Part shown: one piece after another, positions 1-64,000 of the stretch
Numbering within the stretch: the first letter of the stretch is position 1
Layout of the letters: each line of letters starts with the position of its first letter
Source: Hyphomicrobium sp.
GTDB lineage: Bacteria; Pseudomonadota; Alphaproteobacteria; Rhizobiales; Hyphomicrobiaceae
Direction: 5' to 3'
Length of the DNA: 64,000 nucleotides
NCBI RefSeq assembly: GCF_051860585.1
Contig: NZ_JBHYDS010000011.1
Span: 27,093-91,092, forward strand
Made by a program: the position numbers and the translations under genes
The notes under the pieces: model-generated
What the model was told of the DNA's origin: nothing
Seen by the model: the letters and a program-made list of their open reading frames with translations, nothing else
Database searches by the model: none

Positions 1-80
1 GTGGCCGCCTCGGCGGCGGACACGGAGGCGGCGGCCGGCGCCGCTGATCGCCCCTAATGGAAAATTCAGTGGAGGCTCCC

Positions 81-1028
81 ATGACCCTCGCCGCAACGAT
101 CGCCAGAACATTTTTTCTCAGCATCGCCGTCCCGGCCGCGGCACTTGCCTTCGTGTCCTGCGCAGCTTCGGCAGCGCCAACCAAACAGGCGACCTTCGCG
201 TCGCCGCAAGAGGCCGCCGAGGCGCTCGTCGCGGCCGTGCGGTCGGGCGACGCGGCCGACATCGTCAAGGTGCTCGGACCGGACGGCCGCGCGATCGCGA
301 GTTCGGGAGACGCCGTCGCCGACGCGTCCGCACGTGAGCGCTTCGTCGCGGCTTACGATGAACAGAACCAGATCCGGCAGGCGGGCGACGGCCCGCTGAC
401 ACTCTACCTCGGCCATGACGACTATCCCTTTCCGCTGCCGCTGGTGTCGGCTGATGGCAAATGGCGCTTCGACACGGCAGCCGGCGCGGAAGAGATCCTC
501 GACCGGCGCATCGGCGAGAATGAGCTGGCGGCGATCGAAGTGATGCGCGCGTACGTCGACGCACAGCGCGAATATGCCGAGACTGACTGGGACGGAAAGG
601 GCGCGCAGTACGCCCGCCGCCTGCTGAGCCGGGAGAACGTGAAGGACGGTCTCTATTGGCCGACCGCGGAAGGCGAACCGGAAAGTCCCCTCGGCCCGCT
701 TGTCGCCGAGGCCCGCGCGGAAGGGTATCGCAAGAAGAGAAGGGAACCCGAGCCCTACCACGGCTACCTCTTCCGGGTGTTGACCGCACAAGGCCCGCAC
801 GCCTCCGGCGGCGCGCGCACCTACATCGTCAACGGACGCATGATCGGCGGTTTTGCGCTCATCGCCACGCCGGCCGAATACGGAAATTCCGGCGTGAAGA
901 CCTTTGTCGTCGATCAGGACGGCGTCGTGTTCGAAAAGGACCTGGGCGAGAACACGCCCCCCGCGGCCAATAGCATCGAAGCCTTCAACCCCGAGAGCGG
1001 ATGGTCGTCCGTATCGAACACAAAGTGA
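81..1028 (+). CDS. DUF2950 family exported protein
   Basis: Signal peptide; FASPQEAAEALVAA, PFPLPLV, RRIGENEL, GLYWP, PYHGYLFR and FALIATPAEYGNSGVKTF motifs typical of DUF2950. ATG at 81 follows GGAGG. Confidence 0.85.
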   Translation: MTLAATIARTFFLSIAVPAAALAFVSCAASAAPTKQATFASPQEAAEALVAAVRSGDAADIVKVLGPDGRAIASSGDAVADASARERFVAAYDEQNQIRQAGDGPLTLYLGHDDYPFPLPLVSADGKWRFDTAAGAEEILDRRIGENELAAIEVMRAYVDAQREYAETDWDGKGAQYARRLLSRENVKDGLYWPTAEGEPESPLGPLVAEARAEGYRKKRREPEPYHGYLFRVLTAQGPHASGGARTYIVNGRMIGGFALIATPAEYGNSGVKTFVVDQDGVVFEKDLGENTPPAANSIEAFNPESGWSSVSNTK

Positions 1029-1203
1029 TCGAAGCGCGCTGGAAACCGATGAAAGTGAGCCGGCAGCGCAGCCGCATCCTCCGCGGGCGCCGGCATGGCG
1101 CTGCTCAGCCCTGAGACCGAGACGGAACAGCAGTGTCCAACCCGCAGGTCGGGCTGTTGTTCTGCCGCGACTAATCGCTTGTTTTTGCTAGTGTATTTAG
1201 CGA

Positions 1204-1222
1204 ATGGCGGTCCCTACGGGAG
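1204..1222. repeat. att core repeat (left junction), copy of the tRNA-Glu 3' end
   Basis: ATGGCGGTCCCTACGGGAG, identical to 44410-44428. Confidence 0.93.
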
Positions 1223-1253
1223 AACTAAGTCCAGTTCAAATCAATGAGTTAGG

Positions 1254-1314
1254 GTGGCAAACCCTCACTGGAGGCCACATTGATTTATTTGCTTTTTTAA
1301 ATGCATTGGCAAAC
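1254..1314. promoter_or_regulatory. Putative integrase arm-type sites (TGGCAAAC), left end
   Basis: GTGGCAAAC 1254-1262 and TGGCAAAC 1307-1314, just inside the left att. The same motif occurs inside the right att. Confidence 0.55.
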
Positions 1315-1394
1315 CGCATGCGCGGAGCGCCACGCGAGGCCTCGTGGATCGCGTCATTGCCGCTCGTTGGTGGCCAGAGGGTCGCGACCACGCA

Positions 1395-2420
1395 ATGAGC
1401 ACAAAAGAAAAGGCGTCTCCCGGCGCAACCGGGAAGCACACTCAGAACTCACTCAATGGTGCGTCGAATGTCTCTGCGGATATTTTCGTAGCAGACCATC
1501 CCCGTAAGAAGCGGCAGATCGACAAGGACGTTCCGATCGAGATCGTTCCGATCTTGGCGGGTGGATGCGTCGTAGGCCATCTCTGTCCCACAGAAAGGCC
1601 TCCAAAACGGAAGCTCAAGTACAAGCCCGGATCCCATCGTCGACGCGAGATTGAAAAGGTATTCAAACACCTGTTCCCCATAGAAGAAGGAGTCGTTCCA
1701 ACACGCGCGGAAGCGCGCGCATTTGCCATTGTGATCGCCGATCACGCCACGCAAGCCGAAGCATTCGGTTGGATATCCAAGAACCTCGCCCTCGAACTGC
1801 CTCCCGATGAAGTCCTGGCTATCGTCACGAACGCGCGCATGCGCAGTTGGAAGGCTGATGAACTGGCGAAGTTCCTCGCCGTGACGAAGGAAATTCGCGA
1901 CCAACTGCAACTGCGGACAATCGGAGCAACAGATTTTAACAAGCGGCAACGGATTGCGGATCGGAAGCGAAAAGCCCGATTGCGCATGCGCGCGGTACGC
2001 GCGCGACAGCAGGCCGGCAAGTCGCGACCGATTTCTGTTGCGGAGTCCAAACCGTGGGAGCTTGAAAACATTTCGCGCGCTTCGTGGTACCGCCGCAGGG
2101 CGGCCCGTATTGCGGCTGATGAGACTACCAGCGTGCGCAATACCAATAAAGAGAACCGTGCGCACAAAATCAGTCTCATAGCTGCAATATTGGAGGCCCT
2201 GGCAGACGGCGTGCGGAGCGTGCCCGAATTGAACCAAGCAACTGGATTCCCCTGCACAACCATCCGCCCAATTCTATCGCGCCTCAAAGCAGTTGGGATT
2301 GTCGACCAACCGCGCCACGGCCTCTGGCAGTCAAGCAAGCCGGCTGCGGGAGGCCCCCTGGCCGCCGCTCCAGATCGAAATACCGTATCGAAATACCGTA
2401 TCGAAGGAGATGAAGCCTAG
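1395..2420 (+). CDS. Putative replication-initiator-like protein with C-terminal HTH/wHTH
   Basis: KPWELENISRASWYRRR resembles the KPWxxxGISRxTWYRR motif of ColE2-like/island Rep proteins; basic helix; terminal winged-helix segment; position at island end. Confidence 0.5.
   Translation: MSTKEKASPGATGKHTQNSLNGASNVSADIFVADHPRKKRQIDKDVPIEIVPILAGGCVVGHLCPTERPPKRKLKYKPGSHRRREIEKVFKHLFPIEEGVVPTRAEARAFAIVIADHATQAEAFGWISKNLALELPPDEVLAIVTNARMRSWKADELAKFLAVTKEIRDQLQLRTIGATDFNKRQRIADRKRKARLRMRAVRARQQAGKSRPISVAESKPWELENISRASWYRRRAARIAADETTSVRNTNKENRAHKISLIAAILEALADGVRSVPELNQATGFPCTTIRPILSRLKAVGIVDQPRHGLWQSSKPAAGGPLAAAPDRNTVSKYRIEGDEA
2374..2405 (+). repeat. 13-bp tandem repeat (ATCGAAATACCGT x2.4)
   Basis: ATCGAAATACCGT-ATCGAAATACCGT-ATCGAA read directly. 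Confidence 0.85.
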
Positions 2421-3109
2421 CGTCGACTGACAGTCTAGACGCCGCCAATGGACGTGCCCAGCACCTTCCTACCGCCGCTTCGCCCGTAGTTGCTTCGCCA
2501 AAAGACGTGGCGGCAGCCCTGCGGCGCGCCGCCAGCGCGACGTCGCTTCTAAATGCCCAACCGGACCCTCAAGTAGTCCCCTCAATCCGGCGGGTTGTCG
2601 GGCCGATCTTGGAAATCAATGTGGAAAACAAAATGACTAACCGACTACCAAACCAAATGCATGATCCGAACAGTCGGTCGGTTCGCCATCGGTAGGGACA
2701 CCGCGAGCCCCCTCAACACGCGCGCAAGCGCTCACTTCTCGGAGGCGGGCGTCGTCCAGACATCCTGGGGATAGCAAGTCGACGATCTTTTGTGCAGCGA
2801 GCGAGAGCGAACTCATACTAGCCCGCAACGTCGCTGATAGCCGAAAGCATCATGCTGCTCGAACAATGGTGCAAAATGCTCCGACATCCGGCGCGTAACA
2901 GACAGCGAAAAACCGCTGGCTCCCACGGCCCCCAAGCAAGCAACGTGCTACATTCAGCGGATCCCGTGCGGCTGGTCAGCAATCGAGGCTGCGACAATCC
3001 GACATGATTTTGCATGAGACAAAAATTCTGGAATCGGGGTGTATTGACGGCAAGCTTGGGAGCCGTGCGTGACACACGGTGTTTCGCGATGCTCTCGAAG
3101 CGATGAACG

Positions 3110-3133
3110 ACCCGCCATCGGCGGGTTTTTTTT
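3110..3133 (+). terminator. Intrinsic terminator hairpin 1
   Basis: ACCCGCC-ATC-GGCGGGT followed by a T tract. Confidence 0.75.
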
Positions 3134-3158
3134 GCCTCGCTACCCTGACTATCTCAAT

Positions 3159-3190
3159 AAAACCCGCCTGTTCGGCGGGTTTTTGTTTTT
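3159..3190 (+). terminator. Intrinsic terminator hairpin 2 (possibly bidirectional)
   Basis: AAAACCCGCC-TGTTC-GGCGGGTTTT then TGTTTTT; same stem as hairpin 1. Confidence 0.75.
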
Positions 3191-3202
3191 GGAGAACAAA
3201 CC

Positions 3203-3409
3203 ATGCGTCTGAAGGAACTTTATTTCTTGCCGCCCCGCCATGCAGCAACTCTGCTGGAGCTTCCAGTCAGCGTCCTAAACAAATTGCGCATTGATAGCCG
3301 TGGGCCGAAGTGCATCAAGATCGGCCGGCAGGTCCTGTACCCCCTACACGATCTCTTGAATTGGCTTCCAACAGAGCGCCGAAAAGCTCGCAAGTATTTC
3401 AGCATTTGA
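3203..3409 (+). CDS. AlpA/Xis-like helix-turn-helix DNA-binding protein
   Basis: 68 aa; AATLLELPVSVLNKLR..GPKCIKIGRQVLY..DLLNWL pattern of the HTH_17/AlpA family; GGAGA RBS. Confidence 0.8.
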   Translation: MRLKELYFLPPRHAATLLELPVSVLNKLRIDSRGPKCIKIGRQVLYPLHDLLNWLPTERRKARKYFSI

Positions 3410-3461
3410 GCGTCCCGCAAGCCAAATAGAATTCTGAGGCACCCGCACAAAAAGGGATGGA

Positions 3462-3668
3462 ATGTACAAAGGCGTTAGATGGATCGTGGACATTACGTAC
3501 CACTCAGAGGCTGGTGACGTCGACGTTCGCCATCATCTGATGGAGCTGAAAGATCTGCATAATGTTGTCGAAGCAGGGCCGGATTGGCACTGCCTCAAAG
3601 GCATCGCGGTTTCGCTCGCCCGCCCTCCAGGCCAAGGGATCAAGACGCTGGAGGCCGCTGACGAATGA
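3462..3668 (+). CDS. Small hypothetical phage/island protein
   Basis: 68 aa, GGGATGG RBS, plausible composition (RWIVDITYHSEAGDVDV...GPDW). Confidence 0.55.
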   Translation: MYKGVRWIVDITYHSEAGDVDVRHHLMELKDLHNVVEAGPDWHCLKGIAVSLARPPGQGIKTLEAADE

Positions 3669-4317
3669 TCGCTTGGGCGCGGCAGCTGTTGCGTTGCCGC
3701 GCTTGCTCTTTCGCCCCCTCCGCAAGGCAAGTTCTGCTAATGCCTGCTTGTCACCAGTATGCAGACACGGCGTGCCGACGGAACGTATGCGTCGTTAATT
3801 GGCCGCCTATGTCGGTCCAGGGACGATGCGGTCGTACGCAGCTTCCGCAAGCAAGAAAGGGAAGTGTGGCCTCAGTTTGGACCTCACCAAATAAGCGGAC
3901 CACCCGCGTCTGCCCGCCACGACCGCACCGACTGTTCGCCGCTTCGTTATGCCAAGCCGAAAGCGAATGCTGCCGGGGGTGACAGTCTCGCTGTAGGCGT
4001 GAAGCTCAAAGCGAGACGGTTGATCACTTCGAGGCCGGCACCGAACCCGAAGAGGACCTCGCTCGTTGTCGCAACGGCGATGCGACCGGAACACCGCCAA
4101 AGCGAATTTCGAAACTCTCGTCGGATAATTCGCGAAGGTTGACGACGTCCAATTGTGAAATCCGGGAGCGATGCGGAGCTGAATAGAGCGTCTGCTCGCA
4201 GCGGCCGAGGAGGCGCACCGTCGTCTTGATCGGCTTACGTCCGCTCAGGACTTCGATGTGCCGACCCCGTGTCGAGCGCCGACTTCTATTGATGGGGCGA
4301 TCGCGGTCATACGCAAC

Positions 4318-4411
4318 GTCCGCTTTGCCGAGGAAGCAGACGCCGGAGAGATAGCTCTCGCACTTGCTTGCGCTCGGCGGTCGGATGTCGGCATTCCATC
4401 GCAAAGCGGAC
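4318..4411. repeat. Paired palindromic element (12-bp and 13-bp spacer sites), copy 1
   Basis: GTCCGC-N12-GCAGAC, 45 bp, GTCGGC-N13-GCGGAC. Confidence 0.75.
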
Positions 4412-4451
4412 GTGGGAGATACGACTCGGTGGGCCATGTGTGGACGGCTCC

Positions 4452-4708
4452 GGGCTGTCAAGGGTTTGGTCACGTAGCAGTGTTGGTCGGAGCAGCCATG
4501 TGTTCGGCCTTTGAGTGCGGCTCACAGGGCCGCTGGCCATAATGCCCTCCGCGGATCAGGTCCCGGTCAAAAGCTCGCATTCGAAGATGCTCTGGCCCAA
4601 GTGGGTTGTCCTGATCACCGGATCGACCGGTTCTGCATTACGTGCTGTCTGCCCTTTCCAACCGTTTCATCACGCCGTTGCCGGCGCGATCTCGCTAGCG
4701 TCGCGGCC
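4452..4708 (-). ncRNA. Putative bridge/seek RNA of the IS1111 element
   Basis: 257-bp non-coding region downstream of the transposase, containing segments that match both target flanks and the element end (see findings). Transcript ends unknown. Confidence 0.75.
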
Positions 4709-5740
4709 CTATCGAGCCAATGCGACGGGTTCCCTGTAGCTCTCGCCCTTGGCCATCATGGCCCAGGCCATACGTGCGATCTTGTTGGCGAGCGCGATCG
4801 CCGCGACTTTCGTCGGTCGGCGCTCGAGAAGTTTTGCAAGCCACGGGCGATGTTTGGTGCCGTGGATCCTGGCGTAGCGGATCACGGCCAGTGCGCCCGC
4901 ACAGAAGAGCGAGCGCAGATAGCGATCGCCCTGCTTGGTGATGCTGCCGAGCTTCTCTTTGCCACCGCTGGAGTTCTGTTTCGGCACCAGACCGACCCAT
5001 GCCGAGAAGTCGCGGCCGGATCGGAACGCCTTCGGATCGGCAACGCTCGCGACCAGTGCGGTTGCGAGTGCAGGACCGACGCCGGGGAGTTCGTCGAGCC
5101 GGCGGCTTGTCTCGTTCGAGCGATGCCAGGCGTTGATCTGGCGGTCGAACTCCAGGATCTGAGCTTTGAACTTGCTGAGCAGCGCACCCAGGGCTTCGAG
5201 ACACGCACGCGCGACCTCGGGAATACGCTCGTCCCTTTCATCGGCAACGGTGTAGAGCAACTCCTCCACGCCGTTGCGTCCGACCGGCGCCACGATACCG
5301 AACTCGGCCAGATGGGCGCGGATGGTGTTGATGACCGCAGTCTGCTGCCGGATGAAGAGGTGTCGCGTACGATGAAGCATTAGGCAGCTCTGCTGCTCGG
5401 TCGTTTTGGTCGGCACGAAGCGCATGCTCGGCCGCTGCACCGCCTCACAGATGGCCTCGGCATCGGCAGCACCGTTCTTCTGGCGTTTGACATAGGGCTT
5501 CACGTAGGCCGGGGGCATGAGCCGCACGGTATGCCCGAGGGCCTGCAGCTCGCGCGACCAATGATGCGACGTGGCACAGGCCTCAATGCCAACTAGGCAG
5601 GGCGGCAGCTTCTTGAAGAACGCGAGCACGTACCGGCGCTTCAGCTGTCGGCCGACAACAACGCTGCCCTGCGCATCGACCCCATGAACCTGAAAGACAG
5701 ACTTTGCGATGTCGAGGCCAACGACTGTGATTGCCTGCAT
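4709..5740 (-). CDS. IS110 family DEDD recombinase/transposase
   Basis: GLDIAK, GIEACAT, KNGAADAEAI, LDELPGVG, GLVPKQNSSGGK, KQGDRYLR, ALANKIAR motifs. One catalytic Asp (usual KND) reads KNG. Confidence 0.96.
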   Translation of the reverse strand: MQAITVVGLDIAKSVFQVHGVDAQGSVVVGRQLKRRYVLAFFKKLPPCLVGIEACATSHHWSRELQALGHTVRLMPPAYVKPYVKRQKNGAADAEAICEAVQRPSMRFVPTKTTEQQSCLMLHRTRHLFIRQQTAVINTIRAHLAEFGIVAPVGRNGVEELLYTVADERDERIPEVARACLEALGALLSKFKAQILEFDRQINAWHRSNETSRRLDELPGVGPALATALVASVADPKAFRSGRDFSAWVGLVPKQNSSGGKEKLGSITKQGDRYLRSLFCAGALAVIRYARIHGTKHRPWLAKLLERRPTKVAAIALANKIARMAWAMMAKGESYREPVALAR

Positions 5741-5874
5741 GATGAGCTCCTCCGGATCCTGGTCGCCTCATCGGCAACCGATTCCAAGGCGCTTGCGCGC
5801 CCCGTGAGGAGCCGTCCACAGCATCAAAAGCGGAAGCGACTAGCTCAGCCTCGCCACTCAGAAAGTGAGCTGGC

Positions 5875-7476
5875 TTATTTCGGCGCGATGACGGCCTTAG
5901 GCGGTTCGTTGCGATAGCGCCAGAATGCGGCTGCGCCCTGCTCAATACGCTCCATCATCGTTCCGCGAGCGTCGGGTGGATGGGTGCCGTCCATCAAGAG
6001 CACGCCGAGGTCCTGAAGGAGTGCAGCCTTTTCGGCGAATCCGCTGTGGTTCAAGCCAAAGAACTCCGTGCTTGTCGCCGTTACGTCAATCGTCTCCACG
6101 CCGGCGACAACAAGAGGAGTCGAAGGTGGGGCCGGGACGTCACCAGCACGCGCAACGCCGCCCGCAACGGTCCGAGAAGCGATAAGGGCTTTATCGCTCG
6201 AAGACGCGTAAAGGGTCACCCCTTGCGCAAAACTACCCAGATTGGTCGCGAGCGTCTCGAACACATCCCGGTCGATATCCGGCGCCGCGAGAATAATTTG
6301 GGAAACGACAGCACCGCCCTTAAGTCCGCCGGCGAGTTGAATCTTTTCAAGAGTGCGCAAGAGCGCCGCGTTGCCCATGCTGTGCGCGATAAGATGGACC
6401 TTTGTGGCTTTCGACTGCGTCGCCACCAGCTCGATGAAGTTGCGCAAGTAGTCGACGGACTGGTCAGCACTGTCCTTGTCGTATAGGTAGCCGGTCAATC
6501 CGCCGCCAGAGGGCCAGCTATAGAGGAAAGGTACACCGTCGAAGCCTATATCGTAGGCGATCTGGGCCGTGCGATAGAGGGCATTTTCGAACGAGACGTT
6601 GTAGCCGTGCACAAAGATGAAGGCTTGGTCCTTGAACGTTTGTGACGCGCCAAGCTGCTGTCGAACCGCCTCGATAAATTTCTCGCGACTGAGAACGCCG
6701 ATGTCTTGGATTGTAAAGTGTCGCCGCGGATCTTCGCTCAGCTCCAGTAGGGTGACGCCGAAAATCGAAAGCGCCCAGGGTCTTTCAATTATTGCCCGGT
6801 AATGGTCCTTGGGAATCGTAACAAGGGCTTTTCCTAGAACGAGGGCGCGCGCTCGCGCGCCAGCGAAAGATGCGCGCTCCGTTCCCGACGCTTGTTTGCG
6901 GTCGGTGCCGAAGAACACTGGGACGGCGTCGTAAGGCTCGTCTGCCGCTTCGTCAACGCCGGGGACCGGCCCTCTTTCGACCAACGCGTCATCGGGGCTG
7001 GACGATCCGCTGGCGTTAAGCTGGCTCGCCATGGCCTCATCGGTTTCAGCTTGGTCTCCGTCACCTCGCAGGCGGTGGACCAGCGCGCGCTCCTGATAAG
7101 CGGAGGCAAGCTTTGGATCGAGGGTGATCGCGTGCGCAAGCTCGGCGAGCGCACGGTCCACATCGCCGGCCAGTCGCAACACCAAAGCCTTGGCGACATA
7201 TGACCTCGCTTTATTCGGATCGAGCGCGATTGCCTTGTCCGAGTCGGAAATTGCACTGTCGATCTTCCCCAGCTCGGCGTAGGCGCGTGCCCGGAACAAG
7301 TGGGCCTCGACAAGCCGTTCGCTGGCTGTGTCGCCCGCGACGATGATTTCCGTGCAAGCTTGTACTCTTGTCGAAAGCTCGCCGCTTTCGCAGTCCTGCA
7401 AAACGTCCGCGCTGCCAACCGAGCTCACGGCGAGCCAGACGATCAGCGCAAGAAGGCCAGAAGGTCGGCGCAGCAT
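5875..7476 (-). CDS. Exported TPR-repeat + DUF900 alpha/beta hydrolase (esterase-like)
   Basis: Signal peptide, three TPRs, VPVFFGTDR, FVHGYNVSF, YSWPSGG, HLIAHSMG, LAAPDID, terminal HS; GGGGAG RBS. Confidence 0.85.
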   Translation of the reverse strand: MLRRPSGLLALIVWLAVSSVGSADVLQDCESGELSTRVQACTEIIVAGDTASERLVEAHLFRARAYAELGKIDSAISDSDKAIALDPNKARSYVAKALVLRLAGDVDRALAELAHAITLDPKLASAYQERALVHRLRGDGDQAETDEAMASQLNASGSSSPDDALVERGPVPGVDEAADEPYDAVPVFFGTDRKQASGTERASFAGARARALVLGKALVTIPKDHYRAIIERPWALSIFGVTLLELSEDPRRHFTIQDIGVLSREKFIEAVRQQLGASQTFKDQAFIFVHGYNVSFENALYRTAQIAYDIGFDGVPFLYSWPSGGGLTGYLYDKDSADQSVDYLRNFIELVATQSKATKVHLIAHSMGNAALLRTLEKIQLAGGLKGGAVVSQIILAAPDIDRDVFETLATNLGSFAQGVTLYASSSDKALIASRTVAGGVARAGDVPAPPSTPLVVAGVETIDVTATSTEFFGLNHSGFAEKAALLQDLGVLLMDGTHPPDARGTMMERIEQGAAAFWRYRNEPPKAVIAPK

Positions 7477-7502
7477 TTGCAATCTCCCCACGCACGTTAC
7501 GA

Positions 7503-10466
7503 CTATGGCGGCGGCGACCGCTGCACACGGGCAAGCAAAAGATCGGGGACCGCGAGCGGCATGTTGACTGTCGGCGTTTGGCGATTGGCGGTCAGGTCTC
7601 TGACGCGCTCCTTGACGTACGTCTGCAGCATCGACGTCGTAATGTAGTCGCGATCGCGATATTCGGCTGCCCCGTTTATCCCTTCGACGACGGCCTTCGT
7701 GAAGGCTCCGTTTTTCCAGATTGCGGTTTCCAGAGAATTCTGCTTTCCGGTCGACGAAGCATACACGATGACGCCCATGGACGGCTGGCTTACTTGACTG
7801 ACGAAACCGATCACGTCCATCGGCACAAGTCCTGGGCCGAATATTCCGCCAGCGCGACAGGTATCGACAAAAAGCACCCTGCTGCCGACAATGCGCTTCA
7901 AGGCGGAGAGCAACTCGACGTAAGAGAGCGCAGTGTTCGGGAGCTGGGAGAGATTGGCGTCACGGGGTAGAAAATAGTAAATCCCGTCGCGGGTATCCAA
8001 ACCGTGACCGGCAAGGAAGACCATTCCAATGTCTGTCGGGCCGACCATCTTTGTCAGCCAGTCAAGTCCGCTGCGCATTCCTTCCAGAGTCGCCTCTTGG
8101 TTCGTAATGATTTTTGAAACCACGTCGACGAACGCTTTGTCTTTTTGCTGCACGACGGCGCTTACGAAGTCAGAGGCGTCCTTGGCGGGAAAGCTAAGTT
8201 TCAATTTCTTGTTGGCGTATTCGCTGACGCCGATGGCCAGCACATAGACTTTGCGTTTTTCAGCAGCGATGCCGGCTTGCTCGCCTGTCCATTTGAGGCG
8301 GACAGATGCCGGCTCGCTCGTCGAGAATCGATTGCTTGCAAAGAGCACCACTTCGCTATCCCGTTGCGGAACGATGATCTTGCGTTCGCCGATGACCTCA
8401 TTGCCCGCGCCGAGAGGAGGCGCCTCAAAAGTTCCGAGCGGATGGTCATCACTGCGTATGATGACCTCGTTTATGGGCTCACCCGATGGCGCTCGCAGAC
8501 GGTAACGCAGGACGACCTCGGGGCTGTTGATGCTTGCTCCGTTCTGAGGCTCCAGTATCTCGATGACCGGCGGCAGCAGCTCGGCGAAGTCCCGTTGCTT
8601 TTCCTCTCGGCCGCCTTCCGCGTTCGCTTCGCGAATTGCCTGAGCTTCGTCCAGAGCAGCGAGGGTCTTCACGACGATGCTTGGCTTGTAGTACTTGTCT
8701 CTGAAGCGTCCGACCGAAAAGAAATCCGCGGAATTATCGCGGCCGCGATTGACCTGCCACCCAACAAGCGAGTCGCCGCCTACGGACGACATGAAGTATC
8801 CGGATGGTGTCCAAGCGACCCAGCGCGCTCCGTCCGGATGTGGGAAGAAGGCCAGCAGTTCGGTCCCGGTGTCCATCGCGTACCAGCGGATGGTGCCGTC
8901 TCCGAGCGCGGCAACGACCAGCCGGTTGTCAGCGGTGGCCACCAAACCGCGAGCGGCGAAAGGAAGTTGAGTCGACCATAGAACCTTCGCTTCCGCATCG
9001 TAGCGTATGATGCGCCACGCGGTTCCCAAGAGAAGCGTCTTTGCGTCCGCCGCAAAGGTCAGGGACAAAGCCTGTTCCAGGGTTTTCAGCGGCAAAGGAA
9101 TGCCGTTGAGCGTTGGCTCGTAGCTTCGGCTCCAGTTGCGCACGTCGAGATCGGGCACATTGGTGACAGGAGAGGTCATCTCGATGTCGGCGGGTCCGTC
9201 GCCCTTCTCGATCACGCGGTCCAACAGAGAGAAGTACGCCGGCTCTGCACCAGATGGCTCGTAGGCGAACCGAATGGCAGTTCCGTCACGCGATACGGAA
9301 AGTCGGTCACCGACCTCGGTGTAATCAGCGACCTTGAGCCGCCGTTCCGTCGTCAACTTGTCGTTGGGTCCGATGAGCCCGATGTAGGGAACCTCGCTCG
9401 TGAAAGCCAATCCCCCGGTCGAGATGCCCGTCATACGCATGATTTGATTGGAGGGGCCCGGGATATCGAGCGGTCGCCCCCTGCCGCCGTCCGCCCAGCG
9501 GCGGAATGGAAAGCGATTCCCCTTTTGCCAGGTGCCTCCCGCATACAGCGACTTGCCGTCGGGCGACCACACGACACGCCACAAGGCACCATTGTCGACC
9601 CCACGCACGTCGGGACTGAACAGATCGGTCAGGTCGGTCGCGGAGATGACGTCGACCGCTGCGTGCCAGCGCTCTTCGGATTTTATGGACTCGTCATATG
9701 CGACGGCAAGCTGCGTCCCGTCCGGCGAGAAGCTTACGCCATCGGGCCGGCGACCCTCGCGCATGGTGCGGCTGGCGATCAGTTTGAAATTGCTGTCGTA
9801 GAGGCGAATCTTGCCATCGTAGCAGGATGTGACGAGCCGGCCGGTCGGGTCGAACTCAACCCATACGCTGTTCGAGCCATAGTCACGATCCTCGAACGCG
9901 AGGGAATAGTCGCTTGTCCGATAGACACGCAGGCCCTTTCCCGCCTTCAGCGCGAACGCAAAATACTTCCCATCTTTGGAGTAGGCAATGTGGTTGGCCC
10001 GATGCGGCAAATCGCAGACGGACTTGCGCATGTCGCCCACTTTGACGTCGATCACGTAGAAGCACCAGGGGCCGTCCACTCCGGCCCAGGCGCCCGTCCA
10101 GCCGGTTGTGATCAGCGTGTTGCCGTCAGGAGAGAATTCGACCGCGTACACCGCGCCTTCGTTGCCTTTGCCAACCGGCAGACGGATCGTGCGCGTCGGC
10201 TCCAGCTTCGGAATGGACCAGATGCGGACGGTCTGGTCATAGGCCGCGGTCGCCAGATGCGTGCCATCGGCGCTCGACGCGAGACCGAGAATAATGCCGG
10301 TGTGATCGCCTGTTTCGATTCGGAGTTTGGGATCCGGAACGACGTCCTGCGCCGGCGCAAAGCTTGTCCAAGCGCTTAATAAAAGCCCAATCAGAATGGT
10401 CTTAAGAGGAGAATTACGCAACCATGACCCCCGTGGCGTTGGCGATGAGCCTACGCGAACCCGCAA
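7503..10466 (-). CDS. Exported WD40 beta-propeller + caspase-like (peptidase C14) protein
   Basis: LRIETGDHT start, WD repeats, WVAWTPSGYF, Ig-like linker, VLAIGVSEY, FLAGHG (His), VDTCRAG (Cys), NGAFTKA, QTP. True start may be ~50 nt downstream. Confidence 0.88.
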   Translation of the reverse strand: MRVRVGSSPTPRGSWLRNSPLKTILIGLLLSAWTSFAPAQDVVPDPKLRIETGDHTGIILGLASSADGTHLATAAYDQTVRIWSIPKLEPTRTIRLPVGKGNEGAVYAVEFSPDGNTLITTGWTGAWAGVDGPWCFYVIDVKVGDMRKSVCDLPHRANHIAYSKDGKYFAFALKAGKGLRVYRTSDYSLAFEDRDYGSNSVWVEFDPTGRLVTSCYDGKIRLYDSNFKLIASRTMREGRRPDGVSFSPDGTQLAVAYDESIKSEERWHAAVDVISATDLTDLFSPDVRGVDNGALWRVVWSPDGKSLYAGGTWQKGNRFPFRRWADGGRGRPLDIPGPSNQIMRMTGISTGGLAFTSEVPYIGLIGPNDKLTTERRLKVADYTEVGDRLSVSRDGTAIRFAYEPSGAEPAYFSLLDRVIEKGDGPADIEMTSPVTNVPDLDVRNWSRSYEPTLNGIPLPLKTLEQALSLTFAADAKTLLLGTAWRIIRYDAEAKVLWSTQLPFAARGLVATADNRLVVAALGDGTIRWYAMDTGTELLAFFPHPDGARWVAWTPSGYFMSSVGGDSLVGWQVNRGRDNSADFFSVGRFRDKYYKPSIVVKTLAALDEAQAIREANAEGGREEKQRDFAELLPPVIEILEPQNGASINSPEVVLRYRLRAPSGEPINEVIIRSDDHPLGTFEAPPLGAGNEVIGERKIIVPQRDSEVVLFASNRFSTSEPASVRLKWTGEQAGIAAEKRKVYVLAIGVSEYANKKLKLSFPAKDASDFVSAVVQQKDKAFVDVVSKIITNQEATLEGMRSGLDWLTKMVGPTDIGMVFLAGHGLDTRDGIYYFLPRDANLSQLPNTALSYVELLSALKRIVGSRVLFVDTCRAGGIFGPGLVPMDVIGFVSQVSQPSMGVIVYASSTGKQNSLETAIWKNGAFTKAVVEGINGAAEYRDRDYITTSMLQTYVKERVRDLTANRQTPTVNMPLAVPDLLLARVQRSPPP

Positions 10467-10502
10467 ACGGACGATGCTCTATTTGCGGGCTCGATCCGTC
10501 GC

Positions 10503-10682
10503 TTATTCGCCGCTTCCGCTAGGGGTCGGAGTGTCGCCTCCCTCGCCGGAGCCACTTTCACCAGAACCACTTTCGCCCCCACCTGCGACGACGGGATCGT
10601 AGCTGAGAACCAAAACGGCCGCAGATGCGGTCAGCAGTGCCGCGAGCGCCCAGGCGACAACCGAATACTTCCTCATCGCCAT
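10503..10682 (-). CDS. Small secreted Gly/Ser/Glu-rich peptide A (59 aa; not in ORF track)
   Basis: MAMRKYSVVAWALAALLTASAAVLVLSYDPVVAGGGESGSGESGSGEGGDTPTPSGSGE*, translated by hand; GGTGAGG RBS; paralog directly upstream. Confidence 0.8.
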   Translation of the reverse strand: MAMRKYSVVAWALAALLTASAAVLVLSYDPVVAGGGESGSGESGSGEGGDTPTPSGSGE

Positions 10683-10780
10683 GGCAAATCGACCTCACCT
10701 CAATGGTTCGAATCAACGCTTCCAACCAAACGTTTTTCTAGATGCGTCGCGGCCGTTTGGTCTGGCTCGCCGAGCCAAGC

Positions 10781-10936
10781 TCACTCTCCAGACGTCTGGA
10801 CTTCGCCGGTTCCGCTTGTCTTGCCTTCGTCGTCAGGCCCGGCGGCAACGGGGTCGTTGCTCAGAACCAGCCCGGCAATCGACGTCGTGAGCAACGCAGC
10901 CAATACCCACGCGAGAATGGAATTCTTCATAGACAT
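10781..10936 (-). CDS. Small secreted peptide B (51 aa; not in ORF track), paralog of peptide A
   Basis: MSMKNSILAWVLAALLTTSIAGLVLSNDPVAAGPDDEGKTSGTGEVQTSGE*; AAGGGGG RBS. Confidence 0.8.
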   Translation of the reverse strand: MSMKNSILAWVLAALLTTSIAGLVLSNDPVAAGPDDEGKTSGTGEVQTSGE

Positions 10937-11094
10937 GACCCCCTTAAATTCTTGCGGAGCGAGTTTTCAGCAAAACTTGTAACTTACGATTATCATGCGT
11001 GCACAGACAGCGATAGGTCATTGCTATCTATAAATTGTGTTGTCGACTGGTTTGTCACAGCGCCGCTTCAGCGGTCATCCAAACAGGGATTGCC

Positions 11095-12870
11095 ATGGCG
11101 GAAGATCATCAAGACTCACGATTGTTTTCAACGGACTTCCAGTCCCTGAGCCTGTTTCGCATTGTTTTTTCGATCTACCTGCTCGGGGATTTCTTTCTCA
11201 TGAACGCGCCGTATTTCGGCGACTTTTATACCGACGCCGGTTTTCTGCCATTATCGTCACTCGAGGCGAACCGCGACATATCGGGCATGCCGGCCATCTA
11301 TCCCGTGCTCAAGTTGCTGGAATGGCTGCAGCTTCCAGCCCTATTGCCGTACCTCTATCCCGCCGCGTTGATTGGCTTTGCACTGGGATACCGGACGCGT
11401 TGGTGCAACGGCATCGCCTTCCTCCTCTATTGTTACCTTTTCTGGCGCAATCCCTACATCAGATCGGGGGCGGAGAGCCTCGCACATCTGTTGCTGTTGT
11501 GGTGCCTTTTCCTGCCGATGAACCGATACTGGGGCGTCGATGCGGCGCTCGACAAGGGCGCGCGCAATCGCGCCTACCCTGTGCTTCCGTACATCGCGAT
11601 CAAGCTGCAGGTTTGCTCGGTCTACTTTTTTGCGGCACTTTTCAAGCTGGGCGGTGCACCCTGGCGAGACGGCTTCGCGATCTCCTGGGCGCTAAGCGAC
11701 AACGCATTTGGAGGTACTCCGGCGGGGCTCTATCTCGTCGAGAATGCCCCCTTCGTCCTCACGCTGGCGACCTACGCGGTGATGGCTCTCCAGCTGTCGT
11801 TTCCGCTGCTCGTATTCGCACCCTGGCGAAACGACGTCGCGCGCGCGGTTGCGTTGGGCGGTGTAGCGCTGATGCACATTGCATTCGTGTTTGCGCTGAA
11901 CATCGGAGGATTTCCATTCCTTTGCTTGACGATGCTTCTGCTGTTCGTCCCCGACTCCTGGGTTGAGAAGCTCTTCCAATGGCGCAGGGAGAGACTCCGG
12001 CGCGTTTCGATCTATTTCGAGCCGGACTGCGGGTTCTGCGAGAAGACCGCGCTACTCCTGCGCGAATTCCTGCTGCCCCCGTCTACGCCTGTGCTGCCGG
12101 CATCCGCCGATCCTGAAATGCTGCGGCTTTTGCGCGAGCAAAACTCCTGGGTCGTTCGTGGCGCCGACGGCCAAGTGCATCTCAAGTGGCGCGCGGTGTC
12201 CTACGTCTTGAGCGAGAGTCTTTTGCTTTGGCCGTTGGCCTGGTTCATGGATCTAGGCTTGCTCCGGCGCTCCTTTGAACGGCTTTACGACCTCTTCGGC
12301 CGACACCGGGGGCCGCTCGGATCACTCGCCGCGTTCTTTCTGAAGTTCAGAAACGAGGCTGTACCTGGCCAGCCTGCTCTCGCTCTATGCGCTTGGTTGA
12401 TGCTGCTCGCGCTCGTCGGCAACATTCATCATGCCCTGAGACCCTCGTATGACAGGCCGACGGGGCTCGATCATCTCGTGGCCGCATGGCAAGTAGGGCA
12501 GCGTTGGAGTTTGTTTGCCCCAATCCCGATACACTCCCAACATAGCTACGAGGCGATCGCGCGCACGGCCGATGGCTCGACCTTCGATATCTTGGCGTTG
12601 TCCACAAAGCCCCTCCTGTGGATGCGGGGTAAAGACGGGCTGGAATTTCCCAACCATCGCTGGCTCAAATACTTCAATCGGGTCGATAGCCTAGCCGAAA
12701 GGGATCGCGTCGCGCTAGGCCACTATCTCTGCCGGCTCGCGCGCGAAAGGAGCACCGCGACCGTTGATGTCCGGAATGTCGTTTTCACGTCGTCACGCGC
12801 GTCGTTCGTGGCGCACTTGCCAGAGAGTCCCTCACGCTCCAAAACGCACACATTCGAATGCGGCAAGTAA
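11095..12870 (+). CDS. HTTM-domain membrane protein (gamma-carboxylase/SdpB-like) fused to a DCC1-like thiol-disulfide domain and an SdpA-like C-terminus
   Basis: SLSLFRIVF, LALGYRTR, WRNPY, VYFFAALFKLGGAPWRDG, ALMHIAF TM block; FEPDCGFC (DCC1/DUF393); QRWSLFAPIP. Confidence 0.8.
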   Translation: MAEDHQDSRLFSTDFQSLSLFRIVFSIYLLGDFFLMNAPYFGDFYTDAGFLPLSSLEANRDISGMPAIYPVLKLLEWLQLPALLPYLYPAALIGFALGYRTRWCNGIAFLLYCYLFWRNPYIRSGAESLAHLLLLWCLFLPMNRYWGVDAALDKGARNRAYPVLPYIAIKLQVCSVYFFAALFKLGGAPWRDGFAISWALSDNAFGGTPAGLYLVENAPFVLTLATYAVMALQLSFPLLVFAPWRNDVARAVALGGVALMHIAFVFALNIGGFPFLCLTMLLLFVPDSWVEKLFQWRRERLRRVSIYFEPDCGFCEKTALLLREFLLPPSTPVLPASADPEMLRLLREQNSWVVRGADGQVHLKWRAVSYVLSESLLLWPLAWFMDLGLLRRSFERLYDLFGRHRGPLGSLAAFFLKFRNEAVPGQPALALCAWLMLLALVGNIHHALRPSYDRPTGLDHLVAAWQVGQRWSLFAPIPIHSQHSYEAIARTADGSTFDILALSTKPLLWMRGKDGLEFPNHRWLKYFNRVDSLAERDRVALGHYLCRLARERSTATVDVRNVVFTSSRASFVAHLPESPSRSKTHTFECGK

Positions 12871-12880
12871 GGGGTCTCGA

Positions 12881-14101
12881 CTAGGAAGCGTCGGCGCTGG
12901 TTGCAATGACGTTCTTGAGTCCGCTTGGCAATCGCGCAATGGCGAGAGCGAGCAATTGTGCCCGCGGAACAAGCGAACTCACCTCGATATACTCGTCATC
13001 TGAATGACCGTTGTGGCCAACAGGCCCGACCGAACAAAGTGTCGGGCAGCCCTGAGCCGCTGTAATGGCCGAGTCGGCGCCTCCTCCAACTGAAATGCCT
13101 TGGACGTCGAGGCCCAAAACCTGTCCTGCCATCTTGTATTCCGCCAAGAGCCAGGTTGACTCCTCGGTGATTTCGAGTGGCTCACGCTCGCTGTCGATCG
13201 TCAGCGTCGCATGAGTCCCTTCGAGGTGAGCGGTCTCGATAACCCTTCGGACTGCGGCTAGAGCCGCTTCACGGTCGTTGCAGTGGACATAGCGCAAGTC
13301 GATACGCGCAGAGGCGTAAGGGGCGATCGTGTTGACGCTCTGGCCGCCCGAGACCATGCCGACGTTGACCGTGACGCCTTTGTCGAAATCTGTGAGCGCG
13401 TGAAGGCGCACGACCTTGCGCGCCAGTTCCTCGATAGCTGAGATGCCATCTTTCGGGGCTGCGCCGGCATGGGCCGCCTTACCGAAAATTTCGACCGTCA
13501 TGAATACTCCGCCTTTTCGCGCGACGACGACGATATCCTTTGTGGGCGAAGGCTCGGAGTTGAAAGCGGCCCGCGCACGCCGACCCTGAACCTCGATATA
13601 GGCGCGTGACGACGGCGACGAGATCTCCTCATCGGCGGTGATGAGTGCCACTAGCGGACCAGGATGGCCCCCGAAGCGCTTGAAAGCCGCCAGCACGAAT
13701 GCGTTCATGACCAGCCCTGCCTTCATGTCCGCGACGCCAGGACCAAACGCATTGTCGCCGTCGATGCGAAAAGGCCGCCGTGTCGCCTCACCGGAGCCGA
13801 AAACCGTATCTCGGTGACCCATCAGCAGGATATCCCGCTGGTCTTGCGCGGCCGGCTGGGGGAGCAGCACGCGCATCAGTTCGCCATACGTGTCGTTTGG
13901 CGTGACCTCGATCTCGATCCCCGCTGCAGAGAAGAAGTCCCTCAGAATAGTACCTGCCGCATCGACGCCGCGCTTGTCGAAAGAGCCGGAATCCTGGTTC
14001 ACCAGTCTGGCGAGCAGGTCGAGCATCGCTTGTTGCTGAGCAGCCAACCACTCGAGGACATTCTGTTGCGCGATGTCGGTCAGACGCGCGTTAGCCGCCA
14101 T
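12881..14101 (-). CDS. M20 family metallopeptidase (glutamate carboxypeptidase-like)
   Basis: MGHRDTV, GPGVADMKAG, DEEISS, NSEP, GKAAHAG, GGGADS, GHSDDEY. Confidence 0.9.
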   Translation of the reverse strand: MAANARLTDIAQQNVLEWLAAQQQAMLDLLARLVNQDSGSFDKRGVDAAGTILRDFFSAAGIEIEVTPNDTYGELMRVLLPQPAAQDQRDILLMGHRDTVFGSGEATRRPFRIDGDNAFGPGVADMKAGLVMNAFVLAAFKRFGGHPGPLVALITADEEISSPSSRAYIEVQGRRARAAFNSEPSPTKDIVVVARKGGVFMTVEIFGKAAHAGAAPKDGISAIEELARKVVRLHALTDFDKGVTVNVGMVSGGQSVNTIAPYASARIDLRYVHCNDREAALAAVRRVIETAHLEGTHATLTIDSEREPLEITEESTWLLAEYKMAGQVLGLDVQGISVGGGADSAITAAQGCPTLCSVGPVGHNGHSDDEYIEVSSLVPRAQLLALAIARLPSGLKNVIATSADAS

Positions 14102-14245
14102 GGCATGCCTGCCTTTAGATCATCGCCGCCATCGTTTTCGGCGCACTCGAAGCTAGTACCGTAGGTACCTATCTCGCAAGTCGTTCGAAGGAAAATCGCG
14201 CCACGGGAATCCGTTGGGCGAAAATGTGGGTGGTGAGTGGGTCAT

Positions 14246-14383
14246 TTCAGCTGAGGGTCAGTCGCTGCCTTGCTTGATTACGCTTGAACGTCTGATCAGC
14301 TTCGACAAGCGGACCTCGCAATCGCGTCATTTGGTCAACGTCGGTTCACCAGCGCCTATGTCTGCTTGTGGCTCATAGCCGAC
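14246..14383. repeat. Palindromic site cluster, copy 2
   Basis: TTCAGC-N12-GCTGCC (14246-69); GTCTGA-N13-GCGGAC (14290-314), 45 bp, GTCTGC-N12-GCCGAC (14360-83). Confidence 0.7.
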
Positions 14384-14635
14384 CTCAGCGTCTGCGCAGT
14401 CGCCTGGCTCGCGACGTCTGCATTGTAGGGTCTGTCCCTTGATATTGAGCAACTCCGGAGCGTCTTCGCTTCGGTTATCAGTAAGCTGAAATCATTGTCA
14501 TTCGCCGGGTTGTGACATTGCCGCCGATAACTGCAGAGCCCGATCTCTCTCTTGCACCCCGCTCTCAGGCGGGCGAGGCTTGGAGACGACGCACAATTGG
14601 ATTTAAGGTTTCTCGTGGCTATTGGGAGACTTCAT

Positions 14636-15781
14636 ATGAAACAGTCCATCACTCTTGTGCATGGAACGTTTGCCCCCGAAGCGCCATGGACCAACGAAGG
14701 GTCCTATCTTTGCCAAGCATTGCAGGTTCGCTTTACCGGTACGGCAGAAATCCATCGCTTTCAATGGACCGGAAAAAACAACCACAGACACCGTCGGCAG
14801 GCCGCCTCTGAATTAGAGGCGCACTTGACAGCTGAAGTTGAGCGGAAACCGCATTCCGATCACTTTATCATCTGCCATAGTCACGGCGGCAACATCGCCC
14901 TTATGGCACTCCGGGACCCCTCGCTACAGAGCAAAGTCGCGGCAGTTATTTGCCTCAACACACCTTTCCTCCACGCTTTTCAACGGAGCCTCTTCACAGC
15001 ATTGTTTCTACCGGTCACAATCATTTTGGTAGCCAGCCTAATCATGTTCTACCCGGCCGCACTTGCCGCGACCGAAGCTTCCTGGTCGGCGGAGTTCACG
15101 CTATTGGCAGCGGGATGCTGCTTAGTCTTGCTCGCAGCTCTCCTGAATCGGCTGTTTCCAATTGATGCATTGCAGAATCTCGTGCCCAAAGTCATTGACG
15201 AATTGACGTTGCCCGCTATCAGCAACGTGCGGGTCACCTGCATCACCACAGCGAGCGACGAAGTCTTCGACGGGTTGAATGGGTTATCTGCATTCAACTC
15301 ATTCCTACTGCATCTTCTTCGTCCCAGACCGCTGTTCGTAACTTTGACCGCAATCGCCGTGACGAGTTTGGCGGGCTGGCTGCCACCGTTCCCTGCGCTT
15401 GAAAGCATTCCATTCCTCGGTAGTGAGCTTGCGCGGATTCGTACTGGTAACGCGGAGACGCTGTCCGCTGCGTCAATCCTCATCTACTCTTTCGCTTCGG
15501 CAGCACTCTATGGCGCTACCCTCATCGTCGTCGTACATCTTTTCGCCTGGGCGAGGCTGAAATGGTACGGCGCTCAAGGGATCCCTCTCTATGCTGCGCC
15601 GCACGTAGCGGTGTTGACAACGCCGACCCCGGTCACTGCGGAAAGCATTCGCTTCGTGGAGATAGACGCATTTCAGCTGAGGCTGAACCATTCGGCCTCC
15701 TACACCAACCCGGAAATCGTGGCACTCGTCGTTGACTTGTTGAAGCCAGCGCCAAAACCGCCAGAGCAGGCTATGGCCTAG
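14636..15781 (+). CDS. Membrane-associated alpha/beta hydrolase (lipase-like)
   Basis: ITLVHGTF, FQWTG.N, ICHSHGGNIAL nucleophile motif, several TM helices, terminal NHSASY. Confidence 0.75.
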   Translation: MKQSITLVHGTFAPEAPWTNEGSYLCQALQVRFTGTAEIHRFQWTGKNNHRHRRQAASELEAHLTAEVERKPHSDHFIICHSHGGNIALMALRDPSLQSKVAAVICLNTPFLHAFQRSLFTALFLPVTIILVASLIMFYPAALAATEASWSAEFTLLAAGCCLVLLAALLNRLFPIDALQNLVPKVIDELTLPAISNVRVTCITTASDEVFDGLNGLSAFNSFLLHLLRPRPLFVTLTAIAVTSLAGWLPPFPALESIPFLGSELARIRTGNAETLSAASILIYSFASAALYGATLIVVVHLFAWARLKWYGAQGIPLYAAPHVAVLTTPTPVTAESIRFVEIDAFQLRLNHSASYTNPEIVALVVDLLKPAPKPPEQAMA

Positions 15782-15856
15782 GTCCAAACAAACTTCATCT
15801 CGGCTTACGTGACGACCCTTCGATCTAGGATAACGTCTCAGCTGAGCTGACGTAAT

Positions 15857-15915
15857 GTCAGTTTCTGGCCCTTTGCTGCCGTGAGCCGTTAGACAGCAGA
15901 GTCCCAACAGCCGAC
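15857..15915. repeat. Two N12 palindromic sites downstream of the minimal recombinase
   Basis: GTCAGT-TTCTGGCCCTTT-GCTGCC and GACAGC-N12-GCCGAC. Confidence 0.6.
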
Positions 15916-15989
15916 ATCGACATCAATGCAATCGGCGACGCAACAACGCCGCCGACGTTGTCCGGAATCGGGAGAAGAGCGTCAGTCGC

Positions 15990-16637
15990 TAAGATATCGA
16001 TCTTCTCGGCGATTTCTATCGCGTCGTCGACCTCAATGCCGAGGTACCTTACCGTGCTTTCGATCTTCGAATGCCCAAGCAGGAGTTGGACAGCTCAAAG
16101 GTTTCCGGTCCGCCGATAGATGAGCACCGCCTTTGTCCGACGCAGCGAGTGCGTACCGAACTTGGCCGGGTCGAGACCGATACTGGCGATCCACTCAAGA
16201 ACCAGGCGAGCATACTGCCGCGTTGTCAGCCCACCTCTGTCGCCACGACCAGCGAATAGGAATTGACCCGGCTTGCGTCCAGTCAAGCGCAGATACTAGT
16301 CGATGGCCTGGCGTGTCTGATCGGCCAGCTCAAACCGTACCGGTCTGCCAGTTTTCTTCTGTCGGATTGTTGCGCGGTCCATCGAGTATCCGCTCGGCGC
16401 AACATCATCTACGCGAACGGCCACTACGTCACAGCCGCGAAGCTTGCTGTCGATCGCTAGGTTGAACAGAGCAAGGTCTCTTTTCTTGCCCTCGATTTGG
16501 AGCTTTGTACGGATCGACCAGACGTGGCTCGGGCGCAAGGGCGGCTTCGCGCCCACCAGTTTGCCCTTGTTCCAGGGGACGCGAGCGGGCTTGGCAGCCG
16601 GTTCAGTAGCAGTAGGTGCACTCGGATGGTCTTCCAT
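15990..16637 (-). pseudogene. Minimal (~210 aa) tyrosine recombinase of the PWNKGK type, two in-frame nonsense codons
   Basis: PWNKGKLVGAKPPL, IDSKLRGCD, QKKTG, THSLRRTK, LLGHSKIESTVRYLG all in one frame, interrupted by TAG (16296-98) and TGA (16095-97); AAGGAG RBS. Confidence 0.9.
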
Positions 16638-16850
16638 GGTCAGTCTCCTTTTCTGAGAGACAAACCAGCATGCGCCTCCGTCCACCTAACCTGCTGATCT
16701 CACGACCGGTCTCAGCCTACTTCTTCCATTTATTGGTTACTGCCCGTCGAGTTTGACCCATAGCTGTCATCGACACCGGCGATTGCGGCTCATTCGCGAA
16801 TTGATTGCCCGTTGCCGCACGAGCGGAGGTACAGACTTCCGCTTTGCTTT

Positions 16851-17666
16851 TTAGACCGGCAGCTCATTAAATTTCCGGATGCTCTTGTCGACCATGGATT
16901 CGGGAAGGAAACGACGCAGGAAGCGGACTTGGCCGGCCTGTTTTCCAGCCGTATATCGCCTTCTCGGCGTCGCCGTCGTTGCAGCCTTCACAACCGCATC
17001 TGCGACAATGTCGGGTGCATCTCCGGTTTCTATGAATTTCCGCATCAACGCTGCCATGCGGTCGCGAACGACTTCATAGATGGGAAGTGGTTGGTCTGGC
17101 TTCGTGATGTTTTCTTCGAAGGCCGTACGGGTAACGCCGGGCTCGACGAGTACAACACGAATTCCGAGGGTGCGAAGTTCGTGGTCGAGGGATTCAGAAT
17201 AGCCTTCTATGGCGTGCTTCGTCGATGCATAGAGGGCATTGTAGGGAGCCGGGACGAGGCCTAGGACGGAACTCACGTTGATGATCCGGCCTACTCCTTG
17301 ACGGTGCATCGTCGGTAACACGGCGTTCGTCATTCGGAGGACGCCGAAGACATTGACGTCGAACAGTGCCTGGGCCTGGGCAATTGAGGATTCTTCTGCG
17401 CCGCCGAGCAAACCGATGCCGGCATTGTTGACGAGGAGATCTATGCGCCCGGCCTTGGACAGCACTTCATCAACGAGCTTGGTAACGGATGCGTCATCGG
17501 TGACGTCGCAGGTCAGCATGGTGACGCCGTCGGTCCTTTCGGCGGCAGCGCGACGGCCGGTTCCGAACACGCGAAAACCCGCGTTCTGCAGGGCTTGAGC
17601 CGTCACCCGTCCAATGCCTGTGGATGCGCCCGTGACAATCGCTACGCCATTTTTAGTCTTGCTCAT
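16851..17666 (-). CDS. Short-chain dehydrogenase/reductase
   Basis: TGASTGIG, NNAG, YASTK. Confidence 0.95.
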   Translation of the reverse strand: MSKTKNGVAIVTGASTGIGRVTAQALQNAGFRVFGTGRRAAAERTDGVTMLTCDVTDDASVTKLVDEVLSKAGRIDLLVNNAGIGLLGGAEESSIAQAQALFDVNVFGVLRMTNAVLPTMHRQGVGRIINVSSVLGLVPAPYNALYASTKHAIEGYSESLDHELRTLGIRVVLVEPGVTRTAFEENITKPDQPLPIYEVVRDRMAALMRKFIETGDAPDIVADAVVKAATTATPRRRYTAGKQAGQVRFLRRFLPESMVDKSIRKFNELPV

Positions 17667-17717
17667 GGAATCGTACTCGCTCTGTTGAGGATGTCATTGT
17701 CTCGATGTGACATTCGT

Positions 17718-20700
17718 TCAAATGGAAGCCCCGATTATTCGACTTGATCCCAACGGTTTCTCATGTCGTGGCAACATGAGTGTCACTTCCGCACTCGGAC
17801 GTCGGACCCGGAACCAAGCCGCATAGAGGGCGGGGAGGAATAGTAGCGTCAGGATTGTCGCCACCAGCAGCCCGCCCATCATGGTGATCGCCATCGGACC
17901 CCAGAACACGGACCGCGACAGTGGGATCATGGCCAGGATGGCGGCCAGCGCCGTCAGCACCAGCGGACGCGAGCGGCGCACCGTCGATTCGATGATCGCA
18001 TCCCAACGCGTGAGGCCAGACGTTACGTCCGCATCAATCTGATCCACCAGAATGACGGTGTTGCGCATGATCATGCCGGCGAGGGCAATAAGTCCGAGCA
18101 GCGCCACGAAACCGAACGGCGCATTGAACGCGAGCAGCGAAAAGCTCGCGCCTATGATGCCCAAGGGCGCTGTCGAGAACACCAGAAACAGCGTCGAAAA
18201 GCTCTGCAACTGCACCATGAGAAGGGTCAGCATGACCAGGAACATCAGCGGGAATATCTTGAACAGAGCCGCATTGGCCTTGGCGCTTTCTTCTACCGCG
18301 CCGCCGACCTCGATGCGGATGCCAGGCGACAGCGTGGCGGCGATCGCGTCGATGGCCGGCTGGATCTGCGCCGTCACATCGGGAGCCTGCATGCCGGGCG
18401 CGATGTCGGACCGGACCGTCAGAACCACGTCGCGGTTGCGCCGCCACAGGATCGGCTCCTCGAACCCGTAGTGCACGCGCGCCACCTGGGTAATGGGTAC
18501 CGCAGCGCCCGAGCGCGTCGGAATGGTGAGGTCTTCGAACGAGCCAAGACCCAGACGCTCATCCGGAATGGCGCGGGCGACGACCGGCACCAGCTCGATG
18601 CCTTCCTTGTACTCCGTCACCGTATAGCCGGAGAGGAGAGTTTCGAGCGTCTGCGCGATGTCCTGCGGCGTCAGACCCAGCGAGCGAGCGCGATCCTGGT
18701 CGACTTCGAGCCGGATGGATTTCTTCTGCTCGTTCCAGTCGAACTGAACGTCGCGCGTATTCGGATTGGCGCGCATGGCGATGCGCACCTTGTCGGCCAC
18801 CGCGCGCACGCTGTCGCTGTCGGGCCCGAGCACGCGGAACTGCACCGGGAAGCCGACCGGCGGCCCGAAGTTCAGCCGGTCGATCCTGAGGCGAGCTTCC
18901 GGAATGACGTTGTCGGCAACAAGCCCCTCGAGGCGGGTCTTGAGCCGCTCTCGCGCCTCCGCACCCTTCGTCATCATCACGATGAGTGCGAAGTTCTCGT
19001 TCGGCAGCACTGGATTCAAGGCCAGGAAGAAGCGTGGCGAGCCTTCGCCGATATAGGTCGTGTAGTATTCGAGATCCGGGTCGCCCTTGATCAGCGCTTC
19101 CGCCTTCTTGGCGGCAACTTCCGTGACGCCGATGGAGGTGCCCTCGGGCATGCGGATCTCGATGAAGAGCTCCGGGCGCGAGGAGGTCGGAAAGAACTGC
19201 TGCTGGACTTGCGTGAACGCCGCGATGGCCGCGACGAACGCTCCAAGCGTGAACCCGATGACCACCCACCGGAAGCGCACGGACCAACCGACCGAGCGGC
19301 GGAGAGCGCGATAGAGCCGCGTGTCGTAGAGGTCGTGCGAGGTATGTGCTGCGCCGTGCTTCGCAAAGTCCGGCAGAAATTTGACGCCGATGTAGGGCGT
19401 GAAGATCACGGCCACGATCCACGACACGACAAGCGCGAGGCCGACGATCCAGAAGATGTTGCCGGCGTATTCTCCGGCGGTAGATTGCGCCAAGCCGACA
19501 GGGAGGAAGCCGGCCGCAGTCACGAGCGTGCCGGTCAGCATGGGGAAAGCGGTCGAGTCCCAGGCAAAGGCCGCGGCCTGCATGCGGTTCCAGCCTTGCT
19601 CCATTTTGACGACCATCATCTCGACGGCAATGATCGCATCGTCGACCAGCAGGCCGAGTGCGATGATGAGCGAGCCGAGGGTAATGCGGTCGAGATTGAC
19701 GCCGGCGACCGACATGACGAGAAGGACGACCGCGAGCACGAGCGGCACGGACGTCGCCACCACGAGGCCGGAGCGCCATCCGAGCGAGATGAAGCTGACG
19801 ACGAGCACGATGCCGAGCGCCTCGACGAATGAGCGCAGAAACTCGCTGACCGATTCTTCGACGACCTGCGGCTGATCGGTGATCTGGTCGATCTCGACAC
19901 CGGTCGGCACCTGCATCTTGGCGTCTGCGATCGCTTCCTTGAGCCGCTGACCGAGCTCAAGCACGTTTGCGCCCGTGGTCATGGCGACGACCACTCCCAC
20001 GGCTTCGACCCCGTTGTGGCGCACGATGCTGCTGGGCGGATCCTCATAGCCGCGCCTGACTGTGGCAATGTCGCCGAGCCGGAACGTGGTTCCGCCGGCT
20101 TCGATCGGCACCTCCGCGATGGCCGCTTCGCCTTTGAAGGCGCCGGTGACACGAACGTCGATGCGATCGGCGCTGGTCTCGACCGTGCCGGCAGCCGTCA
20201 CCGCATTCTGGCGCGCGACGCTGTCGAAAATGGTCTGCGGTGTGATGCCGAGCGTCGCCAGCTTGCGATGGCTAAATTCGATGAAGATGCGCTGTTCGCG
20301 CACGCCGACGATATCGACCTTGGAAACGCCGGGCGTGCGGAGCAGACGCTGGCGCACGATCTCTGCATAGTCCTTGAGCTTAGCGAGCGACACGTCCGCG
20401 CCCGACAGCATGTAGACGGCGGAATAGACGTCGCCGTACTCGTCGTTGAAGAACGGGCCTTGCACGCCTTGCGGCAGAGTCGAGCGGCTGTCGTTGAGCT
20501 TCTTGCGCACTTGATACCAAGCGTCGTCCACGGACTTGGCCCGCGCCAGATCTTTGAGCTGGACTTGAATGACCGTGACGCCGGGACGCGTGTAGGTCTT
20601 CACGTAATCGAAGAGCTCGAGCTCCTGGAGGCGTTTCTCGAGCTTGTCTGCGACCTGATCCTGCATCTCCTCGGCGGTCGCGCCCGGCCACGCAGCCGAG

Positions 20701-20876
20701 ATGATCATCGTCTTGATCGCAAATGTCGGATCCTCGGCGCGGCCGAGGTTAAGGTAACTCATCAGGCCTGCAATCGAGAACACGATGATAAAAAATAGCA
20801 CCAAAGCCGGATGAGCGACCGCCCAGGCGGAAAGATTGCCACGCGAGACGTGCTCGGGATCTGTAGGAGCGGTCAC
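17718..20876 (-). CDS. RND efflux permease (AcrB family)
   Basis: GRAEDP, ALGLLVDDAII, FPMLTGTL, IMRNTVILVD, RSRPLVLT; GTG start overlaps the MFP stop. Confidence 0.95.
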   Translation of the reverse strand: MTAPTDPEHVSRGNLSAWAVAHPALVLFFIIVFSIAGLMSYLNLGRAEDPTFAIKTMIISAAWPGATAEEMQDQVADKLEKRLQELELFDYVKTYTRPGVTVIQVQLKDLARAKSVDDAWYQVRKKLNDSRSTLPQGVQGPFFNDEYGDVYSAVYMLSGADVSLAKLKDYAEIVRQRLLRTPGVSKVDIVGVREQRIFIEFSHRKLATLGITPQTIFDSVARQNAVTAAGTVETSADRIDVRVTGAFKGEAAIAEVPIEAGGTTFRLGDIATVRRGYEDPPSSIVRHNGVEAVGVVVAMTTGANVLELGQRLKEAIADAKMQVPTGVEIDQITDQPQVVEESVSEFLRSFVEALGIVLVVSFISLGWRSGLVVATSVPLVLAVVLLVMSVAGVNLDRITLGSLIIALGLLVDDAIIAVEMMVVKMEQGWNRMQAAAFAWDSTAFPMLTGTLVTAAGFLPVGLAQSTAGEYAGNIFWIVGLALVVSWIVAVIFTPYIGVKFLPDFAKHGAAHTSHDLYDTRLYRALRRSVGWSVRFRWVVIGFTLGAFVAAIAAFTQVQQQFFPTSSRPELFIEIRMPEGTSIGVTEVAAKKAEALIKGDPDLEYYTTYIGEGSPRFFLALNPVLPNENFALIVMMTKGAEARERLKTRLEGLVADNVIPEARLRIDRLNFGPPVGFPVQFRVLGPDSDSVRAVADKVRIAMRANPNTRDVQFDWNEQKKSIRLEVDQDRARSLGLTPQDIAQTLETLLSGYTVTEYKEGIELVPVVARAIPDERLGLGSFEDLTIPTRSGAAVPITQVARVHYGFEEPILWRRNRDVVLTVRSDIAPGMQAPDVTAQIQPAIDAIAATLSPGIRIEVGGAVEESAKANAALFKIFPLMFLVMLTLLMVQLQSFSTLFLVFSTAPLGIIGASFSLLAFNAPFGFVALLGLIALAGMIMRNTVILVDQIDADVTSGLTRWDAIIESTVRRSRPLVLTALAAILAMIPLSRSVFWGPMAITMMGGLLVATILTLLFLPALYAAWFRVRRPSAEVTLMLPRHEKPLGSSRIIGASI

Positions 20877-22000
20877 GGCGCGACCTCCACGATGCGCACC
20901 GGAATTCCGGCGTCTAGTTTGTGCACGCCCGCCGCAACCACTTTTTGGCCGGCCGATAGTCCGCTCGCGATGATCGCGGACGTTTCGGTCCACGCGCTGA
21001 CCTCGACACCGGTCTTGATCAGGCGTCCGTGAGCTTCATCGATGAGCCACACCGAAGCCTGGCCCTGGTCCTTGAATACCGCGGCCAGGGGAAGCGCGGC
21101 CCGGAGGCTGTTGCTGCGGTTGGAAAGGTGCACGGTGGCTGTCTTGCCGAGGGCGATCGTCGCATTGGGCTTCACCAGCGAATACCGGGCCTGATAGGTG
21201 CGCGTTGCCGGATCTGCCTGCGGAGATATCTCGCGCAGCTTGGCGTCATAGACGCGATCGGCGTCCGCCCAAAGCGTGACGGTTGCCGTGGCGTTAGGGT
21301 CTCCGTCTATGCGGCTTTCAGGGATCGCGACGACCGCCTCCAGCTCATCGAGACGCGCGACGCGCGCGATCATTTGCCCCGCGCTGACGACTTGCCCGAC
21401 CTCGACCGGGAGCGCGGTGATGATGCCGCCTTCCGTGGCGACGAGGTCCGTATAGGCGAGCTGGTTATTCGCGAGAGCGAGCGATCTCTCAGCCCGCTCC
21501 GCGCGGCCGCGCGCTTCGTCGGCGGCGGCCTTCTTCTGATCGTAGCTGGCGTCGCTGACCCACGTCTTCTTGTTGAGCGCCGCGTAGCGGGCTTCGTCGG
21601 AGTCCGCCTGTTTGAGGTTGCTTTGCGCGGCTTTGAGCTCGGCCTCGGCAGATTCGAGCGAGAGCCGGTAGTCCGTCGCGTCGAGACGGGCGAGGGTCAT
21701 GCCGGGCGTCACCGCATCGCCGATGTTGACGAAGCGCGCGACGATCTTGCCCGCGACGCGGAAGCCGAGATCGCTCTCGTAGCGCGGTTTGACGGTACCC
21801 GTGTAGGAGCGCGTGTCAGTAGAGGCGGAAAGGACCACTGTTGCGGCACGCACCGGCTGAGGCGCGGCTACATACGGCGCGCCTTCGCTTTTGCAGCCGG
21901 ACAGCCCAGCGGAGAGAACCAGGAGCGCGCCGGCTCTGAAAGCGGTGCGCGCGAGGCGCGGCTGTCCATTGCTGAACCGGAATACGGATGTCGCACTCAT
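20873..22000 (-). CDS. RND periplasmic adaptor (membrane fusion protein)
   Basis: Lipoprotein cysteine (LSGC), GFRVAGKI, biotinyl-lipoyl-like and beta-barrel segments. Confidence 0.93.
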   Translation of the reverse strand: MSATSVFRFSNGQPRLARTAFRAGALLVLSAGLSGCKSEGAPYVAAPQPVRAATVVLSASTDTRSYTGTVKPRYESDLGFRVAGKIVARFVNIGDAVTPGMTLARLDATDYRLSLESAEAELKAAQSNLKQADSDEARYAALNKKTWVSDASYDQKKAAADEARGRAERAERSLALANNQLAYTDLVATEGGIITALPVEVGQVVSAGQMIARVARLDELEAVVAIPESRIDGDPNATATVTLWADADRVYDAKLREISPQADPATRTYQARYSLVKPNATIALGKTATVHLSNRSNSLRAALPLAAVFKDQGQASVWLIDEAHGRLIKTGVEVSAWTETSAIIASGLSAGQKVVAAGVHKLDAGIPVRIVEVAP

Positions 22001-22050
22001 TTAAGACCCCATCGCTGTGTCGGCCGAAGAGAACGAGCGTGTCAACTTGC

Positions 22051-22155
22051 AAGTTAGCGTCGCTTACTTAAGTGAGTATCACTAACTTTGCAAGCGGAAA
22101 TCGGCGCGAGGAGACAAAAGTTAGGCGAGCTAACTTAAGTTAGATATGCTAACTT
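22051..22155. promoter_or_regulatory. Four 19-bp palindromic TetR operators (AAGTTAG-N5-CTAACTT)
   Basis: Copies at 22051-69, 22070-88, 22118-36 and 22137-55, between divergent MFP and TetR genes. Confidence 0.85.
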
Positions 22156-22192
22156 ATTGGCTCGCCAGCCGATGGCATCGGGAAAGTTCGTT

Positions 22193-22852
22193 ATGGCAAA
22201 AGCGCAAAAACAAACCGCCGTACGCCCAAAAAGGAGCTTCCACCACGGTGACCTTCGCGAGGCGCTGATCGCCGCGACGCGTGAGCTTCTGATCGAGCAT
22301 GGCCCCGATGGCTTCACGCTGGCCGACGCTTGCCGCCGCGCCGGCGTCACCACCGCTGCGCCCTACAAGCATTTCCGCGACAAACAGGAGATCCTGGAGG
22401 AGATCGTAGCGCGAGGCTTCGAAGAATTGACGGCCGCCAATGCCAGGGCTGTTGCCGAAGGCGGGCCTGGCACGATCGCTGGTATCACGGCCATGGGCAT
22501 CTCTTATCTCGAATTCGCCGTTGCCCAGCCTGCCATTTTCCGACTCATGTTCGGCCACAAATCCGAACTGAGGAAGGTCAAACAGGTCGATGAGAGCGGC
22601 AATCAGTGCTTGAAAGGCGTGATCGATGAGGTCGCAGCCTACAGCCGCAAGCACGGGCACACCGCCGACGCGGAGGCAATCGCGCTCAGGCTTTGGACGT
22701 TCGTGCACGGCGCGTCGTCACTCGAGCTCGACGGCGACTATGAACGTGTCGCGCCGGGTCTCGACGTTTACAAGCTGATCGCTGACGTAACGCCGAGACT
22801 CCTAGGTGCCGGTCAGGCAGTTCGCTCCACGGCACGCCGCAAGACGCGCTGA
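22193..22852 (+). CDS. TetR family regulator
   Basis: FHHGDLREALI..GPDGFTLADACRRAGVTTAAPYKHF; W.FVHG C-terminal motif. Confidence 0.95.
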   Translation: MAKAQKQTAVRPKRSFHHGDLREALIAATRELLIEHGPDGFTLADACRRAGVTTAAPYKHFRDKQEILEEIVARGFEELTAANARAVAEGGPGTIAGITAMGISYLEFAVAQPAIFRLMFGHKSELRKVKQVDESGNQCLKGVIDEVAAYSRKHGHTADAEAIALRLWTFVHGASSLELDGDYERVAPGLDVYKLIADVTPRLLGAGQAVRSTARRKTR

Positions 22853-23194
22853 TCTGTGGGCGCCCAGGATCTCGGGGGGGCTGCCCCGCAACGTCCGTTC
22901 CTGGCCCTTAGCGCCGGACACTCGACGGAAGCTATCGGATCACCTCGAGCCTCGACATGCTGTGGCCAGGAGGCGTGGCTGCCTCGGCAGCGTCGACGAT
23001 CGGTCCCAAAAGCGGAAGTCTGACGACGATCACCGCTTGTTTGTTCCGCTTATCTATTCAGCGTCTGCTTTTGTGTGATGGTCGGTCATCGACGGCATTC
23101 GTGAGAACCACCAAAATGTCTAAGTCATCGAAATTATTGGCGCTCCGGATGAAGATAAAAACTTCTGCTTTCGCATGGAAATTTGGGTAGGCGA

Positions 23195-24049
23195 TCAAGC
23201 CGGCGCAATGAACTTGGCGATTTCGGAGGCGAACTTTTCGGGCGTGTCGTGAGGAATCCAATGAGATGCGTTCTCGACGCGCACCAACTGAGCGTTCGGT
23301 ATTTCACGCGCGAGGCGCTCGCCGTCGCGGATGGTCTGCCACGGGTCGTGAACTCCCCAGAGGCAGAGTGTCTTGGCCTGGATCTCGCCGTGGCGATCCA
23401 CGAGCATGGTCGTGTGGTTGGAGTTAAGTGCGCTGGCGTTGCGGATCATCGAAATTTTACCCTCTTCGTCGTTGTAGGGCGCGACGATGCCGGCGATGAA
23501 CGCGGGCGTGAGGCGGTCCGCATTGAATAACCCATCGGGCAGTCCGGAGGCGAGGAAGTCGCAGACCTCTTTCGGAGGTTTGGAACGCCAACTCGGATTG
23601 CCGAGCGCGATCATGTCGTCGATAGGCCAGGAATCGTAGGCCACGACGTTGGTCAGAACGAGCTTATCGACGCGTTCGGGATGATGGATTCCCATGATGA
23701 GCGCGACGCCGCCACCCGTGTCGTGTCCGACGATATGCGCACGATCGACCCCGAGATGATCCATGAAGCGCAAAATCATCGCCGTCTGCGCCAAAAGTGA
23801 GCGATCGAAGAAATCGCGCTTGTCGGAGTAGCCATGCCCGAGGAAATCGGGTGCGATGACGTGCGCGTGCGACGCCAGGAGCGGGATGACGTCGTGATAG
23901 AGGTATGACCAGGTTGGAATTCCATGCAGGAGGATGATCGGCGCGCCGTGGCCGGATTCGGTCCATGCGACTTTCAGCGGACGGTGACTTAGGCCTTCGA
24001 GTTCGGCGGTCTTTTGACCGCTCTGGAACGCCACGTGTGGATGCTGCAC
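23195..24049 (-). CDS. Alpha/beta hydrolase (epoxide hydrolase/dehalogenase-like)
   Basis: LLHGIPTWSYLY, APDFLGHG, GHDTGG (Asp nucleophile), ASHW. Confidence 0.9.
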   Translation of the reverse strand: MQHPHVAFQSGQKTAELEGLSHRPLKVAWTESGHGAPIILLHGIPTWSYLYHDVIPLLASHAHVIAPDFLGHGYSDKRDFFDRSLLAQTAMILRFMDHLGVDRAHIVGHDTGGGVALIMGIHHPERVDKLVLTNVVAYDSWPIDDMIALGNPSWRSKPPKEVCDFLASGLPDGLFNADRLTPAFIAGIVAPYNDEEGKISMIRNASALNSNHTTMLVDRHGEIQAKTLCLWGVHDPWQTIRDGERLAREIPNAQLVRVENASHWIPHDTPEKFASEIAKFIAPA

Positions 24050-24100
24050 CGATTGCCTCTATCTGTCCTGGGCGTAAAGTATGCCGTGCCGTGCCGGTCC

Positions 24101-24904
24101 TTAGTACTGTTCCGATTTCTCCGACACTTCCTGATACCACTTGCTCCGCGTGCCAATGACCGAGCGCATTTTCCAGCCGATCGTCTTTGGCGCGCTTTCG
24201 ATCTTTTGCAGGAGCTCGTCGATACGCGATCGTATCAGCTCGGCGTCGGCGGGCTTGATCGAAGGGAACTCATGAAGGTATTCGGGCACGCGCTTCATAT
24301 TGGTCGTGAAGGTGTAGTAGAATCCCCAGTCCCTGCGCATCATGTCGACGATGTAATCCGTATCGATGGACTTGTGCCCCGGCTGTTGATGCGACAGCGG
24401 ATGCTCGAGCATCAACACGATGGTGTCCTTGAAGTCCTTGAGGTTGATTTCAACGATCTGCATCTTCTCGAGCAGAAGATCGGTATTGCAAATCGTGGGA
24501 CTGTCGATGTGTAGGCGACCCTTGAACGGGACCTTGTGACAAAAATTGAGCTCGTCGGCGAACACGTCGACGTTGAGCTTCGTATCCTTGTGCAGATAGA
24601 TGTGGCGTGACCCCTCCGAGGCGACATATACGCCCTCGTCGGGCACGTATCCGCGCGCCATGAGGAACTCGCGGATGGCGCGATTCTGCGTTTTCTCCGC
24701 TCCGAAGTCGACGTCCGTGAGCACGCGTTTCATGTCCTGAAACAGGTGCAGGTTGTTCGGGCATTGCAGCCGGTAGGCAATGGATCCGAGAATGCGGAGC
24801 CGTATGCCCTTCGCCTCCGCCTCGCGCACGAGGATCAGGGCTTCATCCACAAACTCGAGATTGAGACCCGGGTCATTGCTCATCTGGTTCACATCTGCCT
24901 CCAA
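24101..24904 (-). CDS. Uncharacterised nucleotidyltransferase-fold protein
   Basis: LRILGSIA..LTDVDF..NVDVF pattern (GS + DxD + third Asp). Confidence 0.55.
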   Translation of the reverse strand: MEADVNQMSNDPGLNLEFVDEALILVREAEAKGIRLRILGSIAYRLQCPNNLHLFQDMKRVLTDVDFGAEKTQNRAIREFLMARGYVPDEGVYVASEGSRHIYLHKDTKLNVDVFADELNFCHKVPFKGRLHIDSPTICNTDLLLEKMQIVEINLKDFKDTIVLMLEHPLSHQQPGHKSIDTDYIVDMMRRDWGFYYTFTTNMKRVPEYLHEFPSIKPADAELIRSRIDELLQKIESAPKTIGWKMRSVIGTRSKWYQEVSEKSEQY

Positions 24905-25080
24905 GAGTGCGCCGTCTTATTGAAAATGCGGATCGCGCGAGATCTCGCGTGCCCATCGTCGATCTCAGATGTGGCGGCCCGGCGTTTGGCTGGGCCGCCA
25001 CATTGAGGAGGGTGACAGGGAGCGGGGAGCAATCCTCTCTCTACATCCTCGAACGGTGTAGCTTCATATGCGATCAAGGT

Positions 25081-26703
25081 TCATTCGATCGGGATCTCCT
25101 TGAATGCGAGCGTGACGTCGATGCCCTGCGCAGCCCGTATCATCTTCATGATGAAGTAGAAGACGAGACCGAACGCGAACACACCCCCGACAATCGCAAC
25201 CTGCGCCGGGTCGTGGCCCGCCGCGACCGGATCGGAATACAGCGTCCAGAAGAAGAATTGGGATCCCAGGAAGCCGAGGAAACACGTCACCGACATGATC
25301 GGCAGGCCGAGGAACTTGCGGCCGGCAATCGGAGACTTCTCGTAGATGTGCGGCCTGAGATACGGGAAGAAGACGCCCGCCAGCAGCACCACGGACCATG
25401 CGAGAAGCGCGGCCTCGATGAAGATGACCACCTTCGAGAACCACGGCACGAACACGAATGCCGCCATTCCGAGGATGGTGACGATGCAGGTCACGATGAT
25501 CGCAACGACCGGCGTATGGTGCGTCTCGGAGATCCGAGCGAGAGGAGACGGTGCGACCCGGTCGAACGCCCAGGCGACAACCGCACGAACGCCGAAGGTT
25601 TGCATCGCCGGAATCCACATCCACATCCAGAGCGCAAGCCCAAGGCTTGTGATGACGGTGATGAGAGGCGATTTCGTCAGCACGCCCGTGAGCAGAGCCA
25701 CGGCCGGATCGGTCGGCGTCGTGAGACCGCCGTTAGCGCTCAGAAGGTTGAAGACGGCAGTGCCGAGGAACTCGAAACCGAAGACCTTGAGCGCGAAGTA
25801 GATCGTCGTCATCCAGAAGAGGGTGGCCAGGAGCACGGCGCCGAGCATGCCCCACTTCTGGGATTTTTCGACCGACTTGATCTCGCCGCCGATGGCGATC
25901 GAGAATGCGGCACCGATGAGCGGCAGGAACGGCCAGTTGGAGACCAGGATGGTCTGCCCCCAATCGAAGCCCTCATTGCCCCAGCCCTTCTCCTTGCCGC
26001 TGGCGATGATCGCATTGTAGGCGTCAGGCACGCCCAGAGCCGGCCCGAAGAGCTCGTTCACGTGGGCGACGAACTCCTCGCGCGTGCCCATGGCGAGCGT
26101 CGCGATCAGCAGGATCGAACTGGCCATAGCCAGTACGAAAACCCACTTGTTGACGGCCAGGAAGAAGCGCATGCCCATCGACAGAATAACGGCCGATAGC
26201 GCCAGGATCGCCGAGCCGATCGCGAAGGTGACCCAGGGTGTAAGCATCCAAGTCGATATCTCGGTGAACGTCGCCGTTCCGGTCAGCAAACCGAGCGCGG
26301 CGAACATTGGCGCGAGCGCCAACGTCACGATCCAGTAAGCGGCAATGGCGCAGTAGAAGAGCCAGGCCGTGATTTCGACCAGGCTGAGCGTGAGCGCCAG
26401 TGACGGCGGAAGGATGCGGGACGCGAAGACATAGATGCCGCCGGACCGCGGCAGCGTGACGGTCCAGGATATGAAGCCGAGCGAGATCATAGCCATGGCG
26501 ATGCCGGCGATCACGCAGCCGATGAGCAGGTTGCCCATCGGGTAGAACGCAGGCCCGTAGTAGAGGATGGTGCCGACGCCGAGCCCGATGCTGACGACGC
26601 CGAGATTGTAGATGAAGGTGTCTAGCCCACTCGCTGTCCTGATTAGGCCTGAAGCCTTCCGCAGAAAGATACGTTTCTCGCCTGGTGCATCCGAAATGGA
26701 CAT
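25081..26703 (-). CDS. APC family amino acid/amine permease
   Basis: FLRKASGLIR, PRSGGIYVFASR, WAFDRVAP, ~12 TM helices. Confidence 0.9.
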   Translation of the reverse strand: MSISDAPGEKRIFLRKASGLIRTASGLDTFIYNLGVVSIGLGVGTILYYGPAFYPMGNLLIGCVIAGIAMAMISLGFISWTVTLPRSGGIYVFASRILPPSLALTLSLVEITAWLFYCAIAAYWIVTLALAPMFAALGLLTGTATFTEISTWMLTPWVTFAIGSAILALSAVILSMGMRFFLAVNKWVFVLAMASSILLIATLAMGTREEFVAHVNELFGPALGVPDAYNAIIASGKEKGWGNEGFDWGQTILVSNWPFLPLIGAAFSIAIGGEIKSVEKSQKWGMLGAVLLATLFWMTTIYFALKVFGFEFLGTAVFNLLSANGGLTTPTDPAVALLTGVLTKSPLITVITSLGLALWMWMWIPAMQTFGVRAVVAWAFDRVAPSPLARISETHHTPVVAIIVTCIVTILGMAAFVFVPWFSKVVIFIEAALLAWSVVLLAGVFFPYLRPHIYEKSPIAGRKFLGLPIMSVTCFLGFLGSQFFFWTLYSDPVAAGHDPAQVAIVGGVFAFGLVFYFIMKMIRAAQGIDVTLAFKEIPIE

Positions 26704-26765
26704 CGACGTCTCCCTTTCCCGACCGTTGCAGCTCTCCCTTTGAGCTCTTTATTCGCTCGTTGATT

Positions 26766-27746
26766 TCAGCCTTGTGTGAGATTGACTGATTTCACTTCTC
26801 CATCCCGCAGTGCGATGACCGCACCCTGCAGAATTCCTTCCGGATAGACGCTGCCCGGATTGATGCAGATCGTCTTGCCGATATTGATTTTCGCGCGTCC
26901 CTCGTGGATGTGCCCATGCAGGCCAAGCAGCGGCTGATGCTGCTTGATGACGTCGACGAGCGTCTGACAGCCCGCGTGCAACTGCGCCGGCATCCCCATC
27001 TCGTAGACAACCTGCATATTCTCATCGAGTTTCGGGCACGCATCGAGCGTCGTGCCGAAGGGCGGCACGTGCACATTGAAGATGCACCGGCTCATGTCCT
27101 TGACCTGAGGAAGGAGCTCGGCGAAGCGGGCGATGTACTGATCTTCGGAGTACTCGCGCTCCGTATCCCACGGCGTCGGAGTGGAGCCGCCGCAGTAGAG
27201 CATCTGGTAGCCGCCCTTGAAGTCACAGACCTGCATCTCGTGGAAATCGAAGTGCGGCGCGCTGGTCAAAATTTCGTCGATCTCGTGGAAGTCGTCGTTG
27301 CCGGGGATGGCGACGAGCGGAATTTCAGTGCCCTTGAGTTTGTCGGCGGCGATGGCCGCCCACTCCCGGATCCGTTCGAGCACCAATGTCTTGAAAAGCG
27401 CATCCTGGGCGTTCTGGTCGCTACTGAGCCGTTGGAACTCAGCTTCCGAGATCACCGTCGGATAGAAGCCCATGTTGGCGTTACGCTTCGAGAAAGCATC
27501 AACCTCAGCCCTGCCTTTGAGGACGTGTGTTTCTCCGTGAAGAAAACTGAGAAACGTCCCGTCTGTCTGTTCGGCGATGGGGATGACGGCCTTACCCGTC
27601 AGATCCCCACCGAGGACCAAAACGTTGGCGCCATAGAATGCCGCGCTGTTGATGAACTTCTTGAAGCAGACCGTGGAGCCGTGGAGATCGGAGGCGAAGA
27701 AGATCTTCACCTCGTCGCCACCGTTAGTTTTCTTTCGCCAGAACAC
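26766..27746 (-). CDS. Metallophosphoesterase (Icc-like)
   Basis: SDLHG, GGDLTG, PGNDD, HVPP, GHIHE, NPGS. Confidence 0.9.
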   Translation of the reverse strand: MFWRKKTNGGDEVKIFFASDLHGSTVCFKKFINSAAFYGANVLVLGGDLTGKAVIPIAEQTDGTFLSFLHGETHVLKGRAEVDAFSKRNANMGFYPTVISEAEFQRLSSDQNAQDALFKTLVLERIREWAAIAADKLKGTEIPLVAIPGNDDFHEIDEILTSAPHFDFHEMQVCDFKGGYQMLYCGGSTPTPWDTEREYSEDQYIARFAELLPQVKDMSRCIFNVHVPPFGTTLDACPKLDENMQVVYEMGMPAQLHAGCQTLVDVIKQHQPLLGLHGHIHEGRAKINIGKTICINPGSVYPEGILQGAVIALRDGEVKSVNLTQG

Positions 27747-27764
27747 AGACGACCTCCGCGCGAG

Positions 27765-29219
27765 CTAGAATTTGGTCAGGTACTGGTCGACTTCCCATTG
27801 CGAGATCGAATTGTGGTAGTTCCACCACTCGGCCTTCTTGAGAGAAATGTAGGATTTGAAGAGGTCGTCGCCCATGACCCGGCGGCCGAGGTCATCGGCT
27901 TCAAAGGCCTCGATCGACTCGATCAGCGTACGCGGCAGCTGCTTGACGCCACGCCGCTCGAGCTCCTGATCCGGCAGCTCGTACATGTTCACGAGATCGG
28001 GGTCGCCGGGATCGAGATCCTGCTCCACTCCATCAAGGCCGGCAGCAAGGAACATTGCGGCCGAGAGGTAGGGGTTTGTCGACGGATCGACGGCGCGGCA
28101 TTCCCATCTGGTGCTCGATAGGTTGATGCCCGTCTCGCTGGCGTGATCGCCTTCGATCTGAGGCCGCAGCATCGGAACTCGGAACATGTGCGTGCGATTG
28201 TTGCCGCCGTAGGAAATGAAAATCGGCGCCCAGGTGTAACCCGTCATCGAGCCCGATTTGATCAGGCGCTTGTAGGAATTGACGATCGGGCAACTGGTGG
28301 CGACGATGGCCGCGGCGTGTTTGCGCATGCCGCCGAGGAACTGGTAGGCCTTTTTGGACAGACCGCAGCCGCGCTTGTCGTTGGGATCACCCGAGATGTT
28401 CTTGCCTGTCTTGATGTCGGCGATCGACATGTTGAAGTGCGCGCCGGACCCGGTCCGGTCGGCGTACGGCTTCGCCATCATGGTCGCTTCCCAGCCGTAC
28501 TTCCTGGCGATCTCCTTCATCATGAGCCGCCAGATGATGAAGCGGTCACACATCGTCATGACGTCGGCATAGGCGAAATCGAACTCGAACTGGCCGTTGG
28601 CGTCCTCGTGATCGAGCGAGTGAACCTGCCAGCCGAGTTTGTCCATCGCGGTGACGACGTCGTGGAGAAATTCCATGTTCAGTAGAGTCAGCGAAACGTC
28701 GTAGGCGGCCTTTGGAATGTTGTCGCGCGGATCGTTGGGCGCGATGCCGTTGTGAAACGACTGATCCTTGCGCACGACGTAAACTTCGCACTCAATGCCG
28801 AGGTTGAACTTCAACCCCAACTTTGCTGCACGCTCAACCTGCCTAGCAAGGATACTGCGAGAGCACATGGGCCACGGCTGATTGTGATAGCTGAGCTGCC
28901 CAGGTATGAGCGCCACGTTGGGGCGCCAGGGGAGCTGGACGACAGCGTCCGGATCCGGGATGACCGCGAGTTCGTCATCGTGCGGGCCTTGCCCCAATCC
29001 GTCGAGGGCGGCACCGGTGAACAGCTCCGAACCGCGCATCATGCGATCGAAGTGGCTTATGGGCACGACTTTGGTTTTGGGAATGCCGTGCACATCGACG
29101 TAGCAGGGCATGCAGTACTCGACGCCTTTATCAATAAGGCTCTGCATTGTCTCGCGCGCAGGACCTTCTTCCTGCGTGCCCTTCGCCTTCACCTTTGCCT
29201 TGTTTGTAACGTCGCCCAT
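27765..29219 (-). CDS. glnT: Type III glutamine synthetase-like ligase (gamma-glutamylmethylamide synthetase/GlnT-like)
   Basis: FTGAALDG, GIECE, LDHEDANGQFEFDF, KPYADRTGSGAHF, YGGNNRTHMFRVP, ECRAVD; GGAGG RBS. Confidence 0.8.
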   Translation of the reverse strand: MGDVTNKAKVKAKGTQEEGPARETMQSLIDKGVEYCMPCYVDVHGIPKTKVVPISHFDRMMRGSELFTGAALDGLGQGPHDDELAVIPDPDAVVQLPWRPNVALIPGQLSYHNQPWPMCSRSILARQVERAAKLGLKFNLGIECEVYVVRKDQSFHNGIAPNDPRDNIPKAAYDVSLTLLNMEFLHDVVTAMDKLGWQVHSLDHEDANGQFEFDFAYADVMTMCDRFIIWRLMMKEIARKYGWEATMMAKPYADRTGSGAHFNMSIADIKTGKNISGDPNDKRGCGLSKKAYQFLGGMRKHAAAIVATSCPIVNSYKRLIKSGSMTGYTWAPIFISYGGNNRTHMFRVPMLRPQIEGDHASETGINLSSTRWECRAVDPSTNPYLSAAMFLAAGLDGVEQDLDPGDPDLVNMYELPDQELERRGVKQLPRTLIESIEAFEADDLGRRVMGDDLFKSYISLKKAEWWNYHNSISQWEVDQYLTKF

Positions 29220-29444
29220 GAGCGCACTCTCCTCCCGTCGGCGTGTGCTGCGGCCCGCTATCCGGGACACATCGATCGGCTGGAAGAGGCGTGGGTCCTA
29301 CGTGCGTGACGCGACCAAAACACAAGACGGCCGCTCGGCGTCCGTAGAATTCAAAATGCTATTTCAGTCCCCGTTCCTCCCAGGCGGGCAGTCTGCGGAA
29401 CCTGCCGCGACCGCCTCGTTAGCAGAGCGCATAGTACGGAGTGT

Positions 29445-29462
29445 TAATTGATTAGTCAATTA
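29445..29462. promoter_or_regulatory. Palindromic operator upstream of the glnT operon
   Basis: TAATTGA-TTAG-TCAATTA. Confidence 0.7.
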
Positions 29463-29526
29463 TCAATTTACGTTTCATGATGTCGCTTCCAAAAAAATGT
29501 ATATTGGAAACGTCGCGCAACGCGTG

Positions 29527-30228
29527 TCAGCGCCGCGTCTTGCGCGTCGTCTTCGGCTGCGCTTCGCTTTCGAGATGATCGAGAACGAAGCGATGCAGGT
29601 CGCCGACGGCAGCCTTGAGCGGGAAATCCGGAAGAATGACCATGCGCACCATGCACCCATCGAGGTGGGTCGAGATGAATTGCGCCATACGACCGGGATC
29701 GACGCGCTTGAACCGTCCCTGATCGATACCAAGCCGGATGAAGCGCGACAGCAGTTCCCGTTCTTTGGCGTAGAAACTTGCGATCGTCGCATCCACAGCC
29801 GGATCCCGCTCCGACGAGCCTTTGTAGTCGAGGGCAATCTTCACGAAGTGATGAATTTCCGCGTAGCGCTCGACGTGATTGTCGAGCCACGCCGAAATGA
29901 GATCGGCGGGATCCGCACTGCCACCTTCGATGGCGCGCATGTTCGCAAACGCATTCTCCAAGGCGAAGTCGATTGCCGCCCGAAAGAGATCCGTCTTGTT
30001 CTCGAAGTAGTAATAGATCAGCGCCGTGTTGACGCCTAAAGACTGCGCGATGTCCTTGATCGTGACGGATGCGAAGTTGCTCTCCGCGAAGAGGTTGAGC
30101 GCTGCTTTTAGGAATTCGGCTTCCCGGCCCTTCGGCCTCTCGGCCGCCGCGGGCGCCAGCGCCGCCTTACGGGCAGCGGAAGCCACTCGAACCGAACGCG
30201 CGGCATCCTTGGATTTCCGGTTCGACAT
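29527..30228 (-). CDS. TetR family regulator
   Basis: AALNLFAESNFASVTIKDIAQSLGVNTALIYYYFENK. Confidence 0.95.
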   Translation of the reverse strand: MSNRKSKDAARSVRVASAARKAALAPAAAERPKGREAEFLKAALNLFAESNFASVTIKDIAQSLGVNTALIYYYFENKTDLFRAAIDFALENAFANMRAIEGGSADPADLISAWLDNHVERYAEIHHFVKIALDYKGSSERDPAVDATIASFYAKERELLSRFIRLGIDQGRFKRVDPGRMAQFISTHLDGCMVRMVILPDFPLKAAVGDLHRFVLDHLESEAQPKTTRKTRR

Positions 30229-30357
30229 CAGTTCCCCTTCGCCTTCGAAATAACTCGTGAGGTCTTGTCGTGCTGCGCAGTGCAGCCGGAGCTTAGCGCG
30301 CATCCCGCTCCGAATTCAAACTGACGCTTGCTTTCGGTTCAATGCTGAGCAATTATT

Positions 30358-30375
30358 TAATTAAACAACCAATTA
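30358..30375. promoter_or_regulatory. Related operator between the TetR and DUF1116 genes
   Basis: TAATTAA-ACAA-CCAATTA, imperfect version of 29445-62. Confidence 0.55.
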
Positions 30376-30394
30376 ATTTTGGAAGGTGGAGAAG

Positions 30395-31648
30395 ATGCAA
30401 GACGGGACCGATCTTCGATCCGATGCAAACGCCCATGCCTTCAACTCTTTGGTTACGGCAGACCCTGTTCTGTTGGACGTGCAGCCTGCGATTGATGTCG
30501 TTCCAGGAATGACGAGAACCACGATCCTGACGTCTGGCCCCCCAATGCCGTGGGAGAAATACACAGGCGGCCAGAGGAATGCGATCCTTGGTGGAATATT
30601 ATTCGAAGGCCTCGCCTCGAATCGTGACGAAGCGATTGCAAAGCTCCAAGCCGGCGAAATCACCCTTGCGGGCTGCCACGACCACGCGTGCGTGGGATCG
30701 CTGGCAGGCATCTATACCGCGTCGATGCCAGTCTTTGTCGTCACCAACAAGGCAGCGGACAACACGGCGTTCTGCAATATGTACGAGGGCAGCAATCCTC
30801 GCCGCCTCAACTACGGCGTCTACGACGACGGCGTTCGCGATCGGCTCATGTTCGTGCAGAATGAAGTCGCGCCCGTCATTGCCGAAGCGGTTCGCAAGAC
30901 TGGTGGCATCCCCCTCAAGCCGATCATGAAGCGAGCGCTCACCATGGGCGACGAGCTTCATTCGAGGAACGTGGCCGCAGCCTTGCTTTTCCTCAGGGAA
31001 CTGATGCCGGCCTTGCTTTCGATGGCGACAACCGGACCCGGCAGGATCGCGCGCGCTGTCCAGGCCATGACGGATGACCAGTATTTCTTCCTGCGCCTGT
31101 CGATGGCCGCGGCGAAAACAACTGCCGACGCGGCGCGAAATGTCGAGCGATCGAGCATCGTTACGGCCATGGCATTCAATTGCCGAGGCTTCGCCATTCG
31201 CGTCAGCGGCCTCGGCGACACATGGTACGAAGGACCAAGCGCAACAGTGCAAGCCAAGCTCTTTGAAGGACATACCGAGGACGAGATCACTTGGATGGGC
31301 GGAGAGAGCATCATCACCGAGACAATTGGGCTCGGAGGATTTGCACAGGCGGCCGCGCCTGCATTGCAGAACTACCAAGGCGGTTCTTACGAGCCGATGA
31401 TCGCGCGAAACAGAGAGCTCTACCGCATTACGTTCGGCGAGAACCCGGACTACCTCGTCGCGGCTCTCGACTATCGCGGCACACCGACAGGCATCGATAT
31501 CTTCAAGGTCGTCGAAAGCGGAGTTTTACCGACGATGGACATCGGCATTGCCGGCCGTGACGGAGGCCAGATCGGCGCTGGAATCGTACGTGCGCCGCTG
31601 GCTTGTTTCGAGGCCGCAGCGGCGGCCTATCGAGAGCGCTACGCCTGA
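30395..31648 (+). CDS. DUF1116 / YlbE-YahG family protein (AllG oxamate carbamoyltransferase subunit-like)
   Basis: GPPMPW..TGGQRNA, CHDHACVG..AG, MGDELHSRN, GGESIITETIGLGG, GTPTGID. Confidence 0.8.
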   Translation: MQDGTDLRSDANAHAFNSLVTADPVLLDVQPAIDVVPGMTRTTILTSGPPMPWEKYTGGQRNAILGGILFEGLASNRDEAIAKLQAGEITLAGCHDHACVGSLAGIYTASMPVFVVTNKAADNTAFCNMYEGSNPRRLNYGVYDDGVRDRLMFVQNEVAPVIAEAVRKTGGIPLKPIMKRALTMGDELHSRNVAAALLFLRELMPALLSMATTGPGRIARAVQAMTDDQYFFLRLSMAAAKTTADAARNVERSSIVTAMAFNCRGFAIRVSGLGDTWYEGPSATVQAKLFEGHTEDEITWMGGESIITETIGLGGFAQAAAPALQNYQGGSYEPMIARNRELYRITFGENPDYLVAALDYRGTPTGIDIFKVVESGVLPTMDIGIAGRDGGQIGAGIVRAPLACFEAAAAAYRERYA

Positions 31649-31869
31649 TGGATGCGCGCCAAGGCTACCTGTGCTGCAATGTCGTCGGTGAGGCGCTCCA
31701 GTGATGCCAATATCAGCGCGACGCATCGTGTTGCAAGCTCGCTTCCAAAGCCAAAGCACACCCTGCAGAGTGGCGCAGCTGGCGACAAATTGCGTAGGAT
31801 CCCCCTTGCGAACGAATTGGTTTGTCCGCGATTTCGACAAGTCGGCGCCGAGCCACAATGGAGATAGGA

Positions 31870-32499
31870 ATGAAGGCTTTCGTTCTGTCATCGAGTCCTC
31901 GCCGCAACGGCAATTCGTCGATCCTGGCGCAAGCCGTTCGCGATGGTCTCAACGAGGCCGGCCACGATGTCGAGTTCGCTTACGCTGACGACTTCATTGG
32001 CTCCTTCCTTCGGGATTGCCGACAATGCCGCAAGCCGGACGGGGAATGCGCAATCGACGACGGATTCCGCTCCGTCTTCTTCGAGCGGTATCTCCCGGCG
32101 GACGGCTTCATCGCCGCGACGCCGATCTACTGGTACGGCGCAGCAGCGCAGCTCAAGGCCTTTTTCGATCGGGCATTCTGCTACTACGCCGCATCCCACC
32201 CTCAATCTGCAGAGGTGATTGAGGGCATGCTCGGCAAGCGCGTCGGTCTCGTGTTGAGCTCGGAAGAGACCTTTCCCATGGTCTCGGGCGGCATCGTCAG
32301 CCAGATCCAGGAGTTTTCGCGCTACACGCGTTCGACGTTTGTCGGCGTCGTGCATGGGGTTGGCAACGCGCGAGGCGACGTCCACAAGGATCCGCTTGAT
32401 CCGGTCGGATGCGCGCGCCGGTTCGGGCACGAATTTTTCACGCGCCATGCCACGGACTATCAGCTCGACACCCCACGCTCGGGACGTGTTTGGGGTTAG
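31870..32499 (+). CDS. NADPH-dependent FMN reductase / flavodoxin-like protein
   Basis: SSPRRNGNS, CRQC...C, TPIYWYG..AQLKAFFDR. Confidence 0.9.
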   Translation: MKAFVLSSSPRRNGNSSILAQAVRDGLNEAGHDVEFAYADDFIGSFLRDCRQCRKPDGECAIDDGFRSVFFERYLPADGFIAATPIYWYGAAAQLKAFFDRAFCYYAASHPQSAEVIEGMLGKRVGLVLSSEETFPMVSGGIVSQIQEFSRYTRSTFVGVVHGVGNARGDVHKDPLDPVGCARRFGHEFFTRHATDYQLDTPRSGRVWG

Positions 32500-32689
32500 A
32501 CCCTACGTGCGGCCGGCGAGCGCTCCGGTTCCCGGGGAAAATGATCCGCATGAGAGAGAATGGTATCCGCCGCGCTTCTGAGAGAGTTGGGATGTTCGGT
32601 TTTGAATGCCGATGACGCTATTTGCGACTCGTGTCATTCGGCCCTACGTGCATCAGCTTCGCAGAACGGGGTGGAGTTGATCTCCATCA

Positions 32690-32890
32690 CAGCGGGGAAC
32701 CAAATATCACCCCCGGCCAAGATTGAAAAACTAGCCGAATCAGCTCGTCAGGCTTGCGCTCGACTTGCCCTGCGCGAGGTCAGCGTCACGGACCAAAAGA
32801 TCCGGATTTTGGGGTCAAGCAACCGATCGTGCGGGCCTCGGCTCGCACCGTCTTCTCGTCGATCCGCTAACGAGTGGCTTGAAACGAAAA
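32690..32890 (+). pseudogene. Possible relic of a large serine recombinase C-terminus
   Basis: ISPPAKIEKLA..EVSVTDQKIRILGS..RSANEW recalls C-termini of alphaproteobacterial recombinases; no intact N-terminus. Confidence 0.3.
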
Positions 32891-32980
32891 ATTCTCAGTC
32901 CAAGGGATAATTTCGGTGTTCCTCTCATTTAGGTGTCCGACTCGCGTTAAGGCTTTGGTCGCTCTCGGTGGGGACCTTCA

Positions 32981-34489
32981 ATGCCTAGGAAGGCTTGCAA
33001 GCACCAAACGCGAATCGAACTGTCGCGCGCGGCCACGCTGTTCCGGTGCGGGACTGCTTGTTGGGCGTTGTTGGCCGGCGGGTGCGCGGTCGGCCCCGAC
33101 TACATTCGACCCGATCTCAATCTTCCTGCAGCCTACCTCCCCGGTAACGAACCACCGGCGGTCAAGAATGATGCCCAGCGCTTTGTCGAATCACGCGGTT
33201 TGCCCGCGCGATGGTGGCTGGTGTTTGGGTCCAACAAGATCAACTCCCTCGTGGATATGGCTTTTGCGCAAAATCCATCTGTCGGCGAAGCCATCGCCGC
33301 GTTGGAACAAGCCAAATGGAATGTCCGCGCTCAGGAAGGAGCCTTTTTTCCGCAAATCACCGGAGAGTGGGCATCAACACGCCAGAAGCTGGCGGCCCCG
33401 GAGACCGCTCCTCCGCGATTCAAAGGCGAAATCTTCACGCTCCATACGCCGCAGGTGAATGTGGGGTTCCTTCCTGACGTATGGGGGAAGAACCGCCGCG
33501 CCGTCGAAACTCTGATGTCCGTCGCGGATGCGCAATATTACGAGTTGGAAGCCACCTATCTGACACTTGCAACGAACGTCGTCGTGGCAGTGATTGAAGA
33601 AGCCTCGCTCGCCGAGCAGATCGCGGCCACGCGCGATATCGTAAATATCAACAAACGCATTCTCGGCGTGCTCGACAAGGAATTCAAAGCGGGAACCGCA
33701 TCGGGGCTCGACGTGGCGTCCCAGGAAGCCCAGCTCGCGCAAGCTCAATCGCTCCTGCCTCCCCTTGAAAAAGCCTATGCGCAGCAGCGCAATCTGATTG
33801 CAGTATTGACAGGAAACTTTCCCGCTGACGCGGATTGGACCCCGACGAGCCTGAACGGTATCCGTCTCGAGCGCGAGTTGCCCGTCATCCTCCCCTCACA
33901 GCTCATCGAGCAGCGTCCCGATGTGCGTGGTGCGGAAGCGCAAGTCCACGCCGCAAGCGCGGAAATTGGCGTTGCAACAGCGAACCTGCTGCCGCAGTTC
34001 GGGATTAGCGGCGATGTCGGATCTTCCGCGCGATTGCTGTCGGATCTGTTCACGCCTCAATCGCTCGTGTGGTCACTCACGGGTAGCATCATACAGCCGA
34101 TCTTCAAGGGCGGCACACTGCTGGCACAAAAACGCGCGGCCGAGGCAGCATTCCTCGAGGCGGCGTCCGCCTATCGCTCGACAGTTCTGACTGCCGTGCA
34201 GAACGTGGCCGATGTCCTGCGTGCGATCGAAGCAGACAACAATGCCGTCCGCGCCGCGCTCGCCTATGCGAAAGCATCCGAGAAGGCTCTGAACATGGTG
34301 GAGACGGAGTTGCGAGCAGGCCAGGTCGCGATCTCCGTTCTACTCACATCTCAGCAGAATTATCAGCAGTCGAGGCTTTCCGTCATTCAAGCGCGCGCGC
34401 TACTGCTCGCGGATACGGCCGCCCTGTTTCAGGCCCTCGGTGGCGGCTGGTGGGACAGCGATGCAAGCCTAATCGCAGCCGTGGAGTGA
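32981..34489 (+). CDS. NodT/OprM-type efflux outer membrane lipoprotein
   Basis: LAGGC lipobox, VGPDY.RP, WW..F, RPDVRGAE, LFQALGGGWW. Confidence 0.93.
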   Translation: MPRKACKHQTRIELSRAATLFRCGTACWALLAGGCAVGPDYIRPDLNLPAAYLPGNEPPAVKNDAQRFVESRGLPARWWLVFGSNKINSLVDMAFAQNPSVGEAIAALEQAKWNVRAQEGAFFPQITGEWASTRQKLAAPETAPPRFKGEIFTLHTPQVNVGFLPDVWGKNRRAVETLMSVADAQYYELEATYLTLATNVVVAVIEEASLAEQIAATRDIVNINKRILGVLDKEFKAGTASGLDVASQEAQLAQAQSLLPPLEKAYAQQRNLIAVLTGNFPADADWTPTSLNGIRLERELPVILPSQLIEQRPDVRGAEAQVHAASAEIGVATANLLPQFGISGDVGSSARLLSDLFTPQSLVWSLTGSIIQPIFKGGTLLAQKRAAEAAFLEAASAYRSTVLTAVQNVADVLRAIEADNNAVRAALAYAKASEKALNMVETELRAGQVAISVLLTSQQNYQQSRLSVIQARALLLADTAALFQALGGGWWDSDASLIAAVE

Positions 34490-34607
34490 GACCGGTGCTT
34501 TTCGCGGTATCGCGTGAGACCCGCAGGCTGGCCGCCGGCAGCACCGGTCCGGAGCTGTACGGAGCATCTTGAATAGCCTACGCTGCGTCGCGTAACGTGA
34601 ATACAAG

Positions 34608-35843
34608 ATGCGGTTTGCCATGGAATGCGATCTATCGTTCCTGTCATTTACCAAGTTCGCGCAAGGCGCCGGTCGCGCTCCACGTATCGTCGTCCGCAGA
34701 TATCTCGTAGGGTCAATCCTCTTGGCAGCAATGTTGGCCGTCGGAGCCTGCGGCCAAAACAATACCTATGTGCCCCCGCCTCCGCCGAAGGTCGACCTCG
34801 CATTTCCGCTCAAGCAGACCGTCGAGCAGTACCTCCTGTCCACCGGCAGCACGGCCGCCGTTAACAGCACATCGCTCGTTGCACGCGTTCCCGGGTTCCT
34901 TCAGGCGATCAACTACAAGGACGGCGACGCGGTCAAAGCCGGCACCGTCTTGTTCGTCATCGAACAGAGGCCGTACCAGCTTGCGCTCGAACAGGCCCAG
35001 GCTGGACAAGCGAGTGCCGTGGCGTCGACAAAGCAGGCACAGGCGGACTATGCACGCCAGTCGGAGCTCGCGGCGCAAAAGATCTCGAGCCAAGCGACCC
35101 TCGATCAATCCACCGCTTCCAAGCAATCCGCAGTTGCAAAGGAGAAGCAGGCGGATGTGGACGTCGAGCAGGCCCAGCTCAACCTCAACTACACGGAAGT
35201 GAAGGCCCCGTTCGACGGTATCGTCACGGCGCGAGAGGTTTCGCTCGGCCAGTACGTCGGGGCCGGTTCCGCCACGACGCTGGCCACGATCGTCCAACTC
35301 AATCCGATCTACGTCAATTTTTCCGTCAGCGAAACCGAGGTGCAGCGCATTCGCGCCAACTTCCAGGCGCGCGGAATTACTCCTGAGGACCTGAAGAAAA
35401 TTCCAGTCGAGGTCGGGCTGCAGACCGAGACGGGATTTCCGCATCGAGGGACGCTCGACTATGCGACGCCCGGTGTCACCGCGACAACCGGCACATTGCT
35501 GGTTCGTGCGATCCTGGAGAATGCCAAGCGGCAGCTTTTGCCCGGCTACTTTGTCCGCGTGCGCGTACCTCTGCAAAGCCAGCCAGACGCGCTTCTGGTT
35601 CCGGACCACGTGATAGGCAGCGATCAGGGCGGGCGCTACGTGCTCGTTGCAGGAAAGGACGATGTCGTTGCCCAGCGGAAGGTCGAGCTCGGCCAGCAGG
35701 CAGGGGACTTGCGCGTCATCACCAAGGGCCTCGAGGTCAGCGACCGCATCCTGATAACCGGCTTGATGAGCGTGGTTGCGGGACAGAAGATCGATCCGGT
35801 CATGCGGGACCTATCCGGCGTTGAGCAAGGCGCTCCGCAATGA
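34608..35843 (+). CDS. RND periplasmic adaptor
   Basis: VGAC lipobox, ARVPGFL, APFDG, LLPGYFVRVR. Confidence 0.93.
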   Translation: MRFAMECDLSFLSFTKFAQGAGRAPRIVVRRYLVGSILLAAMLAVGACGQNNTYVPPPPPKVDLAFPLKQTVEQYLLSTGSTAAVNSTSLVARVPGFLQAINYKDGDAVKAGTVLFVIEQRPYQLALEQAQAGQASAVASTKQAQADYARQSELAAQKISSQATLDQSTASKQSAVAKEKQADVDVEQAQLNLNYTEVKAPFDGIVTAREVSLGQYVGAGSATTLATIVQLNPIYVNFSVSETEVQRIRANFQARGITPEDLKKIPVEVGLQTETGFPHRGTLDYATPGVTATTGTLLVRAILENAKRQLLPGYFVRVRVPLQSQPDALLVPDHVIGSDQGGRYVLVAGKDDVVAQRKVELGQQAGDLRVITKGLEVSDRILITGLMSVVAGQKIDPVMRDLSGVEQGAPQ

Positions 35844-38800
35844 TCTCAAAATTCTTCATCGAGCGCCCGGTCCTTGCGAACGTCATCGCGATCCTGATGG
35901 TCGTCATCGGTACGGTCGCCGTTTTCCGCCTGCCCGTTTCGCAATACCCCAACGTCGTCCCGCCGACGGTCCAGGTGACAGCGCGGTATCCCGGCGCGAG
36001 TGCGCGAACTGTTATCGACACCGTTGCACTCCCGATTGAGCAGCAAGTGAACGGCGTGGAGGGCATGCTCTACATGCAGTCCTTCGCGACGTCCGACGGC
36101 ACGTACGCACTCACGGTGACCTTCGAGATCGGCACGGATCTCAACGCGGCGCAGGTTCTCGTACAGAACCGCGTTTCGTCGGCCATGGCGTCTCTGCCGC
36201 AATCCGTCCAGACCCAGGGCGTGGTGGTTCAGAAGAAGTCGACGGCCATCCTGCAGATCATCACCCTGACCTCGCCGGACAACAGCTTCGACAGCCTTTA
36301 CCTCAGCAATTACGGAACGATTAAGCTCAAGGACGAGCTCGCTCGTCTCCCGGGCGTGGGTAACGTCAACGTCTTCGGTGCTGGCCAGTATTCGATGCGC
36401 ATTTGGCTCGACCCAGCCAGCATGCAGGCGCGCAATCTCAACGCCCAGGACGTCATCCAGGCCCTTCAGCAACAGAGCGAGCAGGTCACGGCCGGACAGC
36501 TCGGTATGCCGCCTGCGCCGTCGACCCAGTCGTTTCAGTACACGATCGATGTCGTCAGCCGCTTCGATGACCCGGCTCAGTTCGCGAATGTCGTCGTAAA
36601 GACGGGCGCGAACGGCGATCTGACGCGCCTGCGGGATGTCGGACGCGTGGAACTCGGCGCGCAGACCTACAGCCAAGTCTTCAACCTTGACGGCAAGCAG
36701 GCCGCCGGGCTCGCGATATTTCAGACGCCTGGCGCGAACGCGCTCGATGTGGCGCAGCGCGTAGCTGACAAGATCCGGGTCTTGTCGCACGAGTTTCCGC
36801 AAGGAATGGCGTATTCCATCCCGTTCGACACGACCCTGTTCGTCCAGGCGGCGATATCGGAGGTCTACAAAACACTTCTCGAAGCTGCGGTGCTGGTCCT
36901 GATTGTCATTCTCGTATTCCTGCAGGACTGGCGGGCAACTCTTGTTCCGGCGACCACCGTGCCCGTGACGATCATCGGTGCCTTCGCCGCCATGGCTGCG
37001 CTCGGCTTCTCGATCAATCTGTCGACGCTGTTCGCCATCGTGCTGGCAATCGGCATCGTCGTGGACGACGCCATCGTCGTCGTCGAGGGCGCTGCGCACA
37101 AGATCGAGAAGGGCCTGTCGGGTCACGACGCGGCTATCGGCGCCATGAACGAACTCATGGGGCCAATCATCGGCATTACGCTGGTCCTGATGGCGGTGTT
37201 TCTTCCGGCGTCGTTTCTGCCCGGCCTGACCGGCCAGATGTACGCCCAGTTCGCCCTCGTGATTGCAGCTACCGCACTCATCAGCGCCATCAACGCCGCA
37301 ACGCTGAAGCCCACGCAATGCGCGCTCTGGCTGCGCCCTCCCGTACCGCCAGAGAAGCGCAACTTCTTCTATCGCGGCTTCAATGCGATCTACGACCGCG
37401 CCGAGAAAGGCTATTCGCGGCTCATCGGGTCCATGGTCCGGCACAGCGGCGTAATGGCGCTCATCGCGGCCGCGATCGTCGGCGCGGCGATTTACGGAAT
37501 GTCGCGCGCGCCGACCGGCTTCCTGCCCATCGAAGACCAAGGCTACCTGCTGGCCGCCGTACAGCTTCCGGATGGCGCAAGCCTCGACCGCACGCAGAAG
37601 ACCTTGCAACAAGTGGAGCAGATCGCGAACTCGGTTGACGGCGTCGAGCGGGTCATAACGATCGGGGGCATTTCGGTGCTCGACAACAGCGCCTCGCTCG
37701 CAAACGGCGGCGTCGCCTACATCATGCTCAAGGACTGGAGTGTGCGCGGCAAGGGACAAGATCTCGCGTCTCTCTACAAGACGATCAACGACAAGCTCAC
37801 CAATATGAAGGACGGAAACGTACTCGTCTTGCCGCCACCTCCCATCCAGGGCATCGGAAACGCGGGTGGCTTCACACTTCAGATCGAGCTGCGCGACGGC
37901 AGTTTTGATCTTTCCAAGTTGGGAAGCGCGACCACCGCCGTCGTCGCCGCCGCCAGCACCCAATCCGGCATTCAGCGCATTTCGACGTCCTTCCGGGCTA
38001 GCGCACCGCAGTACAAGGTCAATATCGATCGAGAGAAGGTGCAGGCGCTGCTACTGACGACCGATCAGGTGTTCTCGACTTTGGCCACGTACATGGGCTC
38101 AAGCTACGTGAGCCAGTTCAACAAATTCGGTCGCGTCTTCCAGATCTACGTTCAGGGCGACGCAAGCTTTCGTATGAACCCGGACGACGTTCTTCGCCTG
38201 AAAGCTCGCAATCAGAACGGCGACATGATCCCGCTAGGCACGGTTCTCACCATTGAGCCCAGCCTCGGGCCGTCATTGATCAGCCTCTATAATCTTTACC
38301 CATCCGCAACGGTCGTCGGCGTGCCGGCGAAAGGTTTCTCGTCCGGCGATATGATCGCGCTCATGGATGGGATCACGGCGCATACGTTGCCGACGGGAGT
38401 GGGCTCATCCTGGACGGCGCTGTCCTATCAAGAAAAGCTGGTTGGCGGGCAGATCTATTTCGTCTTCGCGCTCGCGATGCTGCTCGTGTATCTCGTCCTC
38501 GCAGGTCAGTACGAGAGCTGGTTTGCGCCGATGACGGTTCTCTTCGCAGTTCCACTCTCTCTGGTTGGACCCGTTCTGGTATTCCTGCTCTTGCGCATTG
38601 AGATCAATCTATACGCGCAGATCGGTCTCGTGCTCCTGATCGCGCTGTCGGCCAAGAACGCCATTCTGATCGTCGAGGTCGCGCGCGAATTGCGCCATGC
38701 CGGAAAGCCCATCTTGGACTCGGCGATTGAAGCCGCGCGCGCGCGCTTCCGTCCGATCCTCATGACATCGTTCACATTCGCATTAGGTGTACTGCCGCTC

Positions 38801-38989
38801 GTACTTGCAGAAGGAGCAGGGGCTTCGGCGCGTAAATCCATCGGCATCACGGTTTTCACCGGCATGCTCGCGTCGACCTGCCTTGCGGTCCTGTTCGTTC
38901 CCTCCCTGTTCGTCGTAGTTCAGAAATTTGAAGAATGGCGGGGCGGGAAAAAAGGCGCGGCAAAGGTCGAGGCCCCTCAGTTGGGATGA
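35840..38989 (+). CDS. HAE1 RND efflux permease
   Basis: FFIERPVLA, SQYPNVVPP, GIVVDDAIVVVE, SAKNAILIVE, RFRPILMTS. Confidence 0.96.
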   Translation: MISKFFIERPVLANVIAILMVVIGTVAVFRLPVSQYPNVVPPTVQVTARYPGASARTVIDTVALPIEQQVNGVEGMLYMQSFATSDGTYALTVTFEIGTDLNAAQVLVQNRVSSAMASLPQSVQTQGVVVQKKSTAILQIITLTSPDNSFDSLYLSNYGTIKLKDELARLPGVGNVNVFGAGQYSMRIWLDPASMQARNLNAQDVIQALQQQSEQVTAGQLGMPPAPSTQSFQYTIDVVSRFDDPAQFANVVVKTGANGDLTRLRDVGRVELGAQTYSQVFNLDGKQAAGLAIFQTPGANALDVAQRVADKIRVLSHEFPQGMAYSIPFDTTLFVQAAISEVYKTLLEAAVLVLIVILVFLQDWRATLVPATTVPVTIIGAFAAMAALGFSINLSTLFAIVLAIGIVVDDAIVVVEGAAHKIEKGLSGHDAAIGAMNELMGPIIGITLVLMAVFLPASFLPGLTGQMYAQFALVIAATALISAINAATLKPTQCALWLRPPVPPEKRNFFYRGFNAIYDRAEKGYSRLIGSMVRHSGVMALIAAAIVGAAIYGMSRAPTGFLPIEDQGYLLAAVQLPDGASLDRTQKTLQQVEQIANSVDGVERVITIGGISVLDNSASLANGGVAYIMLKDWSVRGKGQDLASLYKTINDKLTNMKDGNVLVLPPPPIQGIGNAGGFTLQIELRDGSFDLSKLGSATTAVVAAASTQSGIQRISTSFRASAPQYKVNIDREKVQALLLTTDQVFSTLATYMGSSYVSQFNKFGRVFQIYVQGDASFRMNPDDVLRLKARNQNGDMIPLGTVLTIEPSLGPSLISLYNLYPSATVVGVPAKGFSSGDMIALMDGITAHTLPTGVGSSWTALSYQEKLVGGQIYFVFALAMLLVYLVLAGQYESWFAPMTVLFAVPLSLVGPVLVFLLLRIEINLYAQIGLVLLIALSAKNAILIVEVARELRHAGKPILDSAIEAARARFRPILMTSFTFALGVLPLVLAEGAGASARKSIGITVFTGMLASTCLAVLFVPSLFVVVQKFEEWRGGKKGAAKVEAPQLG

Positions 38990-39025
38990 CGACCTCGCAA
39001 TACGCAGCACGCGCTGGATGCCAGC

Positions 39026-39120
39026 GTCAGCTCTTTGAGGCGCAGCGGAAATCACCCGGACGGGACGAATGCACTGACAACGCTCACCAGGCTGACTTCC
39101 GCTGTCTCGGCATTGCAGAC
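39026..39120. repeat. Paired palindromic element, copy 3
   Basis: GTCAGC-N13-GCGGAA, 46 bp, TTCCGC-N12-GCAGAC. Confidence 0.7.
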
Positions 39121-40165
39121 GTGACGATGAGGCGAGGGGAAAGTGTTCTTGGGGTCGGGAGCGGAAACCATCCCTGCGGTCGCGAGCGACCGGAACAACC
39201 GACCTACCGAGATTGGTGGCGTGGTGATGGGCGGTTTAGCGGTTCGGCAAGTACGGCTACCTGTTAGCCTCGACTTTCGCTCCTCCCTTTGGCGAGATTA
39301 CTTCGCCTTAGCGCTAAGATTGCCTTGAGCGCGGCGTCTTGCGCGAGTAACAACGCGCGTGGCGAGACCGGCCCGCTGGACCACGCGCCGCAGGCTGCGA
39401 GGCTGGTCGGCAACCGTTCCGTCGCACAACGTGGTGGTCGGATCGCGTACGCGACCGGAAGGAACGCTAATCTCTTCGATTTCCGAAAAGTGAGCCGTGG
39501 TGAACGAGCGAAGACCCTTATCCTTCGCGATCTTGCCCCGGTGCCCCTACAGATCGAGGCCGATCGTGCCCCTTGCCCCTATAGACCAACACCAAGCCCT
39601 TGCCCCTACCCCCGTAGAGAAGGCAACGCCCCGCGACCGGGCGGGCGGAGCCCCGCCAGCGGCAAGCCCGCGCCTCAATACCGGTGGTATCGCTTGCAAC
39701 GATCGCCCCACACATCAGGTGAACGAGGCACGTGTCCTTCGAGGGTCTGCGCCCCCTTGTCCTGCACCCCCTCGCCCGTGCACGGCCTTGCACGTCAGCC
39801 GTAGGGCCTAATGCGAGGCGACGGCCCCCCGCCCCTGCGGGTCCTTCCGGCCTTCCTCGCCCCCTGCGGCGCGCGGCCCCCCAGGTTTTGAGCGTTTTCC
39901 CTAATTGTATTTTCCCGCTTCGTTTCGTTTCTGCGAGGCACTGCCGATTTGACCTCGCATTTTCGAACCGGTGGCTGCTGAGCGACATCATTCGCTGCGG
40001 GGGCCATTCTGATCCCCGCTGAGCGAGACGGCTTAGCGACCCAAGCGCGGCACGTAGCGAGTGCCAGGGGCCAAATTGTAAAACATATCACCAAGGCCTG
40101 TGAGTTACGGGGATTGCCACGATGCGTTGCGTGCGAGGGGGAAGATGTCGGCGTAATAGTAAAGT

Positions 40166-40711
40166 ATGGCTGAGAGCCCTCCCGGGTCGCAATTGATGGC
40201 CGTGCTTGGGCAAGTCAACGACTGGCTGAAGTACGCGGAAGTCAAAAATGGCGCGCTGTTGACCATCAACGGCGCGCTCATCCTGGGCGTACACCAAATG
40301 CTGGACTGGCACGACCAGCGGCCCGGCCTCCTCGACGCTTTTACGTGGATGGCGACAGCGTTCTTTGCAACATCAATGCTAGTCGGGCTGGCGTCTTTCT
40401 ACGCGCGAACAAAAACGTTCGGGTTCGACATCGAGCAGGCCACCGGCGACGGCGCGACGAACGCCCTTTACTACGGCCACTTGGCGGACATGACGCGCTC
40501 CGAGGTGTTGACGCGTTTGATCGACGGCTACGATCCGGCCACTCCCAACCGGCATCTCGACGACCTCGCCGACCAGATCATCATCAATTCAAAAATTGCA
40601 CGACGGAAGTTTGCTCTTTTTAACTGCGCGCTGATGCTAACGATCGCGGCTGCCGTGACGCCCGTCGGCGCGCTCCTGTATTACTGGAGCTTATGCGATG
40701 ACAGACTTTAG
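40166..40711 (+). CDS. pycTM: Pycsar transmembrane effector (PycTM/DUF5706-like)
   Basis: VNDWLKYAEVKNGALL, TM pair, LYYGHLA, DLADQIIINSKIARRKF, C-terminal TM. Confidence 0.85.
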   Translation: MAESPPGSQLMAVLGQVNDWLKYAEVKNGALLTINGALILGVHQMLDWHDQRPGLLDAFTWMATAFFATSMLVGLASFYARTKTFGFDIEQATGDGATNALYYGHLADMTRSEVLTRLIDGYDPATPNRHLDDLADQIIINSKIARRKFALFNCALMLTIAAAVTPVGALLYYWSLCDDRL

Positions 40712-41579
40712 GAATGTGGTGACCAACATCGCCGAAGCGGCCGCAGAAGTAGTCGGGCTACGGACGGACGCGGTGCAGGCAATTATCGACGACGAAACAC
40801 GCATATTGGGTGAGGCGGTTGGGGTGACGCGGCGTAACGCCATTCCAGCGACCAGCGAGATCCCGCTTCAGAACGCCACCAGCTGGTTCGAAATCCCGGA
40901 CGTGATCGCATGCTTCGTCGACATGGAAGGCTCGACTAAGCTGAGCGCGACCACGCATCCAAAGACGACGGCAAAAGCGTATCGCTACTTCACCAACACG
41001 GCGATCCGCATCTTCGACGACTTCGACGCGCAATACATTGACGTGCGCGGTGACGGCGTGTTCGCGCTGTTTAACGGCGACCGGCCACACACGGCCCTGG
41101 CGGCGACGGTGTCGTTCAAGGACTTCGTCAGTAGGGAATTCACACCGCGCATCAAGAAGCTGACGGAACTCAATATTGGCGGGCACTACGGGATTGATCG
41201 TAAAAACGTGCTGGTCCGGCGGATGGGCCTGAAATTCTACAACAACGACCTTCACCGGCAGAACGAGGTGTGGGCCGGAAAACCCATCAACATGGCGGCC
41301 AAGTTGGCCAGCAGATCGAGCAACGGCGAGATCTGGGTATCGGATCGCTTCCATAAATTCTTGTGGGGCGAGAACTCGCTTGTGACCTGCGGCTGCGTTG
41401 GCGGGCAGTTTACCGGCGTGAGAACCAAACTTTGGAGCGAGATATCGGTCAAGGACGACGATCGCTTCGACTTCGAAAACGCTCACGTCCTGACGAGCGA
41501 TTGGTGCAAACACCACGGTAAGGCGTTCTGTAAATCCATCGTTAAATACGACCAAGATCAGTCGCGTCGCGCGAGCTAA
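40698..41579 (+). CDS. pycC: Pycsar pyrimidine cyclase (class III nucleotide cyclase)
   Basis: FVDMEGST and RGDGVF metal-binding Asp motifs, VWAGKPINMAAKL; 14-bp overlap with the effector gene. Confidence 0.85.
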   Translation: MTDFRNVVTNIAEAAAEVVGLRTDAVQAIIDDETRILGEAVGVTRRNAIPATSEIPLQNATSWFEIPDVIACFVDMEGSTKLSATTHPKTTAKAYRYFTNTAIRIFDDFDAQYIDVRGDGVFALFNGDRPHTALAATVSFKDFVSREFTPRIKKLTELNIGGHYGIDRKNVLVRRMGLKFYNNDLHRQNEVWAGKPINMAAKLASRSSNGEIWVSDRFHKFLWGENSLVTCGCVGGQFTGVRTKLWSEISVKDDDRFDFENAHVLTSDWCKHHGKAFCKSIVKYDQDQSRRAS

Positions 41580-41779
41580 CGGAGCGACGAGGCGTATGTG
41601 GCCCGAGCTGGACCACCAACGCTTTCGCTGCGCGAGCGAGAGAACCTGGGCGAGGACGCGCGGTTCTGGCCATGAGGCACCTTCGCTGACCATCAGAACG
41701 GCGACCTCGCGGAACGCGCCGTTCGCGTCCGCAGTCTTGGTTTCGGCCTCAAGTATTAGCGCATCCCTGGCAGATCCCA

Positions 41780-42895
41780 ATGAGAACACCGACCAATGCG
41801 CTCCCAACGAACGTCGGACTTGCCGACCTGAGCGGTGTTGGGAAGATTTTCTATCATCTTCGATACAGGTTTTTGCCGGTCGAGTTCGCCGACCTTTGCA
41901 CGCTGATCGAAGAAATTGTTCTTCGCGATCATATTTTGCTTATCGGCAAAGGGGCTACCACGCCAAAGCATTATGTCGACGCCATTGAGCCGCTGATAAG
42001 AGCGCAGGTCTTCCAGTTTAACTTGAAATCGACGCCGATAGGTCGGATCGAGCGCCCGTCAACTTCCGCTCTTAATGCGTCGCACTCGGCGTACGTCCAG
42101 GGACTTACGAAGTCCACCATCACGGATGCAGATCTTGAGATCACGCGCCTCTTAGGAGCGGAAGCGGACCTCAAAATTCCGGCCACGGTCCTCCTTCGCA
42201 ACCTCCACAATTTCGGAGTGGCTCGCCGCCCCCGATTTGAGCACGTACTGTGTGATTTAGTGGAAAGGAACAAAAAGCTCGCCAGGGATGCGCAGTCACT
42301 TCACGGAGAAATTCTGAGGTACGGCCCTCCTGCAAGGGGCTTCGTGAACCTCAACCTTCCGCCGCTAGCGCTTGCCGTCTTTGAGAGGGCCGCTAGCTTC
42401 GAGAAGGTCATTGAAATGATACTTGACCTTCGCGCTGCACTTACTGATTTGAGAAATGAGACGCGCGCCCTGAATGAGCAACTTTCCGATCCGGCGACCC
42501 CCTTCGAAGATTTCGACCGTCTCATTCAAGAATGGGAAACCAGATGGAGGATGTCGTGGAATACCGCGCTCGCATCTCCCATGTACGTAGCCAACACTTC
42601 GGTCGCGCTGCTCATTCGCAGCGGCCTAGTTGTGAAATCCCTGTGTACCGGCGAGTGGGCAGGGGCGTTTAAGGACGGAGCCGGCGTGCTCAAGGATATC
42701 TACAACGAAGCCCAACTGAGAGCGCTAAGACCCCTGCATCGCCCAGTTGCGAACTACCTCAATTCGTCTCGTAATCAAATGCGCGAACACGTGTCTCGCG
42801 TGTTCGAAACGGATCCTGATAGAGTTGACATCATGATGCACCGTTTAGCGGCGCCCAAATCTCTCTGGAGGCAGGCTTTCCGTGGCGACGGCTGA
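41780..42895 (+). CDS. Hypothetical protein (371 aa), defence-island context
   Basis: Long ORF with protein-like helical composition; no family recognised. Confidence 0.7.
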   Translation: MRTPTNALPTNVGLADLSGVGKIFYHLRYRFLPVEFADLCTLIEEIVLRDHILLIGKGATTPKHYVDAIEPLIRAQVFQFNLKSTPIGRIERPSTSALNASHSAYVQGLTKSTITDADLEITRLLGAEADLKIPATVLLRNLHNFGVARRPRFEHVLCDLVERNKKLARDAQSLHGEILRYGPPARGFVNLNLPPLALAVFERAASFEKVIEMILDLRAALTDLRNETRALNEQLSDPATPFEDFDRLIQEWETRWRMSWNTALASPMYVANTSVALLIRSGLVVKSLCTGEWAGAFKDGAGVLKDIYNEAQLRALRPLHRPVANYLNSSRNQMREHVSRVFETDPDRVDIMMHRLAAPKSLWRQAFRGDG

Positions 42896-43041
42896 CCGAC
42901 GACGCAGTTGGAGAGGCGCGGAGCCTCATGTCCCCGAAGGAAAATTAGGGTGTTGACTTTTTCAAGCCTTTTACAAATATAAGTTTGGCCTCAGACACGC
43001 GTCGGGGCGTCGGCAGACACCCCGCAACTAGCCGGGGTCGA

Positions 43042-43278
43042 ATGCAAAAACTCAGCCCACAATCGCTTATTCTCCCGCGCGGCCTCGGCCGGATCGCAGC
43101 GGCGGCTTACGTCGGTATATCTCCTTCGAAGTTTGACCAACTCGTTCACGAGCGTCGGATGCCGCCGCCCCGGCGCATCGACGCCCGCAAAATTTGGGAT
43201 CGCTTAGAGCTGGACGCGGCTTTCGAGGAACTCCCTAATGAAGGAAGGCCCCCTTCCGAAGCGAATGACTGGGAGTAA
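43042..43278 (+). CDS. Excisionase/AlpA-like recombination directionality factor
   Basis: PRGL..AAAYVGIS.SKFDQLV..RMPPP..ID.RKIWD..ELDAAF; 5 bp before the integrase. Confidence 0.85.
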   Translation: MQKLSPQSLILPRGLGRIAAAAYVGISPSKFDQLVHERRMPPPRRIDARKIWDRLELDAAFEELPNEGRPPSEANDWE

Positions 43279-43283
43279 ATGCG

Positions 43284-44327
43284 ATGGCGCGGATCAAGCT
43301 CAAGTTTGTTCATGAGTTCACCGATCGCCACGGGACCGTGCGTCGCTACTTCAGAAAGGCCGGCAGGCGCGTTCCGCTCTCTGGCCCGCCCGGCTCCCGT
43401 GAATTCATGGAGGCCTACCAGGACGCCCTGGACGAAGTCTCGAAGCCGCGCAGCGACATCGGCGCTCCTAGGACGACGGCCGGGACCGTTTCCGCGCTGA
43501 TCGCCGCTTTTTATCTGTCCTCTCGTTTCAAGCAGCTCGCTCCGGTAACTCAACAGACTTACCGCAACCGCTTGGAACGTTTCCGAGTGGCCCACGGAGA
43601 GAAGCGTTGGGCCCACATCCAAACTGTTCACATCCGCACGCTTATCGACGGCGTGGCCGATCGGCCGGGTGTGGCGAACGAACTGCTGAAGACCATTCGG
43701 ACTATCGCGCGTTTTGCCGTCGAGCGCGGGTTCCGCGCAGACGATCCCACTCATGGCCTCAAAACCCTCCGGGCTAAGACCGATGGCTTCGCAACGTGGA
43801 GCGAGGCCGACATTGTCAAGTTCGAGGCTCATTTCGGTTTGGAGACCCGGCAGCGCCTCGCCATGGCGCTGCTCCTCTACACCGGTCAGCGTCGAGGCGA
43901 CGTGGTGCGCATGGGGCGAAAGCACGTCCGAGAAGGCGTCCTCACGATCGTGCAGTCGAAGACAAGCACCGAGGTCGCGATACCCATGCACCCGGATCTC
44001 GCGGCCACCATCGCGACCGGGCCCGTGGGCCTCTCGCATTTTCTCGTGACCGAGTTTGGCAAGCCGTTTACGGCGAACGGTTTCGGGAATTGGTTCCGCG
44101 ACGCCGTTGACGCGGCCAGGCTCCCCAAGGGTCTGAGCGCGCATGGCTTGCGGAAGGCGGCTTGCCGCCGCCTCGCAGAGGCGGGCTGCTCATCTCACGA
44201 GATCATGTCGATCAGCGGCCATAAAAGCCTTCAAGAGGTCGAGCGCTATACGCGCGCAGCGAACCGCGAACGCATGGCGCAAACCGCAATGGATGCGGTG
44301 GTCTTGAAGTTCGGTAGGAAGGGATGA
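43284..44327 (+). CDS. Phage-type tyrosine integrase
   Basis: TGQRRGD, QSKT, HGLRKAA, SGHKS, RYT: catalytic R-K-H-R-H-Y set present. Confidence 0.95.
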   Translation: MARIKLKFVHEFTDRHGTVRRYFRKAGRRVPLSGPPGSREFMEAYQDALDEVSKPRSDIGAPRTTAGTVSALIAAFYLSSRFKQLAPVTQQTYRNRLERFRVAHGEKRWAHIQTVHIRTLIDGVADRPGVANELLKTIRTIARFAVERGFRADDPTHGLKTLRAKTDGFATWSEADIVKFEAHFGLETRQRLAMALLLYTGQRRGDVVRMGRKHVREGVLTIVQSKTSTEVAIPMHPDLAATIATGPVGLSHFLVTEFGKPFTANGFGNWFRDAVDAARLPKGLSAHGLRKAACRRLAEAGCSSHEIMSISGHKSLQEVERYTRAANRERMAQTAMDAVVLKFGRKG

Positions 44328-44338
44328 CGAACATCCGA

Positions 44339-44365
44339 GTGGCAAACTCAAGTCTGGGTTTGCCA
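44339..44365. promoter_or_regulatory. Putative arm-type sites, right end
   Basis: GTGGCAAAC 44339-47 and inverted GTTTGCCA 44358-65. Confidence 0.55.
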
Positions 44366-44410
44366 GTTCGGTTGCTAACCACTAGATATGAAAGGGAAAT
44401 TTTTTAGAGA

Positions 44411-44485
44411 TGGCGGTCCCTACGGGAGTCGAACCCGTCTTTCAAGATTGAAAATCTCGCGTCCTAACCGATAGACGAAGGGACC
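44411..44485 (-). tRNA. tRNA-Glu (TTC)
   Basis: GGTCCCT acceptor stem/AGGGACC, CGAGA-TTTTCAA-TCTTG anticodon arm, GGTTCGACTCC T-arm, encoded CCA; 75 nt. Confidence 0.95.
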
Positions 44486-44640
44486 GTCCGGGGCGTCATG
44501 CGCCGAGACAGCGGCCTGATATAGAAAGGTTTGCCGGGCGACGCAAGCAGAGCCTCAGCTTCACGGGCGTCACCAGTGTCGCGCCGGGCAAATCCGGCTG
44601 CCGCATGGGAAATTCCCCGCACGGAGCAACGCCTTGCACC

Positions 44641-46500
44641 CTATTGCGCCCGCGGGTCGGCCGCATCCTCGATCTGCAGTTCGATACGATTACGCCCGCC
44701 CCACGTGTCACGGCGCAGTTGCCCGACGATATGCAGCGGAAAGCCACCCGAGGCCGCGACCAGCATCTCGCCGAGCGGTTGCCCGGCGGCCCGGAACGCC
44801 ACGGCATCGAGCCGCGAGCCGTCCCCCGCTTCCAGCACGCACCGGATATGCGCCGTGCCGACCGGCTTGGCGAATTTCACGCGATGCGCCGGGAAGGCGA
44901 ACCGCGGCTGCGGATTGCCCTGCCCATAGGGCCCTGCACGCTCGAGCAGATCGATCAGCGCCTCGTTGGCTGCAGAAGGAGTGAGCGCCCCGTCGATGGC
45001 GAGCGACGCCCGCGCCGCGAGCCGCGCCGCAGAGCCCGTCAGCGCGGCTGCAAAGAACGCGGCCAGCGTTTCCGATTTCGATTGGTCGACCGTCAGCCCG
45101 GCCGCCATGGCATGCCCGCCGCCCTTGAGCAGATGACCGGCCGCCACCGCCTCACGCACCACGCCGCCGATGTCGATGCCCGACACGGACCGCAGCGACC
45201 CGGTGCCGGCGATGATCCCATCCACGGGGCTCTTGTCCCACGCGATCACGCACGACGGCCGCTTGAAACGCTCCGTCAGCCGGCTCGCGATCAGCCCCAC
45301 GACGCCACGATGCCAGTCCGGAGATCCAACCACGACGACCGCGAGATCGGGCGTCGCTTCGAGCAGCCGGTCGGCCATCGCCAAGGCTTCCTCGAGCGCG
45401 GCCTGCTCGATCTCCTTGCGCTCCTTGTTGAGGCGGTCGAGCAGGATGGCGATCCGCGCCGCCTCCGTCTCGTCGTCCGTCGACAGCAGCTTCGCGCCCA
45501 GCGCCGCGTCCCCGATGCGCCCGCCCGCGTTGATGCGCGGGCCCAGGATGAAGCCGAGATGATACGCCGTCGGCGCCTCGCTCAGGCTCGCAGCGTCCGC
45601 CAGCGCCCGCAGGCCGACGTTATCGCGCCCGCGCATCACCGCGAGCCCCTTCGTGACATACGCGCGGTTGAGCCCCTTGAGCGGCACCACGTCCGCAACC
45701 GTCGCCAGCGCCACGAGATCGAGATCGCGAATGAGCGGCGGCTCGGCCGCTCCGCCGTTGTAGAGCCCGCGCCGTCTCAATTCACGCTGCGTGGCGACGA
45801 GCACCAGGAACACGACGCCCGCCGCGCACAGATGCCCCTGCCCGGAAATGTCGTCGCGCCGGTTCGGATTGACGAGCGCATGCACCGCCGGCAGCACCTC
45901 ATCCGCCTGATGGTGGTCGATGACGACGACGTCGATGTTGCGCCGTCCCGGCCCGGCCAGCACGTCGACGCTGGTCGTGCCGCAGTCGACTGTCACGATC
46001 AGCTTCGCGCCTTCCGCGATGAGTTGTTCGAGCGCGGCGGCATTGGGGCCGTATCCCTCGGTGAGACGATCCGGGATGTAGATCCGCGACGGCGTCTCGT
46101 GATGCGCCAGAAAACGCGCCACCAGCGCGGACGAGCACGCGCCGTCCACGTCGTAGTCACCGAATATCGCGACCGGCTCGCGGCGCTCGATGGCATCCGC
46201 CAGCCGCCGGGCCGCCTTGTCCATATCGGTCAGCGACGACGGATCGGGCATCAGCGCGCGAATGGTCGGATCCAGGAACACGGGCACGTCGTCGAGGCCC
46301 ACCCCGCGCGCGGCGAGCACGCGCCCGAGCAGCTCCGGCAATCCGTGATGCTGACTGATCGCGATGGCGTCCTTGGCCCGCGCCGGCTCCAGCATCTCCT
46401 GCCAGCGATTGCCGCGCGCCGAGCGCGAAACCCCGAGAAATGCGCCGTCGCCGGGCTCCTCCGCTTGAGGTCCGACGCGCATCTTGCGAACTGCCGTCAT
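44641..46500 (-). CDS. recJ: ssDNA-specific exonuclease RecJ
   Basis: GDYDVDG, TVDCG, DHH, GPRINAGGR, GGGHAMAAG, PYGQGNPQP. Confidence 0.97.
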   Translation of the reverse strand: MTAVRKMRVGPQAEEPGDGAFLGVSRSARGNRWQEMLEPARAKDAIAISQHHGLPELLGRVLAARGVGLDDVPVFLDPTIRALMPDPSSLTDMDKAARRLADAIERREPVAIFGDYDVDGACSSALVARFLAHHETPSRIYIPDRLTEGYGPNAAALEQLIAEGAKLIVTVDCGTTSVDVLAGPGRRNIDVVVIDHHQADEVLPAVHALVNPNRRDDISGQGHLCAAGVVFLVLVATQRELRRRGLYNGGAAEPPLIRDLDLVALATVADVVPLKGLNRAYVTKGLAVMRGRDNVGLRALADAASLSEAPTAYHLGFILGPRINAGGRIGDAALGAKLLSTDDETEAARIAILLDRLNKERKEIEQAALEEALAMADRLLEATPDLAVVVVGSPDWHRGVVGLIASRLTERFKRPSCVIAWDKSPVDGIIAGTGSLRSVSGIDIGGVVREAVAAGHLLKGGGHAMAAGLTVDQSKSETLAAFFAAALTGSAARLAARASLAIDGALTPSAANEALIDLLERAGPYGQGNPQPRFAFPAHRVKFAKPVGTAHIRCVLEAGDGSRLDAVAFRAAGQPLGEMLVAASGGFPLHIVGQLRRDTWGGRNRIELQIEDAADPRAQ

Positions 46501-46673
46501 GCCGAACTGCCCCGCACTGATTCGTTCCCGAAAAGCGTAACGTCCCAGGTGAGCCGCCCCCAGGCGAGGCCGCCACTCATGTTATCAACAGCCGAGCATG
46601 CTTGTCCGGAGACTGACGCTATGGCAGAGGTGGGCCAGACACACACGACCACACACAAAACCGAGGCGCCCAA

Positions 46674-46805
46674 ATGAGCGACCCTAAAAACCTTGTCATT
46701 GCCCTTCTGGTCATCGGCGTCGCGGTGCTGGGCTATCTCTACTACGACAGCCAGCAGTCCCACGTGCGCATCGACGTGCCTGGCTTCAAGCTGGAAGCCA
46801 AGTAA
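46674..46805 (+). CDS. Small single-TM protein (43 aa; not in ORF track)
   Basis: MSDPKNLVIALLVIGVAVLGYLYYDSQQSHVRIDVPGFKLEAK*; GAGG RBS; host-like codon usage. Confidence 0.75.
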   Translation: MSDPKNLVIALLVIGVAVLGYLYYDSQQSHVRIDVPGFKLEAK

Positions 46806-46849
46806 GCGATAAACCTTGGCCCGCTGCGACGCGGCGCGACTGAAGCGCG

Positions 46850-47848
46850 TCAGTCGCGGCTTTCGGCGAACCGCAATCCGACATCGCGGAACCGGCTCGA
46901 GATCCGGCGCACCGTGCCGGTCTTCGAGCGCATGATAAGCGTCTCTGTCTCGGCCGTGTCGCCGCGGAACCGCACGCCCTTGAGCAGCGATCCGCTCGTG
47001 ACGCCGGTCGCTGCGAAGATCACGTCGGACGACGCCAGGTCCTGCAGCCGGAAGATCTTGTCGATGTCTTCGATGCCCATCTTAGCGGCGCGCTTGCGTT
47101 CGTCGTCGTTCGACGGCATCAGCCGCCCCTGGATCTGTCCGCCGATGCAGCGCAGCGCGGCCGCCGCCAGCACGCCCTCGGGGGCGCCGCCCGATCCGAG
47201 ATAGATGTCGATGCCCGTCTCCGCCGGGTCCGTCGTCCAGATGACGCCTGCGATATCGCCGTCAGGAATGAGCTGCACCGCCGCGCCTACCCGGCGCACC
47301 GCGCGGATCATGTCCGCGTGACGCGGCCGGTCGAGCAGGCACGCGGTGATCTCGTTGATCTTGACGCCCTTCGCCTTGGCAAGCGAAGCGAGGTTGTCTT
47401 CCACCGAAGCATCGAGGCTGATAACGCCTTCAGGATAGCCGGGGCCGACGGCGATCTTGTTCATGTACATGTCGGGAGCATGCAGCAGCCCGCCGCGCTC
47501 CGATACCGCGAGCACCGCCAGCGCGTTCGGCATCAGCTTGGCGCAGATCGTTGTGCCTTCGAGCGGATCGACGGCGATGTCGACTTCCGGCCCCGTGCCG
47601 TTGCCGACCGTCTCGCCGATGTAGAGCATCGGCGCTTCGTCCATCTCGCCTTCGCCGATCACCACCGTGCCTTGCAGCGACACGCGGCCGAGCTCGTAGC
47701 GCATGGCGTCGACGGCGGCCTTGTCTGCGGCCTTTTCATTGCCGCGCCCGTTGAACCGCGCCGCAGCGATGGCCGCCGCCTCGGTCACGCGCGCGACCTC
47801 CAGCACCAACATGCGGTCGAGCCCAGCGCTCCCGTTACCATTCGCCAT
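46850..47848 (-). CDS. glpX: Class II fructose-1,6-bisphosphatase
   Basis: RVTEAAAIAA, VIGEGEMDEAPML, VDPLEGT, GGAPEGVL. Confidence 0.97.
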   Translation of the reverse strand: MANGNGSAGLDRMLVLEVARVTEAAAIAAARFNGRGNEKAADKAAVDAMRYELGRVSLQGTVVIGEGEMDEAPMLYIGETVGNGTGPEVDIAVDPLEGTTICAKLMPNALAVLAVSERGGLLHAPDMYMNKIAVGPGYPEGVISLDASVEDNLASLAKAKGVKINEITACLLDRPRHADMIRAVRRVGAAVQLIPDGDIAGVIWTTDPAETGIDIYLGSGGAPEGVLAAAALRCIGGQIQGRLMPSNDDERKRAAKMGIEDIDKIFRLQDLASSDVIFAATGVTSGSLLKGVRFRGDTAETETLIMRSKTGTVRRISSRFRDVGLRFAESRD

Positions 47849-47869
47849 CGCCGTGTCCTTGCCTGAAGT

Positions 47870-49204
47870 CTAGAGGTCTTCGATGCGGATCATCTGCGGA
47901 CTCTCGGTGACGTTGCCGTCGTCCTCGATCGCCCGGAGCGCCTTGCGCATCGCATCTTCCGTCGTGTCGTGCGTGATCAGTATGACGTTCGCCGCCGTTT
48001 CCTTATGCCCCGGCGCCGGCTCGCCCGCCTGGCCCGGGTGAACGGGTCCATGCCGGCGCTGCACGATGCTTTCGAGCGACACGTTCTCGTCGCTCATCCG
48101 TCGCGTGATGGATGCCATGGCGCCGGGCCGGTCGTAAACGGACAGCCGGACGTAATAGTTACCCTGGCGCGCCGCGCCCGTGAGCCGCTTGGCCGTCGCG
48201 AGCGCGGCCGTGGGCCGGATGAACGGCGGCATCACCAGCCCCCGCGCGATGTCCACGATGTCGCTGGCGACCGCGGAGGCCGTGGGCTTCGAGCCCGCCC
48301 CAGGGCCGACCAGCAGGAGGTTGCCGACGTAGTCGCCGTCGATGCCGACGCAGTTGGTGACACCCGACACCTCGGCCAGCGCCGATTCCTCGTCGATCAG
48401 CACCGGCGTGACGCGCGCTTCGACCCCGTCGGGCGAAGACACGGCGACACCCAGCAGCTTGATGCAATAGCCGAGCTCGGTGGCCGCCTCGATATCGGCC
48501 GTCGTGATCCGCTCGATGCCCTCGACGTCGATCTGGTCGAACGCGATGGTCGTCCCGAACGCGAGGCTGACCAGCAACGACAGCTTGTGCGCCGCGTCGA
48601 ACCCGCCGATGTCGAACGTCGGATCCGCCTCGGCGAACCCGCGGTCCTGCGCTTCCTTGAGGGCATCCCCGAAGGCGCGCTTCTCGTCGGTCATCTTCGA
48701 GAGAATGAAGTTGCAGGTACCATTGAGAATGCCGTAGACGCGCCGCACCTCGTTGGCCGCCAGCGCCTCGCGCAGCATCTTGATGATCGGGATGCCGCCG
48801 GCGACGGCCGCTTCGAAGTTGAGCGCGACGCCGTTCTCCTCGGCCAGCCGTGCCAAGGCGAGCCCGTGCTTGGCGAGCAGCGCCTTGTTTGCCGTCACGA
48901 CGTGCTTTTTCGCCCGCAGGGCTGCTTCCACCGACGCCTTCGCAGGCCCCTCGTCGCCGCCCATCAGCTCGACGAACACCGCAATCGACGGGTCCGTGGC
49001 CAGCGCGATCGGGTCGTCGAACCAGCGGGCCTGCCCGAGATCAGCGTCCCGCGTCTTGTCGCGCGAGCGGGCGCAGACGCCCGTGACCACGATGGAGCGG
49101 CCGAGCATCCTTTCGAGGCGCGGAGCGTGAGCGGCAAGAAGTTGAATGAGACCCGTGCCGACGGTGCCAAGTCCGGCGACGCCGAGGGTCAAAGGCTCTG
49201 ACAT
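47870..49204 (-). CDS. hom: Homoserine dehydrogenase with ACT domain
   Basis: GLGTVG, VVTANK, EAAVAGGIP, NGTCN, GFAEADP, GPGAG. Confidence 0.97.
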   Translation of the reverse strand: MSEPLTLGVAGLGTVGTGLIQLLAAHAPRLERMLGRSIVVTGVCARSRDKTRDADLGQARWFDDPIALATDPSIAVFVELMGGDEGPAKASVEAALRAKKHVVTANKALLAKHGLALARLAEENGVALNFEAAVAGGIPIIKMLREALAANEVRRVYGILNGTCNFILSKMTDEKRAFGDALKEAQDRGFAEADPTFDIGGFDAAHKLSLLVSLAFGTTIAFDQIDVEGIERITTADIEAATELGYCIKLLGVAVSSPDGVEARVTPVLIDEESALAEVSGVTNCVGIDGDYVGNLLLVGPGAGSKPTASAVASDIVDIARGLVMPPFIRPTAALATAKRLTGAARQGNYYVRLSVYDRPGAMASITRRMSDENVSLESIVQRRHGPVHPGQAGEPAPGHKETAANVILITHDTTEDAMRKALRAIEDDGNVTESPQMIRIEDL

Positions 49205-49216
49205 GGCTTGAGATGC

Positions 49217-50446
49217 CTAGCGGCTGGCTTTCTGTGGGATGGGAATGACGTTATGCAGCGTTTCCGGAGATTGCGCGAGGAACTTTTTAATCGAGCGAGC
49301 CGCCTGCCGGATGCGATGCTCGTTCTCCACCAGCGCAATACGCACGAAACCTTCACCATACTCGCCGAAGCCCAGTCCCGGCGATACGGCGACGTCTGCC
49401 TTCTCGATCAAAAGCTTTGCGAACCCGACCGAGCCGATGGCGCGGTAGGGCTCCGGGATCGGGCACCACGCGAACATGGTGGCCGGCGGCGGGGGCACTG
49501 GAAAGCCGGCCCGCCCGAAGCTGTCGACCAGGCAGTCGCGCCGGCTCTTGTAGGTCTTGCGGATCTCCTCGACGCAATCCTGCGGCCCGTTGAGGGCCGT
49601 GGCCGCGGCCACCTGGATCGGCGTGAACGCGCCATAGTCGAGGTAGGATTTGACGCGCGCCAGCGCCCCGATCAGGCGTTCGTTGCCGACCGCGAAGCCC
49701 ATGCGCCAGCCGGGCATGTTGTAGGTCTTGGAGAGCGACGTGAATTCCACCGTGATGTCGATCGCGCCCGGAACCTGCAGCACCGACGGCGGCGGATTGC
49801 CGTCGAAGTAGATTTCGGAGTAGGCGAGATCGGAAAGGATGATGAGGTCGAGCTTCTTCGCCAGCGCCACCGCGTCCTTGTAGAAGTCGAGATCGGCCGT
49901 CATCGCCGTCGGATTGGAGGGATACGACAGCACGACCGCCAGCGGCTTCGGAATCGAATGGCGCACCGCGTGCTCGACCGCGCGCAGGAAATCCTCCCCG
50001 TTGCCGGCCTGCACGTGCCGCATCGACGCGCCCGAAATCAGAAAGCCGAACTCGTGGATCGGATAGGTCGGGTTGGGCACCAGGATCACGTCGCCCGGCG
50101 CGGTGATCGCCTGCGCCATGTTGGCGAAGCCTTCCTTCGAGCCGAGCGTCGCCACCACCTGCGTTTCGGGATCGAGCTTCACGCCGAAGCGGCGCTGGTA
50201 GTAGGCGGCCTGCGCGCGCCGCAACCCCGGGATGCCCTTGGAGGCGGAATAGCGATGCGTGCGCGGCTTGGCGACCGTCTCGACGAGCTTGTCGATGATG
50301 TGCTGCGGCGTCGGCAGATCGGGATTGCCCATGCCGAGGTCGATGATGTCCGCCCCGCGCGCCCGCGCCGCCGCCTTGAGGCGGTTCACTTCCGCGAAGA
50401 CATAAGGCGGCAAGCGCTTGATGCGGTGAAAATCGTCGTCGATCAC
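49217..50446 (-). CDS. alaC: PLP-dependent class I aminotransferase (AlaC / LL-DAP aminotransferase-like)
   Basis: RIKRLPPYVF, DLGMGNPD, GSKEG, DLAY, SLSKTYNMPGWR. Confidence 0.85.
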   Translation of the reverse strand: MIDDDFHRIKRLPPYVFAEVNRLKAAARARGADIIDLGMGNPDLPTPQHIIDKLVETVAKPRTHRYSASKGIPGLRRAQAAYYQRRFGVKLDPETQVVATLGSKEGFANMAQAITAPGDVILVPNPTYPIHEFGFLISGASMRHVQAGNGEDFLRAVEHAVRHSIPKPLAVVLSYPSNPTAMTADLDFYKDAVALAKKLDLIILSDLAYSEIYFDGNPPPSVLQVPGAIDITVEFTSLSKTYNMPGWRMGFAVGNERLIGALARVKSYLDYGAFTPIQVAAATALNGPQDCVEEIRKTYKSRRDCLVDSFGRAGFPVPPPPATMFAWCPIPEPYRAIGSVGFAKLLIEKADVAVSPGLGFGEYGEGFVRIALVENEHRIRQAARSIKKFLAQSPETLHNVIPIPQKASR

Positions 50447-50693
50447 GAGCGTCTCTTGGCGGTTAGGACCTGCCCATGCGTGACGCCCACGTGGTCGGCG
50501 CGCAGTCGGCCCCCAGCGGCCGGGCACGCGCGATGCGTCATAAAAGCGAGGTCGGTTTCGGATGATATCTACGCCAAGCGGCCCATCATCGTCTAGTGTC
50601 ACGCAATTGCCGCCCAAGTGATGTTCACACCTCGATGAGCATTCGCCTTTGATCCTACTAGGCGATCCAGCAGGGACGTCCTATCTTTGCCTC

Positions 50694-52499
50694 ATGACTG
50701 AGCAGCCGCACATTCCTACGACACCCTATCGCATCGAAAATCCCGAAGAATTTGCGCGCAACATGCTGCGCCTCTTCGAGCAGGGCGGCCGCGCGATGGG
50801 CGACCTCCTGGACCGGCCCGACGCCAAGATCAGCCCGTTCTCCGCCGCCAGCGAGGCGACCGAGGCCATTGGCACCCTGACCGACATCGCCCGCCTCTGG
50901 TTCACCGATCCCGCCAAGCTGGCGGAGGCGCAGGGCGCGCTCGTCAGTTCCTACATCGACCTCTGGAACAACGCGCTTCGCAAGCTCCTCGGCGAACAGG
51001 TCCAGCCCGTCGCCGAGCCGGAACCGTCGGACAATCGCTTCAAGGATCCGGAGTGGTCGTCGAACCCCTATTTCGATTTCTGGAAGCAGGCCTACCTCCT
51101 CACCACCAATTGGGCCGAGGACGTGCTGCAGCAGACCGAAGGCCTGGACGGCCCCACCCGCCAGAAAGCGGAGTTTTACCTGCGCCAGCTTTCGAGCGCC
51201 TTCTCGCCCTCCAACTTCCCGATGACCAACCCCGAAGTCGTGCGCGAGACATTCGCGACCAACGCGGGCAACCTCGTGCGCGGCATGACGCACCTGGTCG
51301 ACGACATGGAGAAGTCGGGCGATCTTCTCAAGATCAGCCAGACCGACACGGCCGCGTTCGAGGTCGGCCGCAACCTGGCCACCACGCCGGGCAAGGTCGT
51401 CTTCCAGAACGACATCTTCCAGCTCATCCAATACACGCCCACCACCGATAAGGTGCGCGAGGTGCCGCTGCTGGTCGTCCCGCCGTGGATCAACAAATAT
51501 TACATCCTCGACCTGACGCCGCCGAAGAGCTTGCTGAAATACGCGGTCGACCAGGGCTTCACGGTCTTCGTCGTATCGTGGGTCAATCCGGACGAACGCC
51601 TCGCGCACAAAAGCTTCGAGGACTACATGCTCGAAGGCGTGCTGACGGCGACCGACGCCGTCACGCGCGAGACCGGCGTCGAGAAAATAAACATCGTCGG
51701 CTACTGCGTCGGCGGCACCCTGGTCGGCTCGACGCTCGCCTATCTCGCGGCCCGAGGCGAAGAGCCCTATCGCTCCGTCACCTTCCTCACGACGCAGCTC
51801 GATTTCTCGAAAGCCGGCGACCTCCTCCTGTTCACGACCGACAGCCAGCTCTCCTCGCTCGGTAAAATGATGGCCGAGCGCGGCTATCTCGACGGCTCGC
51901 GCATGGCGAACGTGTTCAACATGATGCGCCCGCGCGACCTCATCTGGCCGTACATCGTCAACAACTACATGCTGGGCAAGAAGCCGTTCCCGTTCGACCT
52001 GCTCTACTGGAACCAGGATTCGACGCGCATGCCCGCCGCCAACCACGGCTTCTACCTGGGCGAATTCTATAACGCGAACAAGCTGGCCAAGGGCGAGATG
52101 ACGCTCGCGGGCATCAAGCTCGATCTCAAGAAGATCAAGCTGCCGGTGTTCGAGGTCGCCACCAAGGAAGACCACATCGCGCCCGCCAAGTCCGTCTTCA
52201 TCGGCTCGAAGATGCTCGGCGGCCCCGTCGAGTTCGTGCTCGCCGGATCGGGCCACATCGCCGGCGTCGTCAACCCGCCCGACAAGATGAAGTATCAGTA
52301 CTGGACCGCCAACAAAGCCGCCGCCGACACGCTCGAAGAGTGGATCGGCATGGCCAAGACGCACCCCGGCTCCTGGTGGCCCTACTGGGTCGAATGGGTG
52401 ACCAAGCACTCCGGCGACTGGACCATCCCGCGCGAGCCCGGCGAAACCCTCGGCGTCATCGAAGACGCCCCCGGCAGCTACGTCAAGACGAAGTCTTGA
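50694..52499 (+). CDS. phaC: Class I PHA synthase
   Basis: PPWINKYYILDL, GYCVGG lipase box, DLLYWN, DHIAP, GSGHIAG, GSWWP. Confidence 0.97.
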   Translation: MTEQPHIPTTPYRIENPEEFARNMLRLFEQGGRAMGDLLDRPDAKISPFSAASEATEAIGTLTDIARLWFTDPAKLAEAQGALVSSYIDLWNNALRKLLGEQVQPVAEPEPSDNRFKDPEWSSNPYFDFWKQAYLLTTNWAEDVLQQTEGLDGPTRQKAEFYLRQLSSAFSPSNFPMTNPEVVRETFATNAGNLVRGMTHLVDDMEKSGDLLKISQTDTAAFEVGRNLATTPGKVVFQNDIFQLIQYTPTTDKVREVPLLVVPPWINKYYILDLTPPKSLLKYAVDQGFTVFVVSWVNPDERLAHKSFEDYMLEGVLTATDAVTRETGVEKINIVGYCVGGTLVGSTLAYLAARGEEPYRSVTFLTTQLDFSKAGDLLLFTTDSQLSSLGKMMAERGYLDGSRMANVFNMMRPRDLIWPYIVNNYMLGKKPFPFDLLYWNQDSTRMPAANHGFYLGEFYNANKLAKGEMTLAGIKLDLKKIKLPVFEVATKEDHIAPAKSVFIGSKMLGGPVEFVLAGSGHIAGVVNPPDKMKYQYWTANKAAADTLEEWIGMAKTHPGSWWPYWVEWVTKHSGDWTIPREPGETLGVIEDAPGSYVKTKS

Positions 52500-52749
52500 G
52501 TGGGGAGCGGGGGCGTTCGCGCGCATCCGAATTGACGCTCAAGCCGGACGTCGCAGGTCACGACCGCGGATGTCTGCTCCTGACCCATTGCAGACAATGG
52601 CCCTTTAGCGAAGCGTTCGCGCCATCGATGAGATTTGAGCAATCCCCCTGATCCCACTTGGCGCAACCAAGCTGCCGGGTTGACCCGCAGCAGTGGCAGA
52701 GCTGTGACGGCGAACAAGCTTACGTGAAGCACAATCTGCAGCGACGATT

Positions 52750-54774
52750 TCAGAAATCCTGCGAGAGGCCGACGCGGGCGAGGTAGGTGGTATCCCCCTC
52801 ATCCTCGGGGATCGATGCGGTGACCGAGCCTGTGATCGCGCCCTTGTCCCAGGCCGGCAGGCGCACGCCGCCGCCGACCTCGAGCCAGTCCTCCGTGGCC
52901 GCGACGCCAGGCACGCTCATGGGAACCCAATTGACCAGCGTGGCCGTGACGTCTGCGCCCTTGCCGCCGTCGAGGCGATGGCCCCAGGCCAGTGTGCCCC
53001 AAATCCAGGTGTCCGGCTTGAAGGTGTAGCGCGCGTCGGCGCCGAAGCGCGCCGTCTCCGCCGTGCTTTTCATCCCTTCGAACGACGATGTGAACACGCC
53101 GTCCGTCTCGGTGTAGGCATCGAGGGTCGTCTGCGAGAACGTGTAGGACGCAAAAGGCGTCAGCTGCAGCGCGCCGAATTGCTCGGTCCAGCCGACGCGG
53201 GCGATGGCTCCGAAGCCGTCGCTCGATGTCTCGCCTTTCGAGTATACGCGCCCGACTCCGTTCGTGTAGCCGCGCTCGATGTCGCCATCGAGGAGCAGAC
53301 CATTGACGCCGACGAGCCATTGCAGCCCGGTGTCAGGCACGCGGGCGAGGAACGCCGACAGGCCGCCGCCGCGCATATCGGCGGAGCCGTCATAGACCAT
53401 CTCGGTTTCGACACGCGCGGCCGACACCGAGAAGCCTGCAATCATCTGGTCCGGAAGATCGACCGTTATGCCGAGCGTACCGGACGTCACCGGATCGCTG
53501 TCGTAGGCGCCATAGGCAAAGACGGAATACGGCGAGCTGCGCGAGCCCTGCGAAGCGCGGGCCTGCGTCGCGTATTCCTGCATGGTGGTGAGCGCACCGC
53601 CGATCGCGGCGTTGGCGGTGTGGCCCACGGCCGCCTGACCGCTGTACGAGTTCGCAAGCTCACTTTCTGTAGTAAGCCCCTGGCAGAACATCGAGACGCA
53701 GCGCACCAGCCAGATATCGTCGGTCACAGTTGCCGGGTTCAGGCCGCGGCCGGCGATGATGCTGCCGTCCGCGGAGATGCCTTGGGCGAACCAGAGCTGC
53801 CAGCCGCCGAGATTGACACCGGATTCGGCGAGGAGGCTCTGGATCGACCGCATGCCGGTCACTGCGGTCCAGCGGAACGCTTGCGTAGGGCCGCCACCCG
53901 AGCTGTAGCCGACGACGATCGATCCGTCGGCGCTGACGGCAGTCGCAAGGCTCCGGGTATTGCCGGAAACGAAGCCGAGACTGACGAGGCCGGTCGCCTG
54001 CGTCCAGCGATAGGCCTCCCCAGTGGAGCGGCTGCTGTCGCCGTGGCCGACGATGACAGAGCCATCATGGTTGACCCCGTGCGCATACGTGACGGTGCCG
54101 CCGTTCAGGAAACCGAGGCCGGTCATGCCCATGGCCTGAGACCAACGGAAGGCTTGCGTTGTTGGGTCAGCCGCATCGCCGATCACGACCTTACCGTTGC
54201 CGCTGATGGCCTTGCCGAAGCTGTCGGTGTAGCCGGGCAGCGTTCCGATGCCCACCATGCCGGTCGCCTGCGTCCAGACGTAAGCCTGGTCGATCCCGCC
54301 TCCGTTCGTGGCAGAACCGGTCACCACAGTGCCATCGCCACTAACGCCGTCGGCGCGGCTGGTCGCATAGCCGTTGAGCGTGCCGCCGGGGTCGAATGCC
54401 GCGCCGAAGTGCAGGTCGGTCGGGACAGCGCTGCCGGCGGTCCACATCACCCCGTGAAAAGTGCCGCCACCGGTGTCCGCGTTGCCGACAATCACCGAGC
54501 CGTCAAAGTTCGCAGCAAATTGGGCTGCGAAGCCGCCAAAGCCGACCGGAAACGTATAGACGCCGTTGGACCAGACCCATATCTGCGTATCGGTCATCCC
54601 GATCAACACCTTGCCATCGCCGCTCATACCAGAGAGCATGTTATAGAGGGCGCCGGGTATCGATCCCGTTTCCTGGACCCAATCGAGCGCCTTCGCCGGC
54701 GAGGTGATGGCAAACGTCGTGAGCGCCGTGCCCGCGAGCAGGCCCGCCTTTACAATCCAATTTGACCGGATCAC
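52750..54774 (-). CDS. HAF-repeat passenger + autotransporter beta-barrel
   Basis: Signal peptide, repeated SxDGxVIVG / AFRWT units, C-terminal barrel ending in F. Confidence 0.85.
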   Translation of the reverse strand: MIRSNWIVKAGLLAGTALTTFAITSPAKALDWVQETGSIPGALYNMLSGMSGDGKVLIGMTDTQIWVWSNGVYTFPVGFGGFAAQFAANFDGSVIVGNADTGGGTFHGVMWTAGSAVPTDLHFGAAFDPGGTLNGYATSRADGVSGDGTVVTGSATNGGGIDQAYVWTQATGMVGIGTLPGYTDSFGKAISGNGKVVIGDAADPTTQAFRWSQAMGMTGLGFLNGGTVTYAHGVNHDGSVIVGHGDSSRSTGEAYRWTQATGLVSLGFVSGNTRSLATAVSADGSIVVGYSSGGGPTQAFRWTAVTGMRSIQSLLAESGVNLGGWQLWFAQGISADGSIIAGRGLNPATVTDDIWLVRCVSMFCQGLTTESELANSYSGQAAVGHTANAAIGGALTTMQEYATQARASQGSRSSPYSVFAYGAYDSDPVTSGTLGITVDLPDQMIAGFSVSAARVETEMVYDGSADMRGGGLSAFLARVPDTGLQWLVGVNGLLLDGDIERGYTNGVGRVYSKGETSSDGFGAIARVGWTEQFGALQLTPFASYTFSQTTLDAYTETDGVFTSSFEGMKSTAETARFGADARYTFKPDTWIWGTLAWGHRLDGGKGADVTATLVNWVPMSVPGVAATEDWLEVGGGVRLPAWDKGAITGSVTASIPEDEGDTTYLARVGLSQDF

Positions 54775-54859
54775 TCGCCCCCCTGGAAAAAGCGGCCTGC
54801 CGTCGCAGATCGGCAGGCCGAATCGAACTTTATTATCGTGTACGAATGAACAGTAGTCG

Positions 54860-54876
54860 TCTCATTCCGCGCAAAG
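54860..54876. promoter_or_regulatory. 17-bp direct repeat, putative AraC box (copy 1)
   Basis: TCTCATTCCGCGCAAAG, identical at 55244-55260. Confidence 0.6.
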
Positions 54877-54912
54877 CGTCGTGCCGAGGCACATTCACTT
54901 ACTGACAGGCGC

Positions 54913-55182
54913 TTACTTGCCCGTCCAGCCCGCATCCTTGCTGCACTTCTCCATCACCTTGGGGTTGGCCTTCTCCCACTCGGTGACCGAGCGCGATTCA
55001 TCGTCGGACATCTCGTTGTTCATGCAGGTGCAATATTTGGTGACGACGTCGGCCGGCTGGCCCTCGTCCTTGTTCTCGATCACGCAGTCGCCGATCCACT
55101 TCGAATCGTCGGATTTTTTGTCGGCGAGGGCAGGCGTGGCGAAGCATGCAAGCATCGCGATCAGGGCTACGTGACGTTTCAT
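54913..55182 (-). CDS. Small secreted Cys-containing protein
   Basis: Signal peptide, C..YCTCM..C; GGAGG RBS. Confidence 0.8.
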   Translation of the reverse strand: MKRHVALIAMLACFATPALADKKSDDSKWIGDCVIENKDEGQPADVVTKYCTCMNNEMSDDESRSVTEWEKANPKVMEKCSKDAGWTGK

Positions 55183-55243
55183 TTCTTATTCCTCCATCCG
55201 GGATTGGACGAAGCTCTATGCCCAAGCGAATCGGGGCGCGTCA

Positions 55244-55260
55244 TCTCATTCCGCGCAAAG
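55244..55260. promoter_or_regulatory. 17-bp direct repeat, putative AraC box (copy 2)
   Basis: TCTCATTCCGCGCAAAG. Confidence 0.6.
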
Positions 55261-55310
55261 TGCGACGGTGCACGAAATCGGTGGCGGAAATACCTCAGAT
55301 AACCGAGCAA

Positions 55311-56261
55311 TCAGCTTTCGGCGGCGCGCACGTCGCCGGGTGTGAGACCGTAGGCGCGGCGGAAGACGCGGTAGAACGTCGCCAGGCTTTCAAAGCCGCA
55401 TGCGAAAGCTATGTCGGCAACGGGGCGGGCGGCGTCGGCCAGCAACTGCCGGCGCGCCTCGTCGAGCCGCATTGCGGTTATCGTGCGCGAGAAGCTTTCG
55501 CCGGTCGGCTCGAACAGGAGATGGATCTGGCGCACGGACACGCCGAGCAATGTGGCGACGAGCGCGGGCGAGAGATCGGGGCGGAAGAGATTCTGTACAA
55601 TGACGTGCCGCGCAGCGTGATACTGGCCGAAGTGAAGTGCGGCCCGGCTTTCCGGCGAGCCCGGCGCCACGCGCCCGCGCGCCAACAAGGCGAGCTGCCC
55701 AAGGTTTGCCACCGCCGCTGCCTGATCGGCGATGCGCGGCCCCTGCCCCACCAACGCCGCAAAGCCGGCCGCGATCAGCTTCGTTAGTCGTAGTCCCGCG
55801 GCGAGCGGCTCATGATCGAGATTGCGTGCGCTTGCGGCGAGACTGTCTCTCCCCTTCAGCGGAATCTTGAGGGCGCGGAAATGAAATCCGTCGGTCCGCG
55901 TAGGGATCGCCGCATAGGGCATGTCCGAATGACTGACGACCAGCGTCGAGTTGGTGATGGCGCGAATGCGATCGCGGCCAATGTCCATCCAGCCGGGACC
56001 GCGCACCTGCTCAGCGATGCAGAGGCTGTCGCTCGCGAGCCGGTCGATATCGGCCTGCGTGCGGCTGACATGATAGGTGGAGGCGTGCATTTCGGCGAGC
56101 GTGGCGCCGCCGATCGCGACGGCCGAGAAGCGTCCCTTGAAGTCGAGCCGCTTCGCCTTCTCGAGCTCGATGGTGACGCCGAAAAGCTGCTTCCCCCTGA
56201 CCTCGACCCAATGGTCGAAGCGCTCCTTCGCCGGCAGGTCGTCGGTGGAAAACGTCAGCAT
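55311..56261 (-). CDS. AraC family regulator (FeaR-like)
   Basis: FSTDDLPAKERFDHW N-terminus; C-terminal double HTH with IAFACGFESLATFYRVFRR. Confidence 0.92.
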   Translation of the reverse strand: MLTFSTDDLPAKERFDHWVEVRGKQLFGVTIELEKAKRLDFKGRFSAVAIGGATLAEMHASTYHVSRTQADIDRLASDSLCIAEQVRGPGWMDIGRDRIRAITNSTLVVSHSDMPYAAIPTRTDGFHFRALKIPLKGRDSLAASARNLDHEPLAAGLRLTKLIAAGFAALVGQGPRIADQAAAVANLGQLALLARGRVAPGSPESRAALHFGQYHAARHVIVQNLFRPDLSPALVATLLGVSVRQIHLLFEPTGESFSRTITAMRLDEARRQLLADAARPVADIAFACGFESLATFYRVFRRAYGLTPGDVRAAES

Positions 56262-56434
56262 GCTGCACCTTTGCCTGCGAATGATCGGCCCCGCAAGCCG
56301 AAAAGATGCCCTTAGACGCACACCTAGGCGCAGGCGCGGGCTAGTCCTACGACGATATGTCGGGCGCATGTCGATGACCGGGGATTGCCTTCGGCAGTTG
56401 GTCCGCTTCTGGCCCAGCCAACTTCCAAAAACTT

Positions 56435-56530
56435 TATCCCCGCCCCTCATTTCTCCGCATACGCTCAGTCCATCCCGCTCATTCGGGGACGCTCCTTGAT
56501 GCATGCTTCCAGCATGACCTGCGAGCGGGC
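56435..56530. repeat. ~90-bp dispersed intergenic repeat, copy 1
   Basis: CCCTCATTTCTCCGCATACGCTCAG...TGATGCATGCxTCCAGCATGACCTGCGAGC shared with 60444-60532. Confidence 0.75.
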
Positions 56531-56811
56531 GTATCTTGCCGAAGGCGAGCGCAAATGAGCATGAGCGGGAGCCGCGCCTCCTCAACGATGGCGGCATTTC
56601 CAAATCAGCCGCATGGCCCCAACGTCATGGCCGCGCAGGCGGCCATCCACGACACGGAAACGCACGGGCAACCTTAGTCACAGTTTACACCTGTGAACGC
56701 AGTGGGCCTCAACGCGCATAGAACGTGCTGAGACTTGCGGAGATGGCCGCCGTCCATGCGCAGCATGGCTTCGCCATGGCGCGGCCATGACGTTGCGTGT
56801 TACAACAAACC

Positions 56812-56930
56812 TATCCCCGCCCCTAATTCCTCCGTATACGCTCACCGCATCCCGCTCATTCGGGGGCCGGCGCGAGCTGGGCGTGTCATGCCAGAGGCAT
56901 GCTTTCATCATGACGTGAGCGGGAGCTGCG
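56812..56930. repeat. Degenerate copy 2 of the dispersed repeat
   Basis: TATCCCCGCCCCTAATTCCTCCGTATACGCTCA..CATCCCGCTCATTCGGGG. Confidence 0.65.
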
Positions 56931-57420
56931 CCTCCCTTAACACTAGTACCATCAGCTAGGCTGGAAAGGTTCGAAGTGGATTTCTCGGTTGGATGGACCG
57001 TGAAAGCCAACGTGTGCACGATGGATGGTCGTGCCGAAGGCGCGCAATCCATGAGCGCACACGCCTTCGCGCCGGTGAGGTTGCATCCCTGCGGGGCCCA
57101 TTCATTAGGGCATCAATTTCGCGGTGATGCGCAGCAGCGGCGAAGCATCCCGCGTAAACTCAGCGCCTACCGCTCCGCTCCCCGGATTTTCCCGGGCACC
57201 ACCCGCTCTTTGAGCCCAACCGACCTGAACCCCGCGAAACCGAGCCCTCGCGGCTATCCAAGCGTGCCTGTTGCCGACTGCCTACTGCCGACTGCCTCAC
57301 TCCCGTTGCACGCTGCCCTTGAGGCGACGCTGTTCTGCGCCGAAAAAACTTGCTCCGGCCGTTACCGGCTCATAGCCTCCGGCGAATGGCCACTTGAGCC
57401 TGAGCAGTTTGGAGTCCCCG

Positions 57421-58422
57421 ATGGAGAGCGAGCAGCCGTCGCACTCGGAAACCTTCATCGATCCGGATGCGATCGGGGAACTTTGCAAAGAGGTGTCCTT
57501 CGCGCCCGGAGAGGTTCTTCGCCGCAAAGGCCTGCACTACAAAAGCATGTACCTGCTGACCGACGGCGAGGTGGAGATCGCGCTCGAAAAGATGGGAACG
57601 GATCCCACGATCCTGACCCGCCAGCGCGGCTCGCCCATCGGAGAGATCAGTTTTCTAACGGGACGGCCCGCCACGGCAACCGTCACAGCCCGCACAACGA
57701 CCAAGGCACTCGTCATAAACGATGAAGTGTGGGCCATGCTGGAAAGGGACCATCCGGCACTCGCGGCCGGCCTCTACCGTCAACTCGCCGAAGTCGCGGA
57801 CGGACGGCAGAGTTTCAATCTGCTGTTTCATAAGGACGCCTCCGGCAAGCCACAAGAGGCAAGCGTTGAGGTCCGCCTCTGCCGCAACGCGCAGATGCTC
57901 CACCAGGCCCAGCGCATCCGGTACGAAGTCTACTGTGAGGAACTGGGACGCACGTCGCCCTTTGCGGACGTGGAAAACAGGATCATCGCCGACGAGCTCG
58001 ACAGCTTCGCGCATGTGCTCATTGCGCTGCAGGGCGACGAGCCCGTCGGCACGATGCGCCTCAACAGGGCTGCAGAAGGCCCGCTCGGCCCGCTCGTCGA
58101 ACTCTACGGCATGCAGAACTCAGCGCATCACCCCACCGCCACCTCCATCTGCACGAAGTTCATCGTCAGGAAGGCGCACCGCTACAGCAAGGCCTCGTTC
58201 AAGTTGATGGCGACCTCGATGGAGGTCGGCATGCGGACCAAAGTGAAGGAAAGCTTCATCGACTGCATCCCGCAATTGCTGCCGTTCTACATGTCGATGG
58301 GATTCCGGCAGAGCGCGCCGGCATTCCTGCACCGCGAAAACGGCCGGTCGATCCCGCTCATGCTCGACGTCGAGCGCTACGCCCCGCGCATCAACCGCCT
58401 CACGGGGTTTGTGCTTCGCTAG
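57421..58422 (+). CDS. cNMP-binding domain + FeeM/LuxI-like GNAT acyltransferase fusion
   Basis: GEVL..G..MYLLTDGEVEI..GSPIGEISFL..PATATV; then AQRIRYEVYCEELG, DELD, VGTMRL, YMSMGF. Confidence 0.8.
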   Translation: MESEQPSHSETFIDPDAIGELCKEVSFAPGEVLRRKGLHYKSMYLLTDGEVEIALEKMGTDPTILTRQRGSPIGEISFLTGRPATATVTARTTTKALVINDEVWAMLERDHPALAAGLYRQLAEVADGRQSFNLLFHKDASGKPQEASVEVRLCRNAQMLHQAQRIRYEVYCEELGRTSPFADVENRIIADELDSFAHVLIALQGDEPVGTMRLNRAAEGPLGPLVELYGMQNSAHHPTATSICTKFIVRKAHRYSKASFKLMATSMEVGMRTKVKESFIDCIPQLLPFYMSMGFRQSAPAFLHRENGRSIPLMLDVERYAPRINRLTGFVLR

Positions 58423-58642
58423 CCGGAAGTCCTTGCCAGCAGCGCCTTTCTAGGGAAAGGCCGCCACGCTACGGGCGGGGTGCAGGCGTTTACTGAGATC
58501 GATTGGGCGGCATGGATCGGGCTTAATGTGGCGCGCAGGAAAATCCTCATGGGGCAGGTCGAGATTCTCGATAGACTGGTAGAGTTGCGGACGCGGAAGC
58601 GGCCGTAGGCTTTGAGCGGCAAATTTTGCATAGGAGAGCATC

Positions 58643-58879
58643 GTGGACGATCTGGCGAAGTTAGTCGATGAAGCGCGGAAGGCCTATCAAAGCGGCAAGC
58701 CGGAGTTGGAGGTTCTCAAATCGCGCGTGGATGTCCTGCGGGCGACAGTCTCGCACATTGAGGCGCATGTTGCGCAGGGAAAGAAAGGCGACGCCCGCAT
58801 CATGCTCATGACGCTCGCGCGGATGGCAGACAAATATGCGCATGAACCGTTGGCCATGGAGGCGGGCGACCTCACCTAA
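58643..58879 (+). CDS. Hypothetical helical protein (78 aa)
   Basis: GGAGAG RBS, host-like codon usage. Confidence 0.55.
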   Translation: MDDLAKLVDEARKAYQSGKPELEVLKSRVDVLRATVSHIEAHVAQGKKGDARIMLMTLARMADKYAHEPLAMEAGDLT

Positions 58880-58896
58880 TCTTGCGAACCGCGCTG

Positions 58897-59103
58897 CTAT
58901 CGGCTCAGAAGCCACAGGATGAGACTCAGCGCGACGCTGATAAGCAGCGACGTGGCGATGGGCGCATAGAGCCGGAAGTTCTCGCGCTCGATAACGATGT
59001 CGCCCGGCAGCCGGCCGAGGCCGAGTTTGGTGAGGACTGGCCAGAGAAGCCCGACGGCAATAAGCACTATGCCGAAGATGATGAGCAACTTCGATATATG
59101 CAT
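58897..59103 (-). CDS. DUF2905 family membrane protein
   Basis: LGRLPGDIVIERENFRLYAPIATSLLIS. Confidence 0.85.
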   Translation of the reverse strand: MHISKLLIIFGIVLIAVGLLWPVLTKLGLGRLPGDIVIERENFRLYAPIATSLLISVALSLILWLLSR

Positions 59104-59229
59104 AAGGCGGATCCTCACGCTGGTTTGTACTTCGACACCGGACAAACGCCCGAGCCGGCTTACGCGCGGGAGCCTCGACTCGCGGTTGCGTCATCCGATT
59201 AACTTGGAAGAGCCTTCCACTCTATGGCC

Positions 59230-60324
59230 TCACTTCAACAACCCGCGGATCGCAGCCTGAGTGACTGCATGCGCCCGTTCGTAGACGGCCTCTCTCCACG
59301 AAACGTCGTCAGGAGAAAAGACTTCGACCAGCTGTTTGCGATACGTCTCGACGCCTGGATCCCTGGAATGATGGGCCCAGTTTTCATTGATCATGGCATT
59401 GAGGACCTGCAGCATCGGGTAGGTGCCAAACTCAAGCGCAACGGCGGACAGATGATTGCCGCTGTTCCGCGTATAGCTCAGCAGGTCGCCCGATAAGCCG
59501 GTCGATACGGCATCGCTCTTCTCCGGGTTTATGATTTCGTCGTTTTCAAAGCAGTCTGCCAGCACGGCTGAACGCCCGTCGCTGTATCCCGAACCGAAGG
59601 AAGAGCCCCATTGGCTGATGAGCTGTCCGCTGCCGCGAGGTCCAAGGCCCGTGTGATAGTCCACGACCATGACCTTGTGCTTGTCCGTCAGGCCCGCGAG
59701 AATCCGATCCCACGTGTTGCGAGACCAGGATGGTTTGTTCCCGCCAAAGAAAAGACCGGTAGGATGATTGTATTGGCCCTTGGTCACGGCTTCCCGCAGC
59801 GCCCATTTGCCTCTTCTGGCGACGAAAGAGGCGAATGCGATCCCCCGGCGCACACGAGTTAATCCACCTGGTCGCATGGTCAGCACGCCATGGAGTTCGT
59901 CGTACGCAGGATTGGGCAGAATGGCCGGAAAAGTTGCGAAGTTGCGATTGAGGTCGACACTATCCTCATTGACCCGGCGCTTGAACGCGGCGCCGTATGG
60001 GTTGAGGGCGTGAACGAGAAGGATGGCCAGATCCGCGTTGGGCGGTGGGCGCAGGCCGGATTGCACTTGAGCGACTTGCAGCCCTGATCCAGCCAAACCT
60101 TCAACTCCGTGCGTACCCGACACAAGGACGAGGACATTTTTAGCATGAGGGCTACCGAGCAGCGCGACGTCCGTTGCCAAATCTTCCCCGGATGGGCCGC
60201 GTGCGGTGTGCACATAGGAAGCGACCGTGCCCCCTGCGCTCTCAACGGCCTTGAGAAAACCGCTACGCGCCGTGGCGTAGTCATGCGGAAAGCATCGATC
60301 GGGCTTGAAGTCTCGCGGCGCCAT
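59230..60324 (-). CDS. DUF2817 / M14-like zinc carboxypeptidase
   Basis: SGTHGVEG, HALNPYG, RRVNEDSVDLNRNF, DYHTGLG, LEFGT. Confidence 0.88.
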   Translation of the reverse strand: MAPRDFKPDRCFPHDYATARSGFLKAVESAGGTVASYVHTARGPSGEDLATDVALLGSPHAKNVLVLVSGTHGVEGLAGSGLQVAQVQSGLRPPPNADLAILLVHALNPYGAAFKRRVNEDSVDLNRNFATFPAILPNPAYDELHGVLTMRPGGLTRVRRGIAFASFVARRGKWALREAVTKGQYNHPTGLFFGGNKPSWSRNTWDRILAGLTDKHKVMVVDYHTGLGPRGSGQLISQWGSSFGSGYSDGRSAVLADCFENDEIINPEKSDAVSTGLSGDLLSYTRNSGNHLSAVALEFGTYPMLQVLNAMINENWAHHSRDPGVETYRKQLVEVFSPDDVSWREAVYERAHAVTQAAIRGLLK

Positions 60325-60443
60325 ATCTGATCCTGGCCCAGAACTCTCAGCTTGGTCGGCGACTGTGGGACCGTTGCCGACCTGACATGCGGCCGAAGCT
60401 CCATAATATCATGAAGAACAGAAGCCGAGCCACCAAAACGCAG

Positions 60444-60532
60444 CCCTCATTTCTCCGCATACGCTCAGCCCATCCCACACAATCCGGGATGCACCTTTGA
60501 TGCATGCGTCCAGCATGACCTGCGAGCTGGGC
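60444..60532. repeat. Dispersed intergenic repeat, copy 3
   Basis: See 56435-56530. Confidence 0.75.
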
Positions 60533-60653
60533 TCCCGGAGTCGAACGCGGCCTAGGCCGATGTTGAGCCAGCCACAACCACGCCCTTTGACCAACCCGCG
60601 CCGTCCGCCCGCACTGCCGATCAGCCATGACGCGCGCCGAAGATTGAGTGTTC

Positions 60654-61253
60654 TCAGATCTCCGACTTCAGGTCCGCGAAGGCGTCACGCAGATGTTTCT
60701 CGGGGGATCGTTTACCGCCCGCCTCAACCCAAGCCTCGATAGCGAGACGTAGCGCGCCGATCGAAACCATCGCCACGACACGCAGAGCATTTCGTCTTTT
60801 CGGCTGAGGCCAGAGCTGGCATAGCGCTTCGAACAGCACCTGCTCCTGCTGCATATACTTGGCCTGTTTGCTTGCGCGCAGCCGCTCCGTGGAGCGCAGC
60901 AGCCGATCTATGACGATCAAGTGTTCGGAGTCGAAACGCGAGTTCAGCTTCAGGAGCGCATTGAGCACGGCGTCAAGCGGGGCCTGGTCCGTGGATTCCA
61001 GAAGCACGGCATTGTGGATCATGTCCCCGATGCCGCTCTGATACGCGAGAAGGATCTCTTCCTTCGACTTGAAGTAATAGAAGATGGTCCTCCGCGAGAC
61101 GCCCGCTGCCTCGGCAATGGCATCGAGGGTCGTCGCCTCATAGCCATTGGCCACGAAAAGTTTCAGTCCGGTTTCCGCGATACGTTGCAGTGTCTCCCTG
61201 CGCTTTTTCTCGCGCAGACCTTCGTGCTCTTCGCCCGGCGGGTCATTTTCCAT
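60654..61253 (-). CDS. TetR family regulator
   Basis: GLREKKRRET..GYEATTLDAIAEAAGVSRRTIFYYFKSKE. Confidence 0.95.
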   Translation of the reverse strand: MENDPPGEEHEGLREKKRRETLQRIAETGLKLFVANGYEATTLDAIAEAAGVSRRTIFYYFKSKEEILLAYQSGIGDMIHNAVLLESTDQAPLDAVLNALLKLNSRFDSEHLIVIDRLLRSTERLRASKQAKYMQQEQVLFEALCQLWPQPKRRNALRVVAMVSIGALRLAIEAWVEAGGKRSPEKHLRDAFADLKSEI

Positions 61254-61289
61254 GCCCGAATGTTGCCATGAATCGCACCCCTTGCAAAA

Positions 61290-61326
61290 TTACACCTAGT
61301 GCATAAATAGTTTGCACTGAGTGTAA
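61290..61326. promoter_or_regulatory. Pair of palindromic TetR operators
   Basis: TTACAC-CTA-GTGCAT and TTGCAC-TGA-GTGTAA between divergent TetR and SDR genes. Confidence 0.65.
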
Positions 61327-61351
61327 CAATTTCGGCGTAAGGGCGAAGCTT

Positions 61352-62278
61352 ATGACCAAGTGGACGACATCGGACTTATCTCCTCAGCGCGGCCGGTCGG
61401 CCGTCATCACTGGCACAGGCGGCCTGGGATACGAGACGGCCCTCGTGCTCGCTCGCGCCGGCGCAGATGTGATCGTCGCGGGGCGCGATCCCGCTAAAGG
61501 GCAAGCAACGGTCGCACGCATTTGCGACGCCGTGCCGAATGCGATCGTGCAATTCGAACTTGTCGACCTGGCCAGCCTGAAATCTATCGAGGCCTTCGGA
61601 AAGCGCTTGCGCGGCAAGCGCAGGAGCCTCGACCTGCTGATCAACAATGCCGCGGTCATGACGCCGCCGACTCGGATGGAAACGTCCGACGGTTTCGAAC
61701 TGCAGTTCGGCACCAACTATCTTGGACACTATGCGCTGACCGCCGAAGTCCTACCGCTTCTGGTTCAGGGAAGCAGCCCGCGTGTTGTGACGGTCTCGAG
61801 CGTCGCAGCGCGGAGCGGCTCGATCGACCTAGCCGACTTGCAGGCGACACGCGCCTACAGACCCATATCGGTCTACGCTCAATCGAAGCTCGCCAATTTG
61901 ATGTTCGCGTTCGAACTGCAGCGCCGAAGCGACGCGGAACGGTGGGGTATCGCCAGCATCGCCGCGCACCCCGGCATCTCGCGTACCGATCTCATTCACA
62001 ACGGCGCCGGACGCTTCAGTGCCGCCGGTTTCGCACGATCGTTTATGTGGTTTTTATTTCAACCTGCGGAACGGGGAGCGCTGCCGACGTTGTTTGCGGC
62101 GACCTCGCCCACGGCGCGCGCTGGCGGGTACTACGGTCCGGACAGGTTGAGCGAGACGCGGGGGTATCCGGCGCCAGCCAAGCCGCCGCAACAAGCATTG
62201 GATGTCGAAATGGCGGCGCGCCTCTGGGACGTTTCCGGCCGGCTGACCGGCGCGACCTTTCAATACAATGCGGCCTGA
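61352..62278 (+). CDS. SDR oxidoreductase (retinol dehydrogenase-like)
   Basis: TGTGGLG, LINNAAVM, FELQFGTNYLGH, YAQSK, AHPG. Confidence 0.95.
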   Translation: MTKWTTSDLSPQRGRSAVITGTGGLGYETALVLARAGADVIVAGRDPAKGQATVARICDAVPNAIVQFELVDLASLKSIEAFGKRLRGKRRSLDLLINNAAVMTPPTRMETSDGFELQFGTNYLGHYALTAEVLPLLVQGSSPRVVTVSSVAARSGSIDLADLQATRAYRPISVYAQSKLANLMFAFELQRRSDAERWGIASIAAHPGISRTDLIHNGAGRFSAAGFARSFMWFLFQPAERGALPTLFAATSPTARAGGYYGPDRLSETRGYPAPAKPPQQALDVEMAARLWDVSGRLTGATFQYNAA

Positions 62279-62453
62279 ACGGACACCCGCCAGCTGTCAG
62301 TCATTCGTGACGTGCCCCCTCGCGGCTATCCGGACGCGCTTGCGCTGCTAGGGCGAGCAAACCCCGCTAAATTTTTTCCTGCCATGAAAGGTTAAGTGTT
62401 TATCCATTTATTTCGGACACTTGTACGCATAGCCTAATCTAGATTCTTGGATC

Positions 62454-64000
62454 ATGACCATGCATATGCGTTCGCTTCCCGTCAAAATAGCGCTGGTTGC
62501 CGCCGCCACGATTGCAACCGTCTTCGGCATCGGCACCTACTTCCTGGCCTCCAACGCCGGCAGCGTGATCGATCAGCAGAACACTGAGATCCAGAACAGC
62601 ATCGCCCAGAGCCAGGCCCTCGACGCCAGCAAGACGCTGAATGTCGCAGCGCGCACCGCAGAGAACATCGCCGCCGTCGTCAGCGCCCTCAAATCGACCG
62701 GCGTCGTCGATCGCGCCGTCCTCGACGAAACGCTCCGCTCGCTGCTGGACAAGAACACCAATGTGCTCGGCACCTGGACGGGCTGGGAGCCGAACGCGCT
62801 CGACGGCCGCGACAGCGAATTTGTAGGCCACGCCGGTTACGACGCGACCGGTCGCTTCATGCCCTATTGGAACCGCGCCGGCGGCAAGCTCGTGCGCGAC
62901 GTCCTCCTGGATTACACCAAGCCCGGCGCCGGCGATTACTACATCCAGCCGTTCACGCAGAAGCGTGCCGTGGCGATCGAACCGTACCTCTACCCGATCG
63001 ACGGCAAGGACGTGCTGATCACCACGTTCAGCCTCCCGATCGTCGTCGATGGCAAGACGCTCGGCGTCGCCGGCATCGACATCAATCTCGAGAGCCTCAA
63101 CGAGAGCATGCAGAAGATCAAGCCGTTCGGAACCGGCTACGTCACGCTGGTCTCGAAGGCCGGCCTCGCCGTCACGCATCCAAACACGGCGAGCGTCGGC
63201 AAGCCGCTCGCCGATTTCGACGCGCCCTCGGCTCAGGCCGCCAAGCAGGCGATCGAAACCAGCACAGCCGTTTCGACCCATGGCACCGGCGCCGACGGCG
63301 CGGACTGGCGCTTCCTCGCGACGCCGATCGCAGCCGGCGGCAGCGCCGACACGTGGGCGGTCGTCATCGCCGTCCCCGAGGCGACCCTCCAGGCGACGAT
63401 TACCGAGACGCAGACCTCGATGGTCGGCCTCTCCGCCGCCTGCATCGTCATCGTCGCCGGGCTTCTGTTCCTCGCGCTCAGGTCCTTAGTCGGCACACCG
63501 CTCGAAGCGCTGACAAAATCCTTTGACCGCATGGCCGGTGGCGATCTCGACACCAACGTACCCGGCGCCGACCGCGTGGACGAAATCGGCAGCATCGGCA
63601 AGGCCGTGTTGCGGCTGCGCGACAGCCTGCAGGACAAGGCCCGCATCGAGGCGGACGAAAAGGCTGCGCGCGAAGCGGCGACGGCAAAGGACCGCAAGGC
63701 CCAGATGCATCGCCTCGCCCACGAGTTCCAGCAGGCGGTCGGAAGCATCGTCGAGACGGTCTCGTCCACGGCAAGCCAGCTCGAAGGCGCCGCGCTGTCG
63801 TTGACCGAGACGGCGGAGACGACGCAGCAGCTATCAAACGGAGCCGCGGCTGCGTCCGAACAAACGTCGGCCAACGTGGAAGGCGTCGCCGCCGCATCCG
63901 AGCAGCTCGCCTCGACGGTGACTGAGATCAGCCGCCAGGTTCAGGAGAGCAGCACGATCGCGACCCAGGCCGTCCACCAGGCCGCCAAGACCAACGATCA
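62454..64000 (+). CDS. Methyl-accepting chemotaxis protein (dCache + HAMP + signalling domain), truncated by window end
   Basis: Hand translation: TM1, GRFMPYWNR, YYIQP, IEPYLYP, GVAGID, TM2, HAMP (DRVDEIG), then VAAASEQLASTVTEISRQV; open to the end. Confidence 0.93.
   Translation, partial: MTMHMRSLPVKIALVAAATIATVFGIGTYFLASNAGSVIDQQNTEIQNSIAQSQALDASKTLNVAARTAENIAAVVSALKSTGVVDRAVLDETLRSLLDKNTNVLGTWTGWEPNALDGRDSEFVGHAGYDATGRFMPYWNRAGGKLVRDVLLDYTKPGAGDYYIQPFTQKRAVAIEPYLYPIDGKDVLITTFSLPIVVDGKTLGVAGIDINLESLNESMQKIKPFGTGYVTLVSKAGLAVTHPNTASVGKPLADFDAPSAQAAKQAIETSTAVSTHGTGADGADWRFLATPIAAGGSADTWAVVIAVPEATLQATITETQTSMVGLSAACIVIVAGLLFLALRSLVGTPLEALTKSFDRMAGGDLDTNVPGADRVDEIGSIGKAVLRLRDSLQDKARIEADEKAAREAATAKDRKAQMHRLAHEFQQAVGSIVETVSSTASQLEGAALSLTETAETTQQLSNGAAAASEQTSANVEGVAAASEQLASTVTEISRQVQESSTIATQAVHQAAKTND

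What the first reader, a model, noticed from the sequence alone, without database searches (positions are those of the whole stretch)
4318..39120. Fixed-geometry palindromic sites bracketing cargo blocks, plus a minimal tyrosine recombinase: possible integron-like cassette system
Seen: three ~94-95-bp elements with the same geometry (N13 site, 45-46 bp, N12 site; arms GTCxGC/GCxGAC) at 4318-4411 (inverted), 14290-14383 and 39026-39120. The N12 spacers of copies 1 and 3 share CTCGGCA. Single N12 sites, mostly with a TG(A/G)CCC-type spacer, lie at 14246, 15857, 15892, ~16745 and 22893, and outside the island at 52572. All are intergenic and fall at junctions between unrelated modules (caspase/HTTM block, hydrolase, SDR-RND-TetR, amine module plus RND, Pycsar). 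Sites flank a PWNKGK-type recombinase on both sides. Known: inverted arms around an asymmetric spacer are the usual tyrosine recombinase substrate. Inference: the cargo was assembled as cassettes by this recombinase family, using sites that are not attC.
Basis: partly seen in the sequence, partly recalled or inferred. Interest (0 to 1): 0.78.

Follow-up and report, generated by a model that had tools for sequence, protein, structure and literature searches.

The report
Mini recombinase module and its sites
The repeated palindromic sites are real: they are the end-sites of a very small, widespread mobile DNA module that encodes only a stripped-down tyrosine recombinase (dead in this genome), together with gene-less miniature copies scattered through a tRNA-inserted genomic island. 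Whether they assembled the island's cargo, integron-style, is possible but not shown.

Summary
The fixed geometry (N13 site, 45-46 bp, N12 site) is the conserved right end of a ~0.87-kb unit: left site, 210-aa catalytic-domain-only tyrosine recombinase, then site A, 44-45 bp, site B. In other Hyphomicrobiaceae genomes, homology to the window's unit stops inside these sites. The spacing is 44-45 bp in 22 of 27 units measured.

All five lie inside a 43-kb tRNA-Glu genomic island that has its own phage-type integrase and 19-bp att repeats. The only recombinase copy in the genome carries two stop codons.

A genome-wide family of about 13 single hairpins (GTCYGC-N12-GCRGAC, loop TGGGTCA or similar) shares the site architecture. 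Every locus I tested sits at an accessory/core breakpoint. An IS1111-type element has inserted into one site.

It is not an integron: no IntI, attC, attI or cassette array. Movement of the window's cargo blocks through these sites could not be shown. In other genomes, extra right ends lie 0.6-2.5 kb from units, mostly in direct orientation, with unrelated genes between, so module exchange stays plausible.

Other agents in this scan reported the same kind of system on other DNA. I found no published description.

The parts
1204..1222 (+). Left att repeat of the genomic island: a 19-bp copy of the 3' end of tRNA-Glu
   Evidence: Exact 19-bp direct repeat of 44410-44428
4318..4411 (-). Site B is 4318-4341 (CTCGGCA-type loop), then a 45-bp gap, then site A 4387-4411. 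A gene-less right-end module.
4437..5823 (-). IS110/IS1111-family insertion sequence (transposase 4709-5740) with sub-terminal inverted repeats. It is inserted into a degenerate hairpin-like site directly beside doublet 1 (flanks TGGGCCA | TCAAAAGCGGAAG).
   Evidence: Pfam and NCBIfam hits. Ends read. Single copy in the genome.
14246..14383 (+). Left-end-like site with GGGTCA at 14246-14269, site A 14290-14314, 45-bp gap, site B 14360-14383.
   Evidence: (36.6 bits for 14360). The same left-site-plus-doublet layout occurs in another genus (L123).
15857..15880 (+). TGGCCC-type hairpin 11 bp outside the unit's site B. The same trio (site B, 10-11 bp, GGGCCA hairpin) occurs on contig C1 and in genome G076.
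15892..16774 (-). Autonomous unit, inactivated. Left site 16746-16768 (GACAGC-TAT-GGGTCA-AAC-TCGAC), conserved leader, recombinase ORF 15990-16637 with in-frame stops at codons 114 (TAG) and 181 (TGA), site A 15960-15984, 44-bp gap with a GC-rich inverted repeat, site B 15892-15915.
   Evidence: Homology limits. Only copy in the genome.
22893..22919 (+). Degenerate TGGCCC-type hairpin about 75 bp outside doublet 4
   Evidence: (13.9 bits)
22994..23087 (-). Site B 22994-23017 (TTCCGC-TTTT-GGGAC), 45-bp gap, site A 23063-23087.
   Evidence: Site B is rank 7 for the right-end HMM, in the right register.
39026..39120 (+). Site A 39026-39050, 46-bp gap, site B 39097-39120 (CTCGGCA-type loop).
43284..44327 (+). 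Phage-type integrase of the island, with SAM-like N-terminal, central and catalytic domains. Unrelated to the small recombinase.
44410..44485 (-). tRNA-Glu (UUC, 44411-44485). Its 3' end, 44410-44428, is the right att repeat of the island. GC content rises from about 0.59 to about 0.66 here.
52572..52595 (-). Single perfect hairpin (GTCTGC-AATGGGTCAGGA-GCAGAC) outside the island. It lies in the gap where synteny with five genus relatives breaks, just after phaC.
   Evidence: (41.4 bits)

Best explanation
The sites are the double-stranded recombination sites of a family of very small mobile modules.

The autonomous form is about 0.87 kb and carries one gene: a ~210-aa tyrosine recombinase made of the catalytic domain plus a 45-residue N-terminal tail (PWNKGK). 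It is bounded as follows:
- Left: a 24-bp site, G.C.GC-N3-GGGTCA-rAA-TCGAC.
- Right: a bipartite end. Site A (6-N13-6), then 44-45 bp holding a GC-rich inverted repeat, then site B (G.C.GC-TnnT-GGGAy-N3-GC...).

The inner half of each end site is conserved as sequence. The outer half is conserved only as a pattern. That is what is expected if the outer halves come from the target and the crossover lies in the 12-bp centre near GGG.

Inferred mechanism: recombinase subunits bind the 6-bp inverted arms. Site A and the intervening repeat act as an accessory arm. Left-by-right recombination excises a circle, which re-integrates into hairpin-like sites of the form GNCNGC-N12-GCNGNC.

The window's tRNA-Glu island holds one dead autonomous copy and four gene-less derivatives or solo right ends. 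The scattered single hairpins are the same kind of site: landing pads or scars. They mark the borders of accessory DNA, and an IS1111-type element also uses them.

Shown: the anatomy, its conservation, multiple copies with different flanks, and the breakpoint association. Inferred: binding, crossover position, excision and integration.
For: - The recombinase has more than 8000 close homologs (85-97% identity among the best 120). It has 240 relatives among species-representative genomes, mostly Hyphomicrobium, Hyphomicrobiaceae, Devosia and Filomicrobium.
- DNA homology to the window's unit starts 125-137 bp upstream of the ATG and ends 90-100 bp after the stop, inside the sites. Column conservation falls to background outside -9 on the left and +10 on the right.
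- Both ends are detected by HMM in 52 of 80 loci.
- The gap between site A and site B is 45 bp in 18 loci and 44 bp in 4, out of 27 measured.
3 of those 5 match the right-end HMM, and none has a recombinase gene nearby.
- An internal-deletion derivative that keeps both ends lies on contig C1. G076 has one full unit plus three derivatives or solo ends in one island next to tRNA-Gln.
- At least 15 of 26 genus genomes carry units, often several, with different flanks.
- Single hairpins lie at breakpoints: C2 59123 and 60986 bracket a strain-specific sulfatase module in a hypervariable spot; C1 284556; C4 177737; window 52572.
- Residues 47-206 align to the catalytic domain of Xer-type recombinases only.
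Against: - No empty site or excised circle was found. Wherever one flank of a unit could be matched to this genome, the other flank was unrelated, so mobility is inferred from copy number and sharp borders.
- Window doublets 1, 2 and 5 are not recognisable as right ends by sequence, only by geometry and arms.
- Counts of single hairpins do not track the presence of units across the genus: G076 and G207 have units and no hairpin hits, while G215 has 7 hairpins and no unit. Only 150 candidates per genome were scored.
- No complementarity was found between the outer arms at the two ends of a unit (11 loci only).
- The draft assembly (28 contigs) may hide further copies.
Confidence: 0.62

Rival explanations
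1. Module-exchange platform. The sites serve not only the recombinase module itself but also bracket cargo. DNA between two sites is excised as a circle or inverted, then re-inserted at another site. On this reading the island's blocks (4318-14383, 16851-22852, 22994-39120) were assembled or shuffled this way, much as dif modules are on Acinetobacter plasmids.
For: - In 12 of 80 homologous loci a second, gene-less right end lies 0.6-2.5 kb from the unit. 10 are direct and 2 inverted. Unrelated genes lie between: ArsR+AHSA1, LysR+SDR, amidohydrolase, DUF808, DEAD helicase.
- G076's island has four right-end matches, all in one orientation, separated by stretches of about 3.8-18 kb.
- In the window, two blocks are bracketed by outward-facing site B ends (doublets 1 and 2; doublets 4 and 5).
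- A strain-specific sulfatase gene on C2 is bracketed by two hairpins at a hotspot where relatives hold 89 bp to 5.8 kb of other DNA.
- All tested single hairpins lie at synteny breaks.
Against: - No module from the window was found elsewhere with the same sites. The hydrolase is an orphan. The amine module in G004 has no sites and differs by gene indels that are not at sites. The caspase/HTTM block was not found.
- Some 'cargo' between right ends looks like ordinary chromosomal genes (DEAD-box helicase). That pattern fits elements landing in pre-existing hairpins downstream of genes.
- The shortest version of the C2 hotspot has no hairpin.
- Site orientations in the window are mixed.
Confidence: 0.25
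2. Ordinary REP-like hairpins, acting as terminators or mRNA stabilisers, with no functional tie to the recombinase. The unit simply carries or sits beside such hairpins.
For: - Hairpin counts and unit presence do not co-vary in the genus.
- The hairpins are intergenic.
- One stem position shows C-G / T-A covariation (22 of 500 shuffles reach the observed score).
Against: - Homology between units ends inside the sites in dozens of genomes.
- The 13/45/12 geometry is fixed.
- Deletion derivatives keep both ends.
- The stems are only 6 bp with 12-nt loops and no T-run, so they are poor terminators.
- There are only about 13 copies per genome, at accessory DNA borders rather than evenly spread.
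Confidence: 0.08
3. A true integron or close integron relative: folded single-stranded attC-type sites captured at an attI next to the recombinase.
For: Palindromic sites and a tyrosine recombinase are present. In some other genomes there are direct arrays of right ends downstream of the recombinase.
Against: - The recombinase gives no hit to the integron-integrase model. It aligns to Xer models only over the catalytic domain and far below their cut-offs.
- The sites lack the attC R''-L''/L'-R' layout.
- No attI or Pc is apparent.
- Right ends carry a second site at a fixed double-helical spacing, which points to double-stranded DNA architecture.
Confidence: 0.02

Closest known systems
dif (pdif) modules of Acinetobacter plasmids, recombined by XerC/XerD (own knowledge; PMC7399989 seen)
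   Same: Short palindrome-like tyrosine-recombinase sites bracket discrete gene modules and lie at the borders where gene content differs between replicons. No transposase is involved.
   Different: The sites here are 6-12-6 with a GGG-centred spacer, not 11-6-11 dif-like. The enzyme is a dedicated one-domain recombinase carried in its own 0.87-kb module, not the host XerC/XerD. The right end is bipartite (a second site 45 bp away). The location is chromosomal islands of Hyphomicrobiaceae.
Integrons (IntI, attI, attC cassettes)
   Same: A tyrosine recombinase plus imperfect palindromes beside promoterless-looking cargo. Direct arrays occur in some genomes.
   Different: No IntI-specific features, no attC architecture, no attI/Pc, and the sites look double-stranded. 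The recombinase gene is itself flanked by sites and moves with them.
REP/REPIN with RAYT (HUH Y1 transposase)
   Same: A single-gene 'domesticated' enzyme flanked by the same short palindromes that are dispersed in intergenic regions. Doublets occur with fixed spacing.
   Different: The enzyme is a tyrosine recombinase, and no Y1_Tnp gene is in the genome. Copy number is low (about 13). There is no co-occurrence across the genus. The sites sit at accessory DNA borders.
Small integrative elements and CIMEs built by site-specific accretion (own knowledge; review PMC5704250 listed, not read)
   Same: Repeated att-type sites inside an island separate blocks. Gene-less derivatives that keep att sites could be mobilised in trans.
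   Different: The autonomous element is IS-sized and encodes nothing but the recombinase. No arm-binding domain and no excisionase are evident.
IS1111-subgroup IS110 elements that target REP or attC palindromes (own knowledge; Tobes and Pareja 2006, cited in PMC5082802)
   Same: An element of this type in the window is inserted into one of the hairpin-like sites.
   Different: This is a second, unrelated user of the sites (DEDD transposase, RNA-guided), not the system that made them.
FimB/FimE-size invertases and TnpI/IRS of Tn4430 (own knowledge)
   Same: Short tyrosine recombinases. A core site plus accessory motifs at fixed spacing control directionality.
   Different: No sequence relationship was shown. 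Here the end sites are in direct orientation around the gene, and the unit is multi-copy with varied flanks.

Membership tests
Tyrosine recombinase superfamily | Catalytic domain with the R...HxxR...H/W...Y residues | tested here: met
   The read-through translation shows RGCD, HSLRRT, GHS and VRY motifs. PF00589 is recorded on all listed homologs. Residues 47-206 align to Xer catalytic domains. The window copy has two stops.
Tyrosine recombinase superfamily | N-terminal core-binding domain, as in Xer, Cre and IntI | tested here: not met
   Only about 45 residues precede the catalytic domain. Alignments to XerA, XerC and XerD start at their residues 110-127.
Integron | IntI-type integrase | tested here: not met
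   NCBIfam integron-integrase model TIGR02249 gives no hit for the small recombinase. It hits only the separate phage-type integrase, weakly.
Integron | attC sites (R''-L''/L'-R' with extrahelical bases, variable length 60-140 nt), each ending a cassette | tested here: not met
   The sites are 24-25 bp, 6-12/13-6.
Integron | attI plus Pc beside the integrase, and a unidirectional cassette array | tested here: not met
   The window has five doublets in mixed orientation, 1.5-16 kb apart. Both sides of the recombinase carry end sites of its own unit.
pdif / dif modules | 28-bp XerC-6 bp-XerD sites | tested here: not met
   Different arm and spacer lengths and different sequence
pdif / dif modules | Modules present, absent or swapped exactly at the sites | tested here: inconclusive
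   Hairpins lie at every tested breakpoint, and extra right ends bracket unrelated genes. No identical module was seen in two contexts.
REP-RAYT / REPIN | HUH Y1 transposase (PF01797) flanked by REPs | tested here: not met
   No PF01797 match in a genome that is 99.99% complete. The control genomes did give matches.
Site-specific integrative element | Discrete unit with sharp, conserved ends in varied contexts | tested here: met
Site-specific integrative element | Empty target site or circular junction observed | tested here: inconclusive
   Only one flank was ever matched.

The most novel reading that the evidence does not exclude
A widespread, undescribed gene-module exchange system of Alphaproteobacteria and beyond. 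An IS-sized module encodes only a one-domain tyrosine recombinase. Its 24-bp sites, with a bipartite 13/45/12 right end, also bracket and move unrelated cargo genes, building and reshuffling genomic islands. It would work like integron cassettes or dif modules but be mechanistically and evolutionarily separate from both.
Probability: 0.3. Interest if true: 0.8.

Novelty: new variant of a known kind. Interest (0 to 1): 0.6.

Why it matters
If the anatomy reflects activity, this is an insertion-sequence-sized mobile element driven by a minimal tyrosine recombinase. That class is absent from the usual IS catalogues.
- It has gene-less miniature derivatives and a defined, testable site architecture.
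- It is very abundant: thousands of near-identical proteins in soil and water metagenomes.
- Its sites mark the borders of accessory DNA, so it could explain part of how islands in Hyphomicrobiaceae are built.
- A 210-residue recombinase with a 24-bp site would be a compact candidate tool.

The copy in this window is a fossil. The value here lies in the site map and the comparative evidence, not in a working system.

Tried and rejected
- The bare arm pattern as a genome-wide repeat: rejected. N12 is not enriched over other in-frame spacings. A loose hairpin definition gives 1085 hits against 1159 in the reversed genome.
- Alignment of the three 94-bp copies shows no shared sequence beyond the arms. 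The unbiased repeat finder does not report them.
- Rfam finds only the tRNA.
- RAYT link: no Y1_Tnp gene in the genome.
- Complementarity of outer arms between the two ends of a unit, or within site B: not above permutation (11 loci).
- Right-end HMM on the window: doublets 1, 2 and 5 are not detected.
- Empty-site search. The flanks of the C1 derivative are conserved only on one side in 25 relatives. Twenty unit loci from genus relatives match this genome on one flank at most. A gene next to the G076 unit occurs in three other genomes without clear sites.
- Cargo mobility. The hydrolase module is absent from 200 family genomes and its protein is an orphan. The SDR protein is not on record. 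The amine module in G004 has no sites. The caspase/HTTM block was not found; that search was wrongly limited to 45 genomes by my completeness setting.
- The sulfatase homolog in G037 is flanked by an IS5-like gene and a weak GGGTCA-type site. Suggestive only.
- Literature: two full-text searches and three papers gave no description of this element. That is not proof of novelty.
Full report
**1. What is in the window.**
ORF, Pfam and NCBIfam mapping together with tRNA and composition scans show a classical genomic island.
- A 19-bp copy of the 3' end of tRNA-Glu (44410-44428) recurs at 1204-1222.
- A phage-type integrase (43284-44327) sits next to the tRNA.
- GC content is about 0.59 inside the island and 0.64-0.66 outside.

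So the island as a whole was inserted by a different enzyme using tRNA-derived att sites, not by the palindromes.

**2. Checking the observation.**
- The strict pattern GTCNGC-N12-GCNGAC occurs 4 times against 0.22 expected from shuffles. With one mismatch it occurs 14 times against 6.0.
- Genome-wide, the bare pattern is no commoner at N12 (36) than at N9, N21 or N24 (48, 35, 39). The arms alone therefore do not define a family, and the hit at 45595 lies in coding sequence.
- The three 94-95-bp elements do not align beyond their arms. The repeat finder does not report them.

**3. A real hairpin family.**
Listing all genome matches exposed about a dozen copies with a shared loop: (a)tGTC[CT]GC-tttGGGTCAcaa-GC[GA]GAC. 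Related loops are TTGGGACGAA, TGGCCC and CTCGGCA.
- A covariance model built from 12 copies finds 13 matches at E<0.001 in the 4.15-Mb genome.
- In the window, 52572 (41.4 bits) and 14360 (36.6 bits) are strong. 4387, 15857 and 22893 score 14-16 bits, and the rest are lower.
- The fourth stem position covaries: 4 C-G, 4 T-A, 2 T-G and 2 mismatches.

**4. The recombinase and its unit.**
The PWNKGK gene reads on the minus strand from 16637 to about 15990, with stops at codons 114 (TAG) and 181 (TGA). It is the only copy in the genome.
- It aligns to Xer-type enzymes only over their catalytic domains. About 45 residues lie ahead of that region.
- It has more than 8000 close homologs. It also has 240 relatives among species-representative genomes, chiefly Hyphomicrobium, Hyphomicrobiaceae, Devosia and Filomicrobium. 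Diverged relatives occur on plasmids of many Proteobacteria.
- BLAST of the window's copy with 500-bp flanks against 80 fetched loci shows that homology begins 125-137 bp before the ATG and ends 90-100 bp after the stop.
- The alignments and column conservation place both limits inside hairpin-type sites.
  - Left: background, then G.C.G(C)-N3, then GGGTCA-gAATCGAC-GG..GGTAACCA.
  - Right: ...CGATG-G.C.GC-TnnT-GGGAy-N3-GC, then background.
- In each end site the inner half is conserved as sequence and the outer half only as a pattern. That is the signature of an element half-site joined to a target half-site.
- HMMs of the two ends detect both in 52 of 80 loci.

**5. The fixed geometry explained.**
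In the right end, a first site ((T/C)GACGC-N13-(C/G)CGGAC) precedes site B by 45 bp in 18 loci and by 44 bp in 4, out of 27 measured. A GC-rich inverted repeat lies between them.
- A strict pattern written from the three window copies finds those 3, one copy each in 5 of 300 other family genomes, and none with the reversed control.
- None of the five has a recombinase gene nearby. Three are recognised over nearly their whole length by the right-end HMM. Two have a GGGTCA left-type site 24-30 bp upstream, as at 14246 in the window.
- The window has two further doublets: the unit's own right end (15892-15984, 44-bp gap) and 22994-23087 (45-bp gap).
- Window doublets 1, 2 and 5 are too diverged for the HMM. 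Their assignment rests on geometry, arms and loop classes.
- The CTCGGCA loop shared by copies 1 and 3 recurs, as hairpins beside right ends, in two other genomes.

**6. Derivatives and copy number.**
- Contig C1 (about 435440-435745) holds an internal-deletion derivative: the left site and leader are fused to the last ~35 codons and the complete right end. A GGGCCA hairpin follows 11 bp beyond, the same trio as in the window at 15857-15915.
- A genus relative, G076, has one full unit plus three derivatives or solo ends inside one low-GC island beside tRNA-Gln. All end matches are in one orientation.
- At least 15 of 26 genus genomes carry units, often several, with unrelated flanks.
- This is what a mobile module with non-autonomous offspring looks like.

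**7. Link to breakpoints.** Every single-hairpin locus that I compared with relatives lies at a border of accessory DNA.
- C2 59123 and 60986 bracket a strain-specific 2-kb sulfatase module. It lies between two core genes whose spacing in 24 relatives ranges from 89 bp to 5.8 kb.
- C1 284556 lies exactly where strain-specific DNA meets a conserved gene.
- The C4 177737/177791 cluster is in DNA absent from all 25 relatives.
- The C1 derivative sits where synteny ends.
- Window 52572 lies in the gap after phaC, where synteny with five relatives stops.
- The IS1111-type element at 4437-5823 is inserted into a degenerate site beside doublet 1.

**8. Cassette question.**

*For:*
- In 12 of 80 loci a second, gene-less right end lies 0.6-2.5 kb from the unit. 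10 are direct and 2 inverted. Unrelated genes lie between them.
- The window's doublets pair as outward-facing ends around 4318-14383 and 22994-39120.

*Against:*
- None of the window's blocks could be found elsewhere with the same sites.
- Some inter-site genes look like ordinary chromosomal genes.
- Hairpin counts do not follow unit presence in the genus.
- The shortest form of the C2 hotspot has no hairpin.

I therefore rank 'selfish mini-module with derivatives, landing in or leaving hairpin sites at accessory DNA borders' first. I keep 'module-exchange platform' as a live, more novel reading at about 0.25-0.3.

**9. Comparison with known systems.**
- It fails every defining test for an integron that I could apply: IntI, attC, attI/Pc and a cassette array.
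- It fails for REP-RAYT, because the genome has no HUH transposase.
- It fails for dif modules, because both the site format and the enzyme differ.
- It works most like a very small integrative element. Its relation to cargo is dif-module-like.

Two literature searches and three papers gave no description of it.

Notes from other agents in this scan report the same kind of tiny recombinase unit, miniature site pairs and module borders on other genomes. I treat those notes as leads only. The tests are my own.

Noticed in passing
window 56423-56529, 56800-56925, 60423-60530: Three copies of a ~110-bp non-coding repeat (70-94% identity in two blocks). It is unrelated to the hairpin sites and has no Rfam match.
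   Followed up: no
L106:1681-1813 (G000 contig C1, about 285180-285312): A ~130-bp dispersed repeat. It has at least 10 copies in this genome at 85-92% identity and at least 9 listed copies in several genus relatives. It looks like a separate MITE/REP-like family.
   Followed up: no
L151:12940-13180 (G076 C1 1042940-1043180): A ~240-bp element directly after the G076 recombinase unit. It recurs three times in G212 and once in G123.
   Followed up: no
G000 contig C2 59100-61590 (L105:1000-3490): A hypervariable intergenic hotspot between two core genes. Relatives hold from 89 bp to 5.8 kb of different DNA there. This genome holds a sulfatase gene between two hairpins.
   Followed up: partly
window 23220-32030 compared with L155 (G004): Another genus carries a compact version of the amine module (hydrolase, unknown gene, permease, metallophosphoesterase, TetR, FMN reductase). 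It lacks the glutamine-synthetase-like and AllG genes, so those two look like later additions or losses. The gene indels are not at any site.
   Followed up: partly
G000 contig C7 1-420: Two N13 hairpins (at 303 and 395) lie at the very start of a contig. Repeats of this family may break the assembly, so copy numbers are lower bounds.
   Followed up: no
window 4437-5823: The IS110/IS1111-family element is single-copy in the genome. I did not test the guide-RNA claim.
   Followed up: partly
G040 contig C9 704808-705253: A 354-bp fragment of the gene homologous to window 52750-54774 lies about 50 bp from a hairpin of the same family, in a different genomic context from the window.
   Followed up: no

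What the first reader, a model, noticed from the sequence alone, without database searches (positions are those of the whole stretch)
4430..5831. IS1111 bridge/seek RNA whose guides can be read, programmed against the island's repeated palindromic sites
Seen in the 3' non-coding region: GGTCAAAAGC (4565-74) contains the right target flank TCAAAAGC (5824-31). TGGCCCA (4593-99) is the reverse complement of the left flank TGGGCCA (4430-36). The two are separated by a small hairpin (GCAT-TCGAAG-ATGC), as expected for a target-binding loop. GCCATGTGT (4495-4503) is identical to the element end (4433-41), as expected for a donor guide. On the RNA strand the target loop precedes the donor loop. Known: IS110/IS1111 recombinases use such RNAs (IS621 bridge RNA, IS1111 seekRNA). 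The rebuilt empty site, reverse-complemented, is TTCCGC-TTTTG(A/G)CCCACC, the same class as the GTCYGC-TTYTGRCCCA sites elsewhere in this window. Inference: this IS has been programmed to hit another recombination system's sites, like the attC- and REP-targeting IS1111 subgroups.
Basis: partly seen in the sequence, partly recalled or inferred. Interest (0 to 1): 0.8.

Follow-up and report, generated by a model that had tools for sequence, protein, structure and literature searches.

The report
REP-targeting IS1111 element with guide RNA
This is an intact 1.39-kb IS1111-type insertion sequence whose 3' non-coding RNA carries short guide segments that match its insertion site, a repeated genomic palindrome.

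Summary
Finding the 8-mer and the 7-mer together in the 272-nt tail by chance has a probability of about 1e-5.

The element is an IS1111-family insertion sequence on the minus strand, window 4437-5826. It has a 343-aa DEDD transposase, perfect 12-bp subterminal inverted repeats, and a long 3' non-coding region.

About 90 relatives gave 75-82 distinct insertions.
- **Target guides:** the two proposed guides (4565-4574 and 4593-4599) covary with the left and right flanks.
- **Position in the fold:** both guides lie on opposite sides of an internal loop between a covarying basal stem and a covarying apical hairpin.
- **Donor segment:** the proposed donor segment (4495-4503) covaries with the element's right end in several lineages.

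The target is the loop of a REP-like palindrome, GTCCGC-N12-GCGGAC, with core TG. Uninterrupted copies are abundant in related alphaproteobacterial genomes.

One part of the reading is not supported: that these are another recombination system's sites, or are specific to this island.
- The host genome has only about 20 such palindromes.
- It has no Y1/RAYT gene.
- The occupied site is a half-degenerate copy.

This scan has already reported at least 31 similar IS1111/REP guide-RNA cases, including this same clade. The closest known element is ISPa11. I class it as a new member of a known kind, of low to moderate interest.

The parts
4437..5826 (-). Whole IS1111-family element, 1390 bp. The core TG is counted at the left end (5826-5825). 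The terminal extensions are 7 bp on the left (TGATGCT) and 3 bp on the right (ACA).
   Evidence: Junction table of about 90 relatives. Uninterrupted palindromes show TG followed by G or A then CCC, or by GCAC, with no extra bases. The 7/3-bp extension rule is from PMC11187229.
4709..5740 (-). Transposase gene, 343 aa, intact
   Evidence: Pfam DEDD_Tnp_IS110 (1e-11) and Transposase_20 (6.6e-25). The motif GLVPKQNSSG fits the IS1111 pattern GL-P----SG. Weak sequence matches to the ISCro4 and IS621 transposase structures.
5808..5819 (-). Left subterminal inverted repeat, GTGGACGGCTCC
   Evidence: It is kept in all relatives, and L008 has a change in the left repeat matched by a complementary change in the right repeat.
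4440..4451 (-). Right subterminal inverted repeat, GGAGCCGTCCAC
4457..4662 (-). Structured guide (bridge/seek) RNA domain of about 206 nt, closed by a long-range helix (4652-4662 pairs with 4457-4464)
   Evidence: RNAalifold on 35 sequences gives 48 pairs, 11 with compensatory changes; the outer helix has GC/UA and GC/GU/AU variation. The single-sequence fold has z = -4.1. No Rfam family matches.
4554..4616 (-). Target-binding loop module. The basal stem GAUCAGG/CCUGAUC is at 4610-4616 and 4554-4560, and the inner CCC/GGG stem at 4603-4605 and 4562-4564. They enclose an internal loop capped by a hairpin.
   Evidence: pair 55:116 is AU in 30 and GC in 4 sequences; pair 62:112 is CG in 33 and UA in 2.
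4591..4602 (-). 5' side of the loop, carrying the top-strand (right-target) guide. RNA UGGGCCA (4593-4599) pairs with TG+GCCCA of the right flank.
   Evidence: 495 of 553 positions match against 428 +/- 6 when pairings are permuted. Position +4 follows the flank (C, A or G) in 96% of 79 insertions.
4577..4590 (-). Apical hairpin GCAU-CUUCGA-AUGC separating the two guides
   Evidence: Pairs 80:92 and 81:91 change on both sides in 4 sequences each.
4565..4576 (-). 3' side of the loop, carrying the bottom-strand (left-target) guide. RNA GCUUUUG(A) has the same sequence as the left flank GCTTT plus core TG plus the first base of the element.
   Evidence: 290 of 375 variable positions match against 220 +/- 6 when permuted. 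All 20 distinct guide variants fit their own flanks better than other variants' flanks (3.90 against 2.52 of 5; Wilcoxon p = 2e-6).
4495..4503 (-). Donor-end (left-donor-guide-like) segment. RNA ACACAUGGC has the same sequence as the right end ACACA plus core TG plus the first two flank bases. It is single-stranded, in the multiloop.
   Evidence: It changes together with the right end in 6 sequence classes (for example ACGCA, AUACA, ACACACGG, and GGG/GGCA/GGCC extensions), while 5 single loci are uncompensated.
4435..4436 (-). Core TG copy on the right flank. The other copy is at 5825-5826.
   Evidence: TG is present at both junctions in nearly all relatives.
4456..4461 (-). TTGACA hexamer in the right end. 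In the excised circle it would sit 17 bp upstream of CATGAT, which spans the joined ends, giving a predicted junction promoter for the transposase.
   Evidence: Ends joined in a script. The hexamer is TTGACA or TTGCCA in all 35 aligned relatives. No sigma-70-like promoter is found in the integrated element. This is an inference only.

Best explanation
Window 4437-5826 (minus strand) is an intact IS1111-family insertion sequence.

**Guide RNA.** Its 3' non-coding region encodes a structured guide RNA of about 200 nt. One module of this RNA is an internal loop.
- The 5' strand of the loop (UGGGCCA) pairs with the top strand of core TG plus GCCCA.
- The 3' strand of the loop (GCUUUUG) pairs with the bottom strand of GCTTT plus TG.
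- Together they specify a 12-bp target, GCTTT-TG-GCCCA. This is the loop of a REP-like palindrome, GTCCGC-N12-GCGGAC.
- A further single-stranded segment (ACACAUGGC) matches the element's right end plus the core.

**Inferred mechanism.** By analogy with ISEc11, ISPa11 and IS621, the DEDD/serine recombinase bound to this RNA would:
- excise the element as a circle, joining the ends as ...ACA-TG-ATGCT...;
- recombine that junction with the target at the shared TG, without a target duplication.

**Shown here.**
- The anatomy of the element.
- The location of the guides in loops.
- Covariation of the guides with flanks and ends.
- The nature of the target.

**Inferred, not shown here.**
- That the RNA is expressed.
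- That it binds the protein.
- That the element is active in this genome.
For: - **Protein and layout:**
  - Transposase domains and motif.
  - 12-bp subterminal inverted repeats.
  - Non-coding regions of 272 nt at the 3' end and 86 nt at the 5' end.
- **Covariation:**
  - Guide against flank across 75-82 unique insertions.
  - Three right-guide classes (UGGGCCA, UGUGCCA, GCCCCC) match flanks TGGCCC, TGGCAC and GGGGG.
- **Structure:** the consensus fold puts both guides in an internal loop between covarying stems.
- **Donor segment:** it covaries with the right end.
- **Empty sites:**
  - More than 120 loci carry uninterrupted GTCCGC-TTTTG[A/G]CCCAAA-GCGGAC palindromes, and none has an ATGG spacer.
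  - In the CAC class, the base after TG is G in 148 of 153 empty sites. This fixes the crossover at TG, with the A at the left junction coming from the element.
- **Literature:**
  - The guide order, top-strand match then bottom-strand match, is the published IS1111 order.
  - Donor-binding nucleotides in a multiloop are reported for many IS1111 elements.
Against:
- The element is single-copy in this genome.
- The empty site of this particular copy was not found in 25 genomes of the genus.
- A right-donor guide could not be identified. The only candidate, ACAGCA at 4643-4648, is a 6-mer, and the left end is almost invariant, so covariation cannot test it.
- The homologues are related to one another, which inflates the permutation statistics. 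The 20 distinct guide variants reduce this concern.
- The left palindrome arm (GTCC) is conserved in targets although no guide covers it.
Confidence: 0.9

Rival explanations
1. One reading: the guides have been programmed against the att-like sites of a second recombination system (an integron-like cassette system or REP/RAYT) that operates in this island.
For: - The element sits 25 bp from a pair of arm-type palindromes at 4318-4341 and 4387-4411.
- Sites of the class are mildly enriched in the window (10 against 3.1 expected).
- IS1111 subgroups that target attC sites are known.
Against: - The same palindrome family is abundant in many unrelated alphaproteobacterial genomes and MAGs. It often occurs as pairs about 20 bp apart, as REP/BIME repeats do.
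- About 20 copies are scattered over at least 7 contigs of the host genome, and only 2 of 21 (at up to 2 mismatches) are in the window.
- No Y1/RAYT gene is present in the 99.99%-complete genome.
- Y1 genes in 20 loci of relatives are not flanked by these palindromes.
- No recombinase has been linked to the sites by any test here.
Confidence: 0.07
2. Target choice is mainly structural or protein-based, through recognition of the REP hairpin. The RNA matches would then be secondary or would act only together with a DNA stem-loop requirement.
For: - The left-arm positions -9 to -6 (GTCC) are 68-89% conserved in 75 targets, yet no contiguous guide covers them.
- The right arm is less conserved.
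- A 2026 preprint reports that ISPpu10, in the IS110 group, needs both RNA complementarity and a target DNA stem-loop.
Against: - The variable loop positions, not the arms, track the guides, variant by variant.
- The occupied site in this window lacks a proper right arm (2 of 6 positions) but matches both guides exactly.
- Arm conservation may simply reflect the pool of available sites.
Confidence: 0.2
3. The matches are trivial. On this view TGGCCCA and GCTTTTGA are parts of the element, or internal repeats of its ends, and carry no targeting information.
For: - TGGCCCA follows the right end in most relatives.
- TGA precedes the left end in nearly all relatives.
Against: - The flanks differ between copies and change together with the guides.
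- The joined flanks reproduce palindromes that exist uninterrupted in large numbers.
Confidence: 0.02
4. The element is an inactive relic that arrived with the island, and its RNA is no longer functional here.
For: - It is single-copy.
- No second exact 12-bp target exists in the genome.
- The occupied site is a degenerate palindrome.
Against: - The 343-aa reading frame is open and has the catalytic motifs.
- The inverted repeats are perfect.
- Both target guides match their flanks without a mismatch.
- The RNA helices are intact.
- The transposase is 95% identical to copies in other genomes.
Confidence: 0.25

Closest known systems
ISPa11 (IS1111 family, Pseudomonas aeruginosa), with an experimentally shown seekRNA (Siddiquee et al. 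2024, PMC11187229)
   Same: - DEDD transposase of 330-350 aa.
- Subterminal inverted repeats.
- Long non-coding region downstream of the gene.
- An RNA with a top-strand match 5' of a bottom-strand match.
- Inserts at one position in a REP palindrome, without a duplication.
   Different: - Different host clade (Alphaproteobacteria).
- Different REP family (GTCCGC-N12-GCGGAC).
- Different guide sequences.
- Nothing has been tested experimentally here.
- Sequence relatedness to ISPa11 was not measured.
ISEc11 / ISXne4 (IS1111 family), a natural case of re-targeting by guide replacement (PMC11187229)
   Same: Close relatives keep the RNA stems and change only the two guide segments together with the target. 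That is the pattern seen here among about 20 guide variants.
   Different: ISEc11 targets a short linear sequence. This clade stays within one palindrome family and varies mainly the loop bases.
IS621 bridge RNA (IS110 group; Durrant et al. 2024, PMC11208160; Hiraizumi et al. 2024, PMC11208158)
   Same: - A target-binding internal loop with one guide per strand and a shared 2-nt core.
- A donor-matching segment in the same RNA.
- REP targets.
   Different: - The RNA is at the 3' end, not the 5' end.
- The guide order is reversed.
- The core is TG, not CT.
- The donor segment lies in a multiloop, not in a simple internal loop.
- Long inverted repeats are present.
- No right-donor guide was identified.
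ISPpu9 / ISPpu10 (IS110 group, Pseudomonas putida), which occupy REP sequences (PMC1525189, PMC12288879, bioRxiv 10.64898/2026.03.19.712850)
   Same: Site-specific insertion into REP sequences, often in REP clusters.
   Different: They belong to the IS110 group, which lacks subterminal inverted repeats, and their RNA layout differs.

Membership tests
IS1111 family | DEDD (RuvC-like) N-terminal domain plus a PF02371 C-terminal domain, with a transposase of 330-350 aa | tested here: met
   PF01548 at 1e-11 and PF02371 at 6.6e-25; 343 aa
IS1111 family | GL-P----S(T)G motif in the C-terminal domain | tested here: met
   GLVPKQNSSG is in the translation. The motif is as described in PMC11187229.
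IS1111 family | Subterminal inverted repeats of 11-13 bp | tested here: met
   Perfect 12-bp repeats at 5808-5819 and 4440-4451
IS1111 family | Asymmetric terminal extensions (7 bp left, 3 bp right) and no target duplication | tested here: met
   The extensions are TGATGCT and ACA once the flanks are joined to give the uninterrupted N12 palindrome. Empty sites of both guide classes exist with no extra bases. The circle junction itself has not been observed.
IS1111 family | The longer non-coding region lies downstream of the transposase gene | tested here: met
   272 nt downstream against 86 nt upstream
seekRNA / bridge RNA | [quoted passage not shown] | tested here: met
   UGGGCCA lies 5' of GCUUUUG, and they overlap at TG. 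Covariation is shown.
seekRNA / bridge RNA | Guides lie in an internal loop flanked by conserved stems | tested here: met
   Consensus fold of 35 sequences, with compensatory changes in the basal stem and the apical hairpin
seekRNA / bridge RNA | Donor-binding guides for both the left and right donor halves | tested here: inconclusive
   The left-donor-like segment ACACAUGGC covaries with the right end in 6 classes, while 5 single loci are uncompensated. No right-donor guide could be established because the left end is invariant.
seekRNA / bridge RNA | The RNA is expressed, binds the transposase and is required for movement | not testable with these tools
REP (repetitive extragenic palindromic) element as target | A short imperfect palindrome present in many copies, often in clustered pairs | tested here: met
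Pairs are often about 20 bp apart. In the host genome the family is small, about 20 copies.
REP/RAYT system | A Y1 (RAYT) transposase gene flanked by the REPs | tested here: not met
   No PF01797 match in the host genome. 20 Y1 loci in family relatives have no such palindrome within about 1.5 kb.
IS1111-attC group | The target is an attC site of an integron cassette | not tested
   No search for an integron integrase or for attC structure was made. The target matches a REP-type repeat instead.

The most novel reading that the evidence does not exclude
The two bottom-strand guides each run 1-3 nt past the core TG into the partner that is joined only after recombination.
- The left-target guide reads GCUUU-UG-A, where A is the first base of the element.
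- The donor-end segment reads ACACA-UG-GC, where GC are the first bases of the right flank.
- The donor-end extension changes with the target class: GC becomes GG in the GGGGG class, and the third base becomes C or A in a few lineages.

This could be a mirror image of the IS621 'handshake' guides, placed on the bottom-strand guides instead. It would imply either a reversed order of strand exchange in IS1111 or recognition of the integrated junctions for excision.
Probability: 0.2. Interest if true: 0.5.

Novelty: new member of a known kind. Interest (0 to 1): 0.25.

Why it matters
It gives a cleanly delimited IS1111 element with a readable guide RNA. The clade has about 20 natural guide variants matched to their targets. 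That makes a ready-made natural reprogramming series for studying how IS1111 guide RNAs read DNA, including the still unclear donor recognition in this subgroup.

For annotating this genome, it shows two things. The palindromes near 4318-4411 and elsewhere are REP-type repeats and insertion hot spots. The evidence here does not link them to a cassette system.

It does not change what is known about the mechanism.

Tried and rejected
- **Rfam search** of 3500-7000 at E up to 1 gave no family.
- **Empty site of this copy:** the flank is not conserved in 25 genomes of the genus.
- **Alternative target with a 15-nt loop** (TTTTG-ATG-GCCCAAA) was rejected. None of 131 uninterrupted sites has that spacer.
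- **Alternative crossover one base further right** (target TGA, element ending in TGG) was rejected. In the CAC class, empty sites have TGG in 148 of 153 cases and TGA in 2.
- **Candidate right-donor guide ACAGCA** (4643-4648) is untestable because the left end is invariant, and L015 changes it without compensation.
- **Candidate helix GUAAUGC:GCAUUAU** can form in all sequences but never covaries, so it is uninformative.
- **Handshake guide 3' of the top-strand guide, as in IS621:** the two bases there vary freely and match the donor only in a minority of sequences.
- **Sigma-70 promoter scan** of the integrated element found none.
- **Plasmid database search** found relatives annotated only as 'IS110 family transposase'.
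As a result there is no RNA coverage, no circle-junction reads and no excision reads.

Full report
**1. Observation**

- GGTCAAAAGC is at 4565-4574 and shares TCAAAAGC with 5824-5831.
- TGGCCCA at 4593-4599 is the reverse complement of 4430-4436.
- A small hairpin, GCAT-TCGAAG-ATGC, lies between them at 4577-4590.
- GCCATGTGT occurs at both 4495-4503 and 4433-4441.

In 200,000 shuffles of the 272-nt tail:

| Motif | Share of shuffles |
|---|---|
| 8-mer | 0.08% |
| 7-mer | 2.4% |
| 8-mer and 7-mer together | 0.001% |
| 9-mer | 0.16% |

**2. What the element is**

The only long reading frame is 4709-5740 on the minus strand, 343 aa.
- It carries DEDD_Tnp_IS110 and Transposase_20 domains.
- It carries the IS1111-type motif GLVPKQNSSG (motif from PMC11187229).
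- Perfect 12-bp inverted repeats lie at 5808-5819 and 4440-4451.
- The non-coding region is 272 nt downstream and 86 nt upstream of the gene.

These are the defining features of the IS1111 family. The element is single-copy in its 4.15-Mb genome.

**3. Relatives and junctions**

A DNA search of 200 genomes of the same family found matches in 82 of them, including 11 full-length copies at 68-88% identity. A protein-seeded scan of public genomes gave 80 more loci at 80-95% amino-acid identity. Those with names are mostly Bradyrhizobium, Pseudolabrys and unnamed alphaproteobacterial MAGs.

The ends were aligned in the element's own orientation.
- The left junction is (G)TCCG-NNNN-TG-A|TGCTGTGGAC.
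- The right junction is GTCCACACA-TG-GCCCA or GTCCACACA-TG-GCACA, often followed by NN-GCGGAC-AT.

**4. The target**

Joining the flanks gives GTCCGC-N12-GCGGAC.

| Scan of public genomes | Result |
|---|---|
| GTCCGCTTTTG-N(0-4)-CCCAAAGCGGAC | Reached the 120-locus limit. The variable position was A in 97 sites, G in 17, CG in 13, other in 4. No site had ATGG. |
| GCAC guide class | 148 of 153 uninterrupted sites had G after TG; 2 had A. |

These results lead to four conclusions.
- The target loop is 12 nt and the shared core is TG.
- The G after TG at the right junction comes from the target.
- The A after TG at the left junction comes from the element.
- The boundaries therefore follow the published IS1111 rule of 7 bp left and 3 bp right of the repeats: window 4437-5826, 1390 bp.

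The palindromes often come in pairs about 20 bp apart, like REP/BIME repeats.

A logo of 75 unique insertions reads atGTCCGC-TtT-TG-GCcCaTa-GCGGa-aT. The left arm is better conserved than the right.

**5. Do the guides covary with the targets?**

*Bottom-strand guide (window 4565-4574)*
- The five variable bases match the left flank at 290 of 375 positions, against 220 +/- 6 when pairings are permuted.
- All 20 distinct guide variants fit their own flanks better than other variants' flanks (3.90 against 2.52 of 5; Wilcoxon p = 2e-6).
- Examples are AAAGUG, GGUAUUG, GUUGUUG and GGUUAUG, each with identical flanks.

*Top-strand guide (4593-4599)*
- 495 of 553 positions match, against 428 +/- 6 when permuted.
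- The C/A/G position follows the flank in 96% of 79 insertions.
- There are three classes: UGGGCCA with TGGCCCA, UGUGCCA with TGGCACA, and GCCCCC with GGGGG.

The sequences are related, so the permutation figures are upper bounds on significance. The number of independent variants still makes the conclusion robust.

**6. Loops or stems?**

RNAalifold on 35 non-redundant sequences gives the following structure (alignment A1; coordinates).
- A long-range closing helix, 4652-4662 with 4457-4464, which covaries.
- A CCGG hairpin.
- A module with basal stem GAUCAGG/CCUGAUC and inner stem CCC/GGG, both with compensatory changes.
- An internal loop with the top-strand guide on its 5' side and the bottom-strand guide on its 3' side.
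- An apical hairpin GCAU/AUGC, which changes to GCGC, GCAC or GCGU with compensation.

This is the architecture of a target-binding loop. The guide order, top-strand match first, is the one published for IS1111 seekRNAs.

**7. Donor side**

The segment ACACAUGGC (4495-4503) lies single-stranded in the multiloop. Durrant et al. describe the same placement for many IS1111 elements.
- It changes together with the right end in six sequence classes, while five single loci are uncompensated.
- It runs two bases past the core into the right flank. That extension follows the target class.
- In the same way, the bottom-strand target guide runs one base past the core into the element.
- I could not establish a right-donor guide. 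The left end is almost invariant, and the only candidate is a 6-mer.
- Donor recognition may rely partly on the inverted repeats. This is an inference.

**8. Predicted circle**

Joining the ends in a script gives TTGACA-17 bp-CATGAT across the junction. The integrated element has no sigma-70-like promoter. A junction promoter for the transposase is therefore plausible but untested.

**9. The 'other recombination system' claim**

In the host genome the palindrome family is small.

| Mismatches allowed | Hits in genome | Hits in shuffled genome |
|---|---|---|
| 0 | 5 | not run |
| up to 1 | 11 | 1 |
| up to 2 | 21 | 4-12 |

- The hits are spread over several contigs, with only 2 of the 21 in the window.
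- The motif TTYTGRCCCA is not enriched genome-wide.
- There is no Y1/RAYT gene.
- Y1 genes in 20 loci of relatives are not flanked by such palindromes.
- The occupied site (TTCCGC-TTTTGGCCCACC-GAGTCG) keeps the left arm and loop but only 2 of 6 right-arm bases. It lies 10 bp from a further palindrome at 4387-4411.

I therefore read the sites as REP-type repeats.

**10. Comparison with known systems, and verdict**

REP-targeting members of the IS110/IS1111 families have been known since 2003-2006: IS621, ISPa11, ISPpu9, ISPpu10 and ISRm19. The RNA-guided mechanism was shown in 2024 (PMC11187229, PMC11208160, PMC11208158). ISPa11 is the closest described case.

This scan has already recorded at least 31 similar findings in at least 30 genomes, including look-alikes of this very RNA.

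The finding is correct and well supported. It is a new member of a known kind.

Noticed in passing
window 56401-56416 (+): GTCCGCTTCTGGCCCA is the best unoccupied match to this element's guides in the window. The 12-bp target GCTTCTGGCCCA differs by one C, which would give a U:G wobble with the bottom-strand guide. It has no right palindrome arm. It is a candidate second insertion site.
   Followed up: partly
window 4318-4341 and 4387-4411: Two arm-type palindromes (GTCCGC-N12-GCAGAC and GTCGGC-N13-GCGGAC) lie 45 bp apart, next to the element's right end. With the occupied site they form a cluster of three.
   Followed up: partly
loci L093, L097, L099, L104, L115 (relatives): A sub-clade has CG instead of TG at the right end and in the donor-end segment, while the left junction keeps TG and the top-strand guide still reads TG. 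So the left junction carries the target's core and the right junction the donor's core. This is the outcome expected if top strands are cut just after the core, as in IS621.
   Followed up: partly
window 4548-4555 (-): The RNA has the self-complementary octamer UCCGCGGA just 3' of the target-loop basal stem. Its halves equal the palindrome arm sequences TCCGC and GCGGA. A match this short could be chance. It might instead relate to the conserved left arm of the targets.
   Followed up: no
loci L047 and L050, and also L113 (relatives): Different copies share the same right flank (TGGCCCATCGCGTCATTTCGCTGCG) but have different left flanks. Many left flanks share TGCGGTGCATGA upstream of the arm. 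The repeat unit is therefore longer than the 24-bp palindrome, or copies have recombined with one another.
   Followed up: no
uninterrupted palindromes in L116-L323: Within the CCCAAA class most empty sites have TGACCC (97) and fewer have TGGCCC (17). The bottom-strand guide GCUUUUGACC matches the abundant TGACCC form over 10 nt, whereas the top-strand guide fits only TGGCCC. The element thus seems to use the minority variant. Whether the majority variant acts as a partial or decoy site is unknown.
   Followed up: partly

Follow-up and report, generated by a model that had tools for sequence, protein, structure and literature searches.

The question raised by this locus is whether two very small open reading frames, lying beside the gene for a membrane enzyme of HTTM-DCC1 architecture in a 64,000-nucleotide stretch of Hyphomicrobium DNA (hereafter the window), are real genes and, if they are, what their products have to do with the enzyme. 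Peptide gene A (10503-10682, minus strand) encodes 59 residues and peptide gene B (10781-10936, minus strand) encodes 51. The enzyme gene starts at 11095 on the plus strand, which leaves a divergent intergenic region of 158 bp (10937-11094) that is presumed to be a regulatory region shared with peptide gene B. A preliminary description of the DNA had reported two small ORFs here, each with a ribosome-binding site, and an HTTM gene about 160 bp away on the opposite strand, and each of these points was borne out: an SD-like AAGGGGG is located 3 nt ahead of the peptide B ATG, and an SD-like purine-rich GAGGTGAGG ends 10 nt ahead of the peptide A ATG. Scans of the region from 10300 to 11200 for sigma-70 promoter and intrinsic terminator consensus sequences gave no match.

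The two products are paralogs that share 60% identity across 47 residues (BLASTP, E=1e-13), and their alignment shows the common leader, the diverging tails and the C-terminal SGE of both that had been described earlier. By inspection, residues 1-33 of peptide A form a predicted signal peptide with cleavage after PVVA, followed by a Gly/Ser/Glu tail of 26 residues (10506-10583, minus strand). In peptide B, the predicted signal peptide comprises residues 1-32 with cleavage after PVAA, and the acidic tail has 19 residues (10784-10840, minus strand).

One trivial explanation for such frames is that they arose by chance in GC-rich DNA. A profile of the peptide family was run against 80,074 frames of the genome and matched only A and B, with the next match at E=0.015. 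Orthologs of peptide A are present in loci L014, L033, L016 and L046, and the copy in the metagenome locus L053 (96% identical), where peptide B is annotated as a gene, differs from peptide A by a single amino acid. Comparison of peptide orthologs across loci gave dN/dS values of 0.02 to 0.4 at a dS of about 1, and selection on the tails was at least as tight as that on the leaders; the tail of peptide B (dN/dS 0.02) is near-identical in the L014 and L033 orthologs, with 8 synonymous differences versus 1 nonsynonymous difference. SD-like motifs precede nearly all members of the family. Judged by these sequence comparisons, the peptide ORFs are under purifying selection and both are confirmed as genuine genes, a chance origin being ruled out by the dN/dS values together with the specificity of the profile (2 of 80,074 frames). 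In L050, a 79-aa ORF annotated upstream of the caspase gene seems to be spurious, being rich in Arg and lacking the features of the family.

The peptide family is rare. Its profile found 31 matches among 1.84 billion representative proteins, 29 of which are 37-62 aa long, and we found no family for the peptides in Pfam, NCBIfam or PADLOC. They constitute an exported mini-protein family that was previously without a name and is missed by standard ORF cut-offs. Peptide searches of 24 same-genus and 400 same-order genomes returned only signal-peptide-like noise within large ORFs, and both the peptides and the enzyme were absent from 24 same-genus and 16 same-order genomes.

Members of the family have a common layout, in which a basic N-terminus is followed by an uncharged hydrophobic stretch of about 20 residues (20-23), a proline, a signal-peptidase I site and a hydrophilic tail of 4-30 residues. 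The features of a signal-peptidase I substrate (a basic n-region, an h-region, a helix-breaker and small residues at −3 and −1) are seen in about 55 distinct members, with putative sites such as PVVA/G, PAYS/G, PASA/D, QPAYA/A and PTAMA/G; the signal peptides and cleavage sites were assigned by eye. The small −3 and −1 residues after the proline are kept family-wide, and position −2 and the tail are variable. Tails are alike among orthologs and unlike between lineages. The Glu/Gly/Ser tail is confined to one clade, and tails such as GPKPDSDR and DTGNAPQPK are found elsewhere; those reading AANC, VQANC and ANASC contain zero acidic residues, and the tails of L047 have neither Asp nor Glu. Not a single residue is shared by every tail and, hence, no one chemistry is obvious. 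The preliminary description had recognized a leader/variable-core arrangement in the two peptides. What survives of this is the conserved leader joined to a lineage-specific tail; the leader itself looks like a Sec signal peptide that carries a signal-peptidase I site, not like the leader of a typical RiPP.

A hydrophobic stretch of 20-23 residues is long for the h-region of a cleaved signal peptide and would fit a membrane anchor equally well. An alternative to export and cleavage is that the small proteins remain uncleaved as single-pass inner-membrane micro-proteins, which serve the HTTM protein through their TM helix, whether as subunit, chaperone or regulator, the periplasmic tail being secondary. 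Consistent with this are the TM length of the uncharged stretch, the existence of tails of just 4-5 residues, and a leader conservation (58-70% identity between genomes) that exceeds the 21-50% of an ordinary signal peptide, that of the co-resident caspase, in the same genome pairs. Moreover, a related system is split, and its predicted complex has the TM helix of the DUF5819 partner packed against HTTM-DCC1 (bioRxiv 10.64898/2026.08.19.745780). However, the conserved proline and the small-x-small pattern are a signature of signal-peptidase I, and the tails of orthologs are under strong purifying selection, as noted above for peptide B. In addition, the loci carry 1-4 peptide genes, and tandem paralogs with different tails fit substrates or signals better than they fit a stoichiometric subunit. 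We regard the anchored micro-proteins as possible although improbable, and favor the reading in which the peptides are exported precursors.

If the peptides are precursors, the question is with which neighboring gene they are associated. The preliminary description had proposed examining other genomes for linkage to the HTTM-DCC1 and WD40-caspase genes. A peptide gene was found to adjoin every HTTM-DCC1 homolog of 43-96% identity that has enough flanking sequence (about 20 loci), and the linkage to the enzyme gene was, thus, present at all loci of at least 43% identity despite rearrangements. There are at least six arrangements, among them peptide genes positioned divergently upstream of the enzyme gene, downstream of it on the same strand, antisense between the HTTM and caspase genes, and upstream of a caspase-HTTM pair. 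Because the loci are mostly from related Alphaproteobacteria, they are not fully independent. No peptide gene was seen beside HTTM-DCC1 homologs of 39% identity or less, and a search of 72,556 plasmid records yielded no homolog of the enzyme. Adjacency in about 20 loci, a conserved N-terminal part and variable tails are the marks of a RiPP-like precursor encoded with its tailoring enzyme.

Downstream of peptide gene A, at a distance of 36 bp and on the same strand, begins the gene for a protein that combines a WD40 beta-propeller with a caspase domain (7503-10466, minus strand; Pfam WD40 and Peptidase_C14). Its N-terminal signal peptide has a predicted cleavage site after APA and before QD, and its His/Cys dyad is intact; signal-peptide-like N-termini and the GHG and DTC motifs are kept by the caspases of all homologous loci examined. 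The next gene directly downstream encodes an alpha/beta-hydrolase with TPR and DUF900 domains (5875-7491, minus strand; Pfam DUF900 E=5e-56, and TPR) and a signal-peptide-like N-terminus, and this gene order recurs in L046 and L053. In three or four loci, the third partner is instead a TIR-STAND protein, in which a single TM helix is followed by a C-terminal FGE/PvdO-like or TPR domain. These N-termini and TM helices place the partner proteins, by prediction, facing the periplasm. In PADLOC, no model matched the enzyme, the peptides or the hydrolase, and the matches were limited to generic caspase and TIR domains.

Of the third partners, the WD40-caspase occurs most often. It is linked to the HTTM gene in this locus and in L053, L014/15, L033, L046, L054, L030, L035/36, L040, L042, L049 and L050, but it is missing from L038, L047 and L048. 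Since the peptide genes of the window lie directly upstream of the caspase gene on the same strand, one could envision that the peptides are tied to the caspase alone, as its substrates, inhibitors or uORF-type leaders, and that the HTTM gene is an unrelated neighbor. We consider this quite improbable, given that the peptides are still beside the HTTM gene in the three loci without a caspase and that the peptide gene of two further loci, L046 and L054, runs divergently from the HTTM gene and converges on an M20 peptidase gene. The uORF or leader-peptide idea was rejected, because the peptide gene of L046 and L054 has no downstream gene to lead.

The enzyme is a three-part membrane protein of 591 residues (11095-12870, plus strand; Pfam HTTM E=1.7e-17). 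The HTTM domain covers residues ~1-300. It is followed by a DCC1-like thioredoxin-fold domain (residues ~305-415) with a CxxC motif, C312/C315 (12028-12039), by a further TM helix, TM9 (residues 426-448 in the AF2 model), and by a C-terminal alpha/beta domain (residues 449-591), of which C546 and C589 are invariant in a 61-sequence alignment. The DCC1-like model PF04134 matched the excised domain with E=1e-3 over 109 of the 113 profile positions and also matched 45 of the 61 relatives (best 1.6e-10), and C312 and C315 are nearly invariant in the alignment. The match of the C-terminal domain to PF19136 (DUF5819) is marginal (E=0.055), and 3 of the 61 relatives match. No PDB entry was significantly matched by a separate AF2 model of this domain (pLDDT 79.8; the best match, which was not GGCX, had E=7.5e-3 and a TM-score of 0.23), so that an equivalence with the luminal domain of GGCX lacks structural support. 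An HTTM-DCC1 protein and a DUF5819 partner have been described as a predicted complex (bioRxiv 10.64898/2026.08.19.745780). Our enzyme has the same HTTM plus DCC1-like architecture, and the partner, a TM helix followed by a domain, is laid out like its TM9 and C-terminal domain, but in our enzyme this third part is a fusion and resembles DUF5819 only marginally; neither small peptides nor caspase or TIR partners are described in that work.

[quoted passage not shown] In GGCX, Lys218 is the catalytic base, Trp223 stacks on Lys218, and Phe299 stacks on CO2. A phmmer search matched the enzyme to GGCX chains with E=1e-10 and aligned residues 176-190 (11620-11664) with the Lys218 segment, a resemblance to which the preliminary description had already drawn attention; K184 (11644-11646) is placed on Lys218 and W190 on Trp223. 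Phe299 aligns to F273, and K184, W190 and F273 are each at least 90% conserved in the 61 relatives. The equivalent of His287 is also kept. With the AF2 model of the enzyme (pLDDT 92.6), every Foldseek match of E<=0.006 (ranks 1-16) was to GGCX, with E values of 3e-9 to 3e-6 for the best 15, and whole-protein TM-scores of 0.41-0.46 are compatible with superposition of the HTTM half only. The model gives the enzyme a GGCX-like fold, with K184, W190 and F273 predicted at the periplasmic face of the membrane.

Does the enzyme then carboxylate the Glu residues of the tails, as the preliminary description had suggested? The HTTM fold, the retained equivalents of Lys218, Trp223 and Phe299, and the Glu-rich tails in the clade of the window speak for it. 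However, Glu is not conserved family-wide, and some tails are free of acidic residues altogether. Furthermore, Asn159 and His160 of GGCX hold the Glu carboxylate, and Asp263 and Asn290 assist Lys218 or the quinol (PMC12647623, PMC13486548); carboxylation is impaired by N159A and H160A (PMC12647623), and all Asp263 variants except D263E are inactive (PMC13486548). In our enzyme, these four positions are G125, A126, Q233 and F264, in an alignment that is gapless between strong anchor motifs. Finally, a search for menaquinone biosynthesis in the genome, which is 99.99% complete, found no MenA, MenD only below the cutoff and no PF02621 (futalosine), while UbiA is present above the cutoff. The suggestion was left unsupported by the acid-free tails, the unkept GGCX residues and the lack of a menaquinone pathway. 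On these grounds, classical Glu gamma-carboxylation is unlikely, and we attach very little weight to the proposal that the HTTM enzyme performs it on the peptide tails. Even a quinol-dependent oxygenase activity is uncertain, because the four active-site residues are not kept.

As in GGCX, the active-site side of the enzyme is predicted to be non-cytoplasmic, where the tail of the substrate would be, and the conserved N-terminal element of the substrate could serve recognition. Unlike GGCX, the enzyme has an inserted cytoplasmic DCC1-like CxxC domain and a C-terminal domain not detectably similar to the luminal domain, and its candidate substrates are signal-peptide precursors of 35-66 aa with no conserved Glu. 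The bacterial GGCX homolog MloH acts on Asp (PMC12647623), and bacterial GGCX homologs can, thus, use residues other than Glu.

Processing of signal-peptide-bearing precursors by SdpAB and YitPO in Bacillus subtilis genetically requires an HTTM-superfamily protein (PMC6818787), and the analogy with SdpAB and SdpC drawn in the preliminary description stands at this level: both systems, like YitPO-YitM, have a Sec-signal precursor, an HTTM-superfamily membrane protein and a protease gene nearby. It does not extend further, as the SdpB model TIGR04033 scored 37 bits on the enzyme against a cutoff of 178, and neither SdpA in the enzyme nor SdpC in the peptides was matched at E<=0.1. An SdpA-like identity for the C-terminal domain is likewise unsupported by profiles. 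Also unlike the Bacillus systems, the present one has a Gram-negative host and caspase or TIR-STAND proteins as partners. A secreted toxin system, in which the peptides would be precursors of bacteriocins and the HTTM enzyme would mature them, can draw on the shared superfamily (TIGR04033, E=2.8e-9) and on the secretion signals of SdpC and YitM, which need SdpAB or YitPO, with a protease gene accompanying yitPOM (PMC6818787), but is highly doubtful, given an SdpB score far under the family cutoff, tails that are short, hydrophilic and Gly/Asn/Asp/Ser-rich whereas the SDP and YIT toxins are hydrophobic, and no sign of SdpI/SdpR-like immunity genes.

We return to the peptides as exported precursors. 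There is, in our estimate, about an even chance that the mini-peptides, the HTTM-DCC1 tailoring enzyme and the periplasmic WD40-caspase and TPR-hydrolase form one horizontally mobile module, with a tail chemistry other than classical Glu gamma-carboxylation. In such a module, the precursor would enter the inner membrane and expose its tail to the periplasm, and the GGCX-like enzyme would recognize the unusually conserved leader helix within the membrane. The enzyme might then modify or process the tail, probably with ubiquinol and O2, with the cytoplasmic CxxC domain possibly serving cofactor recycling, and signal peptidase would subsequently free the tail. The lineage-specific product could be bound or cleaved by a periplasmic repeat-domain sensor-effector, which would be the WD40-caspase with TPR-DUF900 here and a TIR-STAND protein with an FGE/PvdO-like or TPR domain in other lineages.

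Exported signalling peptides and pherotype systems include Phr of Rap-Phr (RRNPP), AgrD/AgrB and ComX/ComQ. Like these, the family has precursors of ~40 aa in which a Sec signal precedes a very short C-terminal peptide, paralogs in tandem, lineage-specific tails, and a dedicated membrane or tailoring enzyme encoded beside the precursor, with repeat-domain (TPR-like) proteins as proposed receptors. Unlike these, it has no RRNPP, AgrC or ComP homolog, its host is an alphaproteobacterium, and the putative receptors are periplasm-facing WD40/TPR/FGE domains fused to or paired with death-type effectors. A second parallel is provided by conflict systems, where STAND-TPR proteins come with coupled peptide-processing modules and alpha/beta-hydrolases are paired with caspases (Kaur, Burroughs, Iyer and Aravind 2020; PMC7159879). 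Shared with them are a caspase plus an alpha/beta hydrolase, TIR plus a STAND NTPase plus TPR or FGE-sulfatase, and peptide-processing accessories, which were proposed to make signals. In our loci, however, the caspase and hydrolase are exported, the STAND proteins span the membrane, and the peptides are handled by a GGCX-like enzyme in place of a radical-SAM enzyme or a peptidase; neither HTTM nor a carboxylase is mentioned in that paper.

A more specific, and tentative, reading is that the module serves peptide-based signalling of self/kin or envelope status in Gram-negative bacteria, in which lineage-specific tails tailored on the periplasmic side of the membrane by a quinol/O2-dependent GGCX-like enzyme are read by periplasmic WD40/TPR/FGE sensors that gate death-type effectors, either the exported caspase with the lipase-like hydrolase or the transmembrane TIR-STAND protein. 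We think it rather improbable in this full form. If true, programmed cell death or immunity would here be linked to a system of the pherotype kind, and bacterial homologs of the vitamin K carboxylase would have their first natural peptide substrates. The ties of the mini-protein family to exported caspase-like proteases and transmembrane TIR-STAND proteins point to an envelope-facing branch of death- or immunity-type systems, possibly under the control of secreted, lineage-specific peptides, a kind of system essentially unknown in Alphaproteobacteria. The peptides are the first candidate natural substrates of this enzyme family in Gram-negative bacteria. Because the candidates in this locus and its ~20 relatives are short, easily synthesized and genetically linked to the enzyme, the substrate question can be tested directly by co-expression and mass spectrometry.

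A further gene at the locus encodes an M20 peptidase without a signal peptide (12881-14101, minus strand; Pfam M20). It is glutamate-carboxypeptidase-like, with 267 bits against an NCBIfam glutamate carboxypeptidase subfamily for which the cutoff is 349. The gene is not adjacent to the module in L030, L035, L040 and L047-49. It may be an accessory gene, or its position may merely reflect conserved synteny; it adjoins the module in this locus and in L053, L014/15, L032, L046, L054, L016 and L050.

[quoted passage not shown] The preliminary description of the region had presented them as paralogs, each with a ribosome-binding site, that have a common leader and SGE ends. The comparison bore this out: A and B align over 47 residues at 60% identity (E=1e-13), share the leader and the C-terminal SGE, and have an SD-like purine-rich motif upstream of each ATG. 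Both genes are annotated by gene callers in a 96%-identical metagenome locus, and peptide homologs recovered from metagenomes in a search of 5.8 billion proteins keep the neighbourhood on their contigs. A profile search, the kind of check suggested earlier for the leader motif, was made with 28 family members; out of the 80,074 frames in the 4.15-Mb genome it matched A and B alone, and among 1.84 billion representative proteins it gave 31 matches, 29 of them 37-62 aa long. For orthologs dN/dS was 0.02-0.4, at a saturating dS of ~1 (the enzymes of the source genomes are just 66-75% identical), and the B tail differs from its ortholog at locus L014 by eight synonymous changes and one nonsynonymous change; the tails are therefore constrained as much as the leaders, or more. 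These results demonstrate that A and B are real genes.

A signal-peptide-like layout is conserved across the family. By inspection, Met is followed by Lys or Arg and 20-23 uncharged residues, frequently with an early Trp, and then by Pro and a small-x-small motif ahead of a break (slash in PVVA/G, PAYS/G, PSYS/G, PASA/D, QPAYA/A, PTAMA/G and AAVA/G). Positions −3 and −1 remain small and −2 is variable (Y, V, A, E, S, M), a pattern that, judged from sequence, marks recognition by signal peptidase I. The tails are hydrophilic, 4-30 residues long and rich in Gly, Asn, Asp, Ser and Pro; their sequence is kept among orthologs and differs between lineages, and paralogs at the same locus mostly have common last residues (SGE in the window; SSTGY, NGSN, ANC/ASC and GTGGST elsewhere). 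The Gly/Ser/Glu repeats seen in the window are an elaboration peculiar to its clade. In many members the tail has just 4-9 residues (ARDNC, RTNTD, GPKEDR, DTGNAPQPK), and all three tails at L047 are without Asp and Glu. One subgroup (L047:4229-4791, minus strand, and the family entries P0112, P0116 and P0118) has tails of 4-5 residues with terminal Asn-Cys or Ser-Cys (AANC, VQANC, ANASC, ARDNC, KQANC, GNNC); A and B contain no Cys. At L048, a called gene of 52 aa (9729-9887, minus strand), 2.8 kb from the enzyme gene and outside the family profile, encodes a signal-peptide-like N-terminus and a tail with Cys.

As an internal control, the leaders were compared with the signal peptide of the caspase encoded in the same genomes. 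In the same genome pairs the leaders are 58-70% identical versus 21-50% for that signal peptide, and the first 300 caspase residues past it are 71-84% identical. The leader constraint therefore exceeds the need of export alone, which is consistent with recognition by a membrane partner. The favoured interpretation, to which we give about an even chance, is a mobile three-part module. The mini-peptides would be exported by Sec, recognized by the enzyme through the conserved leader, and cleaved from it; the GGCX-like enzyme would act on them at the periplasmic face, its chemistry presumably being tailoring or processing; and the lineage-specific tail would then act on a periplasm-facing sensor-effector, as ligand or as substrate. 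Alternatively, the well-kept leaders might belong to uncleaved membrane micro-subunits of the enzyme, which we consider unlikely beside the conserved signal-peptidase-type break.

The enzyme gene (11095-12870, plus strand) starts 158 bp from B. Among homologs gathered from reference genomes, metagenomes and a protein database, every locus with an enzyme 43-96% identical and sufficient flank has one to four tandem peptide-family members adjoining it (the window itself, WIN, with L053, L046, L033, L014/15/32, L054/L016, L039, L047, L035/36, L034, L037/38, L048, L041, L030, L049, L042, L040, L050 and G804/L058), so that the co-occurrence proposed earlier for other genomes holds. The peptides are divergent and upstream of the enzyme gene in some loci, downstream on the same strand in L037/38, L041, L048 and L058, antisense in L042, where the enzyme and caspase genes enclose them, upstream of a caspase-enzyme operon in L050, and upstream of the caspase gene in the window. 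No peptide-family ORF was found beside enzyme homologs at ≤39% identity (L031, L052, L051, L057, L043/44). The peptide-enzyme linkage is thus tight. Peptides and enzyme are both absent from 24 congeneric genomes and 16 others of the order, and just 2 of 400 genomes of the class have an enzyme homolog; on this distribution the module counts as rare and accessory. Because of this absence from the congeneric genomes, and because an IS110-family transposase gene (4709-5740, minus strand) and an integrase-like ORF fragment (16095-16685, minus strand) flank it, the region has the appearance of an acquired island.

On the strand of A and 36 bp downstream of it, a WD40-caspase gene (7503-10466, minus strand) begins, followed by a TPR-DUF900 hydrolase gene (5875-7491, minus strand), as also in L053 and L046, and then by the IS110 transposase gene. 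The expected co-occurrence of the caspase with the enzyme held in most loci, in several orders; the caspase N-terminus is always signal-peptide-like and the His/Cys dyad intact. In L037/L038, L047 and L048 a TIR-nSTAND1 protein takes its place (L038:7293-10604, minus; L047:8651-11590, minus; L048:1925-4792, plus). These have one predicted TM helix (~residues 612-689) that separates the NTPase from a C-terminal FGE-sulfatase/PvdO-like or TPR domain, and they resemble transmembrane receptors of NLR-like type whose sensor is periplasmic; L058, where an ORF that is TPR-like by eye (1194-2348) converges on the peptide gene, may be a fourth such case. Signal peptides or the TM helix place the partners facing the periplasm, and in all cases a predicted periplasmic peptide-binding-type repeat or lectin-fold domain is coupled to a death-type effector. 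That the peptides relate to the caspase only, next to which they lie in the window, is contradicted by the TIR-type loci and very improbable. Kaur et al. (2020, PMC7159879) described such components of conflict systems, alpha/beta-hydrolase-caspase pairs and peptide-processing add-ons among them, with HTTM unmentioned; no PADLOC system matches the module.

The enzyme matches Pfam HTTM (E=1.7e-17), and its residues 69-303 align with human GGCX in a phmmer search of solved structures. The opposite-strand HTTM gene had been described as ~160 bp away, with a segment that aligns with the one carrying the catalytic Lys in GGCX, and indeed K184 aligns with Lys218 and W190 with Trp223. A DCC1-like domain is weak in the window enzyme alone (E=1e-3, near full-length) and matched in 45 of 61 relatives, with a nearly invariant CxxC. 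An AlphaFold2 model was built from 61 sequences (pLDDT 92.6), and every Foldseek hit to it at E ≤ 0.006 (ranks 1-16) was a GGCX structure (best E=3e-9); the enzyme shares with GGCX the fold and part of the active site. Predicted helices and the positive-inside rule suggest that the protein crosses the membrane nine times from a cytoplasmic N-terminus, with the DCC1 domain also cytoplasmic and the C-terminal domain, which has an invariant Cys pair (C546/C589), periplasmic. This topology would put K184, W190, F273 and an SGAE motif at the membrane's periplasmic face, the expected site of the peptide tail. A separate model of the C-terminal domain (pLDDT 79.8) yielded no structural relative, and the similarity of this domain to DUF5819 is marginal. 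In GGCX, Asn159 and His160 hold the Glu carboxylate, and Asp263 and Asn290 assist Lys218 and bind quinol (PMC12647623, PMC13486548); Asp263 variants other than D263E are reported to lose activity (PMC13486548). In the window enzyme the corresponding four positions hold Gly, Ala, Gln and Phe. The genome encodes UbiA, and we found in it no MenA, no MenD above cutoff and no futalosine pathway. Together with the fold, the four unmatched residues and the missing menaquinone pathway mark the enzyme as one that belongs to the GGCX superfamily without being a vitamin K-dependent Glu carboxylase of the orthodox kind. Classical Glu carboxylation of the peptides, for which the aligned Lys would speak, is accordingly most improbable; of the initial interpretation, the genes and the HTTM linkage stood and this chemistry did not.

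For precursor design, Phr-type exported peptides are the nearest counterpart. The closest known systems include GGCX with its propeptide substrates, a predicted HTTM-DCC1 and DUF5819 complex, MloH, and SdpAB-SdpC/YitPO-YitM (PMC6818787). None of these, Phr included, joins such mini-peptides to a GGCX-like enzyme and an exported caspase or transmembrane TIR-STAND, and no description of the combination was found in the full-text literature. An Sdp-like toxin, despite the related enzyme, seems a very poor candidate. We place the module among systems in which a ribosomal peptide has its own membrane tailoring enzyme and a sensor.

An M20 peptidase gene (12881-14101, minus strand; nearest the glutamate carboxypeptidase subfamily, without signal peptide) adjoins the module in eight loci, in varied orientations, and is absent from more distant ones; the peptides of M20-bearing loci mostly end in Glu (SGE). 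Another gene of the window (14552-15781, plus strand, 409 aa) was not found beside the module in other loci; its N-terminal half is weakly alpha/beta-hydrolase-like (PGAP1-like/Abhydrolase_6) and its C-terminal half hydrophobic-looking by eye. Beyond the M20 gene at L014, away from the module (83-6000, minus strand), a 663-aa Peptidase_C14 protein gene overlaps that of a trypsin-like protease, with two further genes of ~438 aa, and this cluster resembles a separate caspase-trypsin conflict-type system.
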